64,000 nucleotides of DNA from Escherichia coli. GTDB lineage: Bacteria; Pseudomonadota; Gammaproteobacteria; Enterobacterales; Enterobacteriaceae. The notes below the pieces were generated by a model. It saw nothing but the letters and a program-made list of their open reading frames with translations. It was not told the DNA's origin and did no database searches. How positions within the stretch are numbered: the first letter of the stretch is position 1; each line of letters begins with the position of its first letter. Made by a program: the position numbers and the translations under genes. Positions 1-64,000 of the stretch are shown here, in pieces. The stretch lies in assembly GCF_003790525.1 (NCBI RefSeq), contig NZ_CP033635.1. One strand, given 5' to 3'.

Positions 1-175
<175 letters not shown>

Positions 176-550
176 TAGCTATGTGGGTGGCTCATCGCTG
201 ACGGCATGTATGCGTAACAGAGCATCTGTATCATCCGTTTGACGTTTTCGTCGGCGATCCTGCCAGCTATTCGGACATCTTGTGAAACCCAAAGGCAGCG
301 GCTGACGAAGCTTATCCGGTATCCTCTCGCAACAAAGGTACATGTACCATCTACTTTTTGGGCGGCCATTGTCGACAGATTCTTAAGTAGAACAGCTAAG
401 TTTAGATTTAGGAAAAAGTTGTTAAAATCAAGCAAATACTTATCATCATCACTTGATTTCGTAAACGCAAAACTACGATACTATTAACAAATTCTTCTAT
501 GCATTCTTACCGAATGTTGGCGGTAGCGTGCTTAATCACTCGGATTTAGT

Positions 551-3500
551 ATGAAAAAAAATTCTTTAAATGTGATTTTGGATACTGTTTTCTCGGCGAA
601 AAGCATCAATGGTGAGAAATCTCATTCTTTTATATCGTATAAATTAGTTAAAGCTGTAGAAAATTTAAGTGGATATGACTTGGATCTTTTCCTCAATCGT
701 GCGATAAACCATCCTAACTTCCCTAGCAATATGGATTTTTCCTTACGAACAGTTTTTACAATTGAACAATCTAACACTATTGAATTTAAAAATTTCATTT
801 CAGAATTGGTGTGGTACAAGCATATTTTCATACGATATAAAAAACACCTTAATGATATATTATCGGCAAAGGCAAGACTTGAGAAGTTAGTTCTTTTCGC
901 AACAGGTAGTGAATGTATAAAATATTTAGATGAAATAGAAAGCTCTTATGGAGTTAGTTTTTGGAGCATTGATGCTCGTCTCTTAATAAATAAAGTTTTG
1001 CTTAACGAAAGCAATGGGTTATATGTTAAATCAATTCTATCTAAAACCCACTATAAACTTACAGAGTTTATGTTACAGCAGCTATTATTTAAGCATCAAG
1101 TACATAACTTTGATGATTTTTCAAAGAACCTTATAAAAATACTAGATGATATGCGCACCACTCAAGATAATGGGTATGCTAGAAATTTAGCTGATGGTAT
1201 TTCATCCTTTTTAATACCTTTAGAGTTTGATAAAAATATAGATCTCAAAAATAGAACCTTAGCACCATTTACCAACCTTCCTTTAATAGATCAATTTATC
1301 ATATTCCAGAGAACTATAAGCGATTTACAACTTCATGGAAATGGTTTAAGAAATAGCGAGTTAAGCTTAATTGCAGAAATTAACAGCTTTATTAAAAATA
1401 ACTATCTCAACAATATTTTAGATGGAAGAGAGCGTAATATAGAGAATATTGATGAACACTATAAAAGTGTTATTCGACGTTATACTATAGGTGATTATAC
1501 TGGGTGTATTTCAGAAATAAATTCAGTTCGAACGCAGAAGACAATTTTGCCATTAATTGAAATATATGCAAAATCCCATGTGTATCTTGATAAGAAAATT
1601 TCAGACTCATGCATATTCAATAAATTAACAAACTGGCTTATAGCAATTATAAAATGCGACAGACGCGCTGGAAAATACATCGATGAATTTGAACTTTTAG
1701 CATCTAAGATATATTTCAATTCAAATTCATCCTCTCTATTCTTCACATTATATAATTTAATAAGTGATAACCATAATAAATTAAACATATCTCGTATAAA
1801 TCTAACCAAAAATGGTTCCTTTGTAACATCCCTTCATTTGAATATAACAATCAAGGAACTATGGACTGAACTTGGAATAAAAGAGAATGAGATACCAAAA
1901 TATCGATTATTTAAATTCAAAGACCTAGCAAATCTATCCTTTGATGAAATCAAAAAACACTACGAAGTATACAATGATAATGTAATAATTCGCTCTGAAT
2001 ATTTAAAAGATTATACTAACTTTTTATTAGAAAATGAAAAGTATGAATTATGCATCCAATTTATAGCTGAAAACTGCATCGGCAACCCCGCAAATTATTA
2101 CTACTTCCCAATCCGAAAAATAATTGATTTTGTAAAAGACAATATTTTTGACTATGCAAGCGTGGCCTTATCTATATTGATAGATATTTTTGTCAAAAGC
2201 ACATCAAACACTTCAAATGAGCTTCTTCTCGAAAGTTATGAGAGTTTAGTAGATATTTCAAATATTAATAGGCCATCTACCCATTATTGCTCTAAGCAAT
2301 TAACTCCATTAGAGCACTATTTCCTTAAGTTTATCTGTATACCTTCCGTGATGGATTCAGACCCTTCATTCACAGGCACGGACGACTTGAAGAAGGAAAG
2401 AATTGCTATTATAGATCTATTATTAAAAGAACACGATGATGCAGATTTATTGAAAGAGAAAGACGAAATTATAGATGAAATATCATTCGAAGAAATAAAA
2501 ACAAAATATGAGACAGGAAAAATATTTGTTGATATAGAAAATTTAAAACGGGCAAAGCTTGAAAGATACAGATATTATTTTGATGCACTTAAGGATTCGC
2601 TTATTCTCGGACTAGAACCACCTGAAGACTTTGCTTTAATTACAGACGATGGGAATATCACAGCCATTCCATCTGGCGATACAAACTCTATAATCCATGA
2701 ACTTCTAAAAGAACTAATCTCCGATTTTGTTAAAAATGAAAATTACGGTCTTGATAAATATTTGAGTGCAGATATACGGCATGGTGTTTTTGAAAATCAA
2801 CTCAGATCAAGTGCTGAAAAATCGCAATTAATAACTGATATGGATGGTACTGGACAGTATTCGAAAAGCAATTTAATTATTGAGACATATCCATTAATTA
2901 ACCCTATTATAAATAACGAAATAGGGACAGCAATAGCTGATTTCTCTTATCACTTTGACATTGAATTGGCTAAAGCCAATTCCTGGTTCAATGTCAAGAC
3001 AATGCTCATAAGTGAATCACAGCAAGGTATGATTGATTTCCTCATTTCTGTTGATATGTTTAATTCATTTAAAGCAGCAGTTTCAAATCAAGCATCTTTT
3101 GAGAAGTTTTTTGACGCTTGTATTAACTTCATGTGGGAAAGAACGTTCAGATGTTTGAATGATATTAAAGAGCGATTGCATTACGAATTTAAGAGGAATA
3201 TTTTAGATTTAATTGCCACTCTTAGGCATCAAATTGATATCTATAGAAGACGTAGTTCCATGAGAGAAATCCAGGAGAAAATTGACCTCTTGGCCGAAAG
3301 CATTAATAAAGAAATTGCAACAGTCTGCGATTGGTTAAATGTACTTGAGTATAACGAGGAGAAAATATATAAAATATCATCCGTGATGCAGGCATGTAGG
3401 AAAACTTTTTTTAATATACACCATTGTTCTGATGATGCTATCGTTTTTGATTCAATGTATCATGATGATGAACCAAAATTATCTTATAAAGAAGCCAAGC

Positions 3501-3826
3501 CTCTAATCACATCAATAATAACAGCGTTAAACAATGCTATGGCCTATGGTAATAAAAAAATCTTTATCAGTATTAAGCCTGAAGAAAAGTCATGGAAAAT
3601 AACCATCAGAAATTTGATAATTGAGACAAAGAACAGAACTACCAACCAAATTTTACAAGAGATTGATGATAAAATAAAACGAGGGGATAATAGTCTAAAT
3701 ATAAAAGAAGGCGGAGCTGGAATATATAAAATATATGATTTATTATGTTCATTACCGCAAAGATTTAATGTGAATCATTGCATCCAAAATAACGAATTCA
3801 TTTTAAATATTGAGATAAAGAAATGA
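551..3826 (+). CDS. Large sensor protein with C-terminal histidine-kinase-like ATPase core (Detocs DtcA-like); N-terminal ~850 aa of unknown, probably helical-repeat, sensing function
   Basis: 1091-aa ORF, strongly AT-rich. C-terminus carries an N-box-like motif (ITALNNAMAYGN, compare EnvZ NAARYGNG) and a G2-like GGAGIY motif; a candidate H-box (ERLHYEFKRNILDL) lies ~100 aa upstream. Stop overlaps next start (ATGA at 3823-3826). Confidence 0.6.
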   Translation: MKKNSLNVILDTVFSAKSINGEKSHSFISYKLVKAVENLSGYDLDLFLNRAINHPNFPSNMDFSLRTVFTIEQSNTIEFKNFISELVWYKHIFIRYKKHLNDILSAKARLEKLVLFATGSECIKYLDEIESSYGVSFWSIDARLLINKVLLNESNGLYVKSILSKTHYKLTEFMLQQLLFKHQVHNFDDFSKNLIKILDDMRTTQDNGYARNLADGISSFLIPLEFDKNIDLKNRTLAPFTNLPLIDQFIIFQRTISDLQLHGNGLRNSELSLIAEINSFIKNNYLNNILDGRERNIENIDEHYKSVIRRYTIGDYTGCISEINSVRTQKTILPLIEIYAKSHVYLDKKISDSCIFNKLTNWLIAIIKCDRRAGKYIDEFELLASKIYFNSNSSSLFFTLYNLISDNHNKLNISRINLTKNGSFVTSLHLNITIKELWTELGIKENEIPKYRLFKFKDLANLSFDEIKKHYEVYNDNVIIRSEYLKDYTNFLLENEKYELCIQFIAENCIGNPANYYYFPIRKIIDFVKDNIFDYASVALSILIDIFVKSTSNTSNELLLESYESLVDISNINRPSTHYCSKQLTPLEHYFLKFICIPSVMDSDPSFTGTDDLKKERIAIIDLLLKEHDDADLLKEKDEIIDEISFEEIKTKYETGKIFVDIENLKRAKLERYRYYFDALKDSLILGLEPPEDFALITDDGNITAIPSGDTNSIIHELLKELISDFVKNENYGLDKYLSADIRHGVFENQLRSSAEKSQLITDMDGTGQYSKSNLIIETYPLINPIINNEIGTAIADFSYHFDIELAKANSWFNVKTMLISESQQGMIDFLISVDMFNSFKAAVSNQASFEKFFDACINFMWERTFRCLNDIKERLHYEFKRNILDLIATLRHQIDIYRRRSSMREIQEKIDLLAESINKEIATVCDWLNVLEYNEEKIYKISSVMQACRKTFFNIHHCSDDAIVFDSMYHDDEPKLSYKEAKPLITSIITALNNAMAYGNKKIFISIKPEEKSWKITIRNLIIETKNRTTNQILQEIDDKIKRGDNSLNIKEGGAGIYKIYDLLCSLPQRFNVNHCIQNNEFILNIEIKK

Positions 3827-4272
3827 AAATTCTTCTTGTTGAGGATATTGAATATAAGCGTGATAAGGTGATCGGTTTACTAGAGTCTATTTCTGCCGAT
3901 GTATCAGTCGATGTAGCTAAATCTTATGTTTCGGCAGTAAATTCCGCAACCAGTAAAACTTATGATCTTATAATATTAGATATGAGCCTTCCCACTTACG
4001 ATAAGGGGCCTAATGAAAATGGAGGTCGCTTCAGAGTGTACGGAGGGAAAGATATTATTCGCAAGTTAATGAGAGGAAAAGAGCATCCAGTAGTTGTGGT
4101 TTTAACACAACATACAACTTTTGGTGAAATTGGTGAGCAAAAAAATACTGACACTCTATCACAAGAGTTGAATGCTTTAATGGGATCAAAATTTATAGGT
4201 ATTGTAAAATATGACTCAACTAAACCTCAATGGAAAGATGAAATAAAAAAAGTCGTACAGGATTTGTTATGA
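3823..4272 (+). CDS. Stand-alone receiver (REC) domain protein (Detocs DtcB-like)
   Basis: 149 aa; KILLVEDIE N-terminal acidic pocket, YDLIILDMSLP with candidate phospho-acceptor Asp53, downstream VVVLT. Start and stop are coupled by ATGA overlaps to both neighbours. Confidence 0.6.
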   Translation: MKILLVEDIEYKRDKVIGLLESISADVSVDVAKSYVSAVNSATSKTYDLIILDMSLPTYDKGPNENGGRFRVYGGKDIIRKLMRGKEHPVVVVLTQHTTFGEIGEQKNTDTLSQELNALMGSKFIGIVKYDSTKPQWKDEIKKVVQDLL

Positions 4273-5432
4273 TTAAAATATTAATAGTTGATGACAATAA
4301 ATCTAGAATTGAAAAGCTAAAATCTAGCTTAACTGAACTCATCACAAAAAACATGATAAGGATTGATGAGAAATATACAAGTGACGCCGCAAAAATCGCG
4401 CTCAAGTTAAATCAATATGATTATTTAATTCTTGATGTCTTTTTACCTAAAAAAGATAACTATAGCCCAGATGAAAGAAATGGATTAGGTCTTTTAAAAC
4501 AAATAAATTCAGATTCTAAATTTTACTCTCCAAAAAAAATAGTTGGCATAACTGCATATCTGAATGATATATCCAGATATGAATCCGAATTCAGAGAATA
4601 TGCTTCAATTATATTCGAGGCTCGACGTAATGATACTGGATGGCTTGAATCACTCAAAAAAATCATTGAAAAGGATGTTGAATCTCAAGTAAGTTATAAT
4701 CTCAATGAAAAAGATAGTGTTTTAATAACAGTACACGGTATAAGAACCTACGCACCTTGGCAAAATACCATAGAAGAAAAAATAACCAATATATCAAATA
4801 AATTTAACTATATAAAATTCAATTATGGTTTTCTAAATATTCTTTGTTTTTTATTCCCTCCGACTAGACATCTATTTGCAAGAAAAATAATCCAAGACAT
4901 ACGAATTACAGTGGAATCAAATAAGAATAAAAGAATTTATATTATTTGTCATAGTTTTGGTACCTACCTTGTATATTGTGCCTTAAGTAAACTGACACAT
5001 ACGGATGCAAAAATTGAATGTTTAATTTTTTCTGGTAGCGTATTAAAACGTACTACCTCATTGAAAACATTAAAGCAACATTGTAATGCAATAATAAATG
5101 ACTGTGCTGTAAGTGATTATATTTTATTACTATGTAAAATGTTAGTCATTGGCTTGGGCGATGCAGGCAGAAAAGGGTTTATTGAGCCAAATGATGGTGT
5201 TTTCATTAACCGCTATTTTAAAGGAGGACATTCAACTTACTTCGAAGATAAAGATTTCATAGAAGTGAACTGGCTTCCTTTAATTTTTGACAATAAAAAT
5301 ATCGCGTCACGAGATGAAAGAAAAAATCATATTTTTTCCGATGTCACCAATGCTTTGCAAAATATAATTGAATATTTAAAAATACCAATATGGTTATTTT
5401 TTTCTTTTTTATTGATAGCACTGGTATTATAA
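4269..5432 (+). CDS. Receiver (REC) domain fused to predicted alpha/beta serine hydrolase (lipase/esterase-like) with C-terminal transmembrane anchor (Detocs DtcC-like effector, non-PNP)
   Basis: 387 aa; N-terminal REC (KILIVDDN, YDYLILDVFLP Asp56). C-terminal part has VLITVHGIRT (oxyanion-hole-like HG), nucleophile elbow ICHSFG (Ser229, nt 4953-4955), later GGHSTYF (candidate catalytic His) and a hydrophobic tail IPIWLFFSFLLIALVL. Confidence 0.6.
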   Translation: MIKILIVDDNKSRIEKLKSSLTELITKNMIRIDEKYTSDAAKIALKLNQYDYLILDVFLPKKDNYSPDERNGLGLLKQINSDSKFYSPKKIVGITAYLNDISRYESEFREYASIIFEARRNDTGWLESLKKIIEKDVESQVSYNLNEKDSVLITVHGIRTYAPWQNTIEEKITNISNKFNYIKFNYGFLNILCFLFPPTRHLFARKIIQDIRITVESNKNKRIYIICHSFGTYLVYCALSKLTHTDAKIECLIFSGSVLKRTTSLKTLKQHCNAIINDCAVSDYILLLCKMLVIGLGDAGRKGFIEPNDGVFINRYFKGGHSTYFEDKDFIEVNWLPLIFDNKNIASRDERKNHIFSDVTNALQNIIEYLKIPIWLFFSFLLIALVL

Positions 5433-5458
5433 TATCACTGCACATTAAAAATCATATT

Positions 5459-5484
5459 GGAGCTTCCCTCATAAAGCTCCAATA
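5459..5484 (+). terminator. Candidate stem-loop downstream of the three-gene operon
   Basis: GGAGCTT-ccctcat-AAGCTCC inverted repeat 27 nt after the stop at 5432; no clear T-run. Confidence 0.3.
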
Positions 5485-5911
5485 TAAAACACCATCATTT
5501 CAATAGTACCTGCAGCTAATTAAAACTAGTCAACCGAAAAAATTAATCACTTTAAACTTTAGTATGCACTTATACTTTCTTAATAATAGAAAAACACTTA
5601 CAAATAAATTAATCATGTCAATCTCCGTAACTACAACCTCGGAAAGTATGTAAACAGGAATCATTACTGAAAAAAACACGATTTCAGCAGAATTCTAGAA
5701 ATATCCTGTGCTGCTGCCGATACCAACTTTCGTATATACTACCCTTCACGTTCCTTCTCGTTTTTATAAAACTATTCATTTATAACTATCAATAGGCATC
5801 ATAACCAATGTAAGTGTAAGTACTGGTGAACGAGTGTCAATGGAGTTAAAAGTATCACTTCATCCTGCTAAATATAAGTTATCCTACGTTTTAATATACT
5901 AGAACTCAAAA

Positions 5912-6877
5912 TTAGAATGGTTTGTTAATATTAATAGATTTACCATTGATATCTTTTGACACCTTAAAAAAATCTATACCTTTTATCCACTGACATAACT
6001 GTTGTAGTGTTTCCATTGCCTGTTCTAACTCATTTTTTTCAATTCTAACGCCCCCATGATGGCTACAGGAATTTAATAATTCCTGAGCTAGAGTGATGTC
6101 ATTCTTCAGCTTATTAGGCAGACCGAGAAAATTAATCACCCTCGACAAACTCCCAAGCATTAACTTTTGATAGTCTTCTTCAAATTCCTTTTCAGCCCTA
6201 ATATTTACTAACATCAAAACATACTCAAGATAACGCCGTGCTGTATTTCCCTTTTCTTGTAACGCATCTCTATCATACTCTTTAATATCACTCAATTCCT
6301 GTAGTAGAAAATCAAACTTAGCTATTGCCAAGTTAAGATTGATGTTATGCATTAGCAATTCGGATGCATGATTGCTAACAGGTACACGATTTGGTGGACG
6401 TATCATTATAGCCGTCGTGTAACAATTTATATTTGGTATCTGTATAAATTCCTCACCGGAACGCGTAACACGTTGAACTTCTACCATATAGTGGCCAAAT
6501 TTATCAATCTCATATGACCGACAACGAGCAGAATATAATTTATTTAGCTTTTTCCTGTCTTGATAATATGATTTTATTAATACAAAAAATGCTCTTTCGT
6601 GCTCAATAATTAAAATAGTCTCTATTGAAGCATGGTACAACCATCCGTTATTCCATGTTAATTCAAGCTGTCTATTTCCATCTTTAAAATCAATTTTAGT
6701 TATACGATCCCAACTTCCTCTATCAATAAAATCGACAATATTGCGCCCAAATCCTTGATAGTTATTTTTAACAATGTGCAATAGTACTGCCTTTATTTTA
6801 TCCCAATCATGAATTTCTTTTTCATATTCACCATTTAATATATTCGTTAAATCACTGTGAAAATTTTCATATGTCAT
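5912..6877 (-). CDS. Hypothetical protein (island cargo, no recognisable motifs)
   Basis: 321-aa ORF with ATG at 6877, AT-rich like the neighbouring operon, directly downstream of the integrase on the same strand. Confidence 0.55.
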   Translation of the reverse strand: MTYENFHSDLTNILNGEYEKEIHDWDKIKAVLLHIVKNNYQGFGRNIVDFIDRGSWDRITKIDFKDGNRQLELTWNNGWLYHASIETILIIEHERAFFVLIKSYYQDRKKLNKLYSARCRSYEIDKFGHYMVEVQRVTRSGEEFIQIPNINCYTTAIMIRPPNRVPVSNHASELLMHNINLNLAIAKFDFLLQELSDIKEYDRDALQEKGNTARRYLEYVLMLVNIRAEKEFEEDYQKLMLGSLSRVINFLGLPNKLKNDITLAQELLNSCSHHGGVRIEKNELEQAMETLQQLCQWIKGIDFFKVSKDINGKSININKPF

Positions 6878-6978
6878 AAGTATCTCTTTTTAGATAAAAT
6901 TGGATTTCGACAAGTAGACGTTGATAACAACAAGACTGGTTAGATAATTTAATCATTGATGCAACGTTTAGCGTTGAA

Positions 6979-8163
6979 TCAATTGACATCATTACCAATT
7001 CTTCCAATGCAATCAGCATACCACTGCATCATCTCCCTCCGCCCTTCCAGATACAAAGCATGGTTGTACGTCCCACGAATCGCATTCTTATCGACATGCG
7101 CAAGCTGGGTTTCAATCCATGCCGTATTGAACCCTTCCTCGTGCAAAATCGTACTCATCGTGTGACGGAAACCATGCCCCGTTACCTTCCCCGTATACCC
7201 AATCCGTTTGAATACCTGATTCATACTCGCTTCACTCATCGTCTTGCGGGGATCATTTCGCCCTGGGAATACCAGTGGATATTGCCCAGATATCACCTTG
7301 AGTTGTTGTACGATTTCCAGCGCTTGGGTAGATAGGGGGACAAGGTGAGGCCGTTTCATCTTCATACGCTCTGCAGGTATTTCCCACACTGCTTTTTCAA
7401 GATCAAACTCACTCCAGAAAGCACCTCGTAGCTCGCCAGTACGAACTCCTGTAAGGATCAGCAGACGAGCGGCAAGAACAACTAACGGGCTTCCTGTGTA
7501 GCCTGCGAGAGCTTTAAAGAAGTCTGGTAACTCCTCAACAGTAAGGAAGGGATAATGCTTCGATTCATGCCCTGACATTGCGCTGGTTAGATCCGCTGCA
7601 GGATTGTATTCCGCACGACCGGTAACGATGGCGTAACGAAAGACTTCACTGCAACGCTGGCGAACCTTCTTGGCCTTCTCTGTCGCGCCACGGCTTTCCA
7701 TTCGACGTAGCACATTCAGCAGAACCAAAGGCTTGATGTCATTCACCGGCAGTTGGCCAATATAAGGGAAAATATCTTTATTGAAGGCTTCGATAATGTC
7801 GGAGGCATAACCTTCTGACCACCGGCTCACCTTCGTTCCGTGCCATTCAAGTGCCACAGCCTGAAACGTATTATTGAGCTGCACATCGCGAACCAACTTT
7901 TCTTCTTTCTTGGCAAACGATGGGTCGATACCTTCGGCCAGCTTTTTCTTGGCTTCATCACGCAGTGCCCTCGCTTGTGCAAGGGACACTGCCGGATAGA
8001 CACCAAAAGCCATACGTTTCTCTTTTCCATTGAAGCGATATTTCATCCGCCAGTATCGAGAACCAGAAGGAACAACTTCAAGATACAAGCCTGCACCATC
8101 TGCTAGCTTGTAGGCTTTCTCTCTGGGTTTAGCAGCATCTACCTGTCGAGCATTAAGCTTCAT
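6979..8163 (-). CDS. Site-specific tyrosine integrase, P4-like family
   Basis: N-terminus MKLNARQVDAAKPREKAYKLADGAGLYLEVVPSGSRYWRMKYRFNGKEKRMAFGVYP is typical of P4-type integrases; C-terminus has GHGFRHT and LAHVDKN...RGTYNH catalytic-region motifs. Start placed at ATG 8163 (AGGGAG 9 nt upstream); lies 164 bp from the tRNA 3' end. Confidence 0.9.
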   Translation of the reverse strand: MKLNARQVDAAKPREKAYKLADGAGLYLEVVPSGSRYWRMKYRFNGKEKRMAFGVYPAVSLAQARALRDEAKKKLAEGIDPSFAKKEEKLVRDVQLNNTFQAVALEWHGTKVSRWSEGYASDIIEAFNKDIFPYIGQLPVNDIKPLVLLNVLRRMESRGATEKAKKVRQRCSEVFRYAIVTGRAEYNPAADLTSAMSGHESKHYPFLTVEELPDFFKALAGYTGSPLVVLAARLLILTGVRTGELRGAFWSEFDLEKAVWEIPAERMKMKRPHLVPLSTQALEIVQQLKVISGQYPLVFPGRNDPRKTMSEASMNQVFKRIGYTGKVTGHGFRHTMSTILHEEGFNTAWIETQLAHVDKNAIRGTYNHALYLEGRREMMQWYADCIGRIGNDVN

Positions 8164-8326
8164 TGGGGGCATCTCCCTGGACCGAACACAGAATGCCCCC
8201 ACTTATGCCCCCAACTGCGACTTGATTTCGGTTGAGTCCAGTTGATAACAGGAGATAAGATACGGGCCAGAAACCGCAGTATACGGGCTTTTAGTTGATT
8301 TCGGTAGACTTGGGAAGAGTTTGAAA

Positions 8327-8402
8327 TGGTGCCGATAATAGGAGTCGAACCTACGACCTTCGCATTACGAATGCGCTGCTCTACCAACTGAGCTATATCG
8401 GC
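8327..8402 (-). tRNA. thrW: tRNA-Thr (anticodon CGU)
   Basis: 76-nt minus-strand sequence GCCGATATAGCTCAGTTGGTAGAGCAGCGCATTCGTAATGCGAAGGTCGTAGGTTCGACTCCTATTATCGGCACCA folds as a cloverleaf with anticodon loop TTCGTAA and CCA end. Confidence 0.9.
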
Positions 8403-8517
8403 CCTGAAAGGACATGATTCACGAACGTGAATCACGGTGGACAAGGTTAAAACTAACCGGGCGATGCGTCAATGGCCTTGTGAATCAAATGGCTACTTTT
8501 GCATCACCCGGTTTTAT

Positions 8518-9771
8518 TTACGCACGAATGGTGTAATCACCAATGCCGATCCACTTGTAAGTGGTCAGTGCTTCCAGGCCCATCGGGCCACGCGCGTGGA
8601 GTTTTTGTGTGCTTACCGCCACTTCCGCTCCCAGACCAAACTGGCCGCCATCGGTAAAACGCGTAGAGGCGTTAACGTAAACAGCGGATGAATCTACTTC
8701 ATTAACAAAACGCTGGGCGTTGCGCATATCGCGGGTCAGGATCGCATCGGAGTGTTGCGTGCCGTGTTCACGAATATGGGCGATAGCATCGTCAAGATCG
8801 CTGACGATTTTGACGTTCAAGTCTAATGACAGGAACTCATCGTCATACTCTTCGGCTTTAACAGCCACCACCTTCGCGGGGCCTGCCTGCAATTGCGCCA
8901 GCGCAGCAGCATCTGCGTGTAACGTCACGCCACTTTCCGCCATTTGCTTGCTTAATGCGGGCAGGAAGCTATCTGCGATGTTTTTATTTACCAGCAACGT
9001 TTCTACCGTATTACACGTGCTCGGGCGCTGAGTTTTCGCGTTGACAATCACTTTCAATGCTTCAGCGATCTCTGCACTTTCATCAACGTAAATATGGCAT
9101 ACGCCTATACCACCTGTGATTACCGGAATCGTCGACTGCTCGCGGCACAGTTTATGCAACCCAGCCCCGCCGCGTGGAATCAGCATGTCGATGTATTTAT
9201 CCATACGCAGCATTTCACTGACCAGCGCGCGGTCAGGATTATCAATCGCCTGTACTGCGCCTGCCGGTAAATCGCAGGATTTCAGGGCGTCCTGAATCAC
9301 CGCCACCGTTGCAGCGTTAGTGCGACAGGTTTCTTTGCCACCACGCAGGATCACTGCGTTACCGGTTTTCAGGCACAGCGAAGCGACATCTACTGTCACG
9401 TTCGGGCGAGCTTCATAAATCACGCCAATCACCCCCAGCGGTACGCGACGACGCTCCAGACGCAGACCGCTGTCCAGCACACCACCATCAATCACCTGCC
9501 CCACCGGATCGGCGAGGTTGCACACCTGGCGCACATCATCGGCAATGCCTTTCAGCCGTGCGGGCGTCAGTGCCAGACGGTCAAGCATCGCTTCGCTAAG
9601 GCCATTGGCACGCGCGTCAGCAACATCCTGGGCGTTAGCGTTGAGGATGATTTCGCTTTGTGCTTCCAGTTCATCGGCGATTTTTTCCAGCACGCGATTT
9701 TTTTCGCGGCTGGAGAGTTGCGCTAATTTATAAGAGGCTTGCTTCGCGGCAATGCCCATTTGTTCCAGCAT
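8518..9771 (-). CDS. proA: Gamma-glutamyl phosphate reductase
   Basis: 417-aa ORF; translation matches ProA from start ([25 protein letters not shown]...) to end. Confidence 0.95.
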
Positions 9772-9782
9772 CAGCCTGCTCC

Positions 9783-10886
9783 TTAACGGGTAATCATGTC
9801 ATCACGGTGAACGGCAACCGGGCCGTATTCATATCCCAGTATTGCATCAATTTCTTGCGAGTGGTGTCCGGCAATACGGCGTAATGCATCGCTGTTGTAA
9901 CGACTGACACCGTGGGCGATATCGCGACCTTCGAGGTTGCAAATGCGGATGACTTCACCACGCGAGAAATTGCCAGTCACGCTTTTAATCCCTTTCGGCA
10001 ACAGGGAGCTGCCGCGTTCAAGAATGGCGGCAGTTGCCCCTTCATCTACCGTGATTTCACCCGCCGGCGGCGCACCGAAAATCCAGCGTTTACGGTTTTC
10101 AAGCGGAGTCGCCTGGGCATGGAACAGCGTACCCACGGAAATGCCTTCCATCACATCACCAATAACGCCCGGCTTGCTGCCCGCGGCAATAATGGTGTCG
10201 ATACCCGCACGGCAAGCCACGTCCGCGGCCTGCAATTTGGTACTCATGCCGCCAGTTCCGAGGCCTGAAACGCTGTCACCGGCAATCGCGCGCAGTGCGT
10301 CATCAATGCCGTAAACATCTTTAATCAGTTCTGCCTGCGGATTGCTGCGCGGGTCAGCGGTGTACAAACCTTTTTGATCGGTCAGCAGCAACAGTTTATC
10401 GGCACCCGCCAGAATCGCCGCCAGCGCAGAAAGGTTATCGTTATCACCGACCTTAATCTCTGCAGTAGCGACAGCATCGTTCTCATTGATTACCGGAACG
10501 ATATTGTTATCGAGCAACGCACGCAAGGTGTCGCGGGCGTTCAGGAAGCGTTCACGGTCTTCCATATCAGCACGGGTCAGCAGCATTTGCCCGACGTGAA
10601 TGCCATAAATAGAAAACAGCTGTTCCCATAGTTGAATCAGTCGACTCTGCCCTACCGCCGCCAGCAGTTGTTTCGAGGCGATAGTCGCTGGCAGTTCCGG
10701 GTAACCCAGGTGCTCACGTCCGGCGGCGATCGCGCCCGACGTCACAATAACAATCCGATGCCCGGCGGCATGTAACTGCGCGCACTGGCGAACAAGTTCA
10801 ACGATATGGGCACGGTTCAGACGGCGCGATCCGCCTGTTAGCACACTGGTGCCGAGTTTTACCACCAGCGTCTGGCTGTCACTCAT
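9783..10886 (-). CDS. proB: Glutamate 5-kinase
   Basis: Translation from internal ATG ([19 protein letters not shown]...) gives 367 aa matching ProB; the ORF track start at 10973 is an upstream extension. Confidence 0.95.
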
Positions 10887-11074
10887 GATTCTCTGCCATT
10901 CAATTTTAGGGAAAATGATATCAAACGAACGTTTTAGCAGGACTGTCGCCGGTTGCCAACCATCTGCAAGCAAAGCATGGCGTTTTGTTGCGCGGGATCA
11001 GCAAGCGTAGCGGCAGTTGTTTACGCTTTTATTACAGATTTAATAAATTACCACATTTTAAGAATATCATTAAT

Positions 11075-11100
11075 CTGTAATATATCTTTAACAATCTCAG
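11075..11100 (+). promoter_or_regulatory. Candidate Pho box upstream of phoE
   Basis: CTGTAATATATCTTTAACAATCTCAG about 75 nt upstream of the phoE start resembles PhoB-binding direct repeats (CTGTCATA-like); recalled from phoE promoter knowledge. Confidence 0.4.
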
Positions 11101-11173
11101 GTTAAAAACTTTCCTGTTTTCAACGGGGCTCTCCCGCTGAATATTCGCGCGTTAATTAAAATCAGGAATGAAA

Positions 11174-12229
11174 ATGAAAAAGAGCACTCTGGCATTAGTG
11201 GTGATGGGCATTGTGGCATCGGCATCCGTACAGGCCGCAGAAATATATAACAAAGACGGTAATAAACTGGATATCTATGGCAAAGTTAAAGCCATGCATT
11301 ATATGAGCGATAATGACAGTAAAGATGGCGACCAAAGTTATATCCGTTTTGGTTTTAAAGGCGAAACACAAATTAACGATCAACTGACGGGTTATGGTCG
11401 GTGGGAAGCAGAGTTTGCCGGTAATAAAGCGGAGAGTGATACTGCACAGCAAAAAACGCGTCTCGCTTTTGCCGGGTTGAAATATAAAGATTTGGGTTCT
11501 TTCGATTATGGTCGTAACCTGGGCGCGCTGTATGACGTGGAAGCCTGGACCGATATGTTCCCGGAATTTGGTGGCGACTCCTCCGCACAGACCGACAACT
11601 TTATGACCAAACGTGCCAGCGGTCTGGCGACGTATAGGAACACCGACTTCTTCGGCGTTATCGATGGTCTGAACTTAACCCTGCAATATCAAGGGAAAAA
11701 CGAAAACCGCGATGTTAAAAAGCAAAACGGCGATGGCTTCGGCACATCATTGACATATGACTTTGGTGGCAGCGATTTCGCCATCAGTGGAGCCTATACC
11801 AACTCTGATCGCACCAACGAGCAGAACCTGCAAAGCCGTGGCACAGGCAAGCGTGCAGAAGCATGGGCAACAGGTCTGAAATACGATGCCAATAATATTT
11901 ATCTGGCAACTTTCTATTCTGAAACACGCAAAATGACGCCAATAACTGGCGGCTTTGCCAATAAGACACAGAACTTTGAAGCGGTCGCCCAATACCAGTT
12001 TGACTTTGGTCTGCGTCCGTCGCTGGGTTATGTCTTATCGAAAGGGAAAGATATTGAAGGCATCGGTGATGAAGATCTGGTCAATTATATCGATGTTGGT
12101 GCTACGTATTATTTCAACAAAAATATGTCGGCATTTGTTGATTATAAAATAAACCAACTGGATAGCGATAATAAGCTGAACATCAATAATGATGATATTG
12201 TCGCGGTTGGCATGACCTATCAGTTTTAA
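11174..12229 (+). CDS. phoE: Phosphate-starvation outer membrane porin E
   Basis: [21 protein letters not shown] signal peptide followed by porin sequence ending ...VAVGMTYQF; 351 aa from the second ATG. Confidence 0.95.
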
Positions 12230-12239
12230 TGGATATTGC

Positions 12240-12262
12240 CGGATGTGATGCATCCGGCACAT
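12240..12262. terminator. Stem-loop between convergent phoE and crl
   Basis: GCCGGATG-tgat-GCATCCGGC inverted repeat immediately after the phoE stop. Confidence 0.4.
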
Positions 12263-12267
12263 TTCAC

Positions 12268-12726
<459 letters not shown>

Positions 12727-13971
12727 TTAACACAATCGTTTTTCGATCCAGTCGGTGATTTCCTGAAGACCTTTGTCAAAATTCCGATACACCGGGTTAA
12801 ATGGGATCTCTAACAATTTACCGTCAGCAGATGATGAGGTGATTAAGCGTGAGTCCTCTTCCGGGCTGAACGGATCGTTCTTCCAGTAGCCTGATAACAT
12901 TGGCGTTGGGCAGCGACGTCCCAGCAATCCTTGCACTTTTAATGAATAGCGATTCAGCTCCACGCGCAACGCTTCGTCGGAAGCATCATGCATCCCCAAA
13001 CGGCTCGCCAGAACGTCAAGATACATTTCCGGCACCTGTTGCTGGCACTTAAAATCACTCAACAGGGTATGAACTACCGGACCAAGACAGGCAACCGCTT
13101 TCAGACGCGGCGATTCAAGGTATGCCAGACGCACGGCAACGTTAGCGCCGAAACGGAAACCAAAGGCCGCGACGCGAGTGTGATCTACCCACGGTACGTT
13201 AGGCAGCGCCTTTAAGACGTGCTGATGCAACAGGCTGGAGTCCTGGGTGAGCTTCCATTTTGAAGAAAAGCCCACCGACGGCATATCAATAGTCAGCATC
13301 GCAATGCCGCGCGGCGCAAAATAACGTTCATACAGGCTGTAATAGTCCGTCTGCATCGCATCCAGACCACCACACATTAATACTGTCGGGAACGGGCCAT
13401 CACCTTTCGGCATATGCAAAAAGCCGGTGATGGGCGCACCGCCGGGTACGGTAAACTCCATCTGCCGCATCGTGCCCGGCAGACGCTGAGCGGCCTCTTC
13501 ATAGGCGCGGTTTGACAAAGCCTGCGCTTGCTCGGCCAGGTCATCTCCTTTCAGATGAGGATAGGCAGCAATGTTGTACAACGTAGCCGCATGCAGCCAG
13601 TGTCGACCGCTGAGTTGCGGATCTTCTTCCGCACAGGCTTTTTGTTGCCACACCATCGCCTGGGTAGCCCACTCATAAATCCAGTTGCCGCCGCGGTAGC
13701 CAATCACCGTATCGTATAAATCATCGTCGGTACGTTCGGCATCGCTCATCACAATACGCGCCTGGACGTCGAGGATTTCACGTGGGTCAATGCCGCGCCA
13801 GATCCACATCAGACGGTTAATCATGCGATACCAGTGAGGGATGGTTTTACCATCAAGGGCCGACTGCACAGGCGGTTGTGCGCCGTGATTAAAGCGGCGG
13901 ACTAGCGTCGAGGTTTCAGGATGTTTAAAGCGGGGTTTGAACAGGGTTTCGCTCAGGTTTGCCTGTGTCAT
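12727..13971 (-). CDS. frsA: Esterase FrsA (fermentation/respiration switch protein)
   Basis: 414-aa translation [30 protein letters not shown]... matches FrsA. Confidence 0.95.
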
Positions 13972-14012
13972 GGATGCAGCCTCCAGAATACTTACTGGAA
14001 ACTATTGTAACC

Positions 14013-14047
14013 CGCCTGAAGTTAAAAAGAACAACGCCCGGCAGTGC
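14013..14047 (-). terminator. Rho-independent terminator downstream of gpt
   Basis: Minus strand reads CAACGCC-loop-GGCGTTG followed by TTCTTTTT just after the gpt stop. Confidence 0.4.
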
Positions 14048-14062
14048 CAGGCGTTGAAAAGA

Positions 14063-14521
14063 TTAGCGACCGGAGATTGGCGGGACGAATACGACGCCCA
14101 TATCCCACGGCTGTTCAATCCAGGTATCTTGCGGGATATCAACAACATAGTCATCAACCAGCGGACGACCAGCCGGTTTTGCGAAGATGGTGACAAAGTG
14201 CGCTTTTGGATACATTTCACGAATCGCAACCGCAGTACCACCGGTATCCACCAGGTCATCAATAACGATGAAGCCTTCGCCATCGCCTTCTGCGCGTTTC
14301 AGCACTTTAAGCTCGCGCTGGTTGTCGTGATCGTAGCTGGAAATACAAACGGTATCGACATGACGAATACCCAGTTCACGCGCCAGTAACGCACCCGGTA
14401 CCAGACCGCCACGGCTTACGGCAATAATGCCTTTCCATTGTTCAGAAGGCATCAGTCGGCTTGCGAGTTTACGTGCATGGATCTGCAACATGTCCCAGGT
14501 GACGATGTATTTTTCGCTCAT
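14063..14521 (-). CDS. gpt: Xanthine-guanine phosphoribosyltransferase
   Basis: 152-aa translation [50 protein letters not shown]... matches Gpt. Confidence 0.95.
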
Positions 14522-14781
14522 GTGAAGTGTCCCAGCCTGTTTATCTACGGCTTAAAAAGTGTTCGAGGGGAAAATAGGTTGCGCGAGATTATAGAGATCT
14601 GGCGCACTAAAAACCAGTATTTCACATGAGTCCGCGTCTTTTTACGCACTGCCTCTCCCTGACGCGGGATAAAGTGGTATTCTCAAACATATCTCGCAAG
14701 CCTGTCTTGTGTTGACAACATTTTCTGCTAACCCTGTGACCTGCAATACTGTTTTGCGGGTGATCGACAAGGAGACTTAAC

Positions 14782-16239
14782 GTGTCTGAACTGTCTCAAT
14801 TATCTCCACAGCCGCTGTGGGATATTTTTGCCAAAATCTGTTCTATTCCTCACCCGTCCTATCATGAAGAGCAACTCGCTGAATACATTGTTGGTTGGGC
14901 AAAAGAGAAAGGTTTCCATGTCGAACGCGATCAGGTGGGTAATATCCTGATTCGTAAACCTGCCACCGCAGGTATGGAAAATCGTAAACCGGTCGTCTTG
15001 CAGGCCCACCTCGATATGGTGCCGCAGAAAAATAACGACACCGTGCATGACTTCACGAAAGATCCTATCCAGCCTTATATTGATGGCGAATGGGTTAAAG
15101 CGCGCGGCACCACGCTGGGTGCGGATAACGGCATTGGTATGGCCTCTGCACTGGCGGTTCTGGCTGACGAAAACGTGGTTCACGGCCCGCTGGAAGTGCT
15201 GCTGACCATGACCGAAGAAGCCGGTATGGACGGTGCTTTTGGCTTACAGAGCAACTGGTTGCAGGCTGATATTCTGATTAACACCGACTCCGAAGAAGAA
15301 GGTGAAATCTACATGGGTTGTGCGGGGGGTATCGACTTCACCTCCAACCTGCATTTAGATCGTGAAGCGGTTCCAGCTGGTTTTGAAACCTTCAAGTTAA
15401 CCTTAAAAGGTCTGAAAGGCGGTCACTCCGGCGGTGAAATCCACGTTGGCCTGGGTAATGCCAACAAACTGCTGGTGCGCTTCCTGGCGGGTCATGCGGA
15501 GGAGCTGGACCTGCGCCTTATCGATTTCAACGGTGGCACACTGCGTAACGCCATCCCGCGTGAAGCCTTTGCGACGATTGCTGTCGCAGCTGATAAAGTC
15601 GACGCCCTGAAATCTCTGGTGAATACCTATCAGGAGATCCTGAAAAACGAACTGGCAGAAAAAGAGAAGAATCTGGCATTGCTGCTGGACTCTGTTGCGA
15701 ACGATAAAGCTGCCCTGATTGCGAAATCTCGCGATACCTTTATTCGTCTGCTGAACGCCACCCCGAACGGTGTGATCCGCAACTCCGACGTGGCAAAAGG
15801 TGTGGTCGAAACCTCCCTGAACGTCGGTGTGGTGACCATGACTGACAATAACGTAGAAATTCACTGCCTGATCCGTTCTCTGATCGACAGCGGTAAAGAC
15901 TACGTGGTGAGCATGCTGGATTCGCTGGGTAAACTGGCTGGCGCGAAAACCGAAGCGAAAGGCGCATATCCTGGCTGGCAGCCGGACGCTAATTCTCCGG
16001 TGATGCATCTGGTACGTGAAACCTATCAGCGTCTGTTCAACAAGACGCCGAACATCCAGATTATCCACGCGGGCCTGGAATGTGGTCTGTTCAAAAAACC
16101 GTATCCGGAAATGGACATGGTTTCTATCGGGCCAACAATCACCGGTCCACACTCTCCGGATGAGCAAGTTCACATCGAAAGCGTAGGCCATTACTGGACA
16201 CTGCTGACTGAACTGCTGAAAGAAATTCCGGCGAAGTAA
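14782..16239 (+). CDS. pepD: Cytosol nonspecific dipeptidase (aminoacyl-histidine dipeptidase)
   Basis: 485-aa ORF with GTG start and AGGAGA RBS; translation MSELSQLSPQPLWDIFAKICSIPHPSYHEEQ... matches PepD. Confidence 0.95.
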   Translation: MSELSQLSPQPLWDIFAKICSIPHPSYHEEQLAEYIVGWAKEKGFHVERDQVGNILIRKPATAGMENRKPVVLQAHLDMVPQKNNDTVHDFTKDPIQPYIDGEWVKARGTTLGADNGIGMASALAVLADENVVHGPLEVLLTMTEEAGMDGAFGLQSNWLQADILINTDSEEEGEIYMGCAGGIDFTSNLHLDREAVPAGFETFKLTLKGLKGGHSGGEIHVGLGNANKLLVRFLAGHAEELDLRLIDFNGGTLRNAIPREAFATIAVAADKVDALKSLVNTYQEILKNELAEKEKNLALLLDSVANDKAALIAKSRDTFIRLLNATPNGVIRNSDVAKGVVETSLNVGVVTMTDNNVEIHCLIRSLIDSGKDYVVSMLDSLGKLAGAKTEAKGAYPGWQPDANSPVMHLVRETYQRLFNKTPNIQIIHAGLECGLFKKPYPEMDMVSIGPTITGPHSPDEQVHIESVGHYWTLLTELLKEIPAK

Positions 16240-16249
16240 TTATTTGATT

Positions 16250-16287
16250 TGCTGCCGGATGGCGTTTAATCGCCTTCCGGCAGTTTC
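16250..16287. terminator. Stem-loop between convergent pepD and prfH
   Basis: CTGCCGGATGGCG-ttta-ATCGCCTTCCGGCAG inverted repeat followed by TTTCATCC. Confidence 0.4.
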
Positions 16288-16295
16288 ATCCTTCA

Positions 16296-16910
16296 TTATC
16301 CTTCGATAAAAGCCATCCCTGTGAACGTTCGTCGCGGGTTGCCACGTTCAATCTGGTGATGGAACATTCGCCGCTGCGATTTCAGCGCCGCGCTATTTTC
16401 CTGTTGCTGTTGTTCCAGCTTCCAGGCAATCAGTAATCGCGCCAGCCGTTTGTTAGCATGCTGACTGCGCTCTGACTGAACCTTCACGCTAATACCGGAT
16501 GCCAGATGCGTGGCGCGTACCGCCGAGTCGGTTTTATTGACATGTTGACCGCCCGGCCCCGACGAACGCAGCGTCTCATAACGGATCGCGTCGGATTGTT
16601 CCTGCTCATCAGCGGTAAAACGCCCAATGCCCAGAAACCAGTTTTTGCGCCCATGATGAGGCCGATACGGACTCGGACAAATCCACTGGATAGTGCCACA
16701 CCAGCTTTCGCTTAGAGCCCATGCGTTATCGCCATCCAGAGAAATCAGCGCCGAACGCATTGTGTCAGGATAGCGCCCCGCTTCTGTTTCCAGCACCGTT
16801 ATCGCGACGTCTTGTCGGGTAGCTTCTTTAATCAACCTGTCCAGCGCCTTTTTCACTGCCAGGCAACATTCTTCCGGCCCCTGAGCTGAGGAGAGTTGTA
16901 GCAAGATCAT
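16296..16910 (-). CDS. prfH: Peptide chain release factor homolog PrfH (full length)
   Basis: Translation from [21 protein letters not shown]... contains the release-factor GGQ motif ([16 protein letters not shown]); ATG overlaps the upstream rtcB-like stop (ATGA). Confidence 0.85.
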
Positions 16911-18058
16911 CCTTTTTTCCCTCCACTGTTTTTGAGCGTTAGCACCGGACGCAGTCGCGCGACAGGAATAATTAACCCAGCCTGCACCAGACATTGCACC
17001 ACGCTTTCAGCCGATTTATAAGCTTGTGGCGCTTCTTCAAAGATGAGTTGTTTATCGCGACAAATTACCCGGCTGCCAAGTTCAGTACGTGAGAGCTGCG
17101 TCGCTGTGTATTTCGCTGCCAGACGCCCTTTACACTCGGTGCGCCCCCATTTACGCCCAGCCCCATGCGCCAGCGAATGCAATGTTTCCTCACTCCTGAC
17201 GGGCTGAACCAGCCAGGAGTAATCACCGCGTGAACCGGGAATAATCACCAGACCGTTGTCATCCGGTGTGGCACCTTTACGATGCAACCAGCCCTGTTGA
17301 TCACCGATTCGACACGCGCTAACAAAGTTATGCGCCACATCCAGAACCGAATTACCGTTGGCCTTAATCTGTTGCATTATGCGCAAAGCGATCAGCTGGC
17401 GATTAATACGCGCAAACGCCAGCGCATCATCATGTTCCACAATATAACTTAGCGCGTCGTCACTGCCTTCAGGCAAACCATGATGCGAAAACGAGGCAAT
17501 ATGCCGCTGTAAAATAGACTGGCCCAAACCCCGCGAGCCGCTATGAACCAGCAGTTGCAGATGCTGCGCATCCAGACCTGTCAGTGCAAACAGTTCAGCG
17601 TCGATAATTTCATCAACTTGTTGCAGTTCTGCGAAGTGGTTTCCGCCACCGATGGAACCCAGCGAGCTGCGCCACGGATGCTGTGCTAACGCTGACGGCA
17701 GGTTTTCCTCCAGCCAGCTTTCTTCAGCAACGTCATCCAGCGCAGATAATCGCTTTTCAAACTTATCGGCGTTGTATTTGCGCGCGAAAATATCTGTTTG
17801 CCATAGCGCCATACCGCAGCCGATATCATTGCCGACCAGTGCCGGGTAAAAACGGCCTACGGAGAAGAACGCTGCGCCAATCGGATAGCCGCGTCCGGGG
17901 TGTAAATCTGGCATCCCTACTACGCGTTGCATGTCGGGTAAATTTGCCGTGGTGTGTAATTGTTGGATCGCTGAACTCTCGATCCACAGGTCATCAGATG
18001 CGATGGTAAGTACCGCATCAGATAAGGGACGAATATATTTGCCCATGTACCATTCCAT
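16907..18058 (-). CDS. RtcB-family RNA ligase homolog (ykfJ/rtcB2-type), full length
   Basis: 383-aa ORF translationally coupled to prfH; conserved RtcB-like His/Cys/Gly-rich segments (e.g. [19 protein letters not shown]). Start may be at the first or second ATG. Confidence 0.8.
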
Positions 18059-18236
18059 TTATGAATAAAAATCAGGAAATGGCAGACGAATCCAGGGCAA
18101 GAAAAAAAGAATTAATCCTGGAAAGGTCTGCAAAGAGTCATTGATAAAGGATTTGTCATGATTTACCTCCTTGCAGTTTGTGGAATAAGAAAACGCGCAC
18201 ATACTAGGCGGGCGTTATTTTCTTTGCAAGCTGGAT

Positions 18237-18689
18237 TTAATGTTGCGGTTTATATCGCATATAAAAATTAGTAAACCACGCTCCCCGGCATTCAACGCGC
18301 TGCTGCTTAACTGTCTGAAAACCATAACGTTCAAAAAAGGGTTTTGCGGTTATGCTGGCGTCCACCGTAAGTTCGGATTCAGACTTAATCAAAGGTTTTA
18401 ACAAAGCGCTGGCAACCCCGCGTCGGGTGTATTCAGGTTCAACAAATAACATATCGATATAATGTCCAATGCGGGTAATAAAACCAACCGGTTGTGCATT
18501 AATAACTGCAACCCGCACTTGTGATTTCGCGAGTTTCTCCTTCCAGCGAGATTCGTCAATCTGCGCCCAGGCGGCAATTTGTTGTGGTGAATAATGCTGA
18601 CTGGCGGTCATCGTAACCGCTCTAAGGAAAATAGCGCATAGTTGCTGAAAATCGCCAGGCTGATAGTTTCTTATTTGTATGTTATTCAT
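18237..18689 (-). CDS. yafP: GNAT-family N-acetyltransferase YafP
   Basis: 150-aa translation MNNIQIRNYQPGDFQQLCAIFLRAV... matches YafP of the dinB operon. Confidence 0.85.
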   Translation of the reverse strand: MNNIQIRNYQPGDFQQLCAIFLRAVTMTASQHYSPQQIAAWAQIDESRWKEKLAKSQVRVAVINAQPVGFITRIGHYIDMLFVEPEYTRRGVASALLKPLIKSESELTVDASITAKPFFERYGFQTVKQQRVECRGAWFTNFYMRYKPQH

Positions 18690-18698
18690 AATATAAAT

Positions 18699-19098
18699 TC
18701 AAAAACGCATGCGAAACGCTTCTGCCATTTTCCCAATTTTATGCATTTGGTTGTTATCTCGAGCCAGTTTATGAGGTTCAGGTTTCAGAATGGCAATGAG
18801 CAACCATGCTTGCTCATCAAACGCACCCTGACAATATACCAAATGCGCTTCGTCATTCGTTCTGCTGAATTGGCGCAACTGTGGCGGAAATGGATTATTC
18901 ACATTTGCCAGATGAATATGAGCAACTCGCTCAAATTTGATTAATGGCCAGGTAAACGAGTCGTCGTAGGAGTGCATCGCGACCAAATATATCTGGCAAA
19001 ACACCGTCACGCTTATAGGAAATAAAATCCGCCGTTAACGCATCAAGTTCCTCTGCTGTAAGTTGCAGGCGAATAAGTTTTGTTTTGAATACCCGCAT
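18699..19098 (-). pseudogene. yafO: yafO toxin gene interrupted by a single-base frameshift
   Basis: ATG at 19098, coupled to the yafN stop, encodes MRVFKTKLIRLQLTAEELDALTADFISYKRDGVLPDIFGRDAL, then stops after 13 more codons. The rest of YafO (YDDSFTWPLIKFERVAH...FRMRF) continues in the +1 frame; the frames meet at a CTCC run near 18969-18972. Confidence 0.6.
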
Positions 19099-19100
19099 CC

Positions 19101-19394
19101 TTATTCCTTAAAGTCATTGAAATCATCATCCGTCATATCATTAAGATATTGTTCAGCGCGGCGTGTAATTTCCTCTAATCTTGCGGCACTCGGACGGAAG
19201 CGCGCCTTAACCAGTTTTTTCTCCTCTTGTTCAGCAAGCATGTCCATTAACGCTTCAAATGCGCTGGCACTTAAGAGATATCCTGCGGGGCGATTATTAG
19301 AAAGAACCGCAACCGGTTGATCAATAAAGTATTTAGCTGGGTTTTTACGTAACTCAGTGATATTGACCGATTTTTCAGCGAGAATTCGATGCAT
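19101..19394 (-). CDS. yafN: Antitoxin YafN
   Basis: 97-aa translation MHRILAEKSVNITELRKNPAKYFIDQPVAVLSNNRPAGYLLSASAFEAL... matches YafN. Confidence 0.85.
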   Translation of the reverse strand: MHRILAEKSVNITELRKNPAKYFIDQPVAVLSNNRPAGYLLSASAFEALMDMLAEQEEKKLVKARFRPSAARLEEITRRAEQYLNDMTDDDFNDFKE

Positions 19395-19445
19395 ACAGTG
19401 ATCCCCTCATAATAATGCACATCAGAATATACATAATAGTATACA

Positions 19446-20501
19446 TCATAATCCCAGCACCAGTTGTCTTTCCATTTGAGGGTCAAGTAACGTCACATGC
19501 AGCCCCACCAGACGCACACCGCGCCCGCCGCGACGTTCATCCCAGGTTTTACGCGCGGTGGCGATTAGATCAGCTTTATTCAGCCGCGGCCAGACGTGCT
19601 CCTGAGTGGTTTGCTGAAAATCATCAAACTTTAATTTCACCCCCTGGCGAGCAATCAGTAAATCAGGTTTTACCTTTGCCAGACGGCGTTCAAGTTCAGG
19701 ATACAGCCGCTCGATAATCGCTTCACATTCAGACCAGTGATGAATATCTTCCGCCATCGTGCGTTCCACGCCGACGGATTTTCGCAACCGTTCACTGTTA
19801 ACGTCGCGCTCGTCAATCCCCTGACTACGCTCCCACAAAATGCGGCCAAATTTGCCAAAACGTTTGAGCAGAGTCACCAGATCACACTTTTGCACATCAC
19901 CGCAGGTCCGCAGCCCCATCGCTTCCAGTTTTGCCGCCGAGACTTTGCCGACGCCGGGAATTTTTGCCAGCGGTAAGGTTTGCAGAAATGCCGGAACTTC
20001 TGCCGGAGTAATCACAAACTGACCGTTGGGTTTATTCATGTCGGAAGCAATTTTGGCGAGAAACTTTACCGGCGCAACGCCCGCAGATGCCGTCAGTTGC
20101 AGCTCGTTAAAGATCGTCTGACGGATTTCCTTGGCGATGAGGGTCGCAGAACCGTGGCAATGCACACTATCGGTGACGTCGAGATAGGCTTCATCCAGTG
20201 ATAACGGTTCAATGCGCGAGGTATAGCGCGAGAAAATTTCGCGGATATGATTTGAGGCTTCTTTGTAGGCGTCAAAGCGCCCCGGAAGCAAGGTGAGATG
20301 TGGGCATAATTTGAGTGCCATCCCTGTCGGCATAGCGCTGCGTACGCCAAATTTACGCGCGGGATAATTGGCGGTGCTGATCACCCCCCGACGTTCGCGG
20401 CTGCCGCCAATAGCAATAGGGATATCGCGCAGGGCGGGATTGTCGCGCATCTCCACCGCTGCGAAAAAGCAGTCCATATCCACATGAATGATTTTACGCA
20501 T
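19446..20501 (-). CDS. dinB: DNA polymerase IV
   Basis: 351-aa translation [34 protein letters not shown]... matches DinB. Confidence 0.95.
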
Positions 20502-20517
20502 TGCTCACCTCTCAACA

Positions 20518-20533
20518 CTGGTAAAGTATACAG
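20518..20533. promoter_or_regulatory. LexA (SOS) box upstream of dinB
   Basis: CTGGTAAAGTATACAG fits CTG-N10-CAG about 20 nt upstream of the dinB start. Confidence 0.7.
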
Positions 20534-20571
20534 TGATTTCAGGGTTTGAGAAATGCGTAAAGATTCAGCAT

Positions 20572-21495
20572 TTAACGCGTTCGCTGTGAAAGCACCTGCT
20601 GCTTATCCAGCTTTTGCACCAGCGGCTGCACCACTTTATCCCCATGCTGACCAAAGTATTGATACAGCGTATCGGACGCGCTTTTAGTCAGCACCATAAT
20701 CTCAATGCGCCGGTTGCCCGCGCTTTGCGGATTTTTCGCGTCCAGCAGCATCTGGTCCGCCATTGCGCTCACCTGCATCACTTTATCTTCCGGCATTCCT
20801 GCCTCTTCCAGCACCCGACGAGCCGAAAGCGCGCGGTCACCCGAAAGGTTCCAGTTGTTGTAGATATTGTTTTTGTAGGCCATCGCATCGGTATGCCCGG
20901 TAATAATAATTTTGTTATCGAGCGAGTCGAACACTGGCGCGAGCTCCACCAGCAGCGTTTTAAAGAACGGCATAATCTGCGCGCTGCCACGTTCGAACAT
21001 ATTGCGATTCTGGTCGTCTTTAATCAGCACGCGTAATCCCTGCGGGACAATCTCCATCTCCAGATTCGCTTCCATATGCGCATCACGGGCAATGGTGTTG
21101 ATACTGGTTGCCAGCTCACCAAGCTCGGTGGCGGATTTCTTCTTCAGCAGCGCCGTTTTCTCGTTGACGTCGCGCGCTTTTTTCTCCGTCTCTTCCGGCA
21201 CTGCCACGGTGGCAGGTTTTGACGGATGAGACGGGCTGATTTTATTTAACGGCGACAGCCCGCCACCGTTAAAAATCGACTGCCCGTGTAGCGCGGCGAT
21301 AATGCTTTCACGCTCGGATTTACTGACGCTGTTGACAATCCACAGCGTCATAAACAGCGCCATCATTGCCAAAGTAAAATCGGCGAACGCCACCTTCCAC
21401 GCCCCGCCGTGGTGCCCGGCATGATTCTTTTTGATCTGCCGCCGGACGATGGTGGTTTTTGCCCCACGCTCGCGGCGGTTGCCCGTCTTTCTCAT
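20572..21495 (-). CDS. lafU: Lateral flagellar motor stator protein (MotB homolog), full length
   Basis: Translation from MRKTGNRRERGAKTTIVRRQ... has a single transmembrane segment and an OmpA-like C-terminal domain; ATG overlaps the lafT stop. Confidence 0.9.
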   Translation of the reverse strand: MRKTGNRRERGAKTTIVRRQIKKNHAGHHGGAWKVAFADFTLAMMALFMTLWIVNSVSKSERESIIAALHGQSIFNGGGLSPLNKISPSHPSKPATVAVPEETEKKARDVNEKTALLKKKSATELGELATSINTIARDAHMEANLEMEIVPQGLRVLIKDDQNRNMFERGSAQIMPFFKTLLVELAPVFDSLDNKIIITGHTDAMAYKNNIYNNWNLSGDRALSARRVLEEAGMPEDKVMQVSAMADQMLLDAKNPQSAGNRRIEIMVLTKSASDTLYQYFGQHGDKVVQPLVQKLDKQQVLSQRTR

Positions 21496-21497
21496 GC

Positions 21498-22361
21498 TTA
21501 TTCTTGCTCCAGCATCGCATTCACCCACGCGTCGAGGTTGGCGAACGTCGGTTTGGACGCCAGATGCAGCAACTTACGCCCGGCGTCCACCGCCAACAGC
21601 GTCGGTTTGCCGCCCGCCTGGGCCACCAGCACGGTACGCACACACTCCAGCAGCGAATGTTCCGCCCGCGCCTGCTGTTCCATGGCGTTGGCGAGCGGGT
21701 CCATCAGGCAGTAGCAAATAAACACGCCTAAAAATGTCCCCACCAGCGCTGCCGCCACTTTCAGGCCAATCAGGGCGATAGAACCGTCAATTGACTGCAT
21801 GGTGATGATGATGCCCAGCACCGCCGCGCAAATACCAAATCCCGGCATCGCTTCGGCGGTCCGTTGCAGCGAGCGTGACGGCGTTAACAGCGACTCTTCA
21901 GCGGTGTCCAGCTCCTGATCGAGAATGCCTTCCAGTTCATGGGCGTCGATTTTACCCATCGCCATCAGGCGAAAGTTATCGGCAATAAAAGTCACCAGCC
22001 GCTTCTGGGTTAACACCAGCGGGTATTTCTGGAAAACGGTACTCTCTTCCGGCTGCTCAATATGCTGATCCAACATCCGCAGACCGCCGTTTTGTACCAT
22101 TTCAAGCAACTCATACAGGCACATTAATAGCTGGCGCTGAAACTCCGGCCCGAGCTGTTTTTTACTGATCACGCCTTTAATTTGATGGGCAATCTCTTTC
22201 AGCACATGTTTCGGGTTCCCAATAATCATCGCCCCGAAACCCGCACCCAAAATAATGATCATTTCCGCCGGTTGCCAGATAGCCACTAATTGCCCGCCCG
22301 CTTCAAAATAACCGCCAAATACGCAGCCGAGCACCACCAGTAAACCTAATATTTTTTGCAT
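21498..22361 (-). CDS. lafT: Lateral flagellar motor stator protein (MotA homolog)
   Basis: 287-aa multi-pass membrane protein with MotA-like sequence, directly upstream of the MotB homolog. Confidence 0.9.
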   Translation of the reverse strand: MQKILGLLVVLGCVFGGYFEAGGQLVAIWQPAEMIIILGAGFGAMIIGNPKHVLKEIAHQIKGVISKKQLGPEFQRQLLMCLYELLEMVQNGGLRMLDQHIEQPEESTVFQKYPLVLTQKRLVTFIADNFRLMAMGKIDAHELEGILDQELDTAEESLLTPSRSLQRTAEAMPGFGICAAVLGIIITMQSIDGSIALIGLKVAAALVGTFLGVFICYCLMDPLANAMEQQARAEHSLLECVRTVLVAQAGGKPTLLAVDAGRKLLHLASKPTFANLDAWVNAMLEQE

Positions 22362-22373
22362 GATTTCTTCACT

Positions 22374-23093
22374 TTAATTCGGATAGACAAAATCACGAAT
22401 TTTCTGCGCGATCTGTTTATTCAGTTGACAAATTCGGGCCTCGGTTAGCCCTAATACCAGCGCAATCTCTTTGAGATTCATCTCATGCTGGTAATACATG
22501 GAGAGGATCAGTTGCTCTTTTTCGCTTAATTGTGAAAGCGCGTGTTGCAACATTTGCTGGGTGACAAACTGATCTTCCAGTTCCCGGCCAGCAAGCGGAA
22601 TGCCTGGCCCTTCGCCGTTCAGCAGTTCGTCAAGGCTGGCGAGCGTTTCCGCCCCTTCCAGTTGCTGATATTCGAGATAATCTTCATGCGAGATCCCTTC
22701 CACGGCCAGTTCTGACCACTCAGGCTCGTGCCCCAGTTTTTTACGCGTTTCGCGAATCAGGTCTTTCATCTGATGATATTTCTGTCGCAGCTGGCGCGGT
22801 CGCCAGTCGAGAGCGCGCAGCTCATCCAGGATCGCACCGCGAATACGGTGCACGGCATAGCCCGCAAAACCTTCGTCCGGCAGCCCGTAGCGGCGAATGG
22901 CATTAAGCAGCCCCATTAACGCCGTTTGTTCCATATCCTGACGATCAATAATGCAATTACACTGCGGGGCAAGTTGCCGCACCACTTTACGCACCAGTGG
23001 TAAATAGGCCTGCAAGTAGTGGCTCTCCTGCTGCGGGGTTAATACCGGCGCGGCAGCAAATTCTTCTGACTCGAATAATACGTCCTGTAGCAT
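22374..23093 (-). CDS. lafS: Lateral flagellar sigma factor (FliA/sigma-28 homolog)
   Basis: 239 aa with sigma-70 family regions 2 and 4 (e.g. ...LKEIALVLGLTEARICQLNKQ...). Confidence 0.9.
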   Translation of the reverse strand: MLQDVLFESEEFAAAPVLTPQQESHYLQAYLPLVRKVVRQLAPQCNCIIDRQDMEQTALMGLLNAIRRYGLPDEGFAGYAVHRIRGAILDELRALDWRPRQLRQKYHQMKDLIRETRKKLGHEPEWSELAVEGISHEDYLEYQQLEGAETLASLDELLNGEGPGIPLAGRELEDQFVTQQMLQHALSQLSEKEQLILSMYYQHEMNLKEIALVLGLTEARICQLNKQIAQKIRDFVYPN

Positions 23094-23112
23094 GTTTATA
23101 TCCGCCTGGTGA

Positions 23113-23580
23113 TTACTGGAAGACCACTTTTTTCACCAGCAAATCCTTATACGGTGCGCTCATTTTGCGACGCTGAAGATCTTTCTTTAGCGCATCAGAA
23201 ATCAGTTTGCGGATGGCAGATATTTTCATGCCCCGCAAATCTTCAAATTTCATTTCCGTCAGGCATTCAACCGCAATACTTTGATACAATGGCTCCTGAT
23301 GTTTTATTTTTTCCGCTTCTTTGTCACTGGCAACCACCATCACTAATTCCGCCGACAAATAATGGTCCGCGCCGTTGTTGTCATGCAGCGTGACAATGGT
23401 TTCCGGCAGCGTCACAAACACGCTTTTGCTTTCATCCAGGGTTTCCACCGCTTCCGTCCGCGCAACGGCAGTCGGTTTTCCTTTTCCGGCATAATGATGC
23501 CAGACACCCCATCCAGCTCCAGCGCCGACCACCAACGCCAGAACGGCGCTGACCACGCCCGCCACCACGATTTTCTTCAT
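23113..23580 (-). CDS. lafF: Flagellar basal-body-associated protein (FliL homolog)
   Basis: 155 aa with N-terminal transmembrane segment and FliL-like sequence. Confidence 0.8.
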   Translation of the reverse strand: MKKIVVAGVVSAVLALVVGAGAGWGVWHHYAGKGKPTAVARTEAVETLDESKSVFVTLPETIVTLHDNNGADHYLSAELVMVVASDKEAEKIKHQEPLYQSIAVECLTEMKFEDLRGMKISAIRKLISDALKKDLQRRKMSAPYKDLLVKKVVFQ

Positions 23581-23587
23581 ATTGCCT

Positions 23588-24649
23588 TTACACTTTGATC
23601 AAAACGGATTCGTTCTGTTGAAATTGAGGCGCATCATCAAGCTGTAAGGCGGCACTCACCTCTTCCTGCTGATGGCCCGACTGTTGTTGCTGTTGCGACT
23701 GCCCTTCGGAGGAGACCTGTACGTTCACCTCCATAAAATTTTGCGCCGTCAGATGCTGGCGGAGATCGTCGCTAAACTGCTGTAACGCGCGGCAAACTTC
23801 ACTTTGGTTCGCGCCGATGTGCACCATCAGTTTGCCGTTGTCGAGTTGTACGGCGATCTCGAGCTTGCCAAGCGACGGTGGATCGAGACGGATGGTGGAG
23901 ATCTGCTGTTGTTTGTTGAGCTGAAAGTGGATCTGATCTTTCAACAGCGTCGTCAGTTTTTCGCCCAGTTCGTCCATCGAAAGCGTGGCTGGTTTGGCGA
24001 CAATCTCCTGATGTTCGCTGACCAGATCCGGCGTCTTAACCTGCAACACCGCACGCGCAATAACCGGTTCGCTGTCCGGCACTTTTTCCGTTTTACGCTC
24101 GACCTGCGGGCGCGCGTTCACACGGGTTAGTTCAGGTTTCGGGCGAGCTGGCTGTGTTGAGACGCGCGGCTGCGTCGGTGCAATGGCATGTAAATCTTCA
24201 CTGGCGTAAGTCGCCAGTCTGGCCTGCTGTTCGGGTTTCGCCTGCGGCAACTGACTGATCAGCTCCTGCAACTGCGGCGGCAACGGCGTGAGTTCCTGCT
24301 GCTGCGTCGGGCGTTGCGCCGCGTTTTGCACCACCGCTTTCGTCAATTGCTGGATAACCGGCGATGTTGCGACGTTTCGCGGCTGCGGCGTGTCCTGATG
24401 CGGCGCGGCAGGTTGCGGAAGTAACAGCGCCATTAGCGCCTGCATCGCCACCGGATCGTTCTCCTGCGGGCGCGTCGCCTGTTGCTGACTGGTTTTTGCG
24501 CTATGAACGCGCTCCGCCACCGCCGCGACCGCCATTTTCGGCAGGGTAAACGCGGGCGCGTTTTCACTACTCACCGGCGGTAAAATATCCGCTTTCAGCG
24601 ACGCCGTTTCCGCAAGTGTTCCGAGCGTGGCAAGCAATGCCGGATTCAT
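23588..24649 (-). CDS. lafE: Hook-length control protein (FliK homolog)
   Basis: 353 aa, Pro/Gln-rich central region with a conserved C-terminal domain; position after the fliT/fliS homologs. Confidence 0.75.
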   Translation of the reverse strand: MNPALLATLGTLAETASLKADILPPVSSENAPAFTLPKMAVAAVAERVHSAKTSQQQATRPQENDPVAMQALMALLLPQPAAPHQDTPQPRNVATSPVIQQLTKAVVQNAAQRPTQQQELTPLPPQLQELISQLPQAKPEQQARLATYASEDLHAIAPTQPRVSTQPARPKPELTRVNARPQVERKTEKVPDSEPVIARAVLQVKTPDLVSEHQEIVAKPATLSMDELGEKLTTLLKDQIHFQLNKQQQISTIRLDPPSLGKLEIAVQLDNGKLMVHIGANQSEVCRALQQFSDDLRQHLTAQNFMEVNVQVSSEGQSQQQQQSGHQQEEVSAALQLDDAPQFQQNESVLIKV

Positions 24650-24957
24650 GACTTCTCCGAAAGTAAATTAACAATTGAGTAGGCCAGTACGCCTTCCTGA
24701 TGCCGCTGATGCTGTTCCATACGCGCCTTCAACACTTCTGCACGCTGCTCGCGCCGTTTAATCAGGGCATTAAACGCGCCGTACAGCTGCGCCTTCACCG
24801 CACACAACTGCGCCGCGTCGGTTTCCGCCGCCACGTAATCGTGAAACTGGCGCATCAACTGCTGATGCAGTGCCGGAAGGCGTCGCCAGCGTTGCTTGTC
24901 GAGGGCTTCGTTCATCGCTTCAACCAGCGCGAAAAGTTGCCTGCGTTGTTTTTCCAT
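24646..24957 (-). CDS. lafD: Flagellar chaperone (FliT-like)
   Basis: Small helical protein between the FliS and FliK homologs. Start placed at ATG 24957; the track start at 24999 is a GTG that would overlap lafC. Confidence 0.55.
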   Translation of the reverse strand: MEKQRRQLFALVEAMNEALDKQRWRRLPALHQQLMRQFHDYVAAETDAAQLCAVKAQLYGAFNALIKRREQRAEVLKARMEQHQRHQEGVLAYSIVNLLSEKS

Positions 24958-24961
24958 CGTC

Positions 24962-25354
24962 TTAACCCAGCTTGCCCGAAAGCCCTTCCCAGCCTTCACG
25001 CAGGTTGCTTAAGATCAGCATCACTTCATCGATTTTCTCTGCCGACAGTTCGCCACTGGCTTCATACAAGCGATACACGCAGTGGTCATAGAGGCGAGAA
25101 AGATTCACCACCAGCTCGCCACCGGTTTCAAACTCCAGCGAACTGGTGAGCGCATTGAGAATGTCGATGCATTTATTGATGCTCTGGGCTTTCTTCTCGA
25201 AACGCCGCCCTTCAATGTGGCTTCTGGCGCGTTCCAGCTCGTCCATCAGGCCAGAAAACAGCACCAGCACCAGTTCAAGAGGCGATGCCGCAGCGGTACG
25301 CGCCGCGAGATCGACCTCTTTGTATTGCGAATAGCCATCCTGTACTTGGTACAT
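24962..25354 (-). CDS. lafC: Flagellin-specific chaperone (FliS homolog)
   Basis: 130-aa translation MYQVQDGYSQYKEVDLAARTAAASPLELVLVLFSGLMDELERA... is FliS-like. Confidence 0.85.
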   Translation of the reverse strand: MYQVQDGYSQYKEVDLAARTAAASPLELVLVLFSGLMDELERARSHIEGRRFEKKAQSINKCIDILNALTSSLEFETGGELVVNLSRLYDHCVYRLYEASGELSAEKIDEVMLILSNLREGWEGLSGKLG

Positions 25355-25376
25355 CTTTAGGGATATTCCTTCTGAG

Positions 25377-26693
25377 TTACGCGAATGCCGCCATGCTGGC
25401 TTTCATGGTGTACACCTCAACCAGCGTGTTGGTGTACTCCTCCAGATAACGGTCGTAGTTGGCGTTATAGGTATCGGTAAGCTGATCGCCTTCGTCCTGA
25501 ATTTTGCTCATCTGATCGTCAATGTTCTGCTGGCGCAGGGTGATGATGCCGTTGCTGGAGTCGGTATAGGTGTCAATAAGGCTGTCCATCTGCGCCACCA
25601 TGCTGTTATCGCCGACGAAAATAGAGGTCAGGCCGTCGGGATCGCTCTTCATCGCGTCGTTGAACTGGTCTGAATCAATCTGTAAATGGCCGTGAGAATC
25701 GAGCGTAATGCCATAGTCGACAATCGACACGCCGTTGTAGCTGGCATGGGCGATGTCATCGAGCTGGTTTGCCAGTGAGCTGAGTCCGGCGTCGCCTGCA
25801 AATACCCCGGCGCTGGTACTGTCATCACCGTGGGTGGTCAGCGAATCAACCGTATCAATCAAGGTGTTATATGCATCGACAAAGGTCTGTACTTTCTCCT
25901 GGCTGGCGCTGGAATCTTCGCTGATGTTAAAGGTAGTGAGATCGCTGTCAGAATCGCTGACTTCGGTGAAAGTCATGGTGACGCCGGGGATCACATCATC
26001 AAAGGTATTGCTGCTATTAGTGATCTCTGGCCCCGTGGCGCTGCCGAGATGAATAATCGCGTCCTGGGCGGAGGAAACATCCGTAGCAACAGGCGCGCTG
26101 GCGCTGTCGTTGCTGGCGTCATGCCCCGTTACGCTCACCGAAAATGCGCTCTGCGCCCCGGTGCTATCGGAGGTGAGCATAATCGTGGTGGTGCCGTCGG
26201 TTTTTACCAGTGCCGCCGACACGCCCGGATTGTCATCAGAGTCGTTAATCGCATTCACCAGTTCACTGGCGTCGATAAAACCGTCGCCGTCACCGTTTTG
26301 ATCCGCCGCCGACAGATCGATATCCATGGTGCTGCCGCCCATCGTCAGTTCGAAGGTGCCGGTAGCGGAAAAGGCGTCGTCGCCCATACTGAACGTGGTT
26401 TGCTGCCCCTGTGCCAGTTGCTCAACGAAAAATGAGTAGCTTCCCGCCTGCGCCTGGGAATTGGCGGAAACGGTCGCCGAGTCATTATTGCTGGTGGCGG
26501 CAAACGTCACCGGGCCGTCAGTATCGCTGTTCAGCGCGTCAACGGCGCTCTGAAAATCGCTCAACGCTGAGCTGAGCGAGTCCAGGCCGCTGCTTTCCGC
26601 ATCCAGCTCGCTCTGCTTCTCCTGCAAGTTTGCCGCCTGAGTGGCAACATCCGCATAGGCGATTTCTTGCGCAATGGTTCTTGGGTTGATCAT
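25377..26693 (-). CDS. lafB: Flagellar filament cap protein (FliD homolog)
   Basis: 438 aa with FliD-like N- and C-terminal heptad regions. Confidence 0.85.
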   Translation of the reverse strand: MINPRTIAQEIAYADVATQAANLQEKQSELDAESSGLDSLSSALSDFQSAVDALNSDTDGPVTFAATSNNDSATVSANSQAQAGSYSFFVEQLAQGQQTTFSMGDDAFSATGTFELTMGGSTMDIDLSAADQNGDGDGFIDASELVNAINDSDDNPGVSAALVKTDGTTTIMLTSDSTGAQSAFSVSVTGHDASNDSASAPVATDVSSAQDAIIHLGSATGPEITNSSNTFDDVIPGVTMTFTEVSDSDSDLTTFNISEDSSASQEKVQTFVDAYNTLIDTVDSLTTHGDDSTSAGVFAGDAGLSSLANQLDDIAHASYNGVSIVDYGITLDSHGHLQIDSDQFNDAMKSDPDGLTSIFVGDNSMVAQMDSLIDTYTDSSNGIITLRQQNIDDQMSKIQDEGDQLTDTYNANYDRYLEEYTNTLVEVYTMKASMAAFA

Positions 26694-26725
26694 TGATGAC
26701 TCCGGATAACGATGTCAGGTTATTG

Positions 26726-26740
26726 GCAAAAGGCGTGCCA
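26726..26740 (-). promoter_or_regulatory. Sigma-54 (-24/-12) promoter upstream of lafB
   Basis: Minus strand reads TTGGCACgccttTTGCC, i.e. GG-N10-GC matching TGGCAC-N5-TTGC; predicted start ~20 nt upstream of the lafB ATG, with GGAG RBS in between. Confidence 0.5.
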
Positions 26741-26828
26741 ATAATTTTTATGTGAATAATCAATAAATTGAAAAAGGGGCGGAAATGGTGTTTCCGGTCT
26801 GGCGGAAAAAAGCCTGCCGCTGAAAGCA

Positions 26829-26854
26829 CAACACCGCCCGCAGGCGGTGTTGTT
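26829..26854 (-). terminator. Stem-loop downstream of lafA
   Basis: ACAACACCGCC-cgc-AGGCGGTGTTGT inverted repeat about 45 nt after the lafA stop, next to a REP element. Confidence 0.4.
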
Positions 26855-26856
26855 CG

Positions 26857-26890
26857 TAGCCGGATAAGGCGTTTACGCCGCATCCGGCAA
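26857..26890. repeat. REP (repetitive extragenic palindrome) element
   Basis: GTAGCCGGATAAGGCGTTTACGCCGCATCCGGCAAG matches the REP palindromic unit. Confidence 0.6.
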
Positions 26891-26898
26891 GTCCGCCA

Positions 26899-27813
26899 TT
26901 ACTGCAGCAGGCTGGAAACCATGCTGGACATGCTGTTGGACTGTTTCAGCATGGTGATGCCGGTCTGCATCAGCACCTGCTGTTTAGTCATGTTGGACGC
27001 TTCCGTCGCGTAGTCGGTATCCATAATGTTACCGATAGCGACTTCGGTGTTGTCCTGCATACTGGTCAGGTTATTAGCGGTGTCGTTCAGACGGTTGATA
27101 GACGCCCCCAGCTTGGACTGGATCTGCGAAACATCATCCATCGCGGTAGAAATGCTGGTGATCATCTGGTTAGCCGAGCCAGACGCAGTCAGCTCAGTAC
27201 CGCCAGAAACGCCTGCGGTGCCAGTGGTGTCAGCCTGATCCGCACTGAAGGAGTTGCTGATAGCAGAAAGATCCGTCACCAGGGTATTCAGCTGGCTTGA
27301 AATATTCACGGTCATGGTGTCGGAAGATTCCGCGCCCACCTGGAAAGTTACTGCGCTCTGGAACAGACCGTCAGTACCGGTGTTGCTGGTACCGGAAACA
27401 CCGAACAGGTTGGTGCCGCCGTAAGTGGTGTTTTGCAGCATGTCAGACATCTGCTGACCCAGTTCATCGTATTCGTCCTGCATCGCCTGCAGATCGTCGT
27501 CGCTGTAGGTGCCGTTCGCTGCCTGAGTTGACAGGTCTTTCATACGACCCAGCACATCAGACATTTCGTCGAACATGCTGTCAGCGGTTTGCAGCATCGC
27601 GGTGGCATCATTGATGTTGCTCAGCGCCACACCCATACCGCTGGACTGTGCTGTCAGACGGTTAGCAATTTGTTTGCCTGCGGCGTCATCGGCAGAAGAG
27701 TTAATCCGGTTACCCGTTGCCAGGCGTTCCATAGATGTAGACAGAGAAGAGCTGCTTTTACTGATTGCATTAACGGCGGCCATTGAGGCGTTATTGGTGT
27801 TAATAGATAACAT
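26899..27813 (-). CDS. lafA: Lateral flagellin
   Basis: Translation from MLSINTNNASMAAVNAISKSS... has conserved flagellin N- and C-terminal domains (ends ...MSSMVSSLLQ); AGGAG RBS upstream of ATG 27813. Confidence 0.9.
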   Translation of the reverse strand: MLSINTNNASMAAVNAISKSSSSLSTSMERLATGNRINSSADDAAGKQIANRLTAQSSGMGVALSNINDATAMLQTADSMFDEMSDVLGRMKDLSTQAANGTYSDDDLQAMQDEYDELGQQMSDMLQNTTYGGTNLFGVSGTSNTGTDGLFQSAVTFQVGAESSDTMTVNISSQLNTLVTDLSAISNSFSADQADTTGTAGVSGGTELTASGSANQMITSISTAMDDVSQIQSKLGASINRLNDTANNLTSMQDNTEVAIGNIMDTDYATEASNMTKQQVLMQTGITMLKQSNSMSSMVSSLLQ

Positions 27814-27858
27814 GATACTGCTCCTTGGGATTAATCGTTTTCGTTTCGATACCCTGTA

Positions 27859-27885
27859 AAAACGACACCTCAGGAGCAAACTTAA
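27859..27885 (-). promoter_or_regulatory. Candidate sigma-28-type (LafS-dependent) promoter upstream of lafA
   Basis: Minus strand reads TTAAGTTT-N11-GTCGTTTT about 45 nt upstream of the lafA ATG; shares a motif with sites upstream of lfgK and lfgM. Confidence 0.3.
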
Positions 27886-28299
27886 AATCGCCGTTAAAAT
27901 TTTTTCGCCACGTATTATCCGATGCCACTTTTAGCTAAAAAAAAGCAGAGTTTAAATTCAGATAAAAAGATTATTAGCAATATCTGCCACATGGCCAGGT
28001 ATCAAAATATGTCTTTATCAAATGCTTGATATAGTTAAGATTGTCATCAATTATCGCGTTTTGTTCTCAATGTACTGATGCCAAAATTTACATTGCGTTG
28101 CAAATAGTACACATTTGGCTATTGTACCTGTCCTGTCATTTCGTTACATTTCCACGCCATATAGTGATTAAGAATAATCCTATTACCATAAAATATTAAT
28201 TATCACGCAGAAAAATCATCTTCTCAGGGACGTATAAGACTGTGCTTTATGCAAAGCACTATCAGGAAACATTTATCCCTTGCTAAGGTAAACTCAACT

Positions 28300-29142
28300 A
28301 TGAGTATTATTATCAACAACTGGCGGATGGACCCGTCGCTTAATGCCTTAATACATTGCGAAACGGGTGAAACACGTCGTCTCGGCGAATACCATTTTAT
28401 TTTGCTGGAAACATTAGCAAAAAATGCCGATGTGGTTTTATCGCGATCTTATTTATGTGCCGAAGTATGGAAGAACCGCATAGTCGGCGGTAACAGCCTG
28501 CCGACGGCGATCCATGCGTTGCGCGTTGCTATCGACGATGATGGCAAACAACAGAACATTATTAAAACAATTCCGAAGAAAGGTTACTTGTGCAATAAAG
28601 AGTATGTGTCTTTGCCGGAGTCATCGCCTGCAGAAGCGCTGATTATTACCGACCAGATACAAGATACAGCCCCAGAAGAGATATCTTCGACAACACCGCC
28701 TGTACCTGTTAGAAAAAAACATAAAGGACTGATGGGGTTAGCGTTGACCGCGGCTGTTATATTTATTGGCTCGACCGTGGGGTATTCACACTTGAAAAGT
28801 ACACCTGACGCCCCGCAACTGGTAAAAGAGTCAATTAACAGTCCAAGAATAAAAATATTTCATCTTAGTTCTGGAAAGGAAAATAATTCCGTACCGTTAC
28901 TGTCACAAACCCTCGAACCAGGAAAAGACAAACTCGATAATTTATTGTCAGCGCATAATATGACAATGACAACCTATTATAAATATGTTCGTAACCGACT
29001 GGAAAGCGATATTGTTCTGCGTAACCAGTGCAACGGCAGCTGGCAATTAACCTTTAATGTGGAAGGTTGGCAGAACAGCGATATTAATAGCGCGATGTAT
29101 CAGAATTTGGAGAAGTTGTTAAATACTGTGCAGAAATGCTGA
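28300..29142 (+). CDS. lafZ: ToxR/CadC-like transmembrane transcriptional regulator
   Basis: N-terminal winged-helix DNA-binding domain (…LGEYHFILLETLAKNADVVLSRSYLCAEVW…IKTIPKKGY), one transmembrane segment (GLMGLALTAAVIFIGSTVGY), periplasmic C-terminus. Start could also be the ATG at 28249. Confidence 0.7.
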   Translation: MSIIINNWRMDPSLNALIHCETGETRRLGEYHFILLETLAKNADVVLSRSYLCAEVWKNRIVGGNSLPTAIHALRVAIDDDGKQQNIIKTIPKKGYLCNKEYVSLPESSPAEALIITDQIQDTAPEEISSTTPPVPVRKKHKGLMGLALTAAVIFIGSTVGYSHLKSTPDAPQLVKESINSPRIKIFHLSSGKENNSVPLLSQTLEPGKDKLDNLLSAHNMTMTTYYKYVRNRLESDIVLRNQCNGSWQLTFNVEGWQNSDINSAMYQNLEKLLNTVQKC

Positions 29143-29157
29143 TGAGTGCCAATATAT

Positions 29158-29194
29158 GCCGGATGCGACGCTAAACGCGTCTTATCCGGCCTAC
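29158..29194. repeat. REP element
   Basis: GCCGGATGCGACGCTAAACGCGTCTTATCCGGCCTAC. Confidence 0.5.
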
Positions 29195-29200
29195 CGATAA

Positions 29201-30178
29201 TTACCCCAATAAATTCCTCACCGTCTGGCTGGAAATTCGCGCCTGACCGTTCACAGCCTGCAATAAAACCTGATAGTTATGATTGGCGCTATCAAGCACG
29301 CCGCCGAGGTTTTCCGACGCCTGCACCGCGTTTTCCGTTTGCGGGAAGCGGGACATGCCGTCGATCAATTGGCGGGCTTTTTCCTGCTGCACCGCCATCT
29401 GCGCGCGCTGCTGATTAATGTTTTCCAGCATTTGAGAAATCCCCGCCCCGCCCTGTTGCAGGCTTTGCGCTAAGCGGTCCGCCTGTGACGGCTCGGCAAA
29501 GGTTTTCAGCGGCATAAATGCTGATTTATCGCCATCGGTGCGCACGCTTAAGCTGCGCTCGATGTCAGGCCACTGTTTTTCAGTGGTGGAGAAACTGATG
29601 CCATCCGCTTGCTGATGTACCTGCACGCCCACGCGGCGCAGAGCGTTGGTCAGCCGCGTCTGGTACTGCGCGGCGTTGTCATCCTCAGACAGCATCACCG
29701 CCGAAAGCTGAGTCTGCCGCCCGTCAGAGACGCTGAACATGCGCGTTCCCGGCGTGGGATTGTGTACCAGATTCGTCAGATCCGGCGAGTGAAAAGTCAC
29801 CCGCGCTTCCCCCTGCAACACTGGCTGCAACTGGCGGTCCACCGCGCCGCCGGAAAGCGCGGTGCGTTTGTCCAGCATCTGCATCAGCGCTGAACTCTGC
29901 GCCTGCCCGCCCTTACGCTGGCTGTGACGGTAATCGAGCAACTGCTGTTCCAGTTGCCCGAGATAGTGATCCGCCTGCTGCAACGTGGTGAGCTGATCGT
30001 TAAGCTGCACACTGTAACGCTGCGGGCGAGTGGTAATCAGCGGCGAGGCCGGATATTCACTCGCCGTCGCCGGGAGTTTTTGCCGCACCGCCTGAGTGGG
30101 CGCAACGGTTGACGACGATACCGCAGCGCTATGCGCGCCGCCGGTGGCGAGTGATGAAGATGTAAGTCCGACCTGCAT
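29201..30178 (-). CDS. lafW: Flag-2 protein LafW (putative hook-associated/flagellar protein)
   Basis: 325-aa Gln-rich ORF immediately downstream of lfgL in the same operon; assignment follows Flag-2 gene order rather than a recognised motif. Confidence 0.65.
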   Translation of the reverse strand: MQVGLTSSSLATGGAHSAAVSSSTVAPTQAVRQKLPATASEYPASPLITTRPQRYSVQLNDQLTTLQQADHYLGQLEQQLLDYRHSQRKGGQAQSSALMQMLDKRTALSGGAVDRQLQPVLQGEARVTFHSPDLTNLVHNPTPGTRMFSVSDGRQTQLSAVMLSEDDNAAQYQTRLTNALRRVGVQVHQQADGISFSTTEKQWPDIERSLSVRTDGDKSAFMPLKTFAEPSQADRLAQSLQQGGAGISQMLENINQQRAQMAVQQEKARQLIDGMSRFPQTENAVQASENLGGVLDSANHNYQVLLQAVNGQARISSQTVRNLLG

Positions 30179-30194
30179 ACGGTTCCTGAAAGAG

Positions 30195-31124
30195 TTAGAG
30201 AACGCTGAATAAATTCAACTCACTCACTTTCGAGTAAGTCTTGAGGGTAGCTTCCATTGCCACTTCCAGTCCGGTAAAGGTGATCGACGCCGGGCCGTAA
30301 TCGAGATCCTGTAAAGAACCAATCAACTCATCATTAGAGGTAGAAATATCGGTCTGCGCATCGCTCAGCATCGACATGGTGTTCTGCGTCTCGCCAAGCG
30401 ACGCAATCGAGGCGTTGAGATCGTCCGAAGCGGTATCCACCACATCAACGGCGTTCTGAAGATCGCTCTGCACCTGCGGATCTGCCGGATCGACGTCCGG
30501 GTTTTGCAGCTCCTGCGACAGGGAATTAAGGGTGTTGAGCACGTCTAAATTACTGCCGAAGAAATCGCTCGCCGCCACGTTGGTGTCCACTTCCACGCCG
30601 TTCGACACGGTGGTCTGGCGGTGATCGCTGTTGCCCTGGTAGCTGTAGCTGTCGGTCACGCCGTCGCCGTCATCGTCCACCGCCACAATCGGCGGCTGAT
30701 CGTTGATGGTACCGCCAAACACGTAATGCCCGTCTTCGTCCTGATAATTGAGCGCCGCCACCATCGATTCGGTGAGCGACTGAATATCCTGCCCGAGGCT
30801 TGCGAGCGAATCAGCGGTATTGGTGCCGTTCGCCGCTTCCAGCAGGTCGTCGCGCACCGCCAGCAGGCTGTTGTTGACGCCATCGAGAATCGACTCCTGC
30901 TGGCTTAACCCCGCCGACGCAGAGTCAATATTGCTTTGATACTGCTCAATCGCCGACTGCTGGCGGTTCAACTGGGTGATACGCGTGGCGGCGATCGGGT
31001 CATCCGACGGCTGCAAAATTTCCTTGCCGGTTGCCATCTGCTCGACCACATGCGCCAGAGAGCCGGAGAGATTATTAAAACTTTGCGTCATCGAGACGTA
31101 GGTTTGTTGGGTGGTTACTCGCAT
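30195..31124 (-). CDS. lfgL: Hook-filament junction protein (FlgL homolog)
   Basis: Flagellin-like N- and C-terminal helices; start at ATG 31124 (GGGAG RBS) rather than the overlapping ORF-track start. Confidence 0.85.
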   Translation of the reverse strand: MRVTTQQTYVSMTQSFNNLSGSLAHVVEQMATGKEILQPSDDPIAATRITQLNRQQSAIEQYQSNIDSASAGLSQQESILDGVNNSLLAVRDDLLEAANGTNTADSLASLGQDIQSLTESMVAALNYQDEDGHYVFGGTINDQPPIVAVDDDGDGVTDSYSYQGNSDHRQTTVSNGVEVDTNVAASDFFGSNLDVLNTLNSLSQELQNPDVDPADPQVQSDLQNAVDVVDTASDDLNASIASLGETQNTMSMLSDAQTDISTSNDELIGSLQDLDYGPASITFTGLEVAMEATLKTYSKVSELNLFSVL

Positions 31125-31138
31125 TTTCGCGCTCCCGC

Positions 31139-32515
31139 TTAGCTGCACATTTCCAGCACCGAATCGAAAATCTCGGCCCCGGCGGAAATGACTTTCAGAT
31201 TAGCTTCATAAATTTGTTGATAGGTGATCAGGTTCACCGCTTCTTCGTCCATGCTGACGCCGCTGACGCTGCTCTGCTGGTTTTGCGCCTCAGAATAAAC
31301 ATTGGACGCGGCATCGACTTCCGTCTGGTTTTGCTGGCTGTAAATGCCGATGTTGCTGATGATCGACGAGCACGCCTGCCCGACCGTCACGCTGCCAAGG
31401 TTGGCTATCTCCAGCGGTTCGGTGGAGATGTTGATCAGCGCCTGAAGGTTGTCGCTGTTACCGCTTTCATCCGGCGAACTGGAGAACGCCAGCTCATCGG
31501 CGGTGATATCCGGGTTAACGGTCAGCGGGCCATCGGCGTTGCTGGCGTCATAAATAAACAGCGGCTCGCCGGGGTTACCGTTGAGATCGTAGCCCTGCGC
31601 CAGCTGGTTGTTGACCGCATCGGCAAACTGCAACGCCATGCTGTTGATGGTGTCGGTCAGCGGCGTCAGCACGTCGTTTTGATAATCAAACAGTGCGCCT
31701 AATGAACCGCCGGTGTCGGTAGTCATCGTCGAGGTGGTGCCAGCGAAAGTCAGCGACATGGTCGGCGTGCCATCGGCGTTGGTTTCCAGCGCGATGGTCG
31801 AGCTTTGCTGCCCGCTCACCAGCGGTTGACCGTTTTTCAGGGTGACGTTGTAGTTGCCCTGGTCGTCGATATTGACCTGCACATCCATCATCCCGCTCAG
31901 TTCTTCCACCATCTGATCGCGGGCGTCGTACAGCGCGGAGGCGTTATCGCCGTTGGCTTCGGCCTGGGCGATTTGCTGGTTATAGCTGGCGATGCCGCTG
32001 GTAAGCGTGTTGATTTGCGACACCATTGCCTGCTGCTGGCTGATGATTTCCGTGCTTTGCGAGTCGATGTAATCCAGCGTGTTGTCGATACGCAACGACA
32101 GCGCCCCGGCTTCGCTGATCACCTGTTCGCGCAGGGCGGAATCATCGGGGCTGGTGGTCGCTTCGTTGAGGGCGGCGAAGAAGTTATCGAAGCCGACGCT
32201 CAGGCTGCTGTTATCGTCGCTCAGTACCGCTTCCAGTTGCGTGAGATACCCCTGCTGGGTGCTGTAATAGCCGTAATCGCTGGCGGCATACCACACCTGA
32301 TTCACCTGATACTGGTTAGAGACGCGGCGAATGCTGTCGACCTGCACGCCGTTACCGGCGCTGTTCGGCGAACCACCGCTGGCGCCGATGGTGCTGATCT
32401 CCGCCACCTGACGGGTGTAGCCCGTGGTCATGGCGTTGGCGGTGTTTTGCGCCGTGACGTTCAGCTCTACCTGCGCGGTTGATGCGCCGCTGTAGCCGAT
32501 GTTAATCATGTCCAT
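31139..32515 (-). CDS. lfgK: Hook-associated protein 1 (FlgK homolog)
   Basis: 458 aa; N-terminus ...INIGYSGASTAQVELNVTAQNTANAMTTGY and C-terminus ...LITYQQIYEANLKVISAGAEIFDSVLE are FlgK-like. Confidence 0.9.
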   Translation of the reverse strand: MDMINIGYSGASTAQVELNVTAQNTANAMTTGYTRQVAEISTIGASGGSPNSAGNGVQVDSIRRVSNQYQVNQVWYAASDYGYYSTQQGYLTQLEAVLSDDNSSLSVGFDNFFAALNEATTSPDDSALREQVISEAGALSLRIDNTLDYIDSQSTEIISQQQAMVSQINTLTSGIASYNQQIAQAEANGDNASALYDARDQMVEELSGMMDVQVNIDDQGNYNVTLKNGQPLVSGQQSSTIALETNADGTPTMSLTFAGTTSTMTTDTGGSLGALFDYQNDVLTPLTDTINSMALQFADAVNNQLAQGYDLNGNPGEPLFIYDASNADGPLTVNPDITADELAFSSSPDESGNSDNLQALINISTEPLEIANLGSVTVGQACSSIISNIGIYSQQNQTEVDAASNVYSEAQNQQSSVSGVSMDEEAVNLITYQQIYEANLKVISAGAEIFDSVLEMCS

Positions 32516-32547
32516 GTTGGATCCTTACCGGTAAATCGTGCCGGTTA

Positions 32548-32575
32548 AAAGCGGCGTGAAGATGGGGAATCTTAA
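32548..32575 (-). promoter_or_regulatory. Candidate sigma-28-type (LafS-dependent) promoter upstream of lfgK
   Basis: Minus strand reads TTAAGATT-N12-GCCGCTTT about 30 nt upstream of the lfgK ATG. Confidence 0.3.
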
Positions 32576-32595
32576 GTTCCGTAAACCGGGTGCCA

Positions 32596-32920
<325 letters not shown>

Positions 32921-32935
32921 CCGAACGTCGGAGCC

Positions 32936-33235
32936 TCATTTATGCTTCGGCGACAACTGCTTCACAATCATCGCCGCAATCCCAATCCCGTGCTGCTGCG
33001 CCAGGGTGTTACACAACTCATCGTCATAAAACCCCTGCATCATGCGCACCGAATCGCTGTTAAACGGGTTATCTTTCGAATCAAACAACTCGTTGGTTTT
33101 ACGCATCTCTTTCAGCATGTTGCGTAAAAAAATCGCCTCAAACTGCTCCGCGGCCTGCTTAATATCATTGGCCTGAACCTTCGGCCCCATTAACGCATCG
33201 CTGCCATCAATCCCGCCGCTGGCGTTCACTTTCAT
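32936..33235 (-). CDS. lfgJ: Rod-binding protein (FlgJ N-terminal domain homolog)
   Basis: 99 aa with FlgJ rod-binding-like sequence; ATG overlaps the lfgI stop. Confidence 0.75.
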   Translation of the reverse strand: MKVNASGGIDGSDALMGPKVQANDIKQAAEQFEAIFLRNMLKEMRKTNELFDSKDNPFNSDSVRMMQGFYDDELCNTLAQQHGIGIAAMIVKQLSPKHK

Positions 33236-34335
33236 CAGATCACCTCCAGGTCGGCATCCAGCGCGCCCGCCTCATGCAGCGCCTGTAAAATCGACATAAT
33301 GTCGTCCGGCGTCGCGCCCAAACTGTTCAACGCATTGACCAGCGTTTTCAGGCTGCTCGACTCCGGCAAACTCACCACGCCCGGGCGCGCATGATTCACC
33401 GCGATATTGCTCTGCGGCGTTACCGCCGTGCGCCCGCCTGCAAAGGCATTCGGCTGGCTGACGTTGCTGGTTTCGTTAATCGAGACGGTCAAACTGCCGT
33501 GCGACACCGCCGCCGCATGCAGCGCAACGCCATCGCCCATCACCACCGTGCCGGTACGCGAGTTAAACACCACGCGGGCGCGGATTTTCTCTGCCTGCAC
33601 CTGTACATCATCCAGTTGCGACATAAATGCCACCCGCGCGCCGGGGCTGGTGGGCGCGCGCACGCTGACGTTGGTGGAGCTCTGCGCAGTAGCAATGCCG
33701 CCAAACGAGGCATTAATCGCCGCCGCAATATTGTTGGCATCTTTAAACGACGGACGTTTCAGGTTGAGGGTGATAGTGTCGCCCATCTGAAAATCGCTGG
33801 GGATCTCGCGCTCTACCGTTGCGCCGTTAGGAATTAACCCGGCGGTTGGCGTATTAACCGTTACGCTCGAACCGCTGGCCCCGGTGGCATTCATCCCGCC
33901 CACCACCACGCTGCCCTGCGCCAGGGCATACACTTCGCCATCCGCGCCGTGCAACTGGGTCAGCAACAAAGTGCCGCCACGAATACTTTTGGCATCGCCA
34001 ATCGACGAAACGGTGACATCAATGGTCTGCCCGCGCGAGTACATCGGCGGCAGCGTGGCGCTCACCGCCACCGCGGCGACGTTTTTCACCTTCGGGTCGA
34101 TTTTATTCGGCAGTTGCACGCCAAACTGGCGCAGCATATTGGTGATGGTCTGGTTGGTGAATTTGACCTGGTTTTTATCGCCCGTGCCGTCGAGGCCGAC
34201 CACCAGGCTGTAGCCGACCAGTTGGTTTTCACGCACGCCCTGTACGTTGACCAGCGATTCCAGCGATTGCGCCAGCGCCACGCCAGGTAGCGCCAGGCTC
34301 ACGGTGATTACTGCGGCCTTTATCCAGTTTTGCAT
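33235..34335 (-). CDS. lfgI: Flagellar P-ring protein (FlgI homolog)
   Basis: Signal peptide [22 protein letters not shown] then FlgI-like sequence; start at ATG 34335 with GGAGAG RBS. Confidence 0.9.
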
Positions 34336-34349
34336 TGCACTCTCCGGCA

Positions 34350-35014
34350 TTAAATCGGGAACAGAGGATGGTTAAACAGCCGCGTCAACCAGCCTGCGGC
34401 GTTGGCGTCGCTTAACGCGCCGCGTCCGGCATAGGAGATGCGGGCATCGGCGATCCGCTGGGAGGAAACCGAGTTGTCGTTCTGGATGTCGTCGGCGCGC
34501 ACCAGGCCGCTTAAGCGGATGTACTCATCGCCCTGGTTGAGGGTCAGCCATTTTTCGCCGCGAATTTCCAGGATGCCGTTAGGCTGCACCGCATGGACGG
34601 AAACGGTGATCTCCCCGCGCAGGCTGTTCTGCTGCTGGGAAGTGGCACTGCCGTCAAAGTCGCGGTTGGCGTCGATAGAGCCGGAAAGCTTATCTTTGGT
34701 GTGTCCAAAAATCGTTGGCGCGCCGATATCGACGGTGTTGCTTTTGCCGAAGTTGGTTTTCGCCTGTTTGCTCGACTGGGTGGATTCTTCGAGGATCACC
34801 GTCAGGATATCGCCCACGCGGTAAGCCCGCCGGTCGGCAGTTAGCGACCAGTTGTAGCCGGTTTCAAACACGCCCCCGGCACGCCCGTCTGCCGGAGGCG
34901 GCGCTTCGGTGGTTGGTGGCGCAAAGTATGCGTCGTCTTTTTTGACCAGAATGGCCTGCGATTCACACCCGCTAAGCAGGGGAAGCAGCGCCACCAGCCA
35001 GAGATAATTTTTCA
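34350..35014 (-). CDS. lfgH: Flagellar L-ring lipoprotein (FlgH homolog)
   Basis: Lipoprotein signal (LLPLLSGC) and FlgH-like body. Start placed at GTG 35014; the longer ORF-track start translates the upstream REP element. Confidence 0.8.
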
Positions 35015-35052
35015 CGTTCTGCCTGTTTAAATACAGTGAGTTATGTGCTCTT

Positions 35053-35090
35053 GTAGGTCGGATAAGACGTGTCAGCGTCGCATCCGACAT
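35053..35090. repeat. REP element
   Basis: GTAGGTCGGATAAGACGTGTCAGCGTCGCATCCGACAT. Confidence 0.5.
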
Positions 35091-35097
35091 TTCGGCC

Positions 35098-35883
35098 TTA
35101 CAGCGTCTGACTGATGTACTGCAACATATCGTCCGCAGCCGACACCATTTTGGCGTTCATCTCGTACGCCCGTTGCACCGTAATCATCGCCACCATCTCG
35201 TTGACGATATCCACGTTCGAGCCTTCGAGCGCGTTGTCCTGCAAGGTGCCAAGCCCATCTTCGCCCGGTACGCCTTCGGTCGGCTGACCGCTGGCAGCGG
35301 TTTCCAGATACAGGTTGTCGCCCTCGGCGGAAAGCCCCGCCGGGTTAGCGAAGTTCACCAGTGTCAGTTGCCCTAACTCGGTCACATCGCTGTCGCCGGG
35401 TAAGATCGCCGTCACCGTGCCGTCCTCACCAAACGCAACGTTAGTCGCCCCCGCCGGAACGTCGATTTCCGGTTGTAACGGCAAACCCTGCGAGTTAGTC
35501 AACACGCCGTCGGCGTTCACCTGCAAGTTGCCATCGCGGGTATAGGCGATATCGCCGTTAGCCTTTTGCACCTGCAAAAATCCCTGTCCCATAATGGCGA
35601 CATTCATGGCGTTGTCGGTGGTCTCAACGTTGCCTTCGGTGAAGGTTTTCTGGGTACCGACAATGCGTACGCCGCTCCCGAATTGCAGCCCGGTCGGCAT
35701 GATGTTGTTCTGGTCGAGCATCGCGCCCGGCGCTTCCTGGGTCTGGTAGAACAGATCCTGAAACATCACCCGATCGCGCTTGAAGCCGGTGGTGTTAACG
35801 TTGGCGATGTTGTTGGCAATCGCGCTCATTTCAGCATCCTGCGCCGAGAGGCCGGTTTTGCTGATCCATAGTGCTGCGTTCAT
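35098..35883 (-). CDS. lfgG: Flagellar distal rod protein (FlgG homolog)
   Basis: 261 aa; N-terminus MNAALWISKTGLSAQDAEMSAIANNIANVNTTGFKRDR and C-terminus ...ITVQRAYEMNAKMVSAADDMLQ are FlgG-like. Confidence 0.9.
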   Translation of the reverse strand: MNAALWISKTGLSAQDAEMSAIANNIANVNTTGFKRDRVMFQDLFYQTQEAPGAMLDQNNIMPTGLQFGSGVRIVGTQKTFTEGNVETTDNAMNVAIMGQGFLQVQKANGDIAYTRDGNLQVNADGVLTNSQGLPLQPEIDVPAGATNVAFGEDGTVTAILPGDSDVTELGQLTLVNFANPAGLSAEGDNLYLETAASGQPTEGVPGEDGLGTLQDNALEGSNVDIVNEMVAMITVQRAYEMNAKMVSAADDMLQYISQTL

Positions 35884-35915
35884 GGTGGTAAATTCCGTGT
35901 TATTTTTGGGCCGCA

Positions 35916-35952
35916 GTTGCCGGATGCGGCGTGAACGCCTTATCCGGCCTAC
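35916..35952. repeat. REP element
   Basis: GTTGCCGGATGCGGCGTGAACGCCTTATCCGGCCTAC. Confidence 0.6.
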
Positions 35953-35961
35953 GATGTGCGG

Positions 35962-36699
35962 TTACGAGCCGCGCAATAAGCGGTTGCCCGCGTCGCTGAT
36001 ATCTTCGGCTGTTTTCATCATCTTGATCTGCGCTTCAAACTGGCGGTTCATGGCGATGGACGACATCATTTCGCTCACCGCCGAGACGTTGCTGCCTTCG
36101 AGAAAACCGCCGCTGACTTTGATGTTTTCATCGCGCTGGGCCGGAATGCCGTCGCTAGTCACCAGCATCCCTTCAGGATTTTTCGCCAGGTTAGCGACCG
36201 GGATATCCACCAGCTTCAGGCGGTCGATATCCATCGTGGCGGTCACGTCGCCGTCATCAGGCGTCACCGACAGCGTGCCGTCGCTGCCAAACGAGGCAAT
36301 GGCGTTCGGCGGCAGAATGATCGGGCCGTTATCCCCCAGCACCAGATTGCCGTCGATGGTCAGTTGCCCCTGATCGTCCTGCTGAATGTTGCCGTTGCGG
36401 GTATAGACTTCGTTGCCGTTTTTATCCTGCACCGCAATGTAACCCGCGCCCTGAATCGCCACGTCCAGCGGGCGTTCGGTTTTCTCCGCCACACCCGTGC
36501 TGTCGTTCACGCCGCTGGCCCCTTCCTGCGCCATATAGCGAGTGTCGAAGCCGCCGCCTTTCACCTTGTCATTGGTCGCCATTGCCATATCGGCGCGAAA
36601 ACCGTTGGTGTTGACGTTCGCCAGGTTGTTGGCGCTAATCTGCTGCTCATACAACGTCTGAGAAGCCCCGCTCAGGGCGGTATAAATCAAGCGATCCAT
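35962..36699 (-). CDS. lfgF: Flagellar proximal rod protein (FlgF homolog)
   Basis: 245 aa with rod-family N-terminus (…ANNLANVNTNGFRAD) and C-terminus. Confidence 0.9.
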   Translation of the reverse strand: MDRLIYTALSGASQTLYEQQISANNLANVNTNGFRADMAMATNDKVKGGGFDTRYMAQEGASGVNDSTGVAEKTERPLDVAIQGAGYIAVQDKNGNEVYTRNGNIQQDDQGQLTIDGNLVLGDNGPIILPPNAIASFGSDGTLSVTPDDGDVTATMDIDRLKLVDIPVANLAKNPEGMLVTSDGIPAQRDENIKVSGGFLEGSNVSAVSEMMSSIAMNRQFEAQIKMMKTAEDISDAGNRLLRGS

Positions 36700-37901
36700 T
36701 ACATTGCCCGGAACAGCGCGTCATCGAGCTGCGTGCTGGTGGCGATCACTTTGGTGTTGGCCTGATAGTTACGCTGGGCGGTCATCAGGTTGACTAACTC
36801 GCTGGTGATATCGACGTTAGAGCTTTCGAGCACGCCCGACGACAGCGTGCCGCAGGAACCGGAGCCGGGAACGCCAATCAGCGGCGTGCCGGATTCCCCA
36901 GTTTGTACCCACGCGGTGCCGCTCACCGCTTCGAGTCCGTTTTCATTCGGGAAAGTCGCCAGCACCACCTGGCCCTGCAACATGCGCTCGCCGTTGCTGT
37001 AGGTAGCGTAAACTTTGCCATCGTCATCGACCTGCACACCGTTTTGCGTAGCGGAGGCGTAGCCGTTGGCGGCGTTGGTGGTGACCGAAAATTCAGAGCC
37101 GTATTGCGTACAGGTGGAGTAATCGACGGTTAAGTCGATGGGTGCGGCGGCGTCGGTCTGAAACTCAATGGTCTGCGGCGTGGTTGGCGAAGTCAGCTTC
37201 CCGGTGTTCGGGTCGAAGGTTAACGTCGTCGCCGGAACGCCGGTCTGCTGCTGACCGTCGAAGGTGTACTGCACTTCCCAGGTGTTGTCGCTGGTTTTGG
37301 TGAAGTACTGGCATACCGAGTGTTCGTTACCTAATGAGTCGTACACCGTGGTGGTGTAGCTGTCGGTATACGAGCTGCTGTTGGTCGCGTCGAACGGTAC
37401 GGTAGTGCGGTCGATAGCGTCGTCGCTGGCATCGAAGTTGGCGGTAAAGGTCAGGCTGCTGCTGGCCTGCGCCGGAATATTGCCAGTTTTGATCTGGATA
37501 TCGGTGACTGTACCGGTTTGCAGAGTGCCCGTGTCATCGACCGGATAGCCCTGCAAATAAGCGCCTGAGGCGTTGACGATATAGCCGTTTTTGTCGGTTT
37601 CAAACGATCCGGCGCGGGTATAAGAAATGTTGCCCGCGCTGTCGCAGGTAACAAAAAAACCGTCGTCGTTAATCGCCAGATCCAGCGCGTTACCGGTGGA
37701 TACCAGCGAACCGCCGCGCGAAATACTTTGCGCGGTGCCTGCCACGCTGACGCCCATCGCCTGACTTCCGGCATACATGGCTGAAAACTGGGTGGTCATC
37801 GACTTATAGCCTACCGTTCCGGCGTTGGCGATGTTGTTACTGATCCCGTCCAGCTGTTCGTTAACGGCATTCAGCCCCGTTGCGGCAATTTCATAACTCA
37901 T
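36699..37901 (-). CDS. lfgE: Flagellar hook protein (FlgE homolog)
   Basis: 400 aa with FlgE-like termini (N ...ISNNIANAGTVGYK; C ...LVNLMTAQRNYQANTKVI). Confidence 0.9.
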   Translation of the reverse strand: MSYEIAATGLNAVNEQLDGISNNIANAGTVGYKSMTTQFSAMYAGSQAMGVSVAGTAQSISRGGSLVSTGNALDLAINDDGFFVTCDSAGNISYTRAGSFETDKNGYIVNASGAYLQGYPVDDTGTLQTGTVTDIQIKTGNIPAQASSSLTFTANFDASDDAIDRTTVPFDATNSSSYTDSYTTTVYDSLGNEHSVCQYFTKTSDNTWEVQYTFDGQQQTGVPATTLTFDPNTGKLTSPTTPQTIEFQTDAAAPIDLTVDYSTCTQYGSEFSVTTNAANGYASATQNGVQVDDDGKVYATYSNGERMLQGQVVLATFPNENGLEAVSGTAWVQTGESGTPLIGVPGSGSCGTLSSGVLESSNVDITSELVNLMTAQRNYQANTKVIATSTQLDDALFRAM

Positions 37902-37923
37902 TGTTTCTTCCTGTTAATTGTTC

Positions 37924-38637
37924 TTACGCCACATCACTGTCGGCATCGGGTACGCCAAACTGGCTAATCATGGTGAACGGCACTTCACCTACACCGGCAA
38001 CGTTAAGTACCGGGGAGCTGCCGTCGAGCGGGATGCGCACATCTTCCACTTCGCCGGAGACTTCAATCGGCACCTCTTCTTCCCCGGTGTTGGTCACCAC
38101 CGAGACGTCGTAATCGCCCGGCGGGATACCGTAATCCGCGGGATTCACCGAGAAATCCACCTGGCCTGGCCCGACGGACGAACTCCCTTCCGGGATCAGC
38201 GACACCGTATAGTCATCGCCTGCGGCATCGGTAAAGTGGAGATCGGCGGTGGTACAGGCGTCGTCAAGCGTGGCGCGACCGTTAATGGTCTGGTCACTCA
38301 CCTGCAAGGCGGTGGTCTGCACCATAATGTCGTCGCCCACCAGGTTGCCGAGCGCCATCACCTGAATGTTGCTCATCAACACCGCGTTGGTATTCGCCTG
38401 CACGCTCATCTCTTCCATCATCGCCACCTGCGCCATTGACGAAAGCTGGTCGATATATTCGGTGGCGTCAGTCGGGTCGGTCGGGTCCTGGTTTTGGATC
38501 TCAGCGACAAACAGCGTCAGGAAGGTATCGACGGGCGAGCTATCGCTGCTGCTTGTCGTGTCGCTGGCCGCCACATTATTGCTTTCCGGCGTGGCGGTCG
38601 GCTGCGGTGATTGCGCATTCAGCGCCAGGGTATTCAT
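37924..38637 (-). CDS. lfgD: Hook-capping/assembly protein (FlgD homolog)
   Basis: 237 aa with FlgD-like N-terminal region (…DTFLTLFVAEIQNQDP…); position between flgC and flgE homologs. Confidence 0.85.
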   Translation of the reverse strand: MNTLALNAQSPQPTATPESNNVAASDTTSSSDSSPVDTFLTLFVAEIQNQDPTDPTDATEYIDQLSSMAQVAMMEEMSVQANTNAVLMSNIQVMALGNLVGDDIMVQTTALQVSDQTINGRATLDDACTTADLHFTDAAGDDYTVSLIPEGSSSVGPGQVDFSVNPADYGIPPGDYDVSVVTNTGEEEVPIEVSGEVEDVRIPLDGSSPVLNVAGVGEVPFTMISQFGVPDADSDVA

Positions 38638-39068
38638 CAGGCTTCTCCCAGTTTCAGCAGGCTTTGCTGCATACTTTTCACGTTGTTGAGCACATCGACG
38701 TTAGTTTCAAAATCGCGCGAGGCCGACATCATGTCCGCCATCTGTTCCACCACGTTGACGTCGGGATACCAGACATCCCCGTTAGCATCGGCGAGCGGCG
38801 AATGTGGTTCATAGCGTTTCACCGCCCCGCCGGTTTGCAGCACGTCCTGCACCTGCACACTGGCACCGTCAATGGCATGACGATGTGTACCCGCCAGCAA
38901 ACTGTGGTGATACACCGCCGCAAACACCGGGCTGCGCGCTTTATATGCCTGCGCCTCGCTGCTGGCGGGCGCATTAGCATTCGCCAGGTTACTGGCGACG
39001 GTATTCAGACGTAGCGTTTGCGCCGTCATCGCCGAGCCGGAAATCTGATAGATATCAGTAAATGACAT
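38637..39068 (-). CDS. lfgC: Flagellar proximal rod protein (FlgC homolog)
   Basis: 143-aa translation MSFTDIYQISGSAMTAQTLRLNTVASNLANANA... is FlgC-like. Confidence 0.9.
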   Translation of the reverse strand: MSFTDIYQISGSAMTAQTLRLNTVASNLANANAPASSEAQAYKARSPVFAAVYHHSLLAGTHRHAIDGASVQVQDVLQTGGAVKRYEPHSPLADANGDVWYPDVNVVEQMADMMSASRDFETNVDVLNNVKSMQQSLLKLGEA

Positions 39069-39070
39069 GC

Positions 39071-39406
39071 TTATTTCCCTTCAATGGCCTCTCTGATGCC
39101 GCTGATTTGCAGATTCAGAAAGGTCAGACTGCTTTGATAATCCATACTATTTTGTGAAAACCGCGCCTGCTCGCTGTTCAGCTCCACGGTGTTGCCATCT
39201 TCCGACGGCTGCATCGGCACGCGGTACTGGACATCCACCGCCGCGTTATTTGCCCGTTGCATCTCCCTGGCAAAATCAATATCTTTAGCCTTGAAATTTG
39301 GCGTATCGACGTTCGCCAGATTCGCAGTCAGTAGCTCGGTCCTCTCAAGACGTAACTTCACTGCCTGCGGATGCACTCCCAATGCCTGTTGAAAACTGAT
39401 CCCCAT
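39071..39406 (-). CDS. lfgB: Flagellar proximal rod protein (FlgB homolog)
   Basis: Start placed at ATG 39406 (MGISFQQALGVHPQAVKLRLERTELLTANLANVDTPNFKAKDIDF...), which aligns with the FlgB N-terminus and lies downstream of the predicted sigma-54 start site. Confidence 0.8.
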   Translation of the reverse strand: MGISFQQALGVHPQAVKLRLERTELLTANLANVDTPNFKAKDIDFAREMQRANNAAVDVQYRVPMQPSEDGNTVELNSEQARFSQNSMDYQSSLTFLNLQISGIREAIEGK

Positions 39407-39442
39407 TTCTTGCGTCACTCCCGCTTCAATCCGCATACGCTA

Positions 39443-39458
39443 AGCAATCGCTGTGCCA
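39443..39458 (-). promoter_or_regulatory. Sigma-54 (-24/-12) promoter of the lfgB operon
   Basis: Minus strand reads TTGGCACagcgaTTGCT, an exact fit to TGGCAC-N5-TTGC; predicted start ~26 nt upstream of the lfgB ATG. Confidence 0.55.
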
Positions 39459-39487
39459 ATTTTTAAGTGACTGATGAGAAAGGGTTT

Positions 39488-40225
39488 ATGAGTTTTCAAT
39501 TTTGCAGGCGGAAGTTTTATTTCCTCCTGGCGCTGGCCTTACCGGGCTACGCCGCCGTCCATCCCGTGCAACATAGCGCGCGGGAACAAATCAACGCCCA
39601 GGTACTGAATACCGCGAGCCAAAAAATTGAATCGCTGGCGCAGCAGCGGCAATGGCATGACTATCGCTACACCTTTAAGGTCTATATTCCGTCGCAGATT
39701 GCGACCGCCGCGCCCTGTACAACGTCACCCGGCGTCACGCTGACGTCGCCTGCGGAAATCGCCCTTAACCGGATGAACTTCACCGTCAGTTGCCCGCAAA
39801 GCTGGCAGATGAACGTCGCGGTGCGCCCGGATGTTCTGGTACCGGTGGTGATGGCAAAGTCACTGGTTGCCCGCGATACGCCGCTCACGGCAAATGATGT
39901 GGAGCTGAAGCCCTACAACGTCAGCGCCCAGCGTCGCGATGTGTTGATGGAGCTCGATGACGCAATTGGTTTAAGCAGTAAGCACGCGTTGCAACCGGGC
40001 AGACCAATCACCAAAGAAGAGCTGGTTTCGCCAGTGCTGGTCGAACGCGATCAGCCGGTGATGATTGTTTACCAGAGCGCGGGGATCACCGCCTCGATGC
40101 CCGGCGTGGCGCTGAAAAATGGTCGCAAAGGGGAAATGGTGAAAGTACGTAACGTCAGCAGCCAGCGGGTCATTAGCGCGAGGGTGGCGGAAAGCGGCGT
40201 GGTGACAACGGTAAGCGCGGAGTAA
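39488..40225 (+). CDS. lfgA: Flagellar P-ring assembly chaperone (FlgA homolog)
   Basis: Translation from MSFQFCRRKFYFLLALALPGYAAVHP... has a signal peptide and a FlgA-like C-terminal domain; divergent from lfgB. Confidence 0.8.
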   Translation: MSFQFCRRKFYFLLALALPGYAAVHPVQHSAREQINAQVLNTASQKIESLAQQRQWHDYRYTFKVYIPSQIATAAPCTTSPGVTLTSPAEIALNRMNFTVSCPQSWQMNVAVRPDVLVPVVMAKSLVARDTPLTANDVELKPYNVSAQRRDVLMELDDAIGLSSKHALQPGRPITKEELVSPVLVERDQPVMIVYQSAGITASMPGVALKNGRKGEMVKVRNVSSQRVISARVAESGVVTTVSAE

Positions 40226-40239
40226 TTTGCGCAGGCGAT

Positions 40240-40267
40240 TAAAGTTTTGCCGCCTGTTAACCGCTTT
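40240..40267 (+). promoter_or_regulatory. Candidate sigma-28-type promoter upstream of lfgM
   Basis: TAAAGTTT (exact sigma-28 -35 consensus) then N12 then ACCGCTTT, about 40 nt upstream of lfgM; the -10 half matches the lfgK candidate, not the classical GCCGATAA. Confidence 0.3.
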
Positions 40268-40304
40268 ACCGGAGTAACCCACCCAATACCGAGACGAGGT
40301 TACG

Positions 40305-40583
40305 ATGAAAATCACCCCGACGATGCCAGGCAATCGCCCGACAGCCACAATGGCAGGCTCCAGTCAGCCGCGCAAAAGCACGGCGACCACCGCCACGACG
40401 CTGAGCGCCGACGACATTACCCAGGCGGGATTGCAGTCTGCCCAGCAAACGCTGAACGACCAGCAAGAGAGCGATATCGACAGCGACAAAGTGGCGCAAA
40501 TGCAAGCGATGCTGGCGTCCGGCAGCCTGCAAGTGGACACCGAACAGTTAGCCAGCGACATGCTGAGTTTTTTCCAGAACTAA
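40305..40583 (+). CDS. lfgM: Anti-sigma-28 factor (FlgM homolog)
   Basis: 92-aa acidic, Gln/Ser-rich protein with a FlgM-like C-terminal helical region. Confidence 0.8.
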   Translation: MKITPTMPGNRPTATMAGSSQPRKSTATTATTLSADDITQAGLQSAQQTLNDQQESDIDSDKVAQMQAMLASGSLQVDTEQLASDMLSFFQN

Positions 40584-40595
40584 GAGGCCGATGAA

Positions 40596-41024
40596 GTGAG
40601 TATCCGGTTACAACAGGTGAAGGCGTTGTTGCAGGGCATTCGTGACGACGACGCACTGTACGATTCCCTGCGCGAACTTCTCCAGCGTCAGCGGATGTGC
40701 ATGATTCGCCGCGCCAGCGAAGATCTGCTGGCGGTAAACGACGAGATAACGCAGCACTATGAGCAGTTGCATGGGCATAGCCATCAGCGGCACAGCCTGC
40801 TGAAAATGCTTAATGTCAGTGTAAATCGTGACGGTCTGGCGCAGGTTTTTGCCTGGCTTCCGGCTGTGCAAAAAGCAGCAGCACAACAGTTGTGGCAACG
40901 CCTTGAGCAAAAAGCGGAACGCTGCAAAGCCTACAACGACAAAAACGGCGAGCTGTTGATTCGCCAGTATGAATTTATTCAGTCTTTTTTAGGCGGCGAA
41001 ACAGATTTTCTGTACCAGGAATAA
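40596..41024 (+). CDS. lfgN: Flagellar export chaperone (FlgN-like)
   Basis: 142-aa helical protein after lfgM, GTG start with AGAGG RBS. Confidence 0.7.
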   Translation: MSIRLQQVKALLQGIRDDDALYDSLRELLQRQRMCMIRRASEDLLAVNDEITQHYEQLHGHSHQRHSLLKMLNVSVNRDGLAQVFAWLPAVQKAAAQQLWQRLEQKAERCKAYNDKNGELLIRQYEFIQSFLGGETDFLYQE

Positions 41025-41151
41025 CGACAATTCCTTCCCCCATCGCGGAAACGGATTTTCCGCCTGATTCTCAATCCCTTGTTTTTGATTACAAAAATTC
41101 CCGGCACGCTTATTGCACATTCCGCAAAGTAATAAAGACTGGAAGCCACCT

Positions 41152-42081
41152 ATGAGTTTTATTGAACGTTACGAACCGGAATACGTGCGCAATTTTATGA
41201 CGCAATATCCCGATTCGCCTTTGTACGTCCGCAAGGTCTGGAAGAATGAGATTCGCCAGAGCCTGGCATTGACCGATATTGAAAGTTGCAAAGCGGTGCT
41301 CAACGATGCCAGGGCCTTTGATTTACAGCTCACCTACCGCCCTGTGGAAGACAATGCCGCCGAGCTATCCGCGCGCGATGCGATAGTAAACCAGGCCATT
41401 TTGAGCACCCTTACGCTCCCCGATTTAACCCCGGAGCTTTCCCTGTATGCCGTCGGGATTTTGCTCTCCCGCGCCAGTAAAATGCCGGGCAGAGACGGAG
41501 ATATTCTTGCCCGCTTGACGACGCTGCCACAGGCGCTGGGGGATCATGCACAAAAAGGCACGCTACAGGCACAGTTCGCCCAACTCCCACCCGTGCCACA
41601 ACTGGCGCGCCAACTGGTGACGCTGCTCGGGAGTTTTGCGTTTGACTGGTCGATTTTGCCGGAAAGCCCGCGCAAAGCCTCGCTACCGTTGCAGGTGACT
41701 TTGCTGACGTTGCATGACGCCAACAGCGAAGCTTTGTTGCAACAGCAGCTTAAGGTGCAGTGGCAAACCACCTGGCAACAGCATTTTGCCGCCGCGCCGT
41801 GGATGATGCGCAACTGGCTGATTTACCGCGTTTATCACGACGTGATTGGGCAGGCAGACGGAGCAGATTATTGCCCGCTGGTGTGTGATTTTTATCTCAT
41901 CCGCACGTTAATCAGTTTATGGACGCTGGATGGTTCACCGCTGCGGAAGGAGGATATTTTCGCCCTTTTTGCGGTGTTTGAACGCTGGCGAGAGAGTGAA
42001 AATGCTGCGGCGATTCGCCAGCAGCTCCAGTCGTTATGTGCGGCAGAGCCGCTGCTGTCAGCATTTTCGCTGCTGACGTGA
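41152..42081 (+). CDS. Hypothetical protein within the Flag-2 cluster
   Basis: Open frame from MSFIERYEPEYVRNFMTQYPDSPLYVRK... with core-like composition; no recognisable motif. Confidence 0.55.
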   Translation: MSFIERYEPEYVRNFMTQYPDSPLYVRKVWKNEIRQSLALTDIESCKAVLNDARAFDLQLTYRPVEDNAAELSARDAIVNQAILSTLTLPDLTPELSLYAVGILLSRASKMPGRDGDILARLTTLPQALGDHAQKGTLQAQFAQLPPVPQLARQLVTLLGSFAFDWSILPESPRKASLPLQVTLLTLHDANSEALLQQQLKVQWQTTWQQHFAAAPWMMRNWLIYRVYHDVIGQADGADYCPLVCDFYLIRTLISLWTLDGSPLRKEDIFALFAVFERWRESENAAAIRQQLQSLCAAEPLLSAFSLLT

Positions 42082-42101
42082 GTCGCTCTGTGCGCGCTTT
42101 T

Positions 42102-42210
42102 CCCCTCCCCCTAACCCTCTCCCCAAAGGGGCGAGGGAACCGATCGAGCACGGTGTTAAAATCGGCGCTGGTTTTCTCCCTCTCCCTGTGGGAGAGGGTC
42201 GGGGTGAGGG
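42102..42210. repeat. GC-rich palindromic intergenic repeat, two inverted copies (boxC-like; family name uncertain)
   Basis: CCCCTCCCCCTAACCCTCTCCCCAAAGGGGCGAGGG and its inverted partner CTCCCTCTCCCTGTGGGAGAGGGTCGGGGTGAGGG; same motif recurs at 53408 and 63851. Confidence 0.5.
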
Positions 42211-42256
42211 CATCAGCACGCATATTCATCACATTCACCCATTAACTCACCCAAAC

Positions 42257-44704
42257 ACCATGCCAACACCAACCATTATCAAAACACTCGCCACCCAGCG
42301 CGAAAAACCGTCCGTCAGCGTCATCACGCCAACCTGGAACCGCAGCGCATTCCTGCCGTACCTGCTTTATATGTACCGCTATCAGGACTACCCGGCAGAC
42401 CGCCGCGAACTCATCATCCTCGACGATTCCCCTCAAAGCCATCAACACATCATCGACCGCCTGACCAATGGCACACCGGAAGCCTTCAACATCCGCTACA
42501 TCCATCACCCGGAAAAACTGCCGCTGGGCAAAAAACGCAATATGCTCAACGAACTGGCGCGCGGCGAATACATCCTCTGCATGGACGATGACGACTACTA
42601 CCCGGCAGATAAAATCTCTTACACCATCGCTATGATGCAAAAAAACCGGGCGCTCATCTCCGGTTCCGACCAGATCCCCATCTGGTACAGCCACATCAAT
42701 CGCATCTTTCAAAGCCGCAGCTTCGGCCCGCATAACATCCTCAACGGCACCTTTTGCTATCACCGTAACTACCTGAAAAAGCACCGCTACGATGACGATT
42801 GCAATTTAGGCGAAGAGAAAAGTTTCACCGACAATTTCAGCGTTAACCCGCTACAACTGCCCGGCGAGCGCACGATTTTGTGTATCTCGCACAGCCACAA
42901 CACCTTTGATAAAGACTTTATTCTCGGGGCCAGCACGCCAGTAAACGCGACGCTTACGGATATCGTCCGCGATCCGCTGCTCCGCAATGCTTATCTGAGT
43001 CTGCATAACGCCACTCATCATCAGGCGATCCAGTATCAGGCGATCGATCAGATCGTTCTGCTGAATCTGGATAAACGCCCGGATCGCTTACAGCAGATCC
43101 GTGAAGAACTCACATTGCTGCATATTCCTCCTGAGAAGATCACCCGCCTTGCCGCCAGTGAAAATGAAAACGGTCAACGGGGCCGCCAGCAATCACACTT
43201 GCAGGCACTGCGTCTGGCGCAACAACGCGGCTGGCAAAACTACCTGCTGCTGGAAGATGACGCGGTTATTCTCAAACAGGAGAAACATATTCAGGTGCTG
43301 AACGCGCTGCTGGCGAGCCTGGCGAAAATTCCCTGGCAGGTGATGATCCTCGGCGGCGAAATTTCGCAGGGAACGATGCTAAAAAGTTTGCCTGGGCTGG
43401 TGCACGCGCGGGACTGCCGCAAAGTGTGCGCTTATCTGGTGAACCGCCGCTACTACCCGCAGCTGGCGCAGCAGATGAACAACGATGAGCATTCGCTGGA
43501 AGACGGCTGGCAGCCGCTGCTGCGCACCGACAAATGGCTGGCCTGTTACCCGAGCCTTTGTTATCAGCGACCGGGCTTTAGTGATATCGAGAAAAAAGCG
43601 ACTGATAACATTAACCACTACTTCAATAAGTTACCCGTAGCCACCAAGCCATCTACATTACCTATCGCCGATACCATCGGCTTTTTTATGGAAACCTCAT
43701 TCCACTACGCGCTCTACCGCCCAATCATCACCGCCCTGCAGGCGCAGGGGCAGAGCTGTACGCTGGTGATCAATGACCGCGTATTTAAACCATTTCTGGA
43801 TGAAATGCTGGCGACGCTAAAAAGCATCGACGATCCGCAGCTCAAAGGAATGCGCTTATCTGAAATGCAGGCACACGGTCAGCGAGTAAAATGCCTGGTC
43901 AGCCCCTATCACACGCCTGTGCTCAGTGGCCTTTCCCCCCTGAACATTCGCGCCATGTACGGCTTAGCCAAAGAAACGTGGAACCACGCCGACTGGAACC
44001 GTTTTTATCAGCGCATTTTGTGTTACAGCCACTACAGCCAGCGGGCGCTGGCACATTTCGGCAGCGCAATAGTGGTCGGCAACCCGCGCTTCGACGCCTG
44101 GCATAACGCCACGTTCGACCGCGCGTTGCCGGAAAATATCAAACTGGACGAGCGTAAACCCACCGTACTCTACGCCCCAACGTTTGGCGCATTAAGCTCC
44201 CTGCCCCACTGGGCAGAAAAATTGGGGCGCTTAAGCGATGATGTGAACCTGATTTGCAAACTGCACCACGGCACCTGCTCGCGCCCGGAAGAAGCTGCAT
44301 CGCTGGCCCTGGCTCGCAGGCATTTAAAACAGCGCACCGACTCCGCCCGTCACACGCTGGCGCTGCTGGCAAAGGCCGATTACGTGCTGACCGATAACAG
44401 CGGCTTTATTTTCGATGCTATTCACGTTGATAAGCGGGTGATCCTGCTCGACTTTCCGGGCATGGCAACGTTGCTCGACGGTGAGAAAAGTTACTCCACG
44501 CCCGAAAGCGCCGACCAGCGAATCCGCGAAATATTGCCGGTGGCTCATGATGTTGCGGAACTGCGTTATTTGTTGTCAGAGGCGTTTGACTGGGGTGCGG
44601 TGCAGGCGCGGCTTACGAAGATTCGTCATCACTATTGCGATGCGTTTATGGATGGCAAGGCGGGAGAACGGGCAGCGATGGTGATTGTGGAGGCACTAGG
44701 GTAA
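42257..44704 (+). CDS. Multidomain glycosyltransferase: N-terminal GT-A family 2 domain, second GT-like domain, C-terminal TagF/TagB-type CDP-glycerol glycerophosphotransferase-like domain
   Basis: VSVITPTWNR...ILDDSP...CMDDDDYY (GT2 fold with DxD), ILLEDDAVIL in the middle, and C-terminal KPTVLYAPTFGALSS resembling the TagF-family LYAPTxR motif. Start at ATG 42257; the track start lies in the upstream repeat. Confidence 0.7.
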   Translation, partial: TMPTPTIIKTLATQREKPSVSVITPTWNRSAFLPYLLYMYRYQDYPADRRELIILDDSPQSHQHIIDRLTNGTPEAFNIRYIHHPEKLPLGKKRNMLNELARGEYILCMDDDDYYPADKISYTIAMMQKNRALISGSDQIPIWYSHINRIFQSRSFGPHNILNGTFCYHRNYLKKHRYDDDCNLGEEKSFTDNFSVNPLQLPGERTILCISHSHNTFDKDFILGASTPVNATLTDIVRDPLLRNAYLSLHNATHHQAIQYQAIDQIVLLNLDKRPDRLQQIREELTLLHIPPEKITRLAASENENGQRGRQQSHLQALRLAQQRGWQNYLLLEDDAVILKQEKHIQVLNALLASLAKIPWQVMILGGEISQGTMLKSLPGLVHARDCRKVCAYLVNRRYYPQLAQQMNNDEHSLEDGWQPLLRTDKWLACYPSLCYQRPGFSDIEKKATDNINHYFNKLPVATKPSTLPIADTIGFFMETSFHYALYRPIITALQAQGQSCTLVINDRVFKPFLDEMLATLKSIDDPQLKGMRLSEMQAHGQRVKCLVSPYHTPVLSGLSPLNIRAMYGLAKETWNHADWNRFYQRILCYSHYSQRALAHFGSAIVVGNPRFDAWHNATFDRALPENIKLDERKPTVLYAPTFGALSSLPHWAEKLGRLSDDVNLICKLHHGTCSRPEEAASLALARRHLKQRTDSARHTLALLAKADYVLTDNSGFIFDAIHVDKRVILLDFPGMATLLDGEKSYSTPESADQRIREILPVAHDVAELRYLLSEAFDWGAVQARLTKIRHHYCDAFMDGKAGERAAMVIVEALG

Positions 44705-44715
44705 AACGCGCAAGT

Positions 44716-44813
44716 GCCTGATGCGCTTCGCTTATCAGGCCTACGCGACCTTGCAATGTATTGAATTTGTAAGGATTTGTAGGCCGGTTAAGGCGTTTAC
44801 GCCGCATCCGGAA
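44716..44813. repeat. BIME (two REP palindromes in opposite orientation)
   Basis: GCCTGATGCGCTTCGCTTATCAGGCCTAC ... GTAGGCCGGTTAAGGCGTTTACGCCGCATCCGGAA. Confidence 0.6.
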
Positions 44814-45029
44814 CGAACAACGCACTTAACTACCCTCTGATTTCAAACTCATCGCTTTATGACTGGTGAATCGGTAAAAGTCGTAGATTGTGGGGGAGCG
44901 ATCTTTATGAATTCTGAAAAAACCTGAATCTTGCTAAACATATTGCTTATCATAAATATAGGTTACACACTATAACAATTATTGCGTAATTTAACATTTT
45001 GTTAAAATTGATAGGGCATAAACGATAAC

Positions 45030-45851
45030 ATGACTTATGATAAAAAAGTAACTTCCGGTACAACAAGCCAGAAACAAAACAACATTGTCACTCAAAAAAT
45101 ATCTCGCCCAAAGGAATTGTTTCTATTATTTTGGGTTGATGAGTCCGGTGATAGCCGACGTTCTATTTTTGAAGAAGCATGTCTGACGCGTTATTTCAAC
45201 ATCCTTTACTCCCCCGAGTATAAAAAAGAAACACAGATAGTTTACCATTTATCAATTAACACATTTAATCAAATCAAAGAAATATTAGAAATCTTTATAA
45301 ACAAGAATGGAGGTATAACCAAAGCAAAAGTTAAAGAAGTCAGTTTATTCTCACATGGGGGGCCAATTCATGGTCCTACAACCTCAGACTCTGTAAATAC
45401 ACCTTCCGTGCCTAAATACCCACAACAAATGGACATAATCGGAGGATGGGATTCAATTGATTTTAACTGGTCAAATAACGCTATGTTTGTTATGTATGGT
45501 TGTCGCACTAGTTATGCAAGTGATGATTCAGGACAAGGTTTTGCCAGTAAATTATCCCTATTAGATAATTTTAAGGACGTTAATGTCTGGGGACAAACAG
45601 AAAGTACTTATCCATCTTATTTCCCAGATATTAGGACAACTTCGATTATGAGGTCAATAAATATAGGTTGGTCTTTTTCACCAACATACATGGTTGCCAG
45701 TTCTGAAGGTCAAGGATGGGATGCCTTATTTCCGGATGATAAAAATCCACTAAAGTCTCTCCCTATGCAGTGTTATAATAATGGGAAATTGATTTTAACC
45801 TGCGATCAAAGCAGTTTTAATGATCACCGGAAGAATAAATCAAATGATTAG
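45030..45851 (+). CDS. Hypothetical protein, AT-rich insert inside Flag-2
   Basis: 273-aa ORF, markedly more AT-rich than neighbours; candidate His (SLFSHGGPIHG) and Cys (VMYGCRTSY) motifs noted but not assignable. Confidence 0.5.
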   Translation: MTYDKKVTSGTTSQKQNNIVTQKISRPKELFLLFWVDESGDSRRSIFEEACLTRYFNILYSPEYKKETQIVYHLSINTFNQIKEILEIFINKNGGITKAKVKEVSLFSHGGPIHGPTTSDSVNTPSVPKYPQQMDIIGGWDSIDFNWSNNAMFVMYGCRTSYASDDSGQGFASKLSLLDNFKDVNVWGQTESTYPSYFPDIRTTSIMRSINIGWSFSPTYMVASSEGQGWDALFPDDKNPLKSLPMQCYNNGKLILTCDQSSFNDHRKNKSND

Positions 45852-46383
45852 TATTATATTGAGAAGCTTGATTCTATTATTCATGATAATAGTGTATCCA
45901 GATTATAATAAAAACCTACCTGCCTTTGAAGTATATGGGGAAAATGACATACTTAAGGATATGGTTATTAATATGAAAACTTATAGTAACCATAGTAAGA
46001 AAAACTCTTCCCCAACAACTATAGTGCAAACCATCCTTTTTAAAGGGAATATACAGCAAGTTTTTGAAAGCAACGATATGGGTGCAGAGAGCTTCTTTTT
46101 TTCTTATAATAACAAGGTTGAAACGCTGGTAACAGACGCTTTCTTTTTGAATAGAAAATTAGACAAACTGCATGATGCAAATATTTTTGAAGTTATAAAG
46201 CATGGGGAAAATATCGTTATTAGATATTACAAATGCAAAATTGAATATATGAAAAAAGAAAAATCTATCGAAATAGAGATATCAACAAACAAAAACAGTT
46301 ATTTTAGCAAAAATGGAATAAAACAAAAAGACACAAATAAATATAACACATATTTCTTCAATTACTTTGAGGCTCAAAAATAA
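45820..46383 (+). CDS. Hypothetical protein with N-terminal hydrophobic segment, AT-rich insert inside Flag-2
   Basis: 187-aa ORF overlapping the end of the previous gene; N-terminus MISIILRSLILLFMIIVYP looks like a signal or membrane anchor. Start uncertain. Confidence 0.45.
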   Translation: MITGRINQMISIILRSLILLFMIIVYPDYNKNLPAFEVYGENDILKDMVINMKTYSNHSKKNSSPTTIVQTILFKGNIQQVFESNDMGAESFFFSYNNKVETLVTDAFFLNRKLDKLHDANIFEVIKHGENIVIRYYKCKIEYMKKEKSIEIEISTNKNSYFSKNGIKQKDTNKYNTYFFNYFEAQK

Positions 46384-46394
46384 ATTTTATTTTG

Positions 46395-46790
46395 TCATGC
46401 TTTCCCCCTAATCACCTCAATAATCCCCGTCGTCGACACCGACGGCGTGCGGGGGAAATACACTACCTCACAAATATACGCGAAGCTGTCAAACTTTCCT
46501 GCCCAGTCATCGCCCATCACTAAAATATCCGCACTGTACCCCCGCAGATACTCCGCTTTCTGCTCCAGCGACTCTTCCAGAAATACGCCATCCACGCACG
46601 CCAGCCCGGCGATGATCGCCATGCGGTCATCCTGAGGGTAAACCGGTGCCCTGCCCTTTTTGGCGATGTTCAGGGCATCGGACGATACGCCGACCAGCAG
46701 CCGTTCGCCCAGCGTGCGGGCGCGTTGTAAAAGGCGCAGATGACCGACATGAAACACATCGAAGGTGCCGAAGGTGATGACCGTTTTCAT
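46395..46790 (-). CDS. Cytidylyltransferase (glycerol-3-phosphate cytidylyltransferase TagD-like)
   Basis: 131 aa; MKTVITFGTFDVFHVGHLRLLQRAR carries the HxGH nucleotidyltransferase motif; start is 3 nt after the lfiJ stop. Confidence 0.8.
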   Translation of the reverse strand: MKTVITFGTFDVFHVGHLRLLQRARTLGERLLVGVSSDALNIAKKGRAPVYPQDDRMAIIAGLACVDGVFLEESLEQKAEYLRGYSADILVMGDDWAGKFDSFAYICEVVYFPRTPSVSTTGIIEVIRGKA

Positions 46791-46792
46791 GG

Positions 46793-47227
46793 CTACTCCG
46801 CTAACTTATGCCGCAGCCAGCACTGGACGGCGATGTCATCCACCGCTTTTTGCGCTTTCGCCGTGGCACTTTCTTGCTGCTCGCGGCGTTTGTCGTCCAA
46901 CGTCAGGGCCACCACTTTCTCTTCGCACGCCGCCGCCGTCAGGTTTTTCTGCATTCGCGTGGCTTTGATGTTAGCCAGCGTTTTTTCCTGCTCCTGCCAG
47001 GCGATCACCTTGCGCAAGGTGCCTTTGTAGTCGCTGACGTTTTTCAGCGATTCCACCGACGCTGCCGCGCCCGCAGATGTTTTCTCCACCAGGTAGCCTA
47101 ATGCTTTGATATTGTTGTCATAACCCGCACAAATCTGTTTTTGCTTTGCCAGCTCGACGGTTTTGTCTTTGACCGATTTATCCCGCAGGCGCTGCAACTG
47201 CGCCAGGGTGTCGATGATTTGTCGCAT
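46793..47227 (-). CDS. lfiJ: Flagellar export protein (FliJ homolog)
   Basis: 144-aa coiled-coil protein directly after the FliI homolog. Confidence 0.75.
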   Translation of the reverse strand: MRQIIDTLAQLQRLRDKSVKDKTVELAKQKQICAGYDNNIKALGYLVEKTSAGAAASVESLKNVSDYKGTLRKVIAWQEQEKTLANIKATRMQKNLTAAACEEKVVALTLDDKRREQQESATAKAQKAVDDIAVQCWLRHKLAE

Positions 47228-47229
47228 GG

Positions 47230-48567
47230 TTACTGTTCTGCCTTTTTGACGCCAGGAAAGAGAATTTGCAGGCGGCTTTGCACCAGTTCGAGGGAGGCGG
47301 GTTCGCGCATCTCCTGGCGCAAAAAACGCTCGATAGCCGGGAACATTTTCACCGCTTTGTCGACGCTGGCGTCCGCGCCTGCCACATAACCGCCGAGTGG
47401 GATCAGCGGTTTGATCTCCATGTAGGCGGCGTAGTTTTGCTTTAACGCGCGGGCGGATTGCTGATGTTCCAGGCTGGTGACCTGGTTCATGCAGCGGCTG
47501 ATCGACTGGCCGATATCAATGGCCGGATAATGCCCCGCTTCCGCCAGTTTGCGGGTTAATACGATATGCCCGTCCAGCACCGCACGGGCGCAGTCGACAA
47601 TCGGATCTTGCTGGTCGTCGCCTTCCGCCAGCACGGTGTAGATGGCAGTCATCGATCCCGCGCTTTCGCTGTTGCCTGCGCTTTCGACCAGTTTGGGGAT
47701 CATGCCGAATGCCGACGGCGGATAGCCTTTGGTGGCGGGTGGTTCGCCAAGCGAGAGCGCAATTTCACGCTGCGCCATCGCATAGCGGGTCAGGGAATCC
47801 ACCAGCAGTAAAACGTGATGCCCGCGGTCGCGAAACCAGGCGGCGACGGAGTGGCACAGTTCGGTGGCTTTCAGGCGCATCAGCGGCGATTCATCGGCGG
47901 GCGCGACGACGACGATAGACTTCGCCAGCCCGTCCGCGCCCAGTGAGTGGTCGATAAACTCTTTCACTTCGCGCCCGCGTTCGCCAATCAGCCCGACCAC
48001 CACGATGTCGGCTTTGGTCTGGCGGGTGATCATCCCCAGCAGCACGCTTTTCCCGACGCCGCTGCCCGCCATCAGCCCGACACGCTGGCCTTTGCCGATG
48101 GTCAGCAGGCCGTTGATCGCTTTCACGCCCACGTCCAGCGGTTCGTCCACCGAACGGCGGGTTAAGGGATTAACCGACGGCGGCAGCGGCGGCAGAAGGT
48201 CGTTGCCGTTCAGGCGGCCTTTGCCATCCAGCGGTTCGCCGAGGCCGTTAACCACGCGGCCTAACCAGCTTTCGCCAATCAGGATGTCGTGGGCTTTTTC
48301 TTCCGGGAAGACGCGCGCCCCCGCCATCAGGCCGACCGGCTGTTTAAACGGCATTAAGTAAGTGATATCGCGATTAAAGCCTACGGCCTGCGCGTCGATA
48401 AGCGTGTGGTTGGCGCTTTCGATGCGACACAGCTGCCCGGTCATTAGCGGGCAGCCGACGCTCTCCAGCAGGATGCCATTAAGGCGCACCAGCCGCCCGG
48501 CGACGCGGGCCAGCGGGATCGACTCCAGCGAGCGCAGGGCGTTATCGAAAGCGGAAAAATCACTCAC
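47230..48567 (-). CDS. lfiI: Flagellum-specific ATPase (FliI homolog)
   Basis: 445 aa with Walker A (GLMAGSGVGKS) and F1/T3SS-ATPase-like sequence. Confidence 0.95.
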   Translation of the reverse strand: MSDFSAFDNALRSLESIPLARVAGRLVRLNGILLESVGCPLMTGQLCRIESANHTLIDAQAVGFNRDITYLMPFKQPVGLMAGARVFPEEKAHDILIGESWLGRVVNGLGEPLDGKGRLNGNDLLPPLPPSVNPLTRRSVDEPLDVGVKAINGLLTIGKGQRVGLMAGSGVGKSVLLGMITRQTKADIVVVGLIGERGREVKEFIDHSLGADGLAKSIVVVAPADESPLMRLKATELCHSVAAWFRDRGHHVLLLVDSLTRYAMAQREIALSLGEPPATKGYPPSAFGMIPKLVESAGNSESAGSMTAIYTVLAEGDDQQDPIVDCARAVLDGHIVLTRKLAEAGHYPAIDIGQSISRCMNQVTSLEHQQSARALKQNYAAYMEIKPLIPLGGYVAGADASVDKAVKMFPAIERFLRQEMREPASLELVQSRLQILFPGVKKAEQ

Positions 48568-49270
48568 CCTGTGACTCCGGCGTTAGCGTCTCTTGTAGCG
48601 CGGTCATGCATTGTTCCAGGCGGTGCTCGCAGCCGATATCCAGTTCGGATTTATCGGTGATCACCCGGCATTCACCCGGCGGCAGATCCGGCGAAGGCGT
48701 CAGCCCCCATTCGCTGACCTTTTCCGGCACCGCGTCGCGCAAGCGGTTAAATTCTTCCGTACTTAGCATCACTTGGAGGGTCTCCGGCATTGCCGGGAAG
48801 GCCGCCAGTGCCTCTTCCACCAGCGCCAGCAACTGCGTCGGTTGCAGCGCCAGTTCGCAGCGGATCACCTGGCGGGTGACTTTTTCCACCAGTTGCAGCA
48901 AATCTTCCCGCTGTTTGCGTTCGATATGGGCGAGAAAGTCGTTCACTTTTCCGCTGATGGCTTCCAGCGGCTGTGCCGCGTCAACAAACTGTTTGCGCCC
49001 TTCCTGCTGCCCGGCGAGGCTGCCTTCGGTGTAGCCCTGGCGTCGCCCCTCGGCAAAACCTTGTTGATGACCTTCGCTAAAGCCCTGCTCCTGGCCTTCG
49101 GTCATTCCCTGAGCAAACCCTTTTTGCAGCCCTTCCTGAAAACCGTCCATCAACTGGCGCTGGTAATCGGCGGCGCTAATGCTGGCGGTGAGCGGTTCTC
49201 CGGTCACCGCACGCTGGCGCGGCGGAAAACGGTGCAGGCGATAGCGCCCGCGCAGTGTTTCAATGGTCAT
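48560..49270 (-). CDS. lfiH: Flagellar assembly protein (FliH homolog)
   Basis: 236 aa with Gly/Glu/Gln-rich repeats and a FliH-like C-terminal domain; sits between fliG and fliI homologs. Confidence 0.8.
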   Translation of the reverse strand: MTIETLRGRYRLHRFPPRQRAVTGEPLTASISAADYQRQLMDGFQEGLQKGFAQGMTEGQEQGFSEGHQQGFAEGRRQGYTEGSLAGQQEGRKQFVDAAQPLEAISGKVNDFLAHIERKQREDLLQLVEKVTRQVIRCELALQPTQLLALVEEALAAFPAMPETLQVMLSTEEFNRLRDAVPEKVSEWGLTPSPDLPPGECRVITDKSELDIGCEHRLEQCMTALQETLTPESQGE

Positions 49271-49272
49271 GG

Positions 49273-50283
49273 TTACTCCGCCGTCTGTTCCGCAAAGAGC
49301 TGTAGCTGAATTTCGCCCGCCTCTTCCAGTTCACGGGCAATGCCCATGATTTCGCGGCGGATCTGTTCGATACGGCTGACCGGCACCGGCCCCAGACGCG
49401 CGGTGATCGCTTCCAGTTGCTGCGCCTGACGTTTTGGCATCACCGCGTAAATGGAACGGCGCAACAGGGCTTCGGTGCCTTTCAGCGCTACCGCCCAGTC
49501 TTCCATCGGTACTTCGTCGAGCAGACGTCGACGCACCTCTTCGTTCTGGCGGCTGAGGATAAAGAAGTCGTACATCTCATCCTGAAGCTGCTCCAGCACG
49601 TCTTCGTCGCGCTCGCGCATCTGGTCGAGGATCACCTGCTGGTTGCCCTGGAAGCGGTTGACGATATCCGCCGCCTGTTTGATGCCTTTCACCTTCGAGC
49701 CGTGCTCCGAAAGCACCGACAGGCCGCGTTCAATCAGCCTGTCCAGTTCATCCACCACGTCGCGGTTGACGTCGTTGAGTTTCGCCACCCGATAGAGAAT
49801 TTCGTTTTGCACCGATTCATTGAGATACGAGAGCACCGCCGCCGAGATTTCCGGCGTCAGAAACGCGAGGAATACTGCCTGCAATTGCAGATGCTCTTCG
49901 GAGATCAGCATCGCCAGCTGGCGCGGTTCCACCCATTGCAGTCGCGCCATCCGCGAGCGGATCTCATCGCCGTAGATGCCGTTGATCACGCTGCTGGCGA
50001 TCTCGGTGCCTAGCGCTTTGTTGAGAATGCCCTGCAACATAGATCGCGACGCGCCATTGATCCCGCTCTGTTCGCGGAACTCATCAAAGAAGTTGTTGAT
50101 CACTTTGCGCGCCATGCTGGTTTTGACACCGGAAAGCCGCGCCATGTTTTCGCTCAGGCGCACCACTTCTTCGCGGCTGAGTTTTTGCATCACCGTCGCC
50201 GCCGCTTCTTCGCCAAGGCACAGTAGCAGGATCGCCGCCTGTTCCAGGTAGCTGTTGCTCTTATTTGTTGTCAATTCGCTCAT
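49273..50283 (-). CDS. lfiG: Flagellar rotor protein (FliG homolog)
   Basis: 336 aa; MSELTTNKSNSYLEQAAILLLCLGEEAAATVMQKLSREEV... is FliG-like. Confidence 0.9.
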   Translation of the reverse strand: MSELTTNKSNSYLEQAAILLLCLGEEAAATVMQKLSREEVVRLSENMARLSGVKTSMARKVINNFFDEFREQSGINGASRSMLQGILNKALGTEIASSVINGIYGDEIRSRMARLQWVEPRQLAMLISEEHLQLQAVFLAFLTPEISAAVLSYLNESVQNEILYRVAKLNDVNRDVVDELDRLIERGLSVLSEHGSKVKGIKQAADIVNRFQGNQQVILDQMRERDEDVLEQLQDEMYDFFILSRQNEEVRRRLLDEVPMEDWAVALKGTEALLRRSIYAVMPKRQAQQLEAITARLGPVPVSRIEQIRREIMGIARELEEAGEIQLQLFAEQTAE

Positions 50284-51907
50284 TGCTGGTGATCCATTGT
50301 CTGAGAACTTCGGCTACGCGATCGGTGTCGCTCATGGCCAGTTTTTGCAGGAACTCGAGTTTTACTTCGAGGCCGGAACTCTGGGACGGCAGGCTGTCAT
50401 CGCCGGGCAGCGACGGCAGATCGACGTTTTTGCGTTCCTCTTCCGGCATGGCAATCCACGGTTCGCTGACAGCTTCCGGTTCTGGTGTGATAACCGGCGC
50501 ACGTACCGCCGTCAGCCGTTTCATTACCGGGCGCACCACAAAGAACAGCAACAACAGCGCCAGCAGGCCGCAGCCAATCAGCCGCACCCAGGCCAGCACG
50601 CTGTCGTCTTTCCACAGCGGAATAATTGGTTCGACCGGCACCGCCTGCGGCACAAAGTTAAGCAGCGATAAGGTGAGATTGTCACCGCGCTGGACGTCGA
50701 TCCCGGCGGCATTGTTCAGCAACGCGGTCAGTTGCGTGGTCTGCTCCGGCTTCCAGTTTTTCAGCGCCGGAGCGTTTTGATTGAGCACCACCGCCACGTT
50801 AAGGCGTTTCACCGCAAAGCCGGGATGCTGAATATGCTGGACGCTGCGGTCGTAAGAGTAATCGCGCTTGCTTTCGCTGTGTTTCGAAAGGGCTTCCGGC
50901 GAGCGGTTTTCTTCCGTACCGTTGGTCATCTGATTCGCTGCAATCGGCGGACGGTTACTGAGCGAACCGGGCACACCCATCGCCACCTGATTGGTATCGC
51001 TGTCCAGCACGTTTTCTTCGCGGTTGATTTTCGGCGCGTCGCCGTAGTGTTCCTGAGTTTCATCGATATTACTGAGGTCGAGATCCGGCATGACGCTGAC
51101 GCGGTAATTCCCGCTGCCGACCAGCGAATCCAGCACGTTCGCCACGCTGGCGCGGGTTTTGTCCTGAATATCTTTGAGGATCTGATCGCGTTTACGGGTA
51201 GCGGCTGAAACCGCTTCGCCCGCGCCAATGCCGTCGGTCAGCAGATTTCCCGCCTGATCGACGACGCTAACTTTGCTGGCGTGCAGCCCCGGAATGCTGC
51301 CGGAAACCAGATGCACAATGGCGTTCACCTGGTCCATATTCAGCTTCGCGCCGTAATGCAGACGCACCACCACCGAGGCGCTGTTTTGCGGCTCATCGCT
51401 GACCACAAACGAGCTCTCTTCGTTGAGCGCCAGATGCACCCGCGCGCTCTCCACCGCGTCCAGCGACATAATGCTCTGCGCCAGCTCCCCTTCGAGGCTG
51501 CGTTTGTAGCGCACGTTCTGCACGAACTGGCTGCTGCCGAGCACTTCGTCTTTGTCCATCAGCTCGTAGCCGCTGGGCAAGATCGCCTGCACGCCTTTCG
51601 CGGCAAGGGTCATACGCGTTTTCGACAGTTCATCTTCCGGCACCAGAATCTGCCCGCTTTGCGGGTCGATGCGGTAGCTGAGCTTTTCGCCGTCCAGCAC
51701 GGTGACAATCTGCGACACGGGCAGATTTTCCTGGCGTCCGTAGAGCGAGACGTAGCCGCGATTACCGGTCCACAGTACGCTGACGATAATTGCCGTCGCC
51801 GCAACGGCAAGCCCCACTCCCGCCATCAATGCCCAGCGTTTGTTATCTGCAAGACGCAGTCGAAACGCCGGAAACGCCTGGGTTAACTTCTTTATTTGTG
51901 CATTCAT
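50261..51907 (-). CDS. lfiF: Flagellar MS-ring protein (FliF homolog)
   Basis: 548 aa with N-terminal and C-terminal transmembrane segments and FliF-like periplasmic domain. Confidence 0.9.
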   Translation of the reverse strand: MNAQIKKLTQAFPAFRLRLADNKRWALMAGVGLAVAATAIIVSVLWTGNRGYVSLYGRQENLPVSQIVTVLDGEKLSYRIDPQSGQILVPEDELSKTRMTLAAKGVQAILPSGYELMDKDEVLGSSQFVQNVRYKRSLEGELAQSIMSLDAVESARVHLALNEESSFVVSDEPQNSASVVVRLHYGAKLNMDQVNAIVHLVSGSIPGLHASKVSVVDQAGNLLTDGIGAGEAVSAATRKRDQILKDIQDKTRASVANVLDSLVGSGNYRVSVMPDLDLSNIDETQEHYGDAPKINREENVLDSDTNQVAMGVPGSLSNRPPIAANQMTNGTEENRSPEALSKHSESKRDYSYDRSVQHIQHPGFAVKRLNVAVVLNQNAPALKNWKPEQTTQLTALLNNAAGIDVQRGDNLTLSLLNFVPQAVPVEPIIPLWKDDSVLAWVRLIGCGLLALLLLFFVVRPVMKRLTAVRAPVITPEPEAVSEPWIAMPEEERKNVDLPSLPGDDSLPSQSSGLEVKLEFLQKLAMSDTDRVAEVLRQWITSNERIDNK

Positions 51908-51911
51908 AGGG

Positions 51912-52253
51912 TTAGATCGACATACTCATCAGATCGTTAAATCCGGTGGCGATTTTGTTGCGCACCTGCACCAGCGCGGAGAAAGAGAGCGACGCCTGCT
52001 GGCTGGCGATCATCGCCCCGGCGAGGTCATCACTTTTGCCCGTGTCGACAGCCGTTTGCTGCTGCTCCGCCACCTGCTGGAACTGGTCAACGTGACCGAG
52101 CGCGCCGGACATAATACGGTTAAACGACACGTCCGGGTCGGTGGAACTGAAGGTCATGGCGGGTAGCACTGGCGCCTGGGCGTTGGCCTGCATCCGCTGC
52201 ACGTCCTGCATAATTTGCGCCTGCATGGTGCTGTTGATTGTGGTAATGCTCAT
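51912..52253 (-). CDS. lfiE: Flagellar hook-basal body protein (FliE homolog)
   Basis: 113 aa with FliE-like C-terminus (…ASLSFSALVQVRNKIATGFNDLMSMSI). Confidence 0.85.
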   Translation of the reverse strand: MSITTINSTMQAQIMQDVQRMQANAQAPVLPAMTFSSTDPDVSFNRIMSGALGHVDQFQQVAEQQQTAVDTGKSDDLAGAMIASQQASLSFSALVQVRNKIATGFNDLMSMSI

Positions 52254-52267
52254 TTTTAACTTCCGGG

Positions 52268-53254
52268 TCAGGAGAAAACTTCGATACCGTGCTTGCGCAT
52301 GGAGGCCAGTCGATAGCGCAGTGCGCGCGGGGTAATGCCTAACAGGTCAGCGATTTTGCTGCGGTTGCCCTGATATTTACGCATCAGGTCGGCGATATAT
52401 TGATACTGCGCGCTTCGTCCGTGCTGGCCTAAATCGCCGGTTTCGGCAATGTGGACGGCGGGCTGAACAGGCCATTGCAGTTCACTGTGGTCAGCAATAT
52501 CGGTGTCCGGCAGGCCTAATGCATCCGGGTAAATTACGCCGTCGCGATTTAAAATCATTCCCCGCTGAATGGCGTTTTCCAGTTGGCGAACGTTACCGGG
52601 CCAACGGTAATTGAGCAGCGCACGGCGGGTGGATTCGGACAGGGTGATATTTTTCACCAGCACCGTGGAGTATTTTTTAATAAATGACTCTGCCAGCGGA
52701 ATAATATCGTTCAGACGTTCACGCAGCGGCGGCATGGTAATAGGAATCACCGCCAGACGATAATAGAGATCTTCACGAAAACGTCCGGCGGCAACTTCCT
52801 GCTCCAGGTTTTTATTGGTGCAGGCAATCAGGCGAAAATTGAGTTTGATTTGTCGGTTGCTGCCTAATCGCTCAACCTGTTGTTCCTGCAACACGCGTAA
52901 TATTTTGGCCTGTAGCGCCAGCGGCATTTCACCAATTTCATCGAGCAATAAGGAGCCGTTATTTGCCAGTTCCATTTTTCCTGGCACGCTGGCAATTGCG
53001 CCGGTAAATGCGCCTTTGTCGTAGCCAAATAACGTCGATTCCAGCATATTTTCCGGGATCGCCGCGCAGTTCACGCCGATATAGGGCGCATTATCATTTT
53101 CACCAAAGGCTACGGTGTGAATATATTTCGCCACGCACTCTTTCCCCGCGCCGGTTTCGCCCTGAATGAGCACCGGCACGTTAAAGGCGGCGACACGCTT
53201 TGCCAGAGTAAAAGCGTTAATGCTGGAAGCGGCAGTTGCAATAAGTTCAGACAT
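52268..53254 (-). CDS. lafK: Sigma-54-dependent transcriptional activator of lateral flagella (AAA+ domain plus C-terminal HTH, no N-terminal receiver domain)
   Basis: 328 aa; Walker A GETGAGKE at residues ~30-40, GAFTGA sigma-54 contact motif, C-terminal Fis-type HTH (SKIADLLGITPRALRYRLAS). No coding potential upstream for a receiver domain. Confidence 0.9.
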   Translation of the reverse strand: MSELIATAASSINAFTLAKRVAAFNVPVLIQGETGAGKECVAKYIHTVAFGENDNAPYIGVNCAAIPENMLESTLFGYDKGAFTGAIASVPGKMELANNGSLLLDEIGEMPLALQAKILRVLQEQQVERLGSNRQIKLNFRLIACTNKNLEQEVAAGRFREDLYYRLAVIPITMPPLRERLNDIIPLAESFIKKYSTVLVKNITLSESTRRALLNYRWPGNVRQLENAIQRGMILNRDGVIYPDALGLPDTDIADHSELQWPVQPAVHIAETGDLGQHGRSAQYQYIADLMRKYQGNRSKIADLLGITPRALRYRLASMRKHGIEVFS

Positions 53255-53407
53255 AGGGTGAACAATATAAGTAGCGACAATAATCAGGATGTTCTGAAGC
53301 GTATCACCGGCGGGATTAACAAGTTCGAATTAAACGATAATAAAAACATTATTTGATGGTAAACAATTAGTTAGATATTAATACTGTTAATTTGGACATC
53401 TGTGATG

Positions 53408-53446
53408 CCCCCTCACCCTAACCCTCTCCCCGGATGGGGCGAGGGG
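53408..53446. repeat. GC-rich palindromic intergenic repeat (boxC-like), single copy
   Basis: CCCCCTCACCCTAACCCTCTCCCCGGATGGGGCGAGGGG between divergent lafK and lfiM. Confidence 0.4.
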
Positions 53447-53626
53447 ACAGACCGCAGACTGATTGGCGAAAATCACTCCCATTAAGCAATTAATCGATTA
53501 ATTATTTTTTCACCCTATTAATAATTTGCCCCTTTCACTCCCCCTCTATTTAATACCTCACCTTGTGTCACAGCCGGATTTGCGTGCACAGAAACACCCA
53601 TACCATTACAGCAGAGAAAGTAAGCC

Positions 53627-54478
53627 ATGCTGAAGTACAGTAAAACGCCAGGCATCTTTAAATTAGAAGGTAATCGGCTCGGACGCCCCTACCATCGCCT
53701 GCCGACCCTGTTTACGGGGAATTTTGACGTGATTGATTCGCATCTTGGCAGCTACTTTCTCAAAAAGCATCGCAGCAATATCACCTTAAAAAAGATTGGC
53801 TGCGAAATGGATATTATTAATAAAAACGCCGAACTGATGGTTTCCCAGGTCGGGCATCTGGCGTTTGATATTGATCGCTCCTTATTGTTAATGCTGCTGG
53901 GCAATTTTTATGGTCTGGAGTCCTCTCTTGAAGAGGCGAAAGCGCATAACGGGCTGCCGACCAAAACCGAAACTCGTTTAAAAAACCGACTCGCGCTGGA
54001 TATCTGCACGCTGATATTTAATCTGCAAACCTCCGGTATTGCGCTGAAATTAAAACTGGACAGCAGCACGGTGATTACCCACTGGGCGTATCAATTAACC
54101 TTTACCCTTGCGGGCGATGAAGAGAGCAGTTTCCGTATTTTGCTCGACGACGCCCACACCGATTTTATTTTGAATCTGATCCGCCACAGCGAGCACAGTA
54201 AACCGCAGCAGGTGGCGAAATCCGTTAATAAACCGGCCCTGATTAAAGAAATCATCCGCTCCCTGCCGCTGACCCTGAACGTCAAAATCGCCGAGCTATC
54301 GATGAATGTCGCCGATCTGGCGCAGATAAAAGCCGGGGATATTTTACCCATCTCGCTGGGAGAAACGTTCCCGGTGGCGATTGGGCAATCTGAATTATTT
54401 AGCGCCCTGATTGTGGAAGACAAAGACAAACTGTTTTTGTCGGAGCTGGCGGGCAAGAATGAGAATAGCCATGAGTAA
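53627..54478 (+). CDS. lfiM: Flagellar switch protein (FliM homolog)
   Basis: 283 aa with C-terminal SpoA-like segment (LAQIKAGDILPISLGE). Confidence 0.85.
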   Translation: MLKYSKTPGIFKLEGNRLGRPYHRLPTLFTGNFDVIDSHLGSYFLKKHRSNITLKKIGCEMDIINKNAELMVSQVGHLAFDIDRSLLLMLLGNFYGLESSLEEAKAHNGLPTKTETRLKNRLALDICTLIFNLQTSGIALKLKLDSSTVITHWAYQLTFTLAGDEESSFRILLDDAHTDFILNLIRHSEHSKPQQVAKSVNKPALIKEIIRSLPLTLNVKIAELSMNVADLAQIKAGDILPISLGETFPVAIGQSELFSALIVEDKDKLFLSELAGKNENSHE

Positions 54479-54842
54479 ACAAGACGATATTTTAGCCGGG
54501 GATTTTGGCCTCGCCGATGAAGTTGCGCCTGTCACGAAATCCGCCGACGCCGAAACGCTGGTCACCCGCCTGGAAGACCGCTTTTCCGACTCGATGACGC
54601 TGCTGAAACGCATTCCGGTGACCTTAACGCTGGAAGTGTCGTCGGTGGAAATTATGTTAGCCGACCTGCTTAACATCGACGACGACACGGTGATTGAGCT
54701 GGATAAGCTCGCCGGGGAGCCGCTGGATATCAAAGTGAACAATATCCTGCTGGGCAAAGCGGAAGTGGTGGTGGTCAACGAGAAGTACGGCCTGCGCGTG
54801 CTGGAGTTTAACACCCGCGATATCAACGACCTGGCACCATGA
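54471..54842 (+). CDS. lfiN: Flagellar switch protein (FliN homolog)
   Basis: Translation from MSKQDDILAGDFG... with SpoA domain (…LGKAEVVVVNEKYGLRVLE); ATG overlaps the lfiM stop. Confidence 0.85.
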   Translation: MSKQDDILAGDFGLADEVAPVTKSADAETLVTRLEDRFSDSMTLLKRIPVTLTLEVSSVEIMLADLLNIDDDTVIELDKLAGEPLDIKVNNILLGKAEVVVVNEKYGLRVLEFNTRDINDLAP

Positions 54843-55591
54843 AACGCCGCACTCAACTGGCGCTGGGCCTTGGGCTGCTGGCGCTTGCGCCGCTGGCGTT
54901 GGCCCAGGGTGGCGATATTGCGCTACTTAACGTGGTGACCCACGGCAACACTCAGGAGTACAGCGTCAAAATTCAGGTACTGATTCTGATGACCCTCGTC
55001 GGTTTGCTGCCGACGATGGTGCTGATGATGACCTGCTTTACGCGCTTTATTATCGTGCTGTCGCTGCTGCGCCAGGCGCTGGGGCTGCAACAAACGCCGC
55101 CAAACCGCATTCTGATTGGTATTGCGCTCTCACTCACTATGCTGGTGATGCGCCCTGTCTGGCTCAATATTTACGACCACGCGGTAGTGCCGTTTGAAAA
55201 CGATCAGATTACCCTGACCGATGCGTTAAGCACCGCCGCGACGCCGCTAAAACGCTTTATGCTGGCGCAGACCGACAAAAAAGCGATGGCGCAAATCATG
55301 ACCATCGGCGGCGCGAAGGGCAATGCCGCCGACCAGGATCTCACGATTGTGGTGCCCGCCTATGTGTTGAGCGAGCTGAAAACCGCTTTCCAGATTGGCT
55401 TTATGATTTACATCCCGTTTCTGGTTATCGACCTGATTGTCGCAAGCGTACTGATGGCGATGGGGATGATGATGCTGTCGCCGCTGATTGTTTCGCTGCC
55501 CTTTAAACTGATGCTGTTTGTGCTGATCGACGGCTGGTCGCTGACCATCGGCACGCTCACCACCAGCATTCGCGGGCTGGGGCTGGGCTGA
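54839..55591 (+). CDS. lfiP: Flagellar export apparatus protein (FliP homolog)
   Basis: 250 aa with signal peptide and FliP-like membrane core; ATGA overlap with lfiN. Confidence 0.9.
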   Translation: MKRRTQLALGLGLLALAPLALAQGGDIALLNVVTHGNTQEYSVKIQVLILMTLVGLLPTMVLMMTCFTRFIIVLSLLRQALGLQQTPPNRILIGIALSLTMLVMRPVWLNIYDHAVVPFENDQITLTDALSTAATPLKRFMLAQTDKKAMAQIMTIGGAKGNAADQDLTIVVPAYVLSELKTAFQIGFMIYIPFLVIDLIVASVLMAMGMMMLSPLIVSLPFKLMLFVLIDGWSLTIGTLTTSIRGLGLG

Positions 55592-55593
55592 TT

Positions 55594-55866
55594 ATGTTGA
55601 CCGTAGACGTAGCCGCCGACATTGTCGCCAGTGGCATAAAAGTGGTGATTTTGCTGGTTTCGGTGCTGGTGGTGCCAAGCCTGCTGGTCGGCCTGCTGGT
55701 GAGCGTGTTCCAGGCGGTGACGCAGATTAACGAACAGACCCTGAGCTTTTTGCCGAGGCTGATTGTCACGCTGGTGGTGCTGGGGGTGTGCGGCAAATGG
55801 ATGATTATCCAGTTGCATGATCTCTGCATTCATCTGTTTAGTCAGGCCGCCCTGCTGGTGCATTAA
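55594..55866 (+). CDS. lfiQ: Flagellar export apparatus protein (FliQ homolog)
   Basis: 90-aa two-helix membrane protein, FliQ-like. Confidence 0.9.
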   Translation: MLTVDVAADIVASGIKVVILLVSVLVVPSLLVGLLVSVFQAVTQINEQTLSFLPRLIVTLVVLGVCGKWMIIQLHDLCIHLFSQAALLVH

Positions 55867-55867
55867 G

Positions 55868-56650
55868 ATGCGCACAAGCGACGTTACGCAACTGACGGAT
55901 TTGGCGCTGGGGCTGTGGTTTCCCTTCGTGCGCATTATGGCGTTTCTGCGCTATGTGCCGGTGCTGGATAACAGCGCCCTGACCGTGCGTGTGCGGATTA
56001 TTTTGTCGCTGGCGCTGGCAATCATCATCACGCCGTTAATTCCGCATCCCATTCCCCACGATCTGCTATCGCTCAACAGTCTGATCCTGACGGTGGAGCA
56101 AATTTTATGGGGCATGTTATTCGGATTGATGTTTCAGTTTCTGTTTCTGGCGCTGCAACTCGCCGGGCAAATTCTCTCGTTCAATATGGGGATGAGCATG
56201 GCGGTGATGAACGACCCAAGCAGCGGCGCATCGACCACCGTGCTGGCGGAGTTAATTAACGTCTATGCGATCCTGCTGTTTTTTGCCATGGACGGGCATC
56301 TGCTGCTGGTAAGCGTGCTGTATAAGGGTTTCACCTACTGGCCGATTGGCAACGCGCTGCATCCGCAAACCCTGCGCACCATCGCGCTGGCCTTTAGCTG
56401 GGTGCTGGCGTCCGCATCACTGCTGGCGCTGCCGACCACTTTTATCATGCTGATTGTGCAGGGCTGCTTTGGCCTGCTTAACCGCATTGCGCCGCCGCTG
56501 AACCTTTTTTCGCTCGGCTTTCCCATCAACATGCTGGCGGGGCTGGTTTGCTTCGCCACCCTGCTCTACAACCTGCCGGATCACTATCTGCATCTGGCGA
56601 ATTTTGTGTTGCAGCAACTCGACGCGCTGAAAGGTCACTATGGCGGATAG
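55868..56650 (+). CDS. lfiR: Flagellar export apparatus protein (FliR homolog)
   Basis: Multi-pass membrane protein; start at ATG 55868 just after the lfiQ stop. Confidence 0.85.
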   Translation: MRTSDVTQLTDLALGLWFPFVRIMAFLRYVPVLDNSALTVRVRIILSLALAIIITPLIPHPIPHDLLSLNSLILTVEQILWGMLFGLMFQFLFLALQLAGQILSFNMGMSMAVMNDPSSGASTTVLAELINVYAILLFFAMDGHLLLVSVLYKGFTYWPIGNALHPQTLRTIALAFSWVLASASLLALPTTFIMLIVQGCFGLLNRIAPPLNLFSLGFPINMLAGLVCFATLLYNLPDHYLHLANFVLQQLDALKGHYGG

Positions 56651-57779
56651 CAGCAGCGAAGAAAAAACAGAGAAACCCTCGGCGCAAAAGCTGCGTAAAG
56701 CGCGTGAAGAGGGGCAACTGCCGCGCTCGAAGGATATGGGGCTGGCGGCGAGCCTGTTTGCGGCGTTTGTGGTGATCTCCAGCAGCTTCCCGTGGTATGC
56801 CGATTTTGTGCGTGAGAGTTTTATCAGCGTGCATCAGTACGCGCAGGAGATTAATAACCCGGATGTGATCGGCCAGTTTCTGCGCCATCACCTGTTAATT
56901 CTCGGCAAGTTTATTCTTACCTTGCTGCCGATGCCCGCCGCCGCACTGCTCTCCTCGCTGGTGCCTGGCGGCTGGCTGTTTCTGCCGAAAAAAATCCTCC
57001 CTGATTTCAGCAAAATTAGCCCGTTAAAAGGGATTGGGCGACTGTTTTCCAGTGAGCATCTGGCGGAAACGGGAAAGATGACAGTGAAGTCGGTGGTGGT
57101 GCTGGTGATGCTGTGGGTAAGCCTGCGCAATAACTTTGCCGCCTTTCTCGGCCTGCAGGCGCTGCCGTTCAAACTGGCAATTAACGATGGTTTATCGCTC
57201 TACGCCAGCGTGATGCGCAACTTTGTCATCCTGTTTATCTTCTTTGCGCTTATCGACGTGCCGCTGGCGAAAGCCCTGTTTACCAAAGGGCTGAAGATGA
57301 CCAAGCAGGAGCTGAAAGAAGAGTACAAAAATCAGGAAGGCAAGCCGGAAGTGAAGGCGCGCGTGCGACGGCTGCAACGGCAGCTGGCGATGGGGCAAAT
57401 CCGCAAAGTGGTGCCGAAAGCCAACGTGGTGATCACCAACCCGACCCACTACGCCGTGGCGTTGCAGTATGACCAGTCTCGCGCCGCCGCGCCGTTTGTG
57501 GTGGCAAAAGGCACCGATGAAATCGCCCTCTATATTCGCCAGGTCGCCGCTGAGAATCAGGTGGAAGTGGTCGAGTTCCCGCGGCTGGCGCGCTCGGTTT
57601 ACTACACCACGCAGGTGAACCAACAAATTCCGTTTCAGCTTTACCGGGCCATCGCCCACGTTCTGACCTACGTCCTACAAATGAAACACTGGCGCGAGGG
57701 CGCACAGCCGCGCCCGGCCCTGAACAGACATATTTCCATTCCCAAAGAGGTGCTTAAACTGGATGGCGAAAACAACTAA
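56640..57779 (+). CDS. lfhB: Flagellar export apparatus protein (FlhB homolog)
   Basis: 379 aa with the NPTH autocleavage motif (VITNPTHYAVAL). Confidence 0.9.
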   Translation: MADSSSEEKTEKPSAQKLRKAREEGQLPRSKDMGLAASLFAAFVVISSSFPWYADFVRESFISVHQYAQEINNPDVIGQFLRHHLLILGKFILTLLPMPAAALLSSLVPGGWLFLPKKILPDFSKISPLKGIGRLFSSEHLAETGKMTVKSVVVLVMLWVSLRNNFAAFLGLQALPFKLAINDGLSLYASVMRNFVILFIFFALIDVPLAKALFTKGLKMTKQELKEEYKNQEGKPEVKARVRRLQRQLAMGQIRKVVPKANVVITNPTHYAVALQYDQSRAAAPFVVAKGTDEIALYIRQVAAENQVEVVEFPRLARSVYYTTQVNQQIPFQLYRAIAHVLTYVLQMKHWREGAQPRPALNRHISIPKEVLKLDGENN

Positions 57780-59856
57780 ATCGTTCCTCGCGCTGCTGCG
57801 CGGCGGCAATCTCGGCGTGCCGCTGGTAATACTGTGTATTCTGGCGATGGTTATTCTGCCGCTGCCGCCTGCGCTGCTGGATATTCTGTTCACCTTCAAC
57901 ATTGTGCTGGCGGTGATGGTGCTGCTGGTGGCGGTGTCGGCGAAAAGGCCGCTGGAATTCAGCCTGTTCCCGACCATTTTGCTGATCACCACTTTAATGC
58001 GCCTGACGCTCAACGTCGCCTCCACGCGCGTGGTGCTGTTACACGGGCATCTCGGCGCGGGCGCGGCGGGTAAGGTAATTGAGTCGTTTGGTCAGGTGGT
58101 GATTGGCGGCAACTTTGTCGTCGGTTTCGTGGTGTTTATCATCCTGATGATCATCAACTTTATCGTCGTCACCAAAGGGGCCGAGCGTATTTCCGAGGTT
58201 TCTGCCCGCTTTACCCTGGACGCGATGCCCGGTAAACAGATGGCGATTGACGCCGATCTTAACGCCGGATTGATCAACCAGGCGCAGGCACAAACCCGGC
58301 GTAAAGATGTTGCCAGCGAGGCCGATTTCTACGGCGCAATGGACGGGGCATCGAAGTTTGTGCGCGGCGATGCCATCGCCGGGATGATGATTCTGGCGAT
58401 CAACCTGATCGGCGGCGTCTGTATCGGGATCTTCAAATACAACCTGAGCGCCGACGCCGCCTTCCAGCAATATGTGCTGATGACTATCGGCGACGGGCTG
58501 GTGGCGCAGATCCCGTCCCTGCTGCTCTCCACCGCGGCGGCAATTATCGTCACCCGCGTCAGCGACAACGGCGATATCGCCCATGACGTGCGCCACCAGC
58601 TGCTGGCAAGTCCGTCGGTGCTCTACACCGCCACCGGGATCATGTTTGTGCTGGCGGTGGTGCCGGGGATGCCGCATCTGCCATTTTTGCTGTTCAGCGC
58701 CCTGCTTGGCTTTACCGGCTGGCGGATGAGCAAACGCCCGCAGGCGGCGGAGGCGGAGGAGAAAAGCCTCGAAACGCTGACCCGAACCATCACCGAAACC
58801 AGCGAGCAACAGGTCAGTTGGGAAACCATTCCGCTGATCGAGCCCATCAGCTTAAGCCTCGGCTACAAGCTGGTGGCGCTGGTGGACAAAGCGCAGGGGA
58901 ACCCGCTCACCCAGCGGATTCGCGGCGTGCGGCAGGTGATATCCGACGGTAACGGCGTGCTGCTGCCGGAGATCCGTATTCGGGAAAACTTCCGTCTCAA
59001 GCCCAGCCAGTACGCCATTTTCATCAACGGCATTAAGGCTGATGAAGCGGATATTCCGGCGGATAAACTGATGGCCCTGCCCTCCAGCGAAACCTACGGC
59101 GAGATTGACGGCGTACTGGGGAATGACCCGGCATATGGGATGCCGGTCACCTGGATTCAGCCTGCGCAGAAAGCGAAGGCGCTGAATATGGGGTATCAGG
59201 TGATCGACAGCGCCAGCGTGATTGCTACCCATGTAAATAAGATTGTGCGCAGCTATATTCCTGATTTATTTAACTATGACGATATTACGCAGTTGCATAA
59301 TCGTTTGTCGTCGATGGCACCGCGACTGGCGGAAGACTTAAGCGCGGCGCTCAATTACAGCCAGTTGCTGAAAGTGTATCGCGCGCTGCTGACCGAAGGC
59401 GTTTCCCTGCGCGATATCGTCACCATCGCCACCGTGCTGGTCGCCAGTAGTGCGGTGACTAAAGATCATATCCTGCTGGCGGCCGATGTGCGCCTGGCGC
59501 TGCGGCGCAGTATCACCCATCCGTTCGTTCGCAAGCAGGAGCTGACGGTGTATACGCTGAATAATGAGCTGGAAAATCTGCTGACCAACGTGGTGAATCA
59601 GGCGCAACAGGCCGGCAAAGTGATGCTCGACAGCGTGCCGGTGGACCCGAATATGCTTAACCAGTTCCAGAACACGATGCCGCAAGTGAAGGAGCAGATG
59701 AAAGCGGCGGGGAAAGACCCTGTGCTGCTGGTGCCACCGCAGTTGCGCCCTTTGCTGGCGCGCTATGCGAGATTGTTTGCGCCGGGGCTGCATGTGCTGT
59801 CGTATAACGAAGTGCCGGACGAGCTGGAGTTGAAGATTATGGGGGCGTTGATGTAG
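57763..59856 (+). CDS. lfhA: Flagellar export apparatus protein (FlhA homolog), full length
   Basis: 697 aa with N-terminal membrane domain and FlhA cytoplasmic domain. Confidence 0.95.
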   Translation: MAKTTKSFLALLRGGNLGVPLVILCILAMVILPLPPALLDILFTFNIVLAVMVLLVAVSAKRPLEFSLFPTILLITTLMRLTLNVASTRVVLLHGHLGAGAAGKVIESFGQVVIGGNFVVGFVVFIILMIINFIVVTKGAERISEVSARFTLDAMPGKQMAIDADLNAGLINQAQAQTRRKDVASEADFYGAMDGASKFVRGDAIAGMMILAINLIGGVCIGIFKYNLSADAAFQQYVLMTIGDGLVAQIPSLLLSTAAAIIVTRVSDNGDIAHDVRHQLLASPSVLYTATGIMFVLAVVPGMPHLPFLLFSALLGFTGWRMSKRPQAAEAEEKSLETLTRTITETSEQQVSWETIPLIEPISLSLGYKLVALVDKAQGNPLTQRIRGVRQVISDGNGVLLPEIRIRENFRLKPSQYAIFINGIKADEADIPADKLMALPSSETYGEIDGVLGNDPAYGMPVTWIQPAQKAKALNMGYQVIDSASVIATHVNKIVRSYIPDLFNYDDITQLHNRLSSMAPRLAEDLSAALNYSQLLKVYRALLTEGVSLRDIVTIATVLVASSAVTKDHILLAADVRLALRRSITHPFVRKQELTVYTLNNELENLLTNVVNQAQQAGKVMLDSVPVDPNMLNQFQNTMPQVKEQMKAAGKDPVLLVPPQLRPLLARYARLFAPGLHVLSYNEVPDELELKIMGALM

Positions 59857-59967
59857 GTATCCGGCATCTGCGCACAACCGCCGGATGCGGCGTGAACGCC
59901 TTATCCGGCCTACCGTTCAGGCACGATTCGTAGGCTAAGCGTAAGCGCATCCGGCATCGGCGCGCAA
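59855..59967. repeat. BIME (three REP palindromes) between lfhA and rayT
   Basis: GTAGGTATCCGGCATCTGCGCACA, CCGGATGCGGCGTGAACGCCTTATCCGGCCTAC, CGTAGGCTAAGCGTAAGCGCATCCGGCATCGG. Confidence 0.6.
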
Positions 59968-60465
59968 TTATACAATGATACGCTCCCCGGCACTAAAATC
60001 CGTTACGTCCCCCGCCCAATCGATGGGATATAACCCCTTCGCGACATCGCGATGAAACGTTGAGAATGGCCAATCACTCACTTGCTTTACCCAGCCATGT
60101 TTTACTGGATTTATATAAATATAATCAACATGATGGCGATAGTCTTTGGTATTGCGGATGGCGTGCTCCCAAAAACGCGGTTGCCAGATATTTTGCAATC
60201 CACAAGCATGGGTGAACTGTTTTTTAATCTCCCGCCAGCGAGAGGAAAAATCATCATCGCTTTCGGGTAATGTCCAGATACAGTGCATATGCTCCGGCAA
60301 AACTACCCAGGCGTTAATTTCAAAAGGTCTGGCTCGCTTAACGTTAATAATGACTTTACGGAGCATCTGGAACTGAGCGGTCAGAAGATGGCTTCGACGA
60401 TTTCGTAGGTTAACCGTGAAAAACCAGGTTCCCCCTTTGATGTAATAACGACGATATTCAGACAT
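59968..60465 (-). CDS. rayT: REP-associated tyrosine transposase (RayT/TnpA-REP)
   Basis: 165-aa translation MSEYRRYYIKGGTWFFTVNLRNRR...VVLPEHMHCIWTLPE... with the HuH motif (PEHMHCIW); flanked by REP elements on both sides. Confidence 0.85.
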   Translation of the reverse strand: MSEYRRYYIKGGTWFFTVNLRNRRSHLLTAQFQMLRKVIINVKRARPFEINAWVVLPEHMHCIWTLPESDDDFSSRWREIKKQFTHACGLQNIWQPRFWEHAIRNTKDYRHHVDYIYINPVKHGWVKQVSDWPFSTFHRDVAKGLYPIDWAGDVTDFSAGERIIV

Positions 60466-60560
60466 GGCGACTCCTTTTTCTCAACGGTAAGAAGAAAAGG
60501 AAAGGTCGGCAATGAGGTGATGGAATAACGGGAAAGCGGCTCGCATAAACGCACAGATTT

Positions 60561-60643
60561 GTAGGCATGATAAGACGCGCCAGCGTCGCATCAGGCATCG
60601 GTGCACAATTGCCGAATCCGGCGTGAACGCCCTCTCCGTCCTA
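60561..60643. repeat. BIME (two REP palindromes) between rayT and yafL
   Basis: GTAGGCATGATAAGACGCGCCAGCGTCGCATCAGGC ... GCCGAATCCGGCGTGAACGCCCTCTCCGTCCTAC. Confidence 0.6.
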
Positions 60644-61390
60644 CAAAATCGTCTCTTCCGTCAAAATCCGCCGCGCGCCTAAAAAATGATCCTGCCAGAA
60701 AGGTTCAGCTAACCGGCTTATCCGAATGGTTTCGCCGGTACGTGGTGACTCGATAAACTGACCGTCTCCCAGATACACCCCCATATGATCGGCTATCTCG
60801 CGGCTGTGAATATGGAAAAACAGCAAATCTCCCCGGCGCAGGTCGTTGTTCGCCACAATCGTTGCCCGATGGTAGTGATACATCTCATTGGCTGTGCGCG
60901 GGAGCTTCGCCTCAAGGATCTTGTTGTAGGCATAAAAAACCAACCCGCTACAGTCGAAGCCTTTATCGGGCCGCGTGCCGCCCCAGACATAAGGCTTGCC
61001 AAGCTGCTGCTCCAGGCGGTGAATCGCCACTTCGGTGATGTTGTGTAGATGGTCGCTGCTTAAGAAATGGTTGTTCTCCGCCAGCGCCTGCCAGCGTCTG
61101 TCACTCGCCTTGAGCGGCGCAGGAAACCATTCTGGATGCTGTTTTATCTGTTCGCGGTTGTGCTGGCGCAGCGCCTTTCTGCTTTCGGCATTGCCTTCCA
61201 CAATATAGCCGGCCTGCTTTTTCAGATGAGTTTGGTACTGTTTTAATAAACGCGCACGGTTTTGCATCCGCTGGCGGGCGGCGTAGCTGAAAGAGATATG
61301 TGATGTGGTGGCGCTGGCAAATGAAGAAAACGGCAAGCAAAGCAACAATAATCCCGACAACACAAAAGAGGGAATCGACGGCAAGGACAT
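60641..61390 (-). CDS. yafL: NlpC/P60-family lipoprotein YafL
   Basis: Lipoprotein signal (…LLLCLPFSSFA) and NlpC/P60 catalytic region (DCSGLVFYAY); start at ATG 61390. Confidence 0.85.
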   Translation of the reverse strand: MSLPSIPSFVLSGLLLLCLPFSSFASATTSHISFSYAARQRMQNRARLLKQYQTHLKKQAGYIVEGNAESRKALRQHNREQIKQHPEWFPAPLKASDRRWQALAENNHFLSSDHLHNITEVAIHRLEQQLGKPYVWGGTRPDKGFDCSGLVFYAYNKILEAKLPRTANEMYHYHRATIVANNDLRRGDLLFFHIHSREIADHMGVYLGDGQFIESPRTGETIRISRLAEPFWQDHFLGARRILTEETIL

Positions 61391-61567
61391 ACTCAATAAT
61401 GGCTGGTCATGCATTGATGTTGCAGTGTATCCCGGCCCGTACCTGAACAAACTTAATAAACCATTATTATAAAATTAATAAATATATTTCAGTTAATTAT
61501 GTAAAAACATCCGTTTATTAAATTACTCATGGATTGTCGCTGTTGCTCATTTGAGCTACAATTCAAG

Positions 61568-61583
61568 CTGAATAAATATACAG
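61568..61583. promoter_or_regulatory. Candidate LexA box upstream of dinJ
   Basis: CTGAATAAATATACAG fits CTG-N10-CAG about 17 nt upstream of the dinJ ATG. Confidence 0.5.
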
Positions 61584-61599
61584 CACAGGAGATATCCCA

Positions 61600-61860
61600 A
61601 TGGCTGCTAACGCGTTTGTTCGCGCCCGAATCGATGAAGATCTGAAGAATCAGGCGGCGGACGTACTGGCCGGGATGGGGCTGACCATCTCTGACCTGGT
61701 TCGCATAACCCTCACAAAGGTCGCGCGTGAAAAGGCATTGCCGTTTGATTTACGCGAGCCTAATCAATTAACTATTCAATCAATCAAAAACAGCGAAGCT
61801 GGCGTTGGTATTCATAAGGCCAAAGACGCCGATGATTTATTTGATAAATTAGGAATTTAA
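61600..61860 (+). CDS. dinJ: Antitoxin DinJ
   Basis: 86-aa translation MAANAFVRARIDEDLKNQAADVLAGMGLTISDLVRITLTKVAREKALPFDL... matches DinJ. Confidence 0.9.
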   Translation: MAANAFVRARIDEDLKNQAADVLAGMGLTISDLVRITLTKVAREKALPFDLREPNQLTIQSIKNSEAGVGIHKAKDADDLFDKLGI

Positions 61861-61862
61861 AT

Positions 61863-62140
61863 ATGATTCAAAGGGATATTGAATACTCGGGACAATTTTC
61901 AAAGGATGTAAAACTTGCACAAAAGCGTCATAAGGATATGAATAAATTGAAATATCTTATGACGCTCTTATCAATAATACTTTACTGCTTCCAGCTGTTT
62001 ATAAAGACCACCCGCTGCAAGGTTCATGGAAAGGTTATCGCGATGCTCATGTCGAACCGGACTGGATCCTGATTTACAAACTTACCGATAAACTTTTACG
62101 ATTTGAGAGAACTGGAACTCACGCGGCGCTATTTGGGTAA
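61863..62140 (+). pseudogene. yafQ: yafQ toxin gene interrupted by a single-base frameshift
   Basis: N-terminus MIQRDIEYSGQFSKDVKLAQKRHKDMNKLKYLMTLL is YafQ. After CTCTTATCAATAAT the frame shifts; the remainder (INNTLLLPAVYKDHPLQGSWKGYRDAHVEPDWILIYKL...AALFG) continues in another frame to TAA at 62138-62140. Span is 278 nt, not a multiple of 3. Confidence 0.6.
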
Positions 62141-62295
62141 AGCCCGCTGCCGATGAAATTTGTAAACCCTGCGCCGACAGGCTTGCGTAAAACTCTTTTG
62201 GTGATAATGTGAGCCTTCCAAATCCAGACTATTCCGATTTGGGATCCATTTTGCCGTCCTGGCGTGTGTAACCGTTTTATCAAGGAATAAGCAGT

Positions 62296-63036
62296 ATGCG
62301 TAAAATCGCATTAATTCTTGCGATGTTGTTGATCCCGTGCGTTTCGTTTGCCGGTTTGCTGGGCAGCAGTAGCTCGACCACGCCAGTGAGCAAAGAGTAT
62401 AAGCAGCAGTTGATGGGATCCCCTGTCTACATCCAGATCTTCAAGGAAGAACGTACGCTCGATCTCTACGTCAAAATGGGCGAGCAATATCAACTGCTCG
62501 ACAGCTATAAAATCTGTAAATATTCCGGCGGCTTAGGGCCAAAACAGCGTCAGGGCGATTTCAAAAGCCCGGAAGGGTTTTATAGCGTCCAGCGTAATCA
62601 GTTAAAACCAGACAGCCGTTACTACAAAGCGATTAATATTGGATTCCCAAACGCCTATGACCGTGCGCATGGTTATGAAGGGAAATACCTGATGATTCAC
62701 GGCGATTGTGTTTCCATCGGCTGCTACGCGATGACCAATCAGGGTATTGATGAGATCTTCCAGTTCGTTACTGGTGCGCTGGTGTTTGGTCAGCCGAGCG
62801 TGCAAGTGAGTATTTACCCGTTCCGTATGACCGACGCCAATATGAAGCGCCATAAATATTCCAACTTTAAGGACTTCTGGGAGCAACTGAAGCCAGGCTA
62901 CGACTACTTTGAGCAAACCCGTAAGCCACCGACCGTTTCTGTGGTCAATGGCCGTTACGTGGTCAGCAAGCCGTTAAGCCACGAAGTTGTGCAGCCACAA
63001 CTGGCATCAAACTACACGCTCCCCGAGGCAAAATAA
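62296..63036 (+). CDS. yafK: L,D-transpeptidase-fold protein YafK
   Basis: Signal peptide [19 protein letters not shown] and YkuD-type catalytic motif ([14 protein letters not shown]). Confidence 0.9.
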
Positions 63037-63774
63037 GCGCCATTCACCTGGCATAATCTTTTGCCAGGTTTCATTGCCCGTCAGCGGCTGTGTCGCAATC
63101 ACCGTGACCACATCATTCGGTGTGGTCTGCGAGCTGAAGTCGATTTCCACATCCTGATCCAGCAACGTTGCCACGCCAAACGGCGCGCGGCGGGTGATCC
63201 AGTGTAAATTAGTCGAGCAATACGCCATTACATAGCGCCCGTCAGAAAGCAGCATGTTGAAAACGCCCTTCTGCCGCAGTTCATCCGCCAGTGAGGCGAT
63301 ATATTTAAACACTGCCGCCATGTTGCCCGGTGTGCGCGGGTAACGCTGCGTTAATTTATGCAGGAGCCAGCAAAAGGCTTTTTCGCTATCGGTTTCACCG
63401 ACCGGGCGGAAGTTGCCGGTTTCCAGTGATTTGTAGCCCGTCAGTTGTCCATTATGGGCATAAGTCCAGTTACGCCCCCATAACTCGCGGGTAAACGGGT
63501 GAGTATTTTCCAGCGCCACCTCGCCCCGATTAGCCTGGCGAATATGAGCCACCACCGAACAGGATTTTATCGGGTAGTCCTGGACAAGTTTGGCGATGGG
63601 GGAATTAAAGCTGGGTTGCGGATCTTTAAATGTGCGACAGCCTTTACCTTCGTAAAAGGTAATGCCCCAGCCATCTTTATGTGGCCCGGTTCCACCACCA
63701 CGCTGTACAAGTCCGGTGAAACTAAAGCAGATATCGGTAGGGACGTTGGCGCTCATCCCGAGCAATTCGCACAT
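63007..63774 (-). CDS. yafJ: Class II glutamine amidotransferase YafJ
   Basis: Translation from [19 protein letters not shown]... (N-terminal nucleophile Cys2), 255 aa. Confidence 0.9.
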
Positions 63775-63850
63775 GGGTAACCTCCACAACAGCGGGAGCG
63801 CATGGCCCCCGGCGAAGATTGATTAAAAAGTACAAAGGTTCAGGCTGTTA

Positions 63851-63886
63851 CCCTCACCCCGGCCCTCTCCCTGAAAGGGAGAAAAG
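63851..63886. repeat. GC-rich palindromic intergenic repeat (boxC-like), single copy
   Basis: CCCTCACCCCGGCCCTCTCCCTGAAAGGGAGAAAAG between yafJ and gmhA. Confidence 0.4.
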
Positions 63887-63889
63887 ACC

Positions 63890-64000
63890 TTACTTAACCA
63901 TCTCTTTTTCAATTAACTGGATCAGGATATGGATCACTTTAATGTGGATCTCCTGAATGCGGTCGGCATAACCAAAGTGCGGTACGCGAATTTCGATATC
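63890..64000 (-). CDS. gmhA: Phosphoheptose isomerase, C-terminal fragment (partial, truncated by window edge)
   Basis: Minus-strand translation ...[36 protein letters not shown] then stop matches the GmhA C-terminus. Confidence 0.8.

Follow-up and report, generated by a model that had tools for sequence, protein, structure and literature searches.

In Escherichia coli K-12, the dinB operon carries the type II toxin–antitoxin module yafN-yafO, in which an intact yafO gene of 399 nt encodes a toxin of 132 aa. The toxin, an mRNA interferase that acts in a ribosome-dependent (translation-dependent) manner, is neutralised by YafN, which also represses the yafNO promoter (PMC2814082; PMC11758553). 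After DNA damage, the LexA-controlled dinB promoter provides additional transcription of the module (PMC2814082; PMC11758553). Orphan antitoxins, which persist intact next to no functional cognate toxin, are reported to be abundant in all E. coli sequence types (PMC10790755). A yafN-yafO match is present in ~2,840 of 5,426 complete E. coli genomes, the module being absent from roughly half of them.

The locus described here lies in a 64,000-nucleotide stretch of the E. coli chromosome (the window), which is colinear, in reverse orientation, with positions 251042-315041 of the SMS-3-5 chromosome (NC_010498.1), a genome reportedly sequenced by Sanger shotgun. Both sequences differ by 6 substitutions and 0 gaps over 64,000 bases; the substitutions are located at window positions 5541, 32196, 36709, 46088, 46900 and 63786, and none of the six falls into dinB-yafNOP or dinJ-yafQ. 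SMS-3-5 belongs to sequence type ST354 (PMC9174282). Over yafN-yafO and a surrounding 6.7-kb locus, the window is identical to SMS-3-5, where the toxin gene is ECSMS35_RS01430, and to 23 other complete genomes. The K-12 module shares with it the position between dinB and yafP, the gene order, the spacing, an intact YafN and ~98% nucleotide identity. In contrast to the K-12 gene, however, yafO of the window is split by a C inserted after codon 43. The locus resembles the orphan antitoxins described across E. coli (PMC10790755) in retaining an antitoxin without a working partner, but it differs from them in that a toxin remnant is still present and the inactivation can be pinned to a single base.

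The dinB operon and the lesion in yafO

The operon is encoded on the minus strand in the order dinB-yafN-yafO-yafP, and yafO is found directly downstream of yafN, as befits a member of the YafO family. Its features are as follows.

19446-20501, minus strand: dinB (DNA polymerase IV), intact, 351 aa, first gene of the operon
19101-19394, minus strand: yafN antitoxin gene, intact, 97 aa, product identical to WP_000554755.1
18699-19098, minus strand: yafO pseudogene, 400 nt versus 399 nt in intact alleles
18931-19098, minus strand: ORF of the truncated product, 43 native YafO codons, 12 out-of-frame codons and the premature TGA at 18931-18933
18969-18970, minus strand: CC dinucleotide holding the inserted C (CACT-CTAC to CACTCCTAC), where frame 0 is left after codon 43
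18699-18968, minus strand: remaining 89 YafO codons (residues 44-132) and the stop codon, in the +1 frame
18237-18689, minus strand: yafP, GNAT acetyltransferase, intact, 150 aa

The yafN stop codon (TAA, 19103-19101) and the yafO ATG at 19098 are separated by a 2-nt spacer, in agreement with the first-pass annotation of this DNA, which had described the toxin start as coupled to the antitoxin stop. The antitoxin itself is intact, as had also been claimed: its 97 residues match NCBIfam NF007300 over positions 1-97 of 97 with 194 bits, and the identical protein WP_000554755.1 also adjoins intact yafO alleles. In NF007300 and in RefSeq, YafN is named a 'type I toxin-antitoxin system antitoxin'. 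This label is a naming error that spreads through annotations; being a protein antitoxin like Phd and YefM (Phd/YefM kind), YafN belongs to type II.

Alignment with the intact alleles of K-12 and AR_0077 reveals one extra C in yafO of the window, converting CACTCTAC into CACTCCTAC. This insertion is the sole difference from AR_0077 over 423 aligned bases spanning yafO, and the sole indel in comparison with K-12, which bears out the +1 frameshift proposed from the first reading. The two frames meet at a CTCC on the minus strand (18972 to 18969), corresponding to GGAG at 18969-18972 on the plus strand, exactly where they had been placed. Translation from the yafO ATG yields 55 aa, the first 43 of which are identical to intact YafO (…GRDAL) and are followed by 12 out-of-frame residues, LRRLVYLAINQI. 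The previous statement that the frame encodes 43 YafO codons and then terminates was therefore correct for the codons and slightly loose for the termination, which comes only after these 12 residues. Residues 44-132 (YDDSFTWPLIKF…RMRF) continue in the +1 frame, as had been noticed, inside an ORF at 18699-19010, and inspection of the remnant at 18699-18968 found no evident start codon or Shine-Dalgarno sequence of its own. At the junction, intact or repaired YafO reads ...GRDALYDDSF..., whereas the frameshifted product reads ...GRDALLRRLVYLAINQI.

In profile searches, the two pieces cover positions 2-45 and 44-132 of NF007377, the NCBIfam equivalog model for YafO, and abut exactly at the lesion. 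The 55-aa N-terminal product reaches 71 bits, below the cut-off of 153 bits, whereas the repaired 132-aa protein is a full-length family match (positions 2-132) with 246.5 bits. In the repaired protein, the Pfam domain YafO_toxin (PF13957) covers residues 27-130 (E = 8.6e-39); 17 of its ~104 residues are kept in the translated product and 87 are lost. The single uninterrupted ORF for the YafO domain that is expected of a functional member is split at codon 43, and the combination of an indel relative to intact orthologues and a premature stop identifies yafO as a frameshifted pseudogene. A sequence search for a solved YafO structure on which the catalytic residues could be placed returned none.

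Several other features of the window were recorded. An intact pair of genes for an rtcB-family RNA ligase and release factor H (prfH) is located just downstream of yafP (16296-18058, minus strand); in K-12, both counterparts, ykfJ and prfH, have become pseudogenes. The lateral-flagella (Flag-2) cluster at ~21500-59900 is complete from lfhA to lafU and carries no pseudogene flags in the SMS-3-5 annotation, while K-12 retains only remnants of lfhA and lafU. Within this cluster, between the gene for a rod-binding protein and flgK, a tandem array of a 117-nt unit was detected (32609-32919; 2.6 copies, 91% matches, REP/BIME-like sequence). At ~1-8400, a tRNA-Thr gene is followed by a tyrosine integrase gene, behind which genes for a 1091-aa hypothetical protein, a response regulator and an alpha/beta hydrolase are found, with an IS3 transposase gene at the window edge; the arrangement resembles a genomic island that has inserted at a tRNA gene beside proBA.

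A second toxin lesion in dinJ-yafQ

The window contains a further toxin–antitoxin pair with a disrupted toxin gene.

61600-61860, plus strand: dinJ antitoxin gene, intact, 86 aa
61863-62140, plus strand: yafQ toxin pseudogene, 1-nt deletion between 61965 and 61966 in comparison with K-12 (CGCTTCTT to CGCTCTT)

The yafQ product contains 36 native residues before it runs out of frame, within an ORF of 69 aa, and RefSeq likewise flags the gene as 'frameshifted'. The first-pass annotation had ascribed to yafQ the same class of lesion as to yafO, which is right in that both are frameshifts; the sign is opposite, since yafQ has lost a nucleotide. In both pairs, the toxin has decayed first, through an indel of 1 nt in the early part of its gene, and the antitoxin is intact, but the pairs differ in the type and the distribution of the lesion: an exact match to the yafQ deletion allele occurs in 159 records of complete E. 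coli genomes, ST648 strains (Ecol_881, 'ST648') among them, versus 24 genomes for the yafO insertion. The yafQ allele also co-occurs with a yafN-yafO region of intact length in some genomes, such as TCM3e1 and strain 20. Because it is more widespread and occurs in genomes with an intact-length yafO, the yafQ lesion is probably the older of the two, and the yafO lesion would have followed later in the SMS-3-5-like clade. In the SMS-3-5 annotation of the 64-kb stretch (~70 CDS), yafO and yafQ, both toxin genes, are the only ones with pseudogene flags.

Origin of the yafO insertion

Allele counts were obtained by searching complete E. coli genomes with a 71-base sequence centred on the insertion. 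The exact 71-mer occurs in 24 of the ~2,840 yafO-bearing genomes and in none of the other ~2,816; each of the 2,822 further records with this region differs from it in one position or more. Among the matches listed, all non-identical ones align with the 71-base query one base shorter, and the nearest intact alleles, retrieved with a 711-base search, are likewise one base shorter than the allele of the window. This comparison, which had been suggested as a check, shows related strains such as AR_0077 and K-12 to be one C shorter and the insertion to be shared. The 24 carriers were isolated from humans, chickens, dogs, a pangolin, and river and surface water. When a 6.7-kb query across motA-lafU-dinB-yafNOP-rtcB-prfH was used to define the haplotype, only these 24 insertion carriers showed at least 99% identity over the locus, the next best match having 97.6%. 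Because insertion and locus haplotype coincide in these 24 genomes, the insertion is inherited and marks one clade or haplotype. The lesion is reproduced in independent assemblies and follows phylogeny, as expected of an inherited loss-of-function allele, and RefSeq applies the label 'frameshifted' to yafO of SMS-3-5 (ECSMS35_RS01430) as well as to that of LS45, a chicken isolate.

These data bear on the suspicion that the extra C is a sequencing or assembly artefact in a strain with an intact 132-aa YafO. Assembly errors are most often single-base indels, and yafQ, in the same window, is frameshifted too. Yet 24 complete genomes, assembled independently of each other, contain this very insertion and correspond exactly to the carriers of one locus haplotype, 159 records have the yafQ allele in common, and the window is gap-free over 64 kb against SMS-3-5. 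Moreover, the site is a change from C to CC and not a homopolymer run, and both flagged lesions in 64 kb hit toxin genes that together span ~680 bp, which would be rare for random errors. An error as the cause of the yafO frameshift is effectively excluded, its probability being close to nil; of the two explanations offered by the first-pass annotation, the homopolymer-type error has to be abandoned and the genuine toxin-inactivating mutation is retained on the basis of 24 genomes, one haplotype and the RefSeq flag. Because the insertion is shared and inherited, raw reads with one fewer C at this site, the observation that would have favoured an error, are very unlikely to exist. A real insertion could still leave some toxin if ribosomes shifted by +1 at CUC-C UA and produced some full-length YafO, so that the toxin is attenuated and not abolished. 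If the extra C is skipped, the wild-type sequence ...L43-Y-D-D-S... is restored exactly, and the zero-frame codons after the insertion, CUA in the A-site and then CGA CGA, are rare codons in E. coli. By stalling ribosomes, they could cause occasional +1 shifts that would leave the ST354 lineage with a strongly attenuated, stress-tunable toxin, a scenario that is judged highly improbable. tRNA-Leu(GAG) on CUC re-pairs poorly with the +1-frame UCC, inspection of the sequence shows no Shine-Dalgarno-like stimulator 3-10 nt upstream, and the site lacks a run long enough for transcriptional slippage. The allele differs from the intact one by a single base, no accessory signals having evolved, and its confinement to 24 of ~2,840 genomes runs counter to programmed frameshifting, for which conservation would be expected. 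Compared with programmed +1 frameshifting of the prfB type, the locus has neither the shift site and stimulator nor the conservation among orthologues, 59 of 60 alleles in a spread sample aligning over the full length without net indel. Programmed frameshifting and slippage were rejected on these grounds, +1 shifting beyond background error rates is very unlikely, and the chance that functional toxin is made by recoding is accordingly put at very low. As a variant, a C-terminal fragment may be produced by reinitiation, for example at an in-frame GTG (Val65) ~30 nt past the premature stop.

A different question is whether the frameshift was positively selected instead of having drifted to fixation. 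In one such scenario, YafO would have become a burden in a multidrug-resistant lineage whose dinB operon is frequently induced by the SOS response, and its loss would have come after that of YafQ. Inactivation in the window affects the two toxins, whereas their antitoxins and all of the ~70 other genes remain intact; the presence of the yafQ lesion in 159 records, some of them with an intact yafO (such as TCM3e1 and strain 20), fits a sequential loss, and DNA damage does drive yafNO transcription from the dinB promoter (PMC2814082). The yafO loss is, however, a single event in a single clade without recurrence: in a spread sample of 60 yafO alleles, compared for alignment length and net indels, 59 align over the full length without net indel and 1 is truncated. 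A general benefit is also difficult to reconcile with the avian pathogenic strain in which deletion of yafNO lowered stress survival and virulence (PMC11758553), and two lesions are too few for statistics. The adaptive pattern is suggestive, and the data are compatible with either neutral or selected loss; positive selection is nevertheless considered unlikely, although it is clearly less remote than recoding or error.

Probable toxin-first decay and its possible consequences

The inherited insertion leaves a truncated toxin with 43 native residues and spares yafN, yafP and dinB. Very probably, a single C was inserted after codon 43 in one real event in the SMS-3-5-like (ST354) lineage and has been passed on vertically since, as an ordinary case of toxin-first decay. 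The event is recent, because the rest of yafO is identical to an intact allele. [quoted passage not shown] The full-length 97-aa yafN next to a disrupted yafO corresponds to an orphan antitoxin, and YafN would persist in this role and as autorepressor of the yafNO promoter. The order of decay is plausible in that loss of the toxin would cost nothing or would even help, whereas an antitoxin lost first would poison the cell; dinJ-yafQ appears to have decayed in the same toxin-first way. The 24 carriers are identical over the locus and hold no divergence by which purifying selection on yafN or further lesions in yafO could be tested.

The insertion may also affect the last gene of the operon. The yafP ATG is located 9 nt past the normal yafO stop and ~240 nt past the premature stop, and no evident Shine-Dalgarno sequence precedes it. 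Because ~240 nt of untranslated RNA now lie upstream of this ATG, yafP expression may fall through lost translational coupling or Rho-dependent polarity.

An anti-addiction role of YafN against plasmid-borne yafNO was also considered and is unsupported. The 14 matches to yafNO in a plasmid collection are K-12 F' plasmids with the chromosomal region, mislabelled chromosomes and small fragments.

A literature search found no earlier report of this yafO frameshift, and the absence of papers on the allele reflects its ordinariness. The finding is already known in the sense that RefSeq annotates the identical allele as a frameshifted pseudogene; it has little importance beyond good annotation and opens no new question. 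The yafO lesion nevertheless genuinely marks the SMS-3-5-like (ST354) lineage of E. coli instead of resulting from misassembly. This lineage has lost YafO and YafQ, two of the classic mRNA interferases that depend on the ribosome, but keeps both antitoxins. It provides a small, clean example of the toxin-first decay of chromosomal toxin–antitoxin modules, and a caution for studies that score toxin–antitoxin systems as present from antitoxin or domain matches alone.

Follow-up and report, generated by a model that had tools for sequence, protein, structure and literature searches.

A complete Flag-2 locus of an already described kind in an Escherichia coli genome: gene content, predicted regulation and conservation

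When a genome of Escherichia coli carries an unbroken Flag-2 locus, is it a working second flagellar system or one that is intact on paper only? The question is raised by a 64 kb window of contig NZ_CP033635.1 (the whole stretch of DNA that was analysed; assembly GCF_003790525.1), in which a flagellar cluster runs from its lafU end at position 20572 to its lfhA end at 59856 (Table 1). Flag-2 has been known since 2005 from the locus of strain 042 (Ren et al. 2005, J Bacteriol 187:1430, as cited in PMC6993521), and the RefSeq annotation agrees with this identity and location. An initial annotation had proposed a complete Flag-2 cluster between dinB and rayT, and that description holds at these exact coordinates: each of the 44 annotated CDS of the interval is an open frame that ends in a single stop, the conserved Flag-2 genes are present with open frames (39 of 39), no frameshift, premature stop or missing conserved gene was seen among the 44 CDS examined, and RefSeq sets no pseudogene flag within the cluster. 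Over the 64 kb, the window differs from strain SMS-3-5 at six bases.

Table 1. Features of the Flag-2 locus and its flanks (window positions)
Feature	Position	Strand	Description
dinB	19446-20501		flanks lafU side
lafU	20572-21495	-	MotB-type stator subunit, 307 aa; NCBIfam LafU model, 580 bits, full length
lafT	21498-22361	-	MotA stator subunit, 287 aa; TIGR03818 MotA, 375 bits, 1-281 of 282
lafS	22374-23093	-	FliA-type sigma-28, 239 aa; NF009091, 447 bits, full length
lafF	23113-23580	-	FliL family, 155 aa; weak full-length FliL matches, PGAP annotation
lafE	23588-24649	-	FliK hook-length control, 353 aa; PGAP FliK; C-terminal YscP/FliK-type length determinant
lafD	24646-24957	-	FliT-like chaperone, 103 aa; position and transitive homology
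lafC	24962-25354	-	FliS, 130 aa; TIGR00208, 77 bits
lafB	25377-26693	-	FliD filament cap, 438 aa; full-length FliD model matches
sigma-54 promoter-like site TGGCACGCCTTTTGC	26726-26740	-	32 bp upstream of lafB
lafA	26899-27813	-	lateral flagellin, 304 aa; NF033376 'lateral flagellin LafA', 667 bits, 1-304 of 304
sigma-28-like motif TTAAGTTT-N11-GTCGTTTT	27859-27885	-	upstream of lafA
lafZ	28300-29142	+	ToxR/CadC-like membrane-anchored winged-helix regulator, 280 aa
lafW	29201-30178	-	Flag-2-specific protein, 325 aa
lfgL	30195-31124	-	hook-filament junction protein, 309 aa; TIGR02550, 196 bits
lfgK	31139-32515	-	hook-filament junction protein, 458 aa; TIGR02492, 351 bits, full length
sigma-28-like motif TTAAGATT-N12-GCCGCTTT	32548-32575	-	upstream of lfgK
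two REP-type repeats	32652-32846	-	Rfam naRNA4 matches; fill 420-bp lfgK-lfgJ spacer
lfgJIHGFEDCB operon	32936-39406	-	each gene matches its own NCBIfam model over nearly full length
lfgJ	32936-33235	-	rod-binding, without muramidase domain
lfgI	33235-34335	-	signal peptide present
lfgH	34350-35015	-	lipobox present
lfgG	35098-35883	-	
lfgF	35962-36699	-	
lfgE	36699-37901	-	
lfgD	37924-38637	-	
lfgC	38637-39068	-	intact, 143 aa
lfgB	39071-39406	-	
sigma-54 promoter-like site TGGCACAGCGATTGC	39444-39458	-	37 bp upstream of lfgB
lfgA, lfgM, lfgN group	39488-41024	+	
lfgA	39488-40225	+	P-ring chaperone; FlgA model match
sigma-28-like motif	40240-40267		upstream of lfgM
lfgM	40305-40583	+	anti-sigma-28; FlgM model match
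lfgN	40596-41024	+	chaperone; PGAP annotation only
sigma-54 promoter-like site CGGCACGCTTATTGC	41102-41116	+	35 bp upstream of lafV-like gene
lafV-like gene	41152-42081	+	putative flagellin lysine-N-methylase, 309 aa; variable region 1
glycosyltransferase	42260-44704	+	814 aa, GT2 domain and TagF-like CDP-glycerol glycerophosphotransferase segment; variable region 1
BIME (two inverted REP units)	44710-44815		directly 3' of glycosyltransferase stop codon; read from sequence
cargo pair hyp273, hyp179	45030-46383	+	variable region 1
hyp273	45030-45851	+	Tce1-like clan-CD cysteine-protease toxin domain
hyp179	45844-46383	+	putative immunity protein
TagD-like glycerol-3-phosphate cytidylyltransferase	46395-46790	-	131 aa; TIGR01518, E 4e-33, below equivalog cutoff; variable region 1
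lafK-lfiEFGHIJ operon	46793-53254	-	full-length NCBIfam matches
lfiJ	46793-47227	-	
lfiI	47230-48567	-	FliI; Walker A present
lfiH	48560-49270	-	
lfiG	49273-50283	-	
lfiF	50261-51907	-	
lfiE	51912-52253	-	
lafK	52268-53254	-	sigma-54 activator: AAA+ and HTH, without receiver domain
GC-rich palindromic dispersed repeat	53409-53455		inserted in lafK-lfiM regulatory spacer; read from sequence
lfiMNPQR-lfhBA operon	53627-59856	+	NCBIfam matches
lfiM	53627-54478	+	very divergent FliM
lfiN	54471-54842	+	
lfiP	54839-55591	+	
lfiQ	55594-55866	+	
lfiR	55868-56650	+	
lfhB	56640-57779	+	NPTH present
lfhA	57763-59856	+	773 bits over full length
rayT	59968-60465		flanks lfhA side

The locus encodes all the structural classes that a flagellum requires: the export gate (LfhA, LfhB, LfiPQR) and export ATPase complex (LfiHIJ), the MS ring and switch (LfiF, LfiG, LfiM, LfiN), the rod (LfiE, LfgB, LfgC, LfgF, LfgG), the P and L rings (LfgI and LfgH, respectively, with the chaperone LfgA), the hook and its accessories (LfgE, LfgD, LafE), the junction proteins (LfgK, LfgL), the filament and cap (LafA and LafB, with chaperones LafC, LafD and LfgN) and a MotAB-type stator (LafT with LafU). 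It also has its own regulators, i.e. LafK, the sigma factor LafS with the anti-sigma LfgM, and LafZ. Nearly all core components cover their NCBIfam profiles almost end to end, and every motif tested is intact, including NPTH, GAFTGA, Walker A, the lipobox and the MotB-type Asp, which lies in 'FADF' of LafU; LafK has both GAFTGA and Walker A and aligns with PspF along its entire length. Every gene that the initial annotation had listed was found. Its fliT homologue stands by position and by the 27 % identity (E 4e-9) of LafD to the L018 ortholog, which matches PF05400 FliT, although a profile search with LafD returned no match of its own. In LfiM, only the C-terminal domain matches the FliM profile (29 bits vs a cutoff of 220), and no recognisable CheY-binding-type peptide was found at the N-terminus. 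LafZ gives weak CadC/OmpR-type DNA-binding matches at its N-terminus and has a hydrophobic segment at approximately residues 153-172, and its orthologs match Pfam Trans_reg_C; LafW is possibly an axial or hook-associated protein. Both lafW and lafZ are confined to the Enterobacterales (also PMC6993521). These two genes and the five variable-region genes had been absent from the earlier gene list.

Flag-2 shares with the lateral systems of Vibrio parahaemolyticus and Aeromonas hydrophila a separate gene set, a short lateral-type flagellin, a single-domain FlgJ, a MotAB-type stator and the absence of flhDC and che genes from the locus, and a LafK/sigma-54 to LafS/sigma-28 hierarchy is common to lateral systems according to literature cited in PMC3032704. 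Flag-2 differs from them in possessing lafW and lafZ and in having neither motY nor maf-5, on both of which the Vibrio and Aeromonas systems depend (PMC3032704, PMC4637896); the cluster's unassigned ORFs gave no match to the motY or maf-5 families.

As had been stated, K-12 keeps only fragments of the two end genes, both of which are full length here. In MG1655, the junction corresponds to window positions 21343/58144, 36.8 kb is missing relative to the window, and lfhA (codons 128-697) and lafU (codons 51-307) persist as adjacent pseudogenes. The 042 locus (RefSeq NC_017626.1, 284682-323159), in contrast, lies at the same site between rayT and dinB with the same gene order, 39 conserved genes and a collinear core; shared proteins are 89-100 % identical. 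Full-length 042 counterparts exist for 42 of the 44 genes, with lfgC and two extra cargo genes given as the exceptions. The claim that 042 carries the whole locus is correct in extent, but it had passed over a frameshift in the 042 lfgC (PMC2808357); because lfgC is intact in the window, this copy is more intact than the reference. In 042, lafW and lafZ are also separated by a RelE/HTH toxin-antitoxin pair that the window copy lacks, whereas the latter has an extra 1.7-kb segment in variable region 1 (the BIME and a toxin-immunity pair), and REP or other repeat content is unlike in five spacers. Published examples of an intact Flag-2 with intact lfgC come from E. coli W, Crooks, EC958 (ST131) and PCN033 (PMC3032704, PMC4637896, PMC4578781), strains that were compared by their published descriptions. 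As in the window copy, the lafW-lafZ interval of W and Crooks is free of a toxin-antitoxin pair, the W locus contains a Mu prophage (PMC3032704), and sigma-54 sites upstream of lfgB and lafB occur in the window copy and the published intact loci (PMC3032704, PMC4637896, PMC4578781). The full 39-gene set is found in 77.9 % of Flag-2-bearing Enterobacterales (PMC6993521); most of the locus occurs in 15-23 % of complete E. coli genomes, and it is intact in about a fifth of strains. Nothing in the confirmed core locus is new, as this kind of intact Flag-2 is already published.

The sole uncommon feature is the low-GC hyp273/hyp179 pair, which is cargo and not a flagellar part. The pair looks like a Tce1-like cysteine-protease toxin of the Rhs/T6SS type with its immunity partner. 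Homologs of hyp273 are linked to Rhs and VgrG (T6SS), not to flagella. Its identity to the Pseudomonas aeruginosa T6SS effector Tce1 (PDB 9qpe; PMC13323088) is only 14 %, and PDB entries gave no sequence-level match. The neighbour of hyp273 is a conserved partner gene; for Tce1, in contrast, no immunity gene is obvious, and the protein was not antibacterial (PMC13323088). Since only 127 of 5,426 genomes have the pair, most published loci probably lack it. LafV and a TagD in variable region 1 have been described (PMC6993521); here, the lafV-like protein has a weak FliB match (E 5.7e-10, under cutoff) and none in a Pfam search, and the glycosyltransferase matches Pfam Glycos_transf_2 (E 9e-18) and Glyphos_transf (E 3.7e-5). 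As for repeats, about 194 bp of the lfgK-lfgJ spacer is missing from 042, the BIME stretch has matches of about 84 % identity in the unannotated DNA of approximately 5,400 E. coli genomes, and the lafK-lfiM spacer repeat, which has a median of 13 copies per E. coli genome, is found in this context in only 57 genomes, in a segment not alignable with 042.

Candidate promoters suggest how such a locus may be controlled. YGGCAC-N5-TTGC occurs three times in 64 kb, where chance alone would give 0.58, and all three sites are intergenic, correctly oriented and 32-37 bp upstream of an operon's first gene; the lfgB site is also reported in PCN033 (PMC4578781). A sigma-28-like motif, which was defined after the hits were seen, so that conservation in other genera is its only independent test, occurs in the window upstream of lafA, lfgK and lfgM only, and had no match elsewhere in the other-genus loci (91 kb, both strands). 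The cross-genus test used seven Flag-2 loci of other genera and the lafB, lafA and lfgK sites only, and all three motifs fit the cross-genus consensus: in each of the six loci with lafB, the sigma-54 motif precedes that gene by 33-63 bp, the lafA -10-like element is kept in six of six genera by eye (four by regex), and the lfgK motif is kept in seven of seven loci (six by regex, one variant). No consensus promoter was found for lafK, lfiM or lafZ. The sites are predicted to be promoters of the Flag-2 operons. LafK, having no receiver domain, would probably be controlled by its abundance rather than by phosphorylation; with sigma-54, it would activate the lfgB hook-basal-body operon, the lafB-to-lafU operon (including lafS) and the filament-modification genes. 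Upon completion of the hook and export of LfgM, LafS would turn on lafA, lfgKL and lfgMN; the -10 element of their promoters may be (G/A)(C/T)CG(C/T)TTTA, unlike the FliA consensus GCCGATAA. In this functional model, the GCCGCTTTA element would be needed for promoter function. The filament would probably be methylated and modified via CDP-glycerol, and the motor, given a switch protein with no recognisable CheY-binding peptide, is probably outside chemotaxis control.

That Flag-2 function in E. coli is poorly understood, as the initial annotation had it, is echoed in the literature (PMC6993521, PMC3032704, PMC4637896). Flag-2 has never been shown working in E. coli (PMC3032704), and LafA went undetected in EC958 at both 28 and 37 °C, the motility of that strain being FliC-dependent only (PMC4637896). 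It is conceivable, though rather unlikely, that the locus is a silent relic whose genes, intact on paper, E. coli has ceased to express and is losing lineage by lineage, as may be read from the lfhA and lafU stumps left in K-12 and most other strains (PMC6993521), the minority of complete genomes that hold most of the locus, the broken 042 lfgC, the undetected LafA of EC958, the accumulation of repeats and cargo in spacers including the lafK-lfiM regulatory region, and the lack of a recognisable lafK promoter. Against this stands dN/dS vs 042, which is 0.065 at a dS of 0.177 across 39 kb. LafA has 0 nonsynonymous and 26 synonymous differences from 042 (protein 100 % identical) and LfgG has 0 and 31; a low dN/dS, together with flagellin and rod proteins left invariant despite 26-31 synonymous changes, shows long-term purifying selection on Flag-2. 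Promoter elements are also conserved across genera, all catalytic and assembly motifs are kept, and among related Flag-2 systems, that of Yersinia enterocolitica is expressed and that of Plesiomonas powers swarming, according to work cited in PMC11420993.

It is improbable that the cluster is a disguised pseudogene set, inactivated by missense or promoter changes invisible to ORF checks. Three of the four cluster-gene SNPs vs SMS-3-5 are nonsynonymous (a number too small to interpret), namely the private changes LfgK G107V, LfgE Q398R and hyp179 A82E, and the lafK-lfiM repeat insertion, rare as it is, could likewise be damaging; however, LfgK position 107 naturally varies among genera (G, A or T), the tested motifs are all intact, and the lafB, lafA and lfgK promoter motifs fit the cross-genus consensus. 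Least probable, and quite improbable, is an apparatus kept mainly for a role outside motility, for instance in adhesion or the secretion of proteins. Multifunctional roles have been proposed from cargo genes (PMC6993521), a toxin-like pair sits inside the locus, and LfiM has no CheY-binding-type N-terminus. However, the toxin homologs are tied to T6SS, and purifying selection has conserved parts that a device for secretion alone could do without: the full LafT/LafU stator with its proton-channel Asp, as well as FliL and the proteins of the filament, cap and junction.

This already described, complete and unbroken locus is a correct but ordinary find. Taken as one reading, it is very likely that the interval is the Flag-2 locus known from E. 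coli, which forms a full second set of flagellar genes apart from the main one, and that a LafK/LafS cascade would control it.

The Flag-2 locus, the second flagellar gene cluster, is real and complete in this window and is under selection. RefSeq annotation runs continuously through flagellar genes from lafU to flhA with no pseudogene flag between 20572 and 59856, exactly matching the coordinates and flanks of the initial annotation. The flanking genes, dinB and rayT (yafM), are the same in 042, the E. coli reference strain for Flag-2, and in K-12, and mark the Escherichia Flag-2 position. The published conserved set comprises 39 genes in three clusters, lfhAB-lfiRQPNM-lafK-lfiEFGHIJ, lfgNMABCDEFGHIJKL and lafWZABCDEFSTU (PMC6993521), and all 39 (14 + 14 + 11) are open in the window, in the published order. 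On translation, each of the 44 annotated coding sequences is in frame with one terminal stop, and 42 of the 44 have full-length 042 counterparts at 89-100% protein identity. The coding sequences without such a counterpart are two genes missing in 042 and lfgC, which encodes an intact 143 aa protein here; in 042 a frameshift restricts the alignment to residues 16-143. The window is essentially chromosome of strain SMS-3-5 (NC_010498.1, 251042-315041, reverse complement), from which it departs at six positions in 64 kb.

Features of the Flag-2 locus and its surroundings, in window coordinates
Feature	Position	Strand	Description
IS3 end and isrC sRNA match	1-90		in tRNA-Thr island
tRNA-Thr island	1-8402		also contains a hypothetical gene
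1,091-aa hypothetical gene	551-3826		island operon
Stand-alone response regulator gene	3823-4272		island operon
Alpha/beta hydrolase gene	4269-5432		island operon
Integrase gene	6979-8163		in tRNA-Thr island
tRNA-Thr gene	8327-8402		annotated; Rfam match 8330-8402
prfH and rtcB-family gene	16296-18046		adjacent genes
yafO	18699-19098		toxin gene
yafN	19101-19394		antitoxin gene
dinB	19446-20501		flank beyond lafU; RefSeq annotation
lafZ	28300-29142		Flag-2-specific, absent from Flag-1; 95-97.5% protein identity to 042 (range for lafK, lafW and lafZ)
lafW	29201-30178		as lafZ
REP/BIME repeat	32652-32846		Flag-2 spacer
VR1	41152-46790		variable region lfiJ to lfgN
lafV-like methylase gene			VR1; weak FliB/LafV-like match
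Gene for 814-aa protein			VR1; GT2 domain and weak TagF-like CDP-glycerol glycerophosphotransferase match
TagD-like cytidylyltransferase gene			VR1; TagD-like match
REP/BIME repeat	44710-44815		Flag-2 spacer
hyp273 and hyp179	45030-46383	+	VR1 cargo pair, 1.35 kb
lafK	52268-53254		as lafZ
Palindromic repeat	53409-53455		lafK-lfiM spacer
lfiM	53627-54478		FliM-type gene
rayT (yafM)	59968-60465		flank beyond lfhA; RefSeq annotation
REP/BIME repeat	60564-60641		beside rayT
dinJ	61600-61860		antitoxin gene
yafQ	61863-62140		toxin gene

Completeness was also assessed with an NCBIfam scan of every protein, by which length could be judged independently of the close relative 042. Near end-to-end matches were obtained for the export gate, ATPase complex, MS ring, FliG, FliN, rod, ring and hook, as well as for the junction, cap, flagellin, stator, sigma-28, anti-sigma and FliS proteins. 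LafA matches NF033376 ('lateral flagellin LafA') at 667 bits (cutoff 440) over residues 1-304 of 304, and LafU scores 580 bits against its own NCBIfam model. Expected motifs are retained: LfhB carries NPTH, LafK both GAFTGA and a Walker A, and LfiI a Walker A; LfgH has its lipobox, LfgI its signal peptide and LafU the MotB-type Asp. LfgJ, which lacks a muramidase domain, is of the single-domain rod-binding type. Comparison with 042 and with family profiles brought to light no concealed frameshift, truncation or missing gene in Flag-2. The initial claim of an intact cluster between dinB and rayT, with both end genes (lfhA and lafU) as full-length open frames, is thereby borne out, including by the alignment to 042 that had been proposed as its check.

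Two components are more weakly assigned. LafD, initially called a FliT homolog, has no Pfam or NCBIfam profile match of its own; the ortholog at the same position of a distant Flag-2 locus does match Pfam FliT and shares 27% identity with LafD (E 4e-9), and the assignment thus stands only transitively. LfiM is a highly divergent FliM: its score is 29 bits (cutoff 220), and the match is confined to the C-terminal, FliN-like part. In K-12 FliM, the N-terminus carries a CheY-binding peptide of the LSQxEIDALL type. No such peptide is present at the N-terminus of LfiM, which suggests that chemotaxis does not switch the Flag-2 motor.

In K-12 MG1655, lfhA and lafU are neighbouring pseudogenes, in agreement with the initial statement that K-12 keeps only fragments of the two end genes. 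Alignment to the window places the deletion junction at 21343/58144, such that 36.8 kb is missing in K-12, with lfhA codons 128-697 and lafU codons 51-307 retained and only short microhomology at the join. Over the genes alignable between the window and 042, Nei-Gojobori estimates are dS 0.177 and dN/dS 0.065, which indicates long-term purifying selection and argues against a long-dead relic, while being silent on present expression. LafA and LfgG differ from their 042 counterparts by 26 and 31 synonymous changes, respectively, and by no nonsynonymous change; the VR1 modification genes are less constrained (dN/dS 0.14-0.22). Four of the differences from SMS-3-5 fall in cluster genes (32196, 36709, 46088 and 46900), three being nonsynonymous (LfgK G107V, LfgE Q398R and hyp179 A82E) and one synonymous. 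Position 107 of LfgK varies across genera. Although this departs from the long-term dN/dS of 0.065, the counts are too low to be interpreted.

Promoter-like motifs in the cluster sit where a sigma-54/LafK to sigma-28/LafS hierarchy of transcription would place them, and those of lafB, lafA and lfgK recur in other genera. The sigma-54-like pattern YGGCAC-N5-TTGC occurs at three sites in the 64-kb window (0.58 expected by chance). Each lies between genes, in the right orientation, 32-37 bp upstream of an operon's leading gene (lafB, lfgB or the lafV-like modification gene); the sites at lfgB and lafB were reported earlier for PCN033 (PMC4578781). A sigma-28-like motif, TWAAGWTT-N11/12-RYCGYTTT, lies upstream of lafA, lfgK and lfgM only, i.e. 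genes expected to be late. Because this motif was defined post hoc, from the hits seen, seven Flag-2 loci of other genera were fetched as an independent test (Citrobacter, Atlantibacter, Leminorella, Siccibacter, Pseudescherichia, Ewingella and one metagenome contig; LafW identity 37-67%). Six of these loci contain lafB, and every one has a sigma-54 site 33-63 bp upstream of it; the pattern matches only once more in the 91 kb examined (both strands). Upstream of lfgK the sigma-28-like motif is present in six loci and, as a one-base variant, in the seventh; upstream of lafA it is found in 4/6 by regular expression, with a -10-like element in 6/6 by eye; elsewhere in the 91 kb, on both strands, it has no match. 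The spacer sequence around the promoter motifs is not conserved across genera. The resulting LafS-type promoter consensus is TTAAG(A/T)(A/T)-N12-14-(G/A)(C/T)CG(C/T)TTTA. The -10 consensus of FliA is GCCGATAA, and the Flag-2 -10-like element, (G/A)(C/T)CG(C/T)TTTA, is unlike it, a divergence that could hold two flagellar regulons apart in one cell.

LafK (328 aa) aligns over its whole length with PspF, whereas NtrC-type activators align with it only in their central and C-terminal regions; LafK thus consists of AAA+ and HTH domains without a receiver domain, and Flag-2 control is therefore probably exerted at lafK transcription. In such a scheme, lfgB, lafB and the lafV-like gene, with their TGGCAC-N5-TTGC sites, would depend on rpoN and lafK, and lafA, lfgK and lfgM, with the GCCGCTTTA element, would depend on lafS and not on fliA. 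For lafK, lfiM and lafZ, searches for consensus sigma-70, sigma-54 and sigma-28 promoters returned none that was convincing. Generic scans for terminators and sigma-70 sites yielded hit numbers no higher than shuffled sequence did, and their results were not used. The divergent lafK-lfiM regulatory spacer holds a GC-rich palindromic dispersed repeat with a median of 13 copies per E. coli genome and the same context in only 57 genomes; 042 has a different, non-alignable segment in its place. This repeat may influence how the master activator is regulated.

Structural differences between the window and 042 are confined to spacers and variable regions, and REP/BIME repeats account for several of them. 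Repeat content is unlike that of 042 in five spacers; REP/BIME elements are thus turning over inside the cluster. Rfam naRNA4 matches and one BIME recognized by eye mark two Flag-2 spacers and the vicinity of rayT, which is a REP-associated transposase gene. Variable regions bearing cargo are characteristic of Flag-2, and VR1 contains five genes here. Three of them, the lafV-like, GT2/TagF-like and TagD-like genes, fit the published description of VR1 (PMC6993521) and suggest filament methylation and a glycerol-phosphate-type modification. VR2, the region from lafW to lafZ, is empty (a 58-bp spacer), unlike that of 042, which holds a RelE/HTH toxin-antitoxin pair. Between lafW and lafZ, at about 7000-7540 in each locus, all seven other-genus loci (L012-L018) carry a gene for 139-172 aa that belongs to no Pfam family and, in most, overlaps or abuts lafZ; it is missing in the E. 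coli window and in 042.

The two remaining VR1 genes, hyp273 and hyp179 (45030-45851 and 45844-46383), have a GC content of 34%, compared with about 56% for the cluster, and are absent from 042 and present in 127 of 5,426 complete E. coli genomes. Hyp273 (273 aa) has a putative Tce1-like clan-CD cysteine-protease toxin domain, and hyp179 (179 aa), whose gene overlaps hyp273, has a hydrophobic N-terminus. Hyp273 has only seven clusters in a set of 5.8 billion proteins but 202 hits at full HMMER sensitivity; a profile of the family found no match among PDB sequences. The toxin domain directly follows an RHS core (TIGR03696) in five of nine long homologs, and a 40%-identical homolog (P0007) lies after vgrG and has a homologous 179-aa partner downstream (29% identity to hyp179, E 1e-8). 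An overlapping downstream ORF adjoins the toxin gene in 4/4 contexts examined. The pair hyp273/hyp179 is best read as a putative toxin-immunity module, mobile and inserted in VR1. It is highly improbable that the putative toxin is exported via the Flag-2 type III apparatus, which would make Flag-2 a toxin-delivery device in this lineage; that idea draws on the roughly 28 residues by which the free-standing toxin is extended at its N-terminus, which are conserved and predicted to be disordered, on the occurrence of the closest homolog (71% identity) in the same Flag-2 position, and on the absence of the aspV-linked T6SS island of 042 from the corresponding SMS-3-5 site, the site compared. An anti-phage defence system was also considered, and PADLOC gave no defence match for the two genes. 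A role as flagellar components is rejected, with homologs behind RHS cores, by vgrG and, in another case, among housekeeping genes.

Several neighbouring features were also recorded. In the yafNO and dinJ-yafQ pairs, both toxin genes are annotated as frameshifted and both antitoxin genes are intact; 042 has no dinJ-yafQ, and its yafO carries an internal stop. Both prfH, the gene for release factor H, and its neighbour, an rtcB-family RNA ligase gene, are intact in the window; in K-12 only the remnants ykfJ and prfH, both pseudogenes, are left. The first 8,402 nt form an island integrated at a tRNA-Thr gene.

According to the survey that cites Ren et al. (PMC6993521), Flag-2 was described in 2005; the same Enterobacterales survey found it in 24 of 100 E. 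coli, with 77.9% of carriers having the full gene set. Copies with an intact lfgC have been published for W and Crooks (PMC3032704), EC958 (PMC4637896) and PCN033 (PMC4578781). At least 80% of the lafU-to-glycosyltransferase part is covered in 824 of 5,426 complete genomes, and at least 80% of the lfiJ-to-lfhA part in 1,272, i.e. carriage by 15-23% of complete E. coli genomes. The feature is thus already known and common, and the sequence adds no new kind of system. As first remarked, its function in E. coli is poorly understood; tests for lateral flagella or motility have been negative or non-specific, with LafA undetected and movement by FliC only in EC958 (PMC4637896) and swarming of W and Crooks not Flag-2-specific (PMC3032704), and a literature search found no later demonstration of function. 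The lateral systems of Vibrio and Aeromonas require motY(L) and maf-5, whereas neither is in the Flag-2 of the window, where no tested protein of the interval except LafU had an OmpA/MotY-like or Maf-like match, the scan covering every product that lacks a curated family (LafW, LafD and the five VR1 proteins); both are likewise absent from other E. coli Flag-2 loci (PMC3032704, PMC4637896). At about 39 kb, Flag-2 is among the largest E. coli accessory loci, and it has been maintained by strong purifying selection; the intact copy in the window is a suitable substrate for forced lafK expression. To this picture the analysis adds a LafS-type promoter consensus, a LafK without a receiver domain and the Tce1-like family, an uncharacterized, putative toxin-immunity family for which the variable region of Flag-2 appears to serve as a landing site.

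Follow-up and report, generated by a model that had tools for sequence, protein, structure and literature searches.

The lateral flagellar genes lafBCDEFSTU of Escherichia coli, among them those for a sigma-28 homolog and a MotAB-type stator, probably form one transcript driven by a sigma-54/LafK promoter at positions 26726-26740 (minus strand) of the DNA stretch of 64,000 nucleotides analyzed here (hereafter, the window). According to the RefSeq annotation, the window spans the whole of the Flag-2 (secondary, lateral-type) flagellar locus, which is composed of lfhAB-lfiRQPNM / lafK-lfiEFGHIJ, a variable region, lfgNMA / lfgB-L-lafW, lafZ, lafA and lafBCDEFSTU, and is flanked by yafL/rayT and dinB. 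Between positions 20400 and 27900, the sequence matches the chromosome of E. coli SMS-3-5 (NC_010498.1) with 100% identity. None of the Flag-2 genes of this strain is flagged as a pseudogene in the RefSeq annotation, all of them being annotated as intact. In this strain, the annotation lists the toxin genes yafO and yafQ, located at the flanks of Flag-2 (18698-19098 and 61863-62140), as pseudogenes with frameshifts.

The minus strand from 26741 to 26725 reads tTGGCACGCCTTTTGCc / TTGGCACGCCTTTTGCC, and the core TGGCAC-N5-TTGC is located at 26740-26726 (TGGCACGCCTTTTGC). The letters of the sigma-54 motif reported here by the sequence-only reading were thus confirmed, and the core is an exact match. 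Its GG lies at 26739-26738 and its GC at 26727-26726, and these dinucleotides are exactly 10 bp apart, as in the sigma-54 consensus. When TGGCACGCCTTTTGCc (26740-26725) is compared with TGGCAC-N5-TTGCW, the sole departure is the last base of the -12 element, which is C instead of the preferred A or T. Transcription of the operon is predicted to start near 26714, about 12 nt past the GC. In the same reading, about 20 nt separated the motif from the lafB ATG, and a GGAG ribosome-binding site lay within this interval; the GGAG exists (26700..26703, minus strand), 6 nt before the ATG at 26693, but the distance from the end of the motif to the ATG is 32 nt. About 20 nt is instead the length of the leader expected for a transcript that begins near 26714.

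Only two exact copies of TGGCACN5TTGC were found on both strands of the 64 kb, against 0.27 expected from dinucleotide-preserving shuffles, just two of 100 of which reached two matches. Both copies are intergenic, correctly oriented and upstream of start codons, namely those of lafB and lfgB (39444..39458, minus strand, also an exact consensus match). In a weighted scan, the three best intergenic matches were those of lfgB (39458-39443), lafB (26740-26725) and a fliB-like gene (41102-41117), all located 31-36 nt before a start codon on the correct strand. A site upstream of lfgK (32581-32595; TGGCAC-N5-TTAC, one mismatch) was rejected as a sigma-54 promoter; it is without the -12 GC, and a LafS-type motif (see below) is recognized there instead.

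To place the lafB element in a wider context, 80 loci with FliD relatives were collected, one genome per species, by a genome scan seeded with an alignment of 13 FliD sequences, and the neighbouring genes were mapped by tblastn. A -24/-12 motif scoring at least 18.5 exists within 100 nt upstream of lafB in all of the 16 Enterobacterales Flag-2 loci (from Pseudocitrobacter, Phytobacter, several Citrobacter, Enterobacter, Pseudescherichia, Dryocola, Erwinia, Rosenbergiella, Tatumella and one Enterobacteriaceae metagenome-assembled genome), and it is still kept where the identity of LafB among these loci drops to 29-38%. In the remaining 548 kb of the loci (both strands), only eight matches reached the same score, one of them being the lfgB promoter of Phytobacter; this background corresponds to 0.0015 matches expected per 100-nt interval. 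Across genera, the five spacer bases vary and the flanking DNA diverges, whereas TGGCA(C/T) and TTGC(T/A) are constant. Among divergent E. coli alleles, the promoter is invariant, as are the arms of an upstream palindrome described below, whereas the loop of that palindrome and the adjacent bases vary. Two lateral loci of Photobacterium carry TGGAAY-N5-TTGCT at the equivalent position upstream of lafB. Judged by this conservation, the element at 26726-26740 is a genuine sigma-54 promoter. The probability that it is a chance match without promoter function is practically nil: although a consensus of ten bases has the expectation of 0.27 per window given above, the occurrence in 16 of 16 loci across genera effectively refutes such a reading, the position and orientation suit a promoter, and the motif is accompanied by the matched palindrome and an IHF-like site.

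The operon downstream of this promoter is read entirely on the minus strand. It begins with lafB (FliD-type filament cap, 25377..26693) and continues with lafC (FliS-type chaperone, 24962..25354), lafD (a small protein with no family match, 24646..24957), lafE (FliK-type hook-length control, 23588..24649), lafF (FliL-like, 23113..23580), lafS (sigma-28 / FliA-family sigma factor, 22374..23093), lafT (MotA-type stator protein, 21498..22361) and lafU (MotB-type stator protein, 20572..21495), the last gene. The identities of LafS (FliA/WhiG sigma factor), LafT (MotA) and LafU, which the sequence-only reading had named as a sigma-28 homolog and a MotAB-type stator, were judged by the curated cut-offs of NCBIfam, and all of them pass (LafS, NF009091, 447 bits against a cut-off of 339; LafT, TIGR03818, 375 against 304; LafU, 580 against 383). 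By the RefSeq coordinates, the gaps B-C, C-D, D-E, E-F, F-S, S-T and T-U are 22, 4, -4, 7, 19, 12 and 2 nt, in agreement with the claim that these genes overlap or are separated by at most about 22 nt. Such tight packing from lafB to lafU is kept in 17 loci, in which the largest true gap is 48 nt, and the order fliD, fliS, small gene, fliK, fliL, fliA, motA, motB is kept in more than 50 loci.

Internal promoters or terminators between lafE and lafS had been named by the earlier reading as an observation against its proposal; in the window, no convincing terminator, sigma-54 site or LafS-type promoter was found inside lafB-lafU. Terminator-like hairpins between 20300 and 28400 are at the level of chance (10 found against 9.3 expected), and of these, two fall within genes on the operon strand, each with a stem of just 5 bp. 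Weak sigma-70-like matches exist in lafF (23333-23306) and lafB (25951-25924), as does a weak sigma-54-like match within lafS (22605-22590); all of these are low-scoring and not conserved, and they might be minor internal promoters. At the other end of the operon, no terminator hairpin was found in the 70 nt between the lafU stop and dinB (20502-20571), and transcription of the Flag-2 operon might thus continue into dinB. The same gap contains the LexA box of dinB, CTGTATACTTTACCAG.

The classical E. coli sigma-28 consensus (TAAAGTTT-N11-GCCGATAA) gave no match near any Flag-2 gene and was replaced by a motif derived from lafA. Alignment of the lafA upstream regions of 19 loci revealed TTAAG(T)TT-N11-12-G(T/C)CG(T/C)TTT, conserved about 47 nt before the lafA ATG. 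This LafS-type motif (TTAAGWTT-N11-12-GYCGYTTT), an unvalidated one defined here from the lafA and lfgK upstream regions, is unlike the classical -10 element GCCGATAA. In the whole window, it is located only upstream of lafA (27859..27885, minus strand; TTAAGTTT-N11-GTCGTTTT) and upstream of lfgK (32548..32575, minus strand); across 18 loci, it exists upstream of lafA in 15 and upstream of lfgK in 11, and almost never elsewhere. Between lfgJ and lfgK, a cluster of REP/BIME repeats is located at 32600-32935, and it includes two matches to the Rfam family naRNA4 (RF02564; 32652-32728 and 32769-32846). No LafS-type motif was found upstream of lafB in any Flag-2 locus (the window and the 16 Enterobacterales loci), and the sole match inside the operon across loci is a weak one within lafT of Rosenbergiella. 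Thus, by sequence, the lafB-U operon of the Enterobacterales carries a sigma-54 promoter only.

These results bear on the possibility of dual or multiple control, in which lafS and/or lafT-lafU are also transcribed substantially from an internal LafS or sigma-70 promoter, or by read-through from the lafA promoter. In Vibrio parahaemolyticus, the fliA-encoded sigma-28 activates class III, and fliDSTKLAmotAB is listed in class III as well as in class II (PMC6963403), so that a single promoter is not guaranteed; the corresponding operon of Plesiomonas is FliA(L)-dependent (PMC11242183). The weak internal matches described above and the poor U-tract of the lafA terminator point in the same direction. 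However, those internal matches are low-scoring and not conserved, the LafS-type motif is absent from lafB and from the operon apart from the Rosenbergiella match, and three hairpins separate lafA from the lafB promoter. We therefore regard substantial dual control as doubtful, and transcription of lafB-U from the sigma-54 promoter as the preferred reading.

The spacer between lafA and lafB consists of several distinct parts. Immediately 3' of the lafA stop is a REP element (26859..26888, minus strand), which is followed by a GC-rich 11-bp hairpin (26829..26853, minus strand), probably the lafA terminator. The predicted RNA fold from lafA to the promoter (z-score -5.7) consists of the REP hairpin, the GC-rich hairpin of 11 bp and a small third one; lafA is thus probably a separate transcription unit. 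An Rfam search of the spacer revealed no RNA family. The copy number of the REP element varies among E. coli strains, this strain having a single REP after lafA and others several REP/BIME copies, and such REP expansion accounts for the variation in spacer length, which may be as short as about 205 nt or exceed 600 nt (about 410-650 nt in multi-REP/BIME strains), with the promoter module unchanged.

When the lafB upstream regions were stacked on the -24 element, a palindrome, GGAAR-N5-YTTCC, often extended to GCGGAAA-N5-TTTCCGC, was found upstream of the promoter. In the window, the copy proximal to lafB is GGAAACACCATTTCC (26781..26795), and its centre falls at about -74, 48 nt before the T of TGGCAC; across loci, the centre lies 48-53 nt upstream of this T. 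A distal imperfect palindrome, GCGGCAG-N5-TTTCCGC (26802..26820), precedes the proximal one by about 23 bp, and a second GGAA/TTCC copy or half-copy about two helical turns further upstream is common in many other genera. The window contains three exact copies of GGAAR-N5-YTTCC, against 0.26 expected, and none of 100 shuffles reached three. The second copy, GGAAGTTTTATTTCC (39510..39524), is 59 nt upstream of the -24 element of lfgB, within the coding sequence of the divergent lfgA, and the third (41047..41061) is 48 nt upstream of the sigma-54-type motif of the fliB-like gene. Among 21 loci (420 kb), 22 of the 29 exact copies precede a sigma-54 motif in the correct orientation by 48-61 nt. 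The lfgB palindrome is inside lfgA in six genera (Escherichia, Phytobacter, Pseudescherichia, Leminorella, Enterobacter, with one mismatch, and Cedecea), where it keeps a constant distance of 59-61 nt from the promoter, yet falls on different codons of the poorly conserved N-terminus of LfgA. Between the palindrome and the -24 element of lafB there is also an exact match to the IHF consensus, CAATTTATTGATT (YAANNNNTTGATW; 26758..26770, minus strand). Such an IHF-like site, with at most one mismatch, exists in eight of 13 representative lafB loci, against 1.65 expected, and mostly at the same position. Based on these results, the palindrome is a candidate LafK enhancer, and it is there that LafK most likely binds. 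No description of GGAAR-N5-YTTCC was found in the searchable literature, and no LafK binding site was found in published work for comparison.

It is also conceivable that the lafB palindrome serves only as an intrinsic terminator for lafA, or is bound by a different regulator, LafZ for example, and that LafK acts from elsewhere or from solution. The stretch 26796-26780 was indeed flagged as a terminator-like hairpin, followed by CCCCTTTTTC, and the hairpin also forms in the predicted RNA fold; with its 6-bp stem and CCCCUUUUUC, it is a weak candidate for a Rho-independent terminator. The failure to find a published LafK binding site is compatible with this reading, and sigma-54 activators that work without enhancers exist, FlgR being cited as one in PMC3162934. 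The T-run that follows the palindrome in E. coli is missing in many genera. However, a terminator cannot explain the lfgB palindrome, because that copy falls within the coding sequence of lfgA, away from the end of any gene, at its constant distance from the promoter in six genera. In addition, a further copy precedes the promoter of the fliB-like gene, the arm sequence itself is conserved beyond mere pairing, 22 of the 29 copies have a sigma-54 motif at a set distance, and LafK carries an HTH_8 domain. A terminator or a site for another regulator is hence unlikely to be the whole explanation, and a LafK enhancer is the reading preferred here; the lafB copy may in addition act as a lafA terminator.

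Exact copies of the palindrome were also found upstream of lfgM in Enterobacter (locus L085, at about 9069) and Cedecea (locus L086, at about 9328), without a strong sigma-54 motif nearby; these may mark an extra LafK-controlled promoter that is absent from E. coli. In Phytobacter massiliensis (locus L005, 1-1300), lfgC is directly followed by lfgI, lfgD-H apparently having been deleted, and the lfgB promoter and its palindrome are intact.

The third sigma-54-type promoter of the window, CGGCACGCTTATTGCA (41102-41117, plus strand), is 34 nt upstream of a FliB-like ORF (41152-42081). This hypothetical gene is flagellin lysine methylase-like, and a glycosyltransferase gene comes next. The promoter has its own upstream palindrome, and the same arrangement was recognized in Leminorella (locus L084, at about 8124, minus strand).

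The candidate activator is encoded in the locus itself. The gene lafK (52268..53254, minus strand) is intact and encodes a protein of 328 aa, which starts straight at the AAA+ domain, with no sensory domain, and contains GETGAGKE as Walker A, a GAFTGA motif and, at the C-terminus, an HTH_8; the domains recognized are Sigma54_activat (E-value = 1e-63), AAA_lid and HTH_8. The gene for sigma-54 itself, rpoN, is a core gene of E. coli and is located outside the window. LafK has been classed with PspF and HrpR/S as an activator lacking a sensory domain (PMC3162934), which matches the domain layout found here.

From the sequence we infer for E. coli dependence on sigma-54 and LafK, the transcription start, the binding of LafK to the palindrome and co-transcription of the operon, and these would fit together as follows. 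Sigma-54 RNA polymerase would bind the promoter at 26726-26740 as a closed complex, which would be opened by LafK, the locus-encoded and sensor-less activator. LafK would bind the GGAAR-N5-YTTCC palindromes, whose centre lies about 48 nt before the -24 element, and the IHF-like site in between would aid the bending of the DNA. A single polycistronic transcript, lafB-C-D-E-F-S-T-U, would then be produced, by which the filament cap, the chaperone, the hook-length protein, LafS and the MotAB-type stator would all be class II (LafK-dependent). LafS would in turn read the promoters of the type TTAAG-N14-16-GYCGYT upstream of lafA and lfgK (class III). The predictions that follow from the sequence-only reading at the level of sequence hold, in that the motif is conserved, the genes are tightly packed, LafK is intact and a LafS-type promoter is absent from the operon.

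Our fuller proposal reaches beyond the lafB operon, and we hold it more tentatively, at somewhat below an even chance. By this proposal, the palindrome would be a previously undescribed LafK enhancer, and, together with the LafS-type consensus, it would provide the complete cis-regulatory map of the enterobacterial Flag-2, with three LafK/sigma-54 promoters (lfgB, lafB and the unit of the fliB-like methylase and glycosyltransferase) and two LafS promoters (lafA and lfgK), the sigma-28 and stator genes being purely class II in Enterobacterales.

Among the closest known systems are two in which the wiring has already been described. In E. coli PCN033, lfgB and lafB of Flag-2 were reported in 2015 to be preceded by consensus sigma-54 sites (Liu et al., PMC4578781). 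The Flag-2 locus has been described for strains 042 and PCN033 (Ren et al. 2005; Liu et al. 2015), and the promoter there is itself no different from that of the window. In the E. coli Flag-2 literature searched, the upstream palindrome, the third promoter and the LafS-type consensus are not mentioned, and a paper on RpoN ChIP in Y. pseudotuberculosis makes no mention of Flag-2. In V. parahaemolyticus, fliDSTKLA-motAB is a LafK/sigma-54 class II operon (Stewart and McCarter 2003, as cited in PMC6963403 and PMC4481668). There, too, the gene order is orthologous and the sigma-28 and stator genes belong to one LafK/sigma-54 operon; a GGCAC-N5-TTGC site is predicted upstream of lafB, and expression of lafBCD depends on rpoN. 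The latter was reported in 2022, when lafBCD were found to be down-regulated in an rpoN mutant and an RpoN site was predicted at VPA1550 (lafB) (PMC9817140). In the same study, the lafB promoter was not shifted by purified RpoN alone in EMSA, sigma-54 minus core polymerase being a weak test. This situation differs from that of Enterobacterales in two respects: the Vibrio operon is also class III, whereas the LafS-type motif was undetected at lafB or in the operon here and in the 16 Enterobacterales loci, and none of the Photobacterium and Vibrio loci examined showed the GGAA/TTCC palindrome of Enterobacterales.

Flag-2 also resembles the PspF-type systems in its sensor-less activator and in the order of its elements, with an inverted repeat as candidate enhancer, then an IHF-like site, then the -24/-12 elements, as in the classical sigma-54 layout. 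However, the candidate enhancer of Flag-2 is closer, being centred at about -74 to -87, and no PspA-like negative regulator is evident in Flag-2; the activity of LafK is presumably set by the amount of LafK made. With the Flag-1 system of E. coli and Salmonella, Flag-2 shares three tiers and the use of sigma-28 with an anti-sigma factor (lfgM here) over late genes. In Flag-1, however, class II promoters depend on FlhDC/sigma-70, sigma-28 belongs to class II, and the motor genes require sigma-28 and belong to class III (PMC3658858), whereas in Flag-2 the genes of sigma-28 and the stator probably share one sigma-54 operon with the homologues of fliD, fliS and fliK. The contrast in wiring drawn by the earlier reading between this locus and "the E. 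coli polar system" is therefore sound, but the word polar is not, the primary system of E. coli being peritrichous.

The same fliD-fliS-fliK-fliL-fliA-motA-motB order is also recognized in betaproteobacterial clusters (Janthinobacterium, Massilia, Vogesella, Chromobacterium, Roseateles and others). In these clusters, fliD is not preceded by a sigma-54 motif, and the 9 kb on each side contain no lafK homologue. Thus, the sigma-54 wiring belongs to the gammaproteobacterial lateral lineage and not to the gene order as such, and the order from fliD to motB is older and more widespread than the sigma-54 wiring.

Whether such wiring has a physiological consequence in E. coli depends on whether Flag-2 is active. 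The function of Flag-2 in Escherichia has been called not understood, a frameshift in lfgC of strain 042 is inactivating, and deletions exist in many strains (PMC4578781, PMC11420993, PMC6993521); most of the Flag-2 region is present in only about 1267 of 5426 complete E. coli genomes. A conserved promoter could then belong to a system that is effectively silent, by silencing or for want of an inducing signal. We consider this quite improbable: all Flag-2 genes of the present strain are annotated as intact, divergent E. coli alleles agree in the promoter and the palindrome arms and vary in the neighbouring bases, and expression of the Flag-2 of Yersinia enterocolitica has been reported (as cited in PMC11420993).

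In short, the proposed wiring of lafB-lafU is very probably right, and since the lafB sigma-54 site and this wiring have already been published for E. coli Flag-2 and for Vibrio, the finding is correct yet ordinary. The promoter by itself adds little to what has been published for E. coli Flag-2 and experimentally shown for the lateral system of Vibrio. More useful are the by-products, namely the candidate LafK site, the third LafK-type promoter, located before flagellin-modification genes, and the LafS promoter consensus, all of which merit the attention of specialists. The candidate LafK site, the promoters and the LafS consensus would allow the Flag-2 regulon to be predicted from sequence and clean reporter constructs to be designed. 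If true, the purely class II status of the sigma-28 and stator genes in Enterobacterales would differ from the situation in Vibrio, where these genes are class II plus class III.

Follow-up and report, generated by a model that had tools for sequence, protein, structure and literature searches.

In E. coli and Salmonella, the canonical class 3 promoters read by FliA have the form TAAAGTTT-N11-GCCGATAA, as found for example at fliC, tar, motA, flgK and flgM, and their genes are freed when the anti-sigma factor is exported. In the open complex of Pseudomonas aeruginosa sigma-28, the flipped adenine at -11 lies against the D66 backbone and is stacked on Y76, and the template backbone contacts R101 at -14 and R104 at -12 (PMC12784957). 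For lateral flagella a three-tier hierarchy has been described, with LafK and sigma-54 placed above a lateral sigma-28 (PMC4481668), and the polar and lateral systems of V. parahaemolyticus share RpoN alone among their regulators (PMC3930126). RNA-seq of P. shigelloides indicated that FliA_L, the orthologue of LafS, controls fliC_L, flgMN_L and flgKL_L, and that the fliD...lafTU operon also depends on it (PMC11242183). These three FliA_L operons are the orthologues of the three late operons of E. coli that are analyzed here (PMC11242183). A comparative survey of Flag-2 leaves promoters unmentioned (PMC6993521). By full-text search we found no published -10 consensus for LafS; older papers on Vibrio and on E. 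coli 042 may list similar sequences. Flag-2 is present in 1258 of 5426 complete E. coli genomes, about a quarter, and also in many Enterobacterales. In E. coli it is generally regarded as cryptic. The systems of V. parahaemolyticus, A. hydrophila and P. shigelloides have been defined genetically, whereas the evidence given here for E. coli is that of sequence.

The window analyzed here, a stretch of 64 kb, matches E. coli SMS-3-5 at 100% identity and takes in its Flag-2 (lateral-type) flagellar locus, which bears out the gene names that an earlier note on this DNA had given. The genes involved are these:

22374-23093, minus strand: lafS, the Flag-2 paralogue of sigma-28, annotated as a sigma factor of the FliA/WhiG family.
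26899-27813, minus strand: lafA, the lateral flagellin gene (annotation).
29201-32515, minus strand: the lfgK-lfgL-lafW operon (annotation), downstream of PlfgK, with intergenic gaps of just 14-16 nt.
40305-41024, plus strand: the genes that follow PlfgM, lfgM for the anti-sigma-28 and lfgN for the chaperone (annotation).

The lafA gene seems to be transcribed as a unit of its own that ends at a hairpin at 26822-26851, which has a T-rich tail and is kept across loci. Adjoining lafA is lafZ, whose product is a regulator anchored in the membrane and bearing a Trans_reg_C-type domain, a neighborhood found even in Pseudomonas and Cellvibrio.

The earlier note had claimed three related strings upstream of lafA, lfgK and lfgM and had read them as a possible recognition motif of LafS. 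We found each of them at its position and strand, and the degenerate pattern that they define has matches at these three places only (both strands, 128 kb):

27859-27885, minus strand: site upstream of lafA, TTAAGTTT-N11-GTCGTTTT, with the lafA ATG at 27813, 46 nt downstream.
32548-32575, minus strand: site upstream of lfgK, TTAAGATT-N12-GCCGCTTT, with the lfgK ATG at 32515 downstream.
40240-40267, plus strand: site upstream of lfgM, TAAAGTTT-N12-ACCGCTTT, with the lfgM ATG at 40305 downstream.

Since that pattern was derived from the same three sites, we built a non-circular two-block weight matrix from other genera, using 70 unique sites of non-Escherichia Flag-2 loci only. With this matrix, the three sites first seen by eye took ranks 1 to 3 of the 64-kb window over both strands. 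The number of matches of at least 19.9 bits, the lowest of the three scores, expected by chance was between 0.015 (order-1 Markov) and 0.10 (order-3 Markov) per simulated window, and 28.3 bits, the highest, was reached in none of 400 simulations. Resolved with the matrix, the sites and their parts are as follows, the predicted starts assuming that the register between -10 and start can be taken from the -35 spacing:

27858-27885, minus strand: PlafA, putative late promoter of lafA (lateral flagellin); -35 TTAAG at 27885-27881, spacer of 14 nt, -10 GTCGTTTTT at 27866-27858, predicted start at about 27850-27853; 23.6 bits, rank 2 in the window.
32547-32575, minus strand: PlfgK, putative late promoter of the lfgK-lfgL-lafW operon; -35 TTAAG at 32575-32571, spacer of 15 nt, -10 GCCGCTTTT at 32555-32547, predicted start at about 32539, on a conserved CA; 28.3 bits, rank 1 in the window.
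40240-40268, plus strand: PlfgM, putative late promoter of lfgMN, the operon for anti-sigma factor and chaperone; -35 TAAAG at 40240-40244, spacer of 15 nt, -10 ACCGCTTTA at 40260-40268, predicted start at about 40275-40276, on a conserved TAA; 19.9 bits, rank 3 in the window.
27894-27906, minus strand: A/T tract GAAAAAATTTTAA, directly upstream of the lafA -35 and likely an UP element.

All three are on the coding strand, with 31-44 nt between the end of the -10 block and the start codon. The best background matches, whether from the window or from another 122 kb of SMS-3-5 DNA, reached 18.7 bits. The lfgM site (ACCG) is the weakest and barely exceeds this background, and its case is made mainly by position and by conservation in orthologous loci. 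The next match of the window (358-386, minus strand, 18.7 bits, GCCGCCCAA) has an IS3 element as its neighbor, within an unrelated island, and is without the TTT core; we took it as chance. Before lafB, lafT, lafW, lafZ and the glycosyltransferase genes, the same scan of the window gave no LafS-type site.

We have looked for the motif in orthologous loci, a check proposed together with the original observation, and it is kept at the orthologous positions. In the form TTAAG-N15(14)-G[C/T]CG[C/T]TTT[A/T] it precedes the lafA, lfgK and lfgM genes of about 45 further species, which range from Citrobacter to Vibrio and Shewanella. At lafA it is kept in 35 of the 37 loci with a lafA match of at least 35% identity, as far as Vibrio and Shewanella, at lfgK in 46 loci and at lfgM in 39-40, of which 17 belong to a divergent clade outside the training set. 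The related loci, 1.06 Mb in all, gave 134 matches of at least 16 bits, and 125 of them sit upstream of one of these genes (lafA 40, lfgK 46, lfgM 22, and the 17 divergent lfgM sites outside the training set). The information content is concentrated in the two blocks, the A/T tract and two or three bases at the predicted start, with nearly none in the spacer and the flanks. Nearly all loci keep an AAAAnTTTTT tract in their lafA promoter, 10-20 nt upstream of the -35. The distance from site to start codon is 28-70 nt, and reaches about 110 nt in Vibrio, Budvicia and two Shewanella lafA promoters.

Within the -10 block, CG is invariant in 70/70 orthologous sites and the first base of GYCG is a G in 65/70, the window sites having GTCG, GCCG and ACCG. 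The base after GYCG is C in 46 of the 70 training sites and T in the other 24, never a purine, and TTT comes next. The claim that the -10 halves agree with each other and depart from the classical element extends to the whole family, in which the -10 has consistently the form G[C/T]CG[C/T]TTT and never GCCGATAA. The companion claim of a sigma-28 consensus at -35 holds for the three sites (TTAAGTTT, TTAAGATT and TAAAGTTT), with one correction: the family consensus is TTAAG (T at the second position in 64/70) and the TAAAG of E. coli lfgM is a minority variant. In lfgK, lfgM and 64/70 orthologous sites the spacer has 15 nt, in lafA of E. coli 14 nt.

The Vibrio loci in the set carry the same motif as E. 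coli Flag-2 (V. parahaemolyticus was not among the 120 matches listed for a Vibrio LafS query). Three extra clusters, of Pseudomonas alcaligenes, Marinobacter and Cellvibrio, were located through their LafS-type sigma factor and kept out of the training; their top matrix matches fall before flgM, the lateral flagellin gene and fliD. The motif was present in every examined cluster with a LafS-type sigma gene and absent from Burkholderia-type clusters that have no lafS match in range.

We have compared these sites with the Flag-1 promoters of SMS-3-5. Those of fliC, fliD, fliA, motA and tar have -10s of the [G/A]CCGATA[A/T] type with 14-nt spacing and score at most 5.3 bits with the Flag-2 matrix; in tar, the -10 block accounts for -6.2 bits. 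As in the canonical promoters, the Flag-2 layout combines a -35 resembling TAAAG with a long -10 that starts with GCCG. The sites also precede the same genes, those for flagellin, flgK and flgM; the promoter of flgM comes right after flgA and that of flgK after flgJ. Unlike them, the melted part of the Flag-2 -10 is [C/T]TTT[A/T] instead of ATAA, with no adenine at the equivalent of -11, the -35 is mostly TTAAG, and the spacer between pentamer and G is usually 15 nt instead of 14. A canonical sigma-28 scan of all loci gave scattered matches, mostly intragenic and without positional conservation, the exception being flgK of the outgroup Thiohalobacter, where TCAAG-N15-GCCGATAG occupies the same position. 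No positionally conserved GCCGATA site, nor any canonical GCCGATAA, was found before the Flag-2 late genes.

The motif is limited to the three late operons of Flag-2, while lafB and lfgB carry instead sigma-54 promoters (TGGCAC-N5-TTGC) at 26726-26740 and 39444-39458, a sequence absent from the three late sites. In P. shigelloides the fliD...lafTU operon also responds to FliA_L, and the fliD_L operons of Vibrio, Pseudomonas and Cellvibrio have a LafS-type site as well, whereas in E. coli only the sigma-54 promoter was found there, before lafB. A sigma-70 scan (TTGACA-N16-18-TATAAT) gave no match overlapping the three sites (14 in the region, with 9.9 +/- 3.1 expected).

LafS aligns over regions 2-4 with the structures of E. 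coli and P. aeruginosa FliA (E about 1e-31). The residues D81, R84 and R91, which read GCCG in FliA, are kept, and comparison with the sigma-28 complexes (PDB 9wsf/9wsm and 6pmi/6pmj) likewise indicates that LafS keeps the readers of the extended -10 and of CG. Besides, in all LafS orthologues D60 is replaced by G or P, R95 by Q and R98 by H, i.e. G or P, Q and H at the positions equivalent to D66, R101 and R104 of P. aeruginosa sigma-28, and in the enteric and Vibrio orthologues the loop is shorter by one residue. The LafS-specific changes correspond to residues at or beside the -11 to -14 contacts of the P. aeruginosa structure.

Taken at the level of sequence, these data make it highly probable that Flag-2 has its class 3 (late) promoters at the three sites and that RNA polymerase with LafS reads them. 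The earlier reading of the motif as that of LafS is supported by its co-occurrence with this sigma factor and by the orthologous regulons of other genera, and the computational checks suggested with it all spoke in its favor. The sequences establish the motif, its place and conservation, its limitation to late operons and its difference from the Flag-1 promoters; we infer that the promoters depend on LafS, start near the predicted positions and are insulated from FliA.

It seems to us unlikely that these are ordinary sigma-28 promoters read also, or instead, by the FliA of Flag-1, their odd -10 being tolerated degeneracy. Canonical sigma-28 promoters do have the -35 block (+7.6 bits for that of tar) and G[C/T]CG in common with them, and the GCCG-reading residues are identical in LafS and FliA. 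However, the pyrimidine after GYCG in every training site stands where the flipped adenine would be expected (PMC12784957), no Flag-2 late gene has the canonical element, and the lateral and polar systems reportedly do not share regulators (PMC3930126). The deviation at -10 is also kept in about 45 species and again in three more orders, and being conserved so widely it must be selected rather than due to drift.

Less probable still is that the blocks are not promoters at all and are bound by another regulator (the ToxR-like LafZ, or LafK) or act at the RNA level. The conservation of lafZ beside lafA, even in Pseudomonas and Cellvibrio, would fit a role of LafZ, but the layout matches a promoter, with two blocks that are both sigma-28-like, a fixed and unconserved spacer of 15 nt, and a fixed orientation and range of distances before start codons, and the sigma-54/LafK-type promoters are located at other operons. 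Compared with shuffled copies, the lafA leader shows no significant excess of structure (z = +1.06), and Rfam gave nothing at the three sites, its sole matches being REP-derived naRNA4 elements upstream of PlfgK. Chance likeness in A/T-rich intergenic DNA, which might be suspected of just three sites spotted by eye when background matches of 18.7 bits occur, is refuted by the ranks under an independent matrix, by the simulations, by the location of strong matches at late genes, and by orthologous positions kept in dozens of species whose flanks have diverged.

If the three sites are LafS promoters, the cascade would run as follows. The sigma-54 promoters before lfgB and lafB, presumably activated by LafK, would drive the hook-basal-body genes and lafBCDEFSTU, which includes lafS. 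The anti-sigma factor LfgM would keep LafS inactive up to completion of the hook-basal body, and the late genes would then be freed on its export as in the canonical FliA system. Freed LafS would fire PlafA (flagellin), PlfgK (the hook-filament junction proteins and LafW) and PlfgM, the last giving further anti-sigma factor and chaperone in a feedback loop. The same three-tier hierarchy would be shared with the lateral systems of V. parahaemolyticus, A. hydrophila and P. shigelloides. At the promoter, TTAAG would be read by region 4 of LafS, and G[C/T]CG, which follows after 15 nt (14 nt at PlafA of E. coli), by the equivalents of D81, R84 and R91. Since the melted [C/T]TTT[A/T] replaces ATAA, a pyrimidine would take the place of the flipped -11 adenine, and this difference in the -10 core probably separates the control of Flag-1 and Flag-2 late genes in one cell.

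The motif provides a concrete regulatory code for the late genes of Flag-2, from which the regulon becomes predictable genome by genome. It also offers a simple account of how two sigma-28 paralogues may work without cross-firing, with the -35 and GCCG in common and a different melted core. A group 3 sigma factor without the -11 adenine in its -10 would be a natural test of the role of the flipped-base pocket in specificity, and LafS and its motif could serve as a ready-made orthogonal pair of sigma factor and promoter. More tentatively, the comparison of residues and sites suggests that the LafS/FliA_L lineage could be a naturally orthogonal branch of sigma-28 that has kept the GCCG readers, changed the surroundings of the base-flipping pocket and melts a pyrimidine-TTT core. 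If this is true, such a branch would insulate two flagellar systems of one cell from each other at the level of their late genes, and lineage and motif would together span the Enterobacterales, Vibrio, Shewanella, Pseudomonas, Marinobacter and Cellvibrio.

The whole Flag-2 (lateral-type) flagellar cluster is located inside the window. The RefSeq annotation agrees with the gene names used in an earlier note on this DNA and flags none of the cluster genes as a pseudogene. The 6 kb at the core of our finding matches E. coli SMS-3-5 with 100% identity (positions in L001, the matching record of that strain, plus 6999 give those of the window), and most of it is present in 1258 of 5426 complete E. 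coli genomes.

Features of the Flag-2 cluster (window positions and strand; genes from the RefSeq annotation)
20572-26693, minus: lafU, lafT, lafS and lafF to lafB
26726-26740, minus: sigma-54 promoter of lafB, TGGCACGCCTTTTGC (TGGCAC-N5-TTGC)
26899-27813, minus: lafA
27858-27885, minus: candidate late promoter PlafA
27894-27906, minus: A/T tract GAAAAAATTTTAA upstream of the lafA -35
28300-29142, plus: lafZ
29201-32515, minus: lafW, lfgL and lfgK
32547-32575, minus: candidate late promoter PlfgK
32936-39406, minus: lfgJ to lfgB
39444-39458, minus: sigma-54 promoter of lfgB, TGGCACAGCGATTGC (TGGCAC-N5-TTGC)
39488-40225, plus: lfgA
40240-40268, plus: candidate late promoter PlfgM
40305-41024, plus: lfgM and lfgN
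52268-53254, minus: lafK

The earlier note had proposed that lafA, lfgK and lfgM share an upstream motif, perhaps recognised by LafS, the Flag-2 paralogue of sigma-28. The three strings were found at exactly the positions it gave, each on the coding strand of its downstream gene. Its degenerate pattern matches only these three places in the window, although this is no proof by itself because the pattern was derived from the same sites. A two-block (-35 plus -10) weight matrix was built from 70 unique sites, all from loci other than Escherichia-like ones. Scanned with it, both strands of the window gave these same sites as the best three matches, at 28.3 bits for lfgK, 23.6 bits for lafA and 19.9 bits for lfgM, confirming the observation. 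Markov simulations of the window gave between 0.015 (order 1) and 0.10 (order 3) chance matches of at least 19.9 bits per window, and 28.3 bits was attained in none of 400. The fourth-best match (18.7 bits, 358-386, minus strand, TTAAGAAT...GCCGCCCAA) is probably due to chance. Its -10, GCCGCCCAA, lacks the TTT core, and the island around it, where it is flanked by a hypothetical gene and an IS3 transposase, is unrelated. A further 122 kb of SMS-3-5 DNA contained a comparable 18.7-bit match, antisense within fliZ. As such matches occur elsewhere, the score of the E. coli lfgM site exceeds background only marginally, and support for the site is carried by position and orthology.

With an alignment of LfgK relatives as the query, 56 related loci were retrieved from species-representative genomes, including Escherichia, Citrobacter, Pseudocitrobacter, Phytobacter, Pseudescherichia, Leminorella, Enterobacter, Dryocola, Mangrovibacter, Buttiauxella, Cedecea, Serratia, Budvicia, Vibrio, Shewanella, Burkholderia and some outgroups. 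Gene order is kept across them, and the motif proved to be conserved in the orthologous loci before all three genes, the outcome by which the note had proposed to judge it. Before lfgK, CTTAAG-N15-G[C/T]CG[C/T]TTT[A/T] can be seen by eye in nearly every Flag-2 locus, even at the 43% LfgK identity of Vibrio, in the midst of DNA that is otherwise unalignable. Before lafA the motif is conserved with a -10 of GTCGTTTT[A/T], Shewanella and Vibrio included, and before lfgM it is likewise kept. In a seeded search nearly all sites had 15 nt between the blocks, the lafA sites of Escherichia and Shewanella having 14 nt, and the distance from the end of the -10 block to the start codon was 28-70 nt in most loci; it rose as far as about 110 nt for Vibrio, Budvicia and two of the Shewanella lafA promoters.

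The -10 block was numbered from its spacing to the -35. Among the 70 training sites the first base is G in 65, the next is C (34) or T (34), and then C and G are each found in 70 of 70. After CG there is always a pyrimidine, C in 46 sites and T in 24, and then come T (67), T (62), T (60) and finally A (42) or T (25). Outside the two blocks, information content is restricted to an A/T tract upstream of the -35 in the lafA and lfgM promoters and, at the predicted start, to two or three bases (CA in lfgK, TAA in lfgM, GTA in lafA). In the window these starts are predicted near 27850-27853 for lafA, 32539 for lfgK and 40275-40276 for lfgM. The tract is kept as AAAAnTTTTT in nearly all lafA promoters, more weakly in those of lfgM, and in the window it resembles an UP element, for which it is a candidate.

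We compared these sites with the promoters of the main (Flag-1) system in SMS-3-5, whose fli, flhDC, mot and che regions are located at about 1.24-1.29 Mb (fetched as L059, NC_010498.1 1.235-1.29 Mb), in a position inverted with respect to E. coli K-12. The FliA-dependent promoters there are canonical: tar has TAAAGTTT-N11-GCCGATAA, fliD and fliA have the -10 GCCGATAA, motA has GCCGATAT and fliC GACGATAA, with a spacing of 14 nt throughout. Scored with the Flag-2 matrix, none exceeds 5.3 bits. In tar the -35 block contributed +7.6 bits and the -10 block -6.2 bits, which together with the Flag-1 sequences indicates that the -35 and GCCG are common to both systems while the following four or five bases differ. 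A positionally conserved GCCGATA site was absent from every Flag-2 locus scanned. Thiohalobacter, an outgroup with about 30% identity between its FlgK and LfgK, has TCAAG-N15-GCCGATAG before flgK.

No sigma-70-like matches overlapping the three sites were found in a scan of the region. The textbook sigma-54 promoters before lafB and lfgB, of which the lafB one is kept in every related locus as far as Shewanella and Vibrio, place the lafBCDEFSTU (including lafS) and lfgB-J operons in class 2. Sigma-54 operons and the three operons with the motif are therefore cleanly separated within the cluster, in agreement with the hierarchy described for lateral flagella (PMC4481668; PMC11242183). An inverted repeat, CCGGAAAC-N4-TTTCCG (26780-26797, minus), located about 55 nt ahead of the sigma-54 promoter of lafB, may be a LafK enhancer site; GGAA/TTCC repeats appear at the equivalent position in other genera, and the terminator scan also picked up this repeat. 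Some 48 nt past the lafA stop codon, a GC-rich hairpin with a T-rich tail (26822-26851, minus) is conserved across enterobacterial loci, so that lafA looks like a single-gene transcription unit. Immediately upstream of lafA, lafZ encodes a ToxR-like regulator with a Trans_reg_C domain; it is divergent from the flagellin gene in E. coli and on the same strand in Pseudomonas and Cellvibrio (fetched loci L062, 13127-13957, and L064, 13003-13869). Two REP-derived elements (Rfam naRNA4, 75 and 88 bits; 32652-32846, minus) lie just upstream of PlfgK and fill the lfgJ-lfgK intergenic region of E. coli, which is unusually long; in most other genera the equivalent promoter abuts or overlaps the end of lfgJ.

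Scanning 1.06 Mb of related loci for matches of at least 16 bits returned 46 upstream of lfgK, 40 of lafA and 22 of lfgM. Another 17, outside the training set, were found about 370 nt upstream of lfgN, before a divergent lfgM missed by tblastn. Three preceded fliD_L by about 200-360 nt, in Vibrio and Shewanella, and six were elsewhere, several of these being lafA or lfgM sites near contig ends. We also analyzed three clusters absent from the training set and fetched through their LafS-type sigma, those of Pseudomonas alcaligenes, Marinobacter hydrocarbonoclasticus and Cellvibrio polysaccharolyticus. The top matrix matches in each of these 20.7-kb loci were directly upstream of flgM_L, the lateral flagellin gene and fliD_L, with the form TTAA[G/T/C]-N15-GTCGCCTT (-10 GACGTTTT in Marinobacter). 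The LafS-type sigma lineage and this -10 are therefore paired throughout the family. In Pseudomonas, Cellvibrio and Vibrio a LafS-type site stands about 170-360 nt upstream of fliD_L (L062, 6038-6066; L064, 5978-6006; and the further loci L037, 16815-16843, and L038, 15385-15413), unlike in E. coli. The class of the fliD_L/lafB operon thus seems to differ between lineages, the enterobacterial lafB having a sigma-54 promoter only.

Deletion of fliA_L, the lafS orthologue of P. shigelloides, lowered fliC_L, flgMN_L, flgKL_L and the fliD...lafTU operon (PMC11242183). In E. coli the motif precedes the counterparts of the first three, whereas that of the fourth is limited to the sigma-54 promoter. 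The polar and lateral systems of V. parahaemolyticus have no regulators in common except RpoN (reviewed in PMC3930126), which fits separate promoter specificities. The comparative Flag-2 survey PMC6993521 contains no discussion of promoters. Conservation, restriction to three operons and the P. shigelloides regulon support recognition by LafS. The best explanation, which we consider quite probable judging from sequence comparison, is that the three sites are PlafA, PlfgK and PlfgM, late promoters dependent on LafS.

LafS matches the FliA structures of E. coli and P. aeruginosa (E about 1e-31). Koo et al. in 2009 are said to have identified D81, R84 and R91 as the FliA residues that read GCCG. 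These correspond to P. aeruginosa D87, R90 and R97, and their equivalents are kept in every LafS examined. In the P. aeruginosa structure R97 reads the extended -10, and biochemical evidence is cited for a contact of D87 with the -12 G (PMC12784957). All LafS orthologues, those of Pseudomonas, Marinobacter, Cellvibrio, Ferrimonas and Photobacterium included, have RRY[G/P]..D..F in the loop before a conserved aromatic residue, with D60 replaced by G or P; the loop is one residue shorter in enteric and Vibrio LafS, and RRYG-x-PDE of LafS stands there against RYDALQG of FliA. They also have Q for R95 and H for R98. The P. aeruginosa open complex has its -11 adenine stacked on Y76 and flipped against the backbone of D66 (E. 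coli D60), and R101 (E. coli R95) and R104 (E. coli R98) contact the template backbone at -14 and -12 (PMC12784957). It is reasonable to infer a putative match between the altered LafS pocket and the altered promoter base. The LafS lineage might then plausibly, if still tentatively, be regarded as an orthogonal sigma-28 that would work without the -11 adenine.
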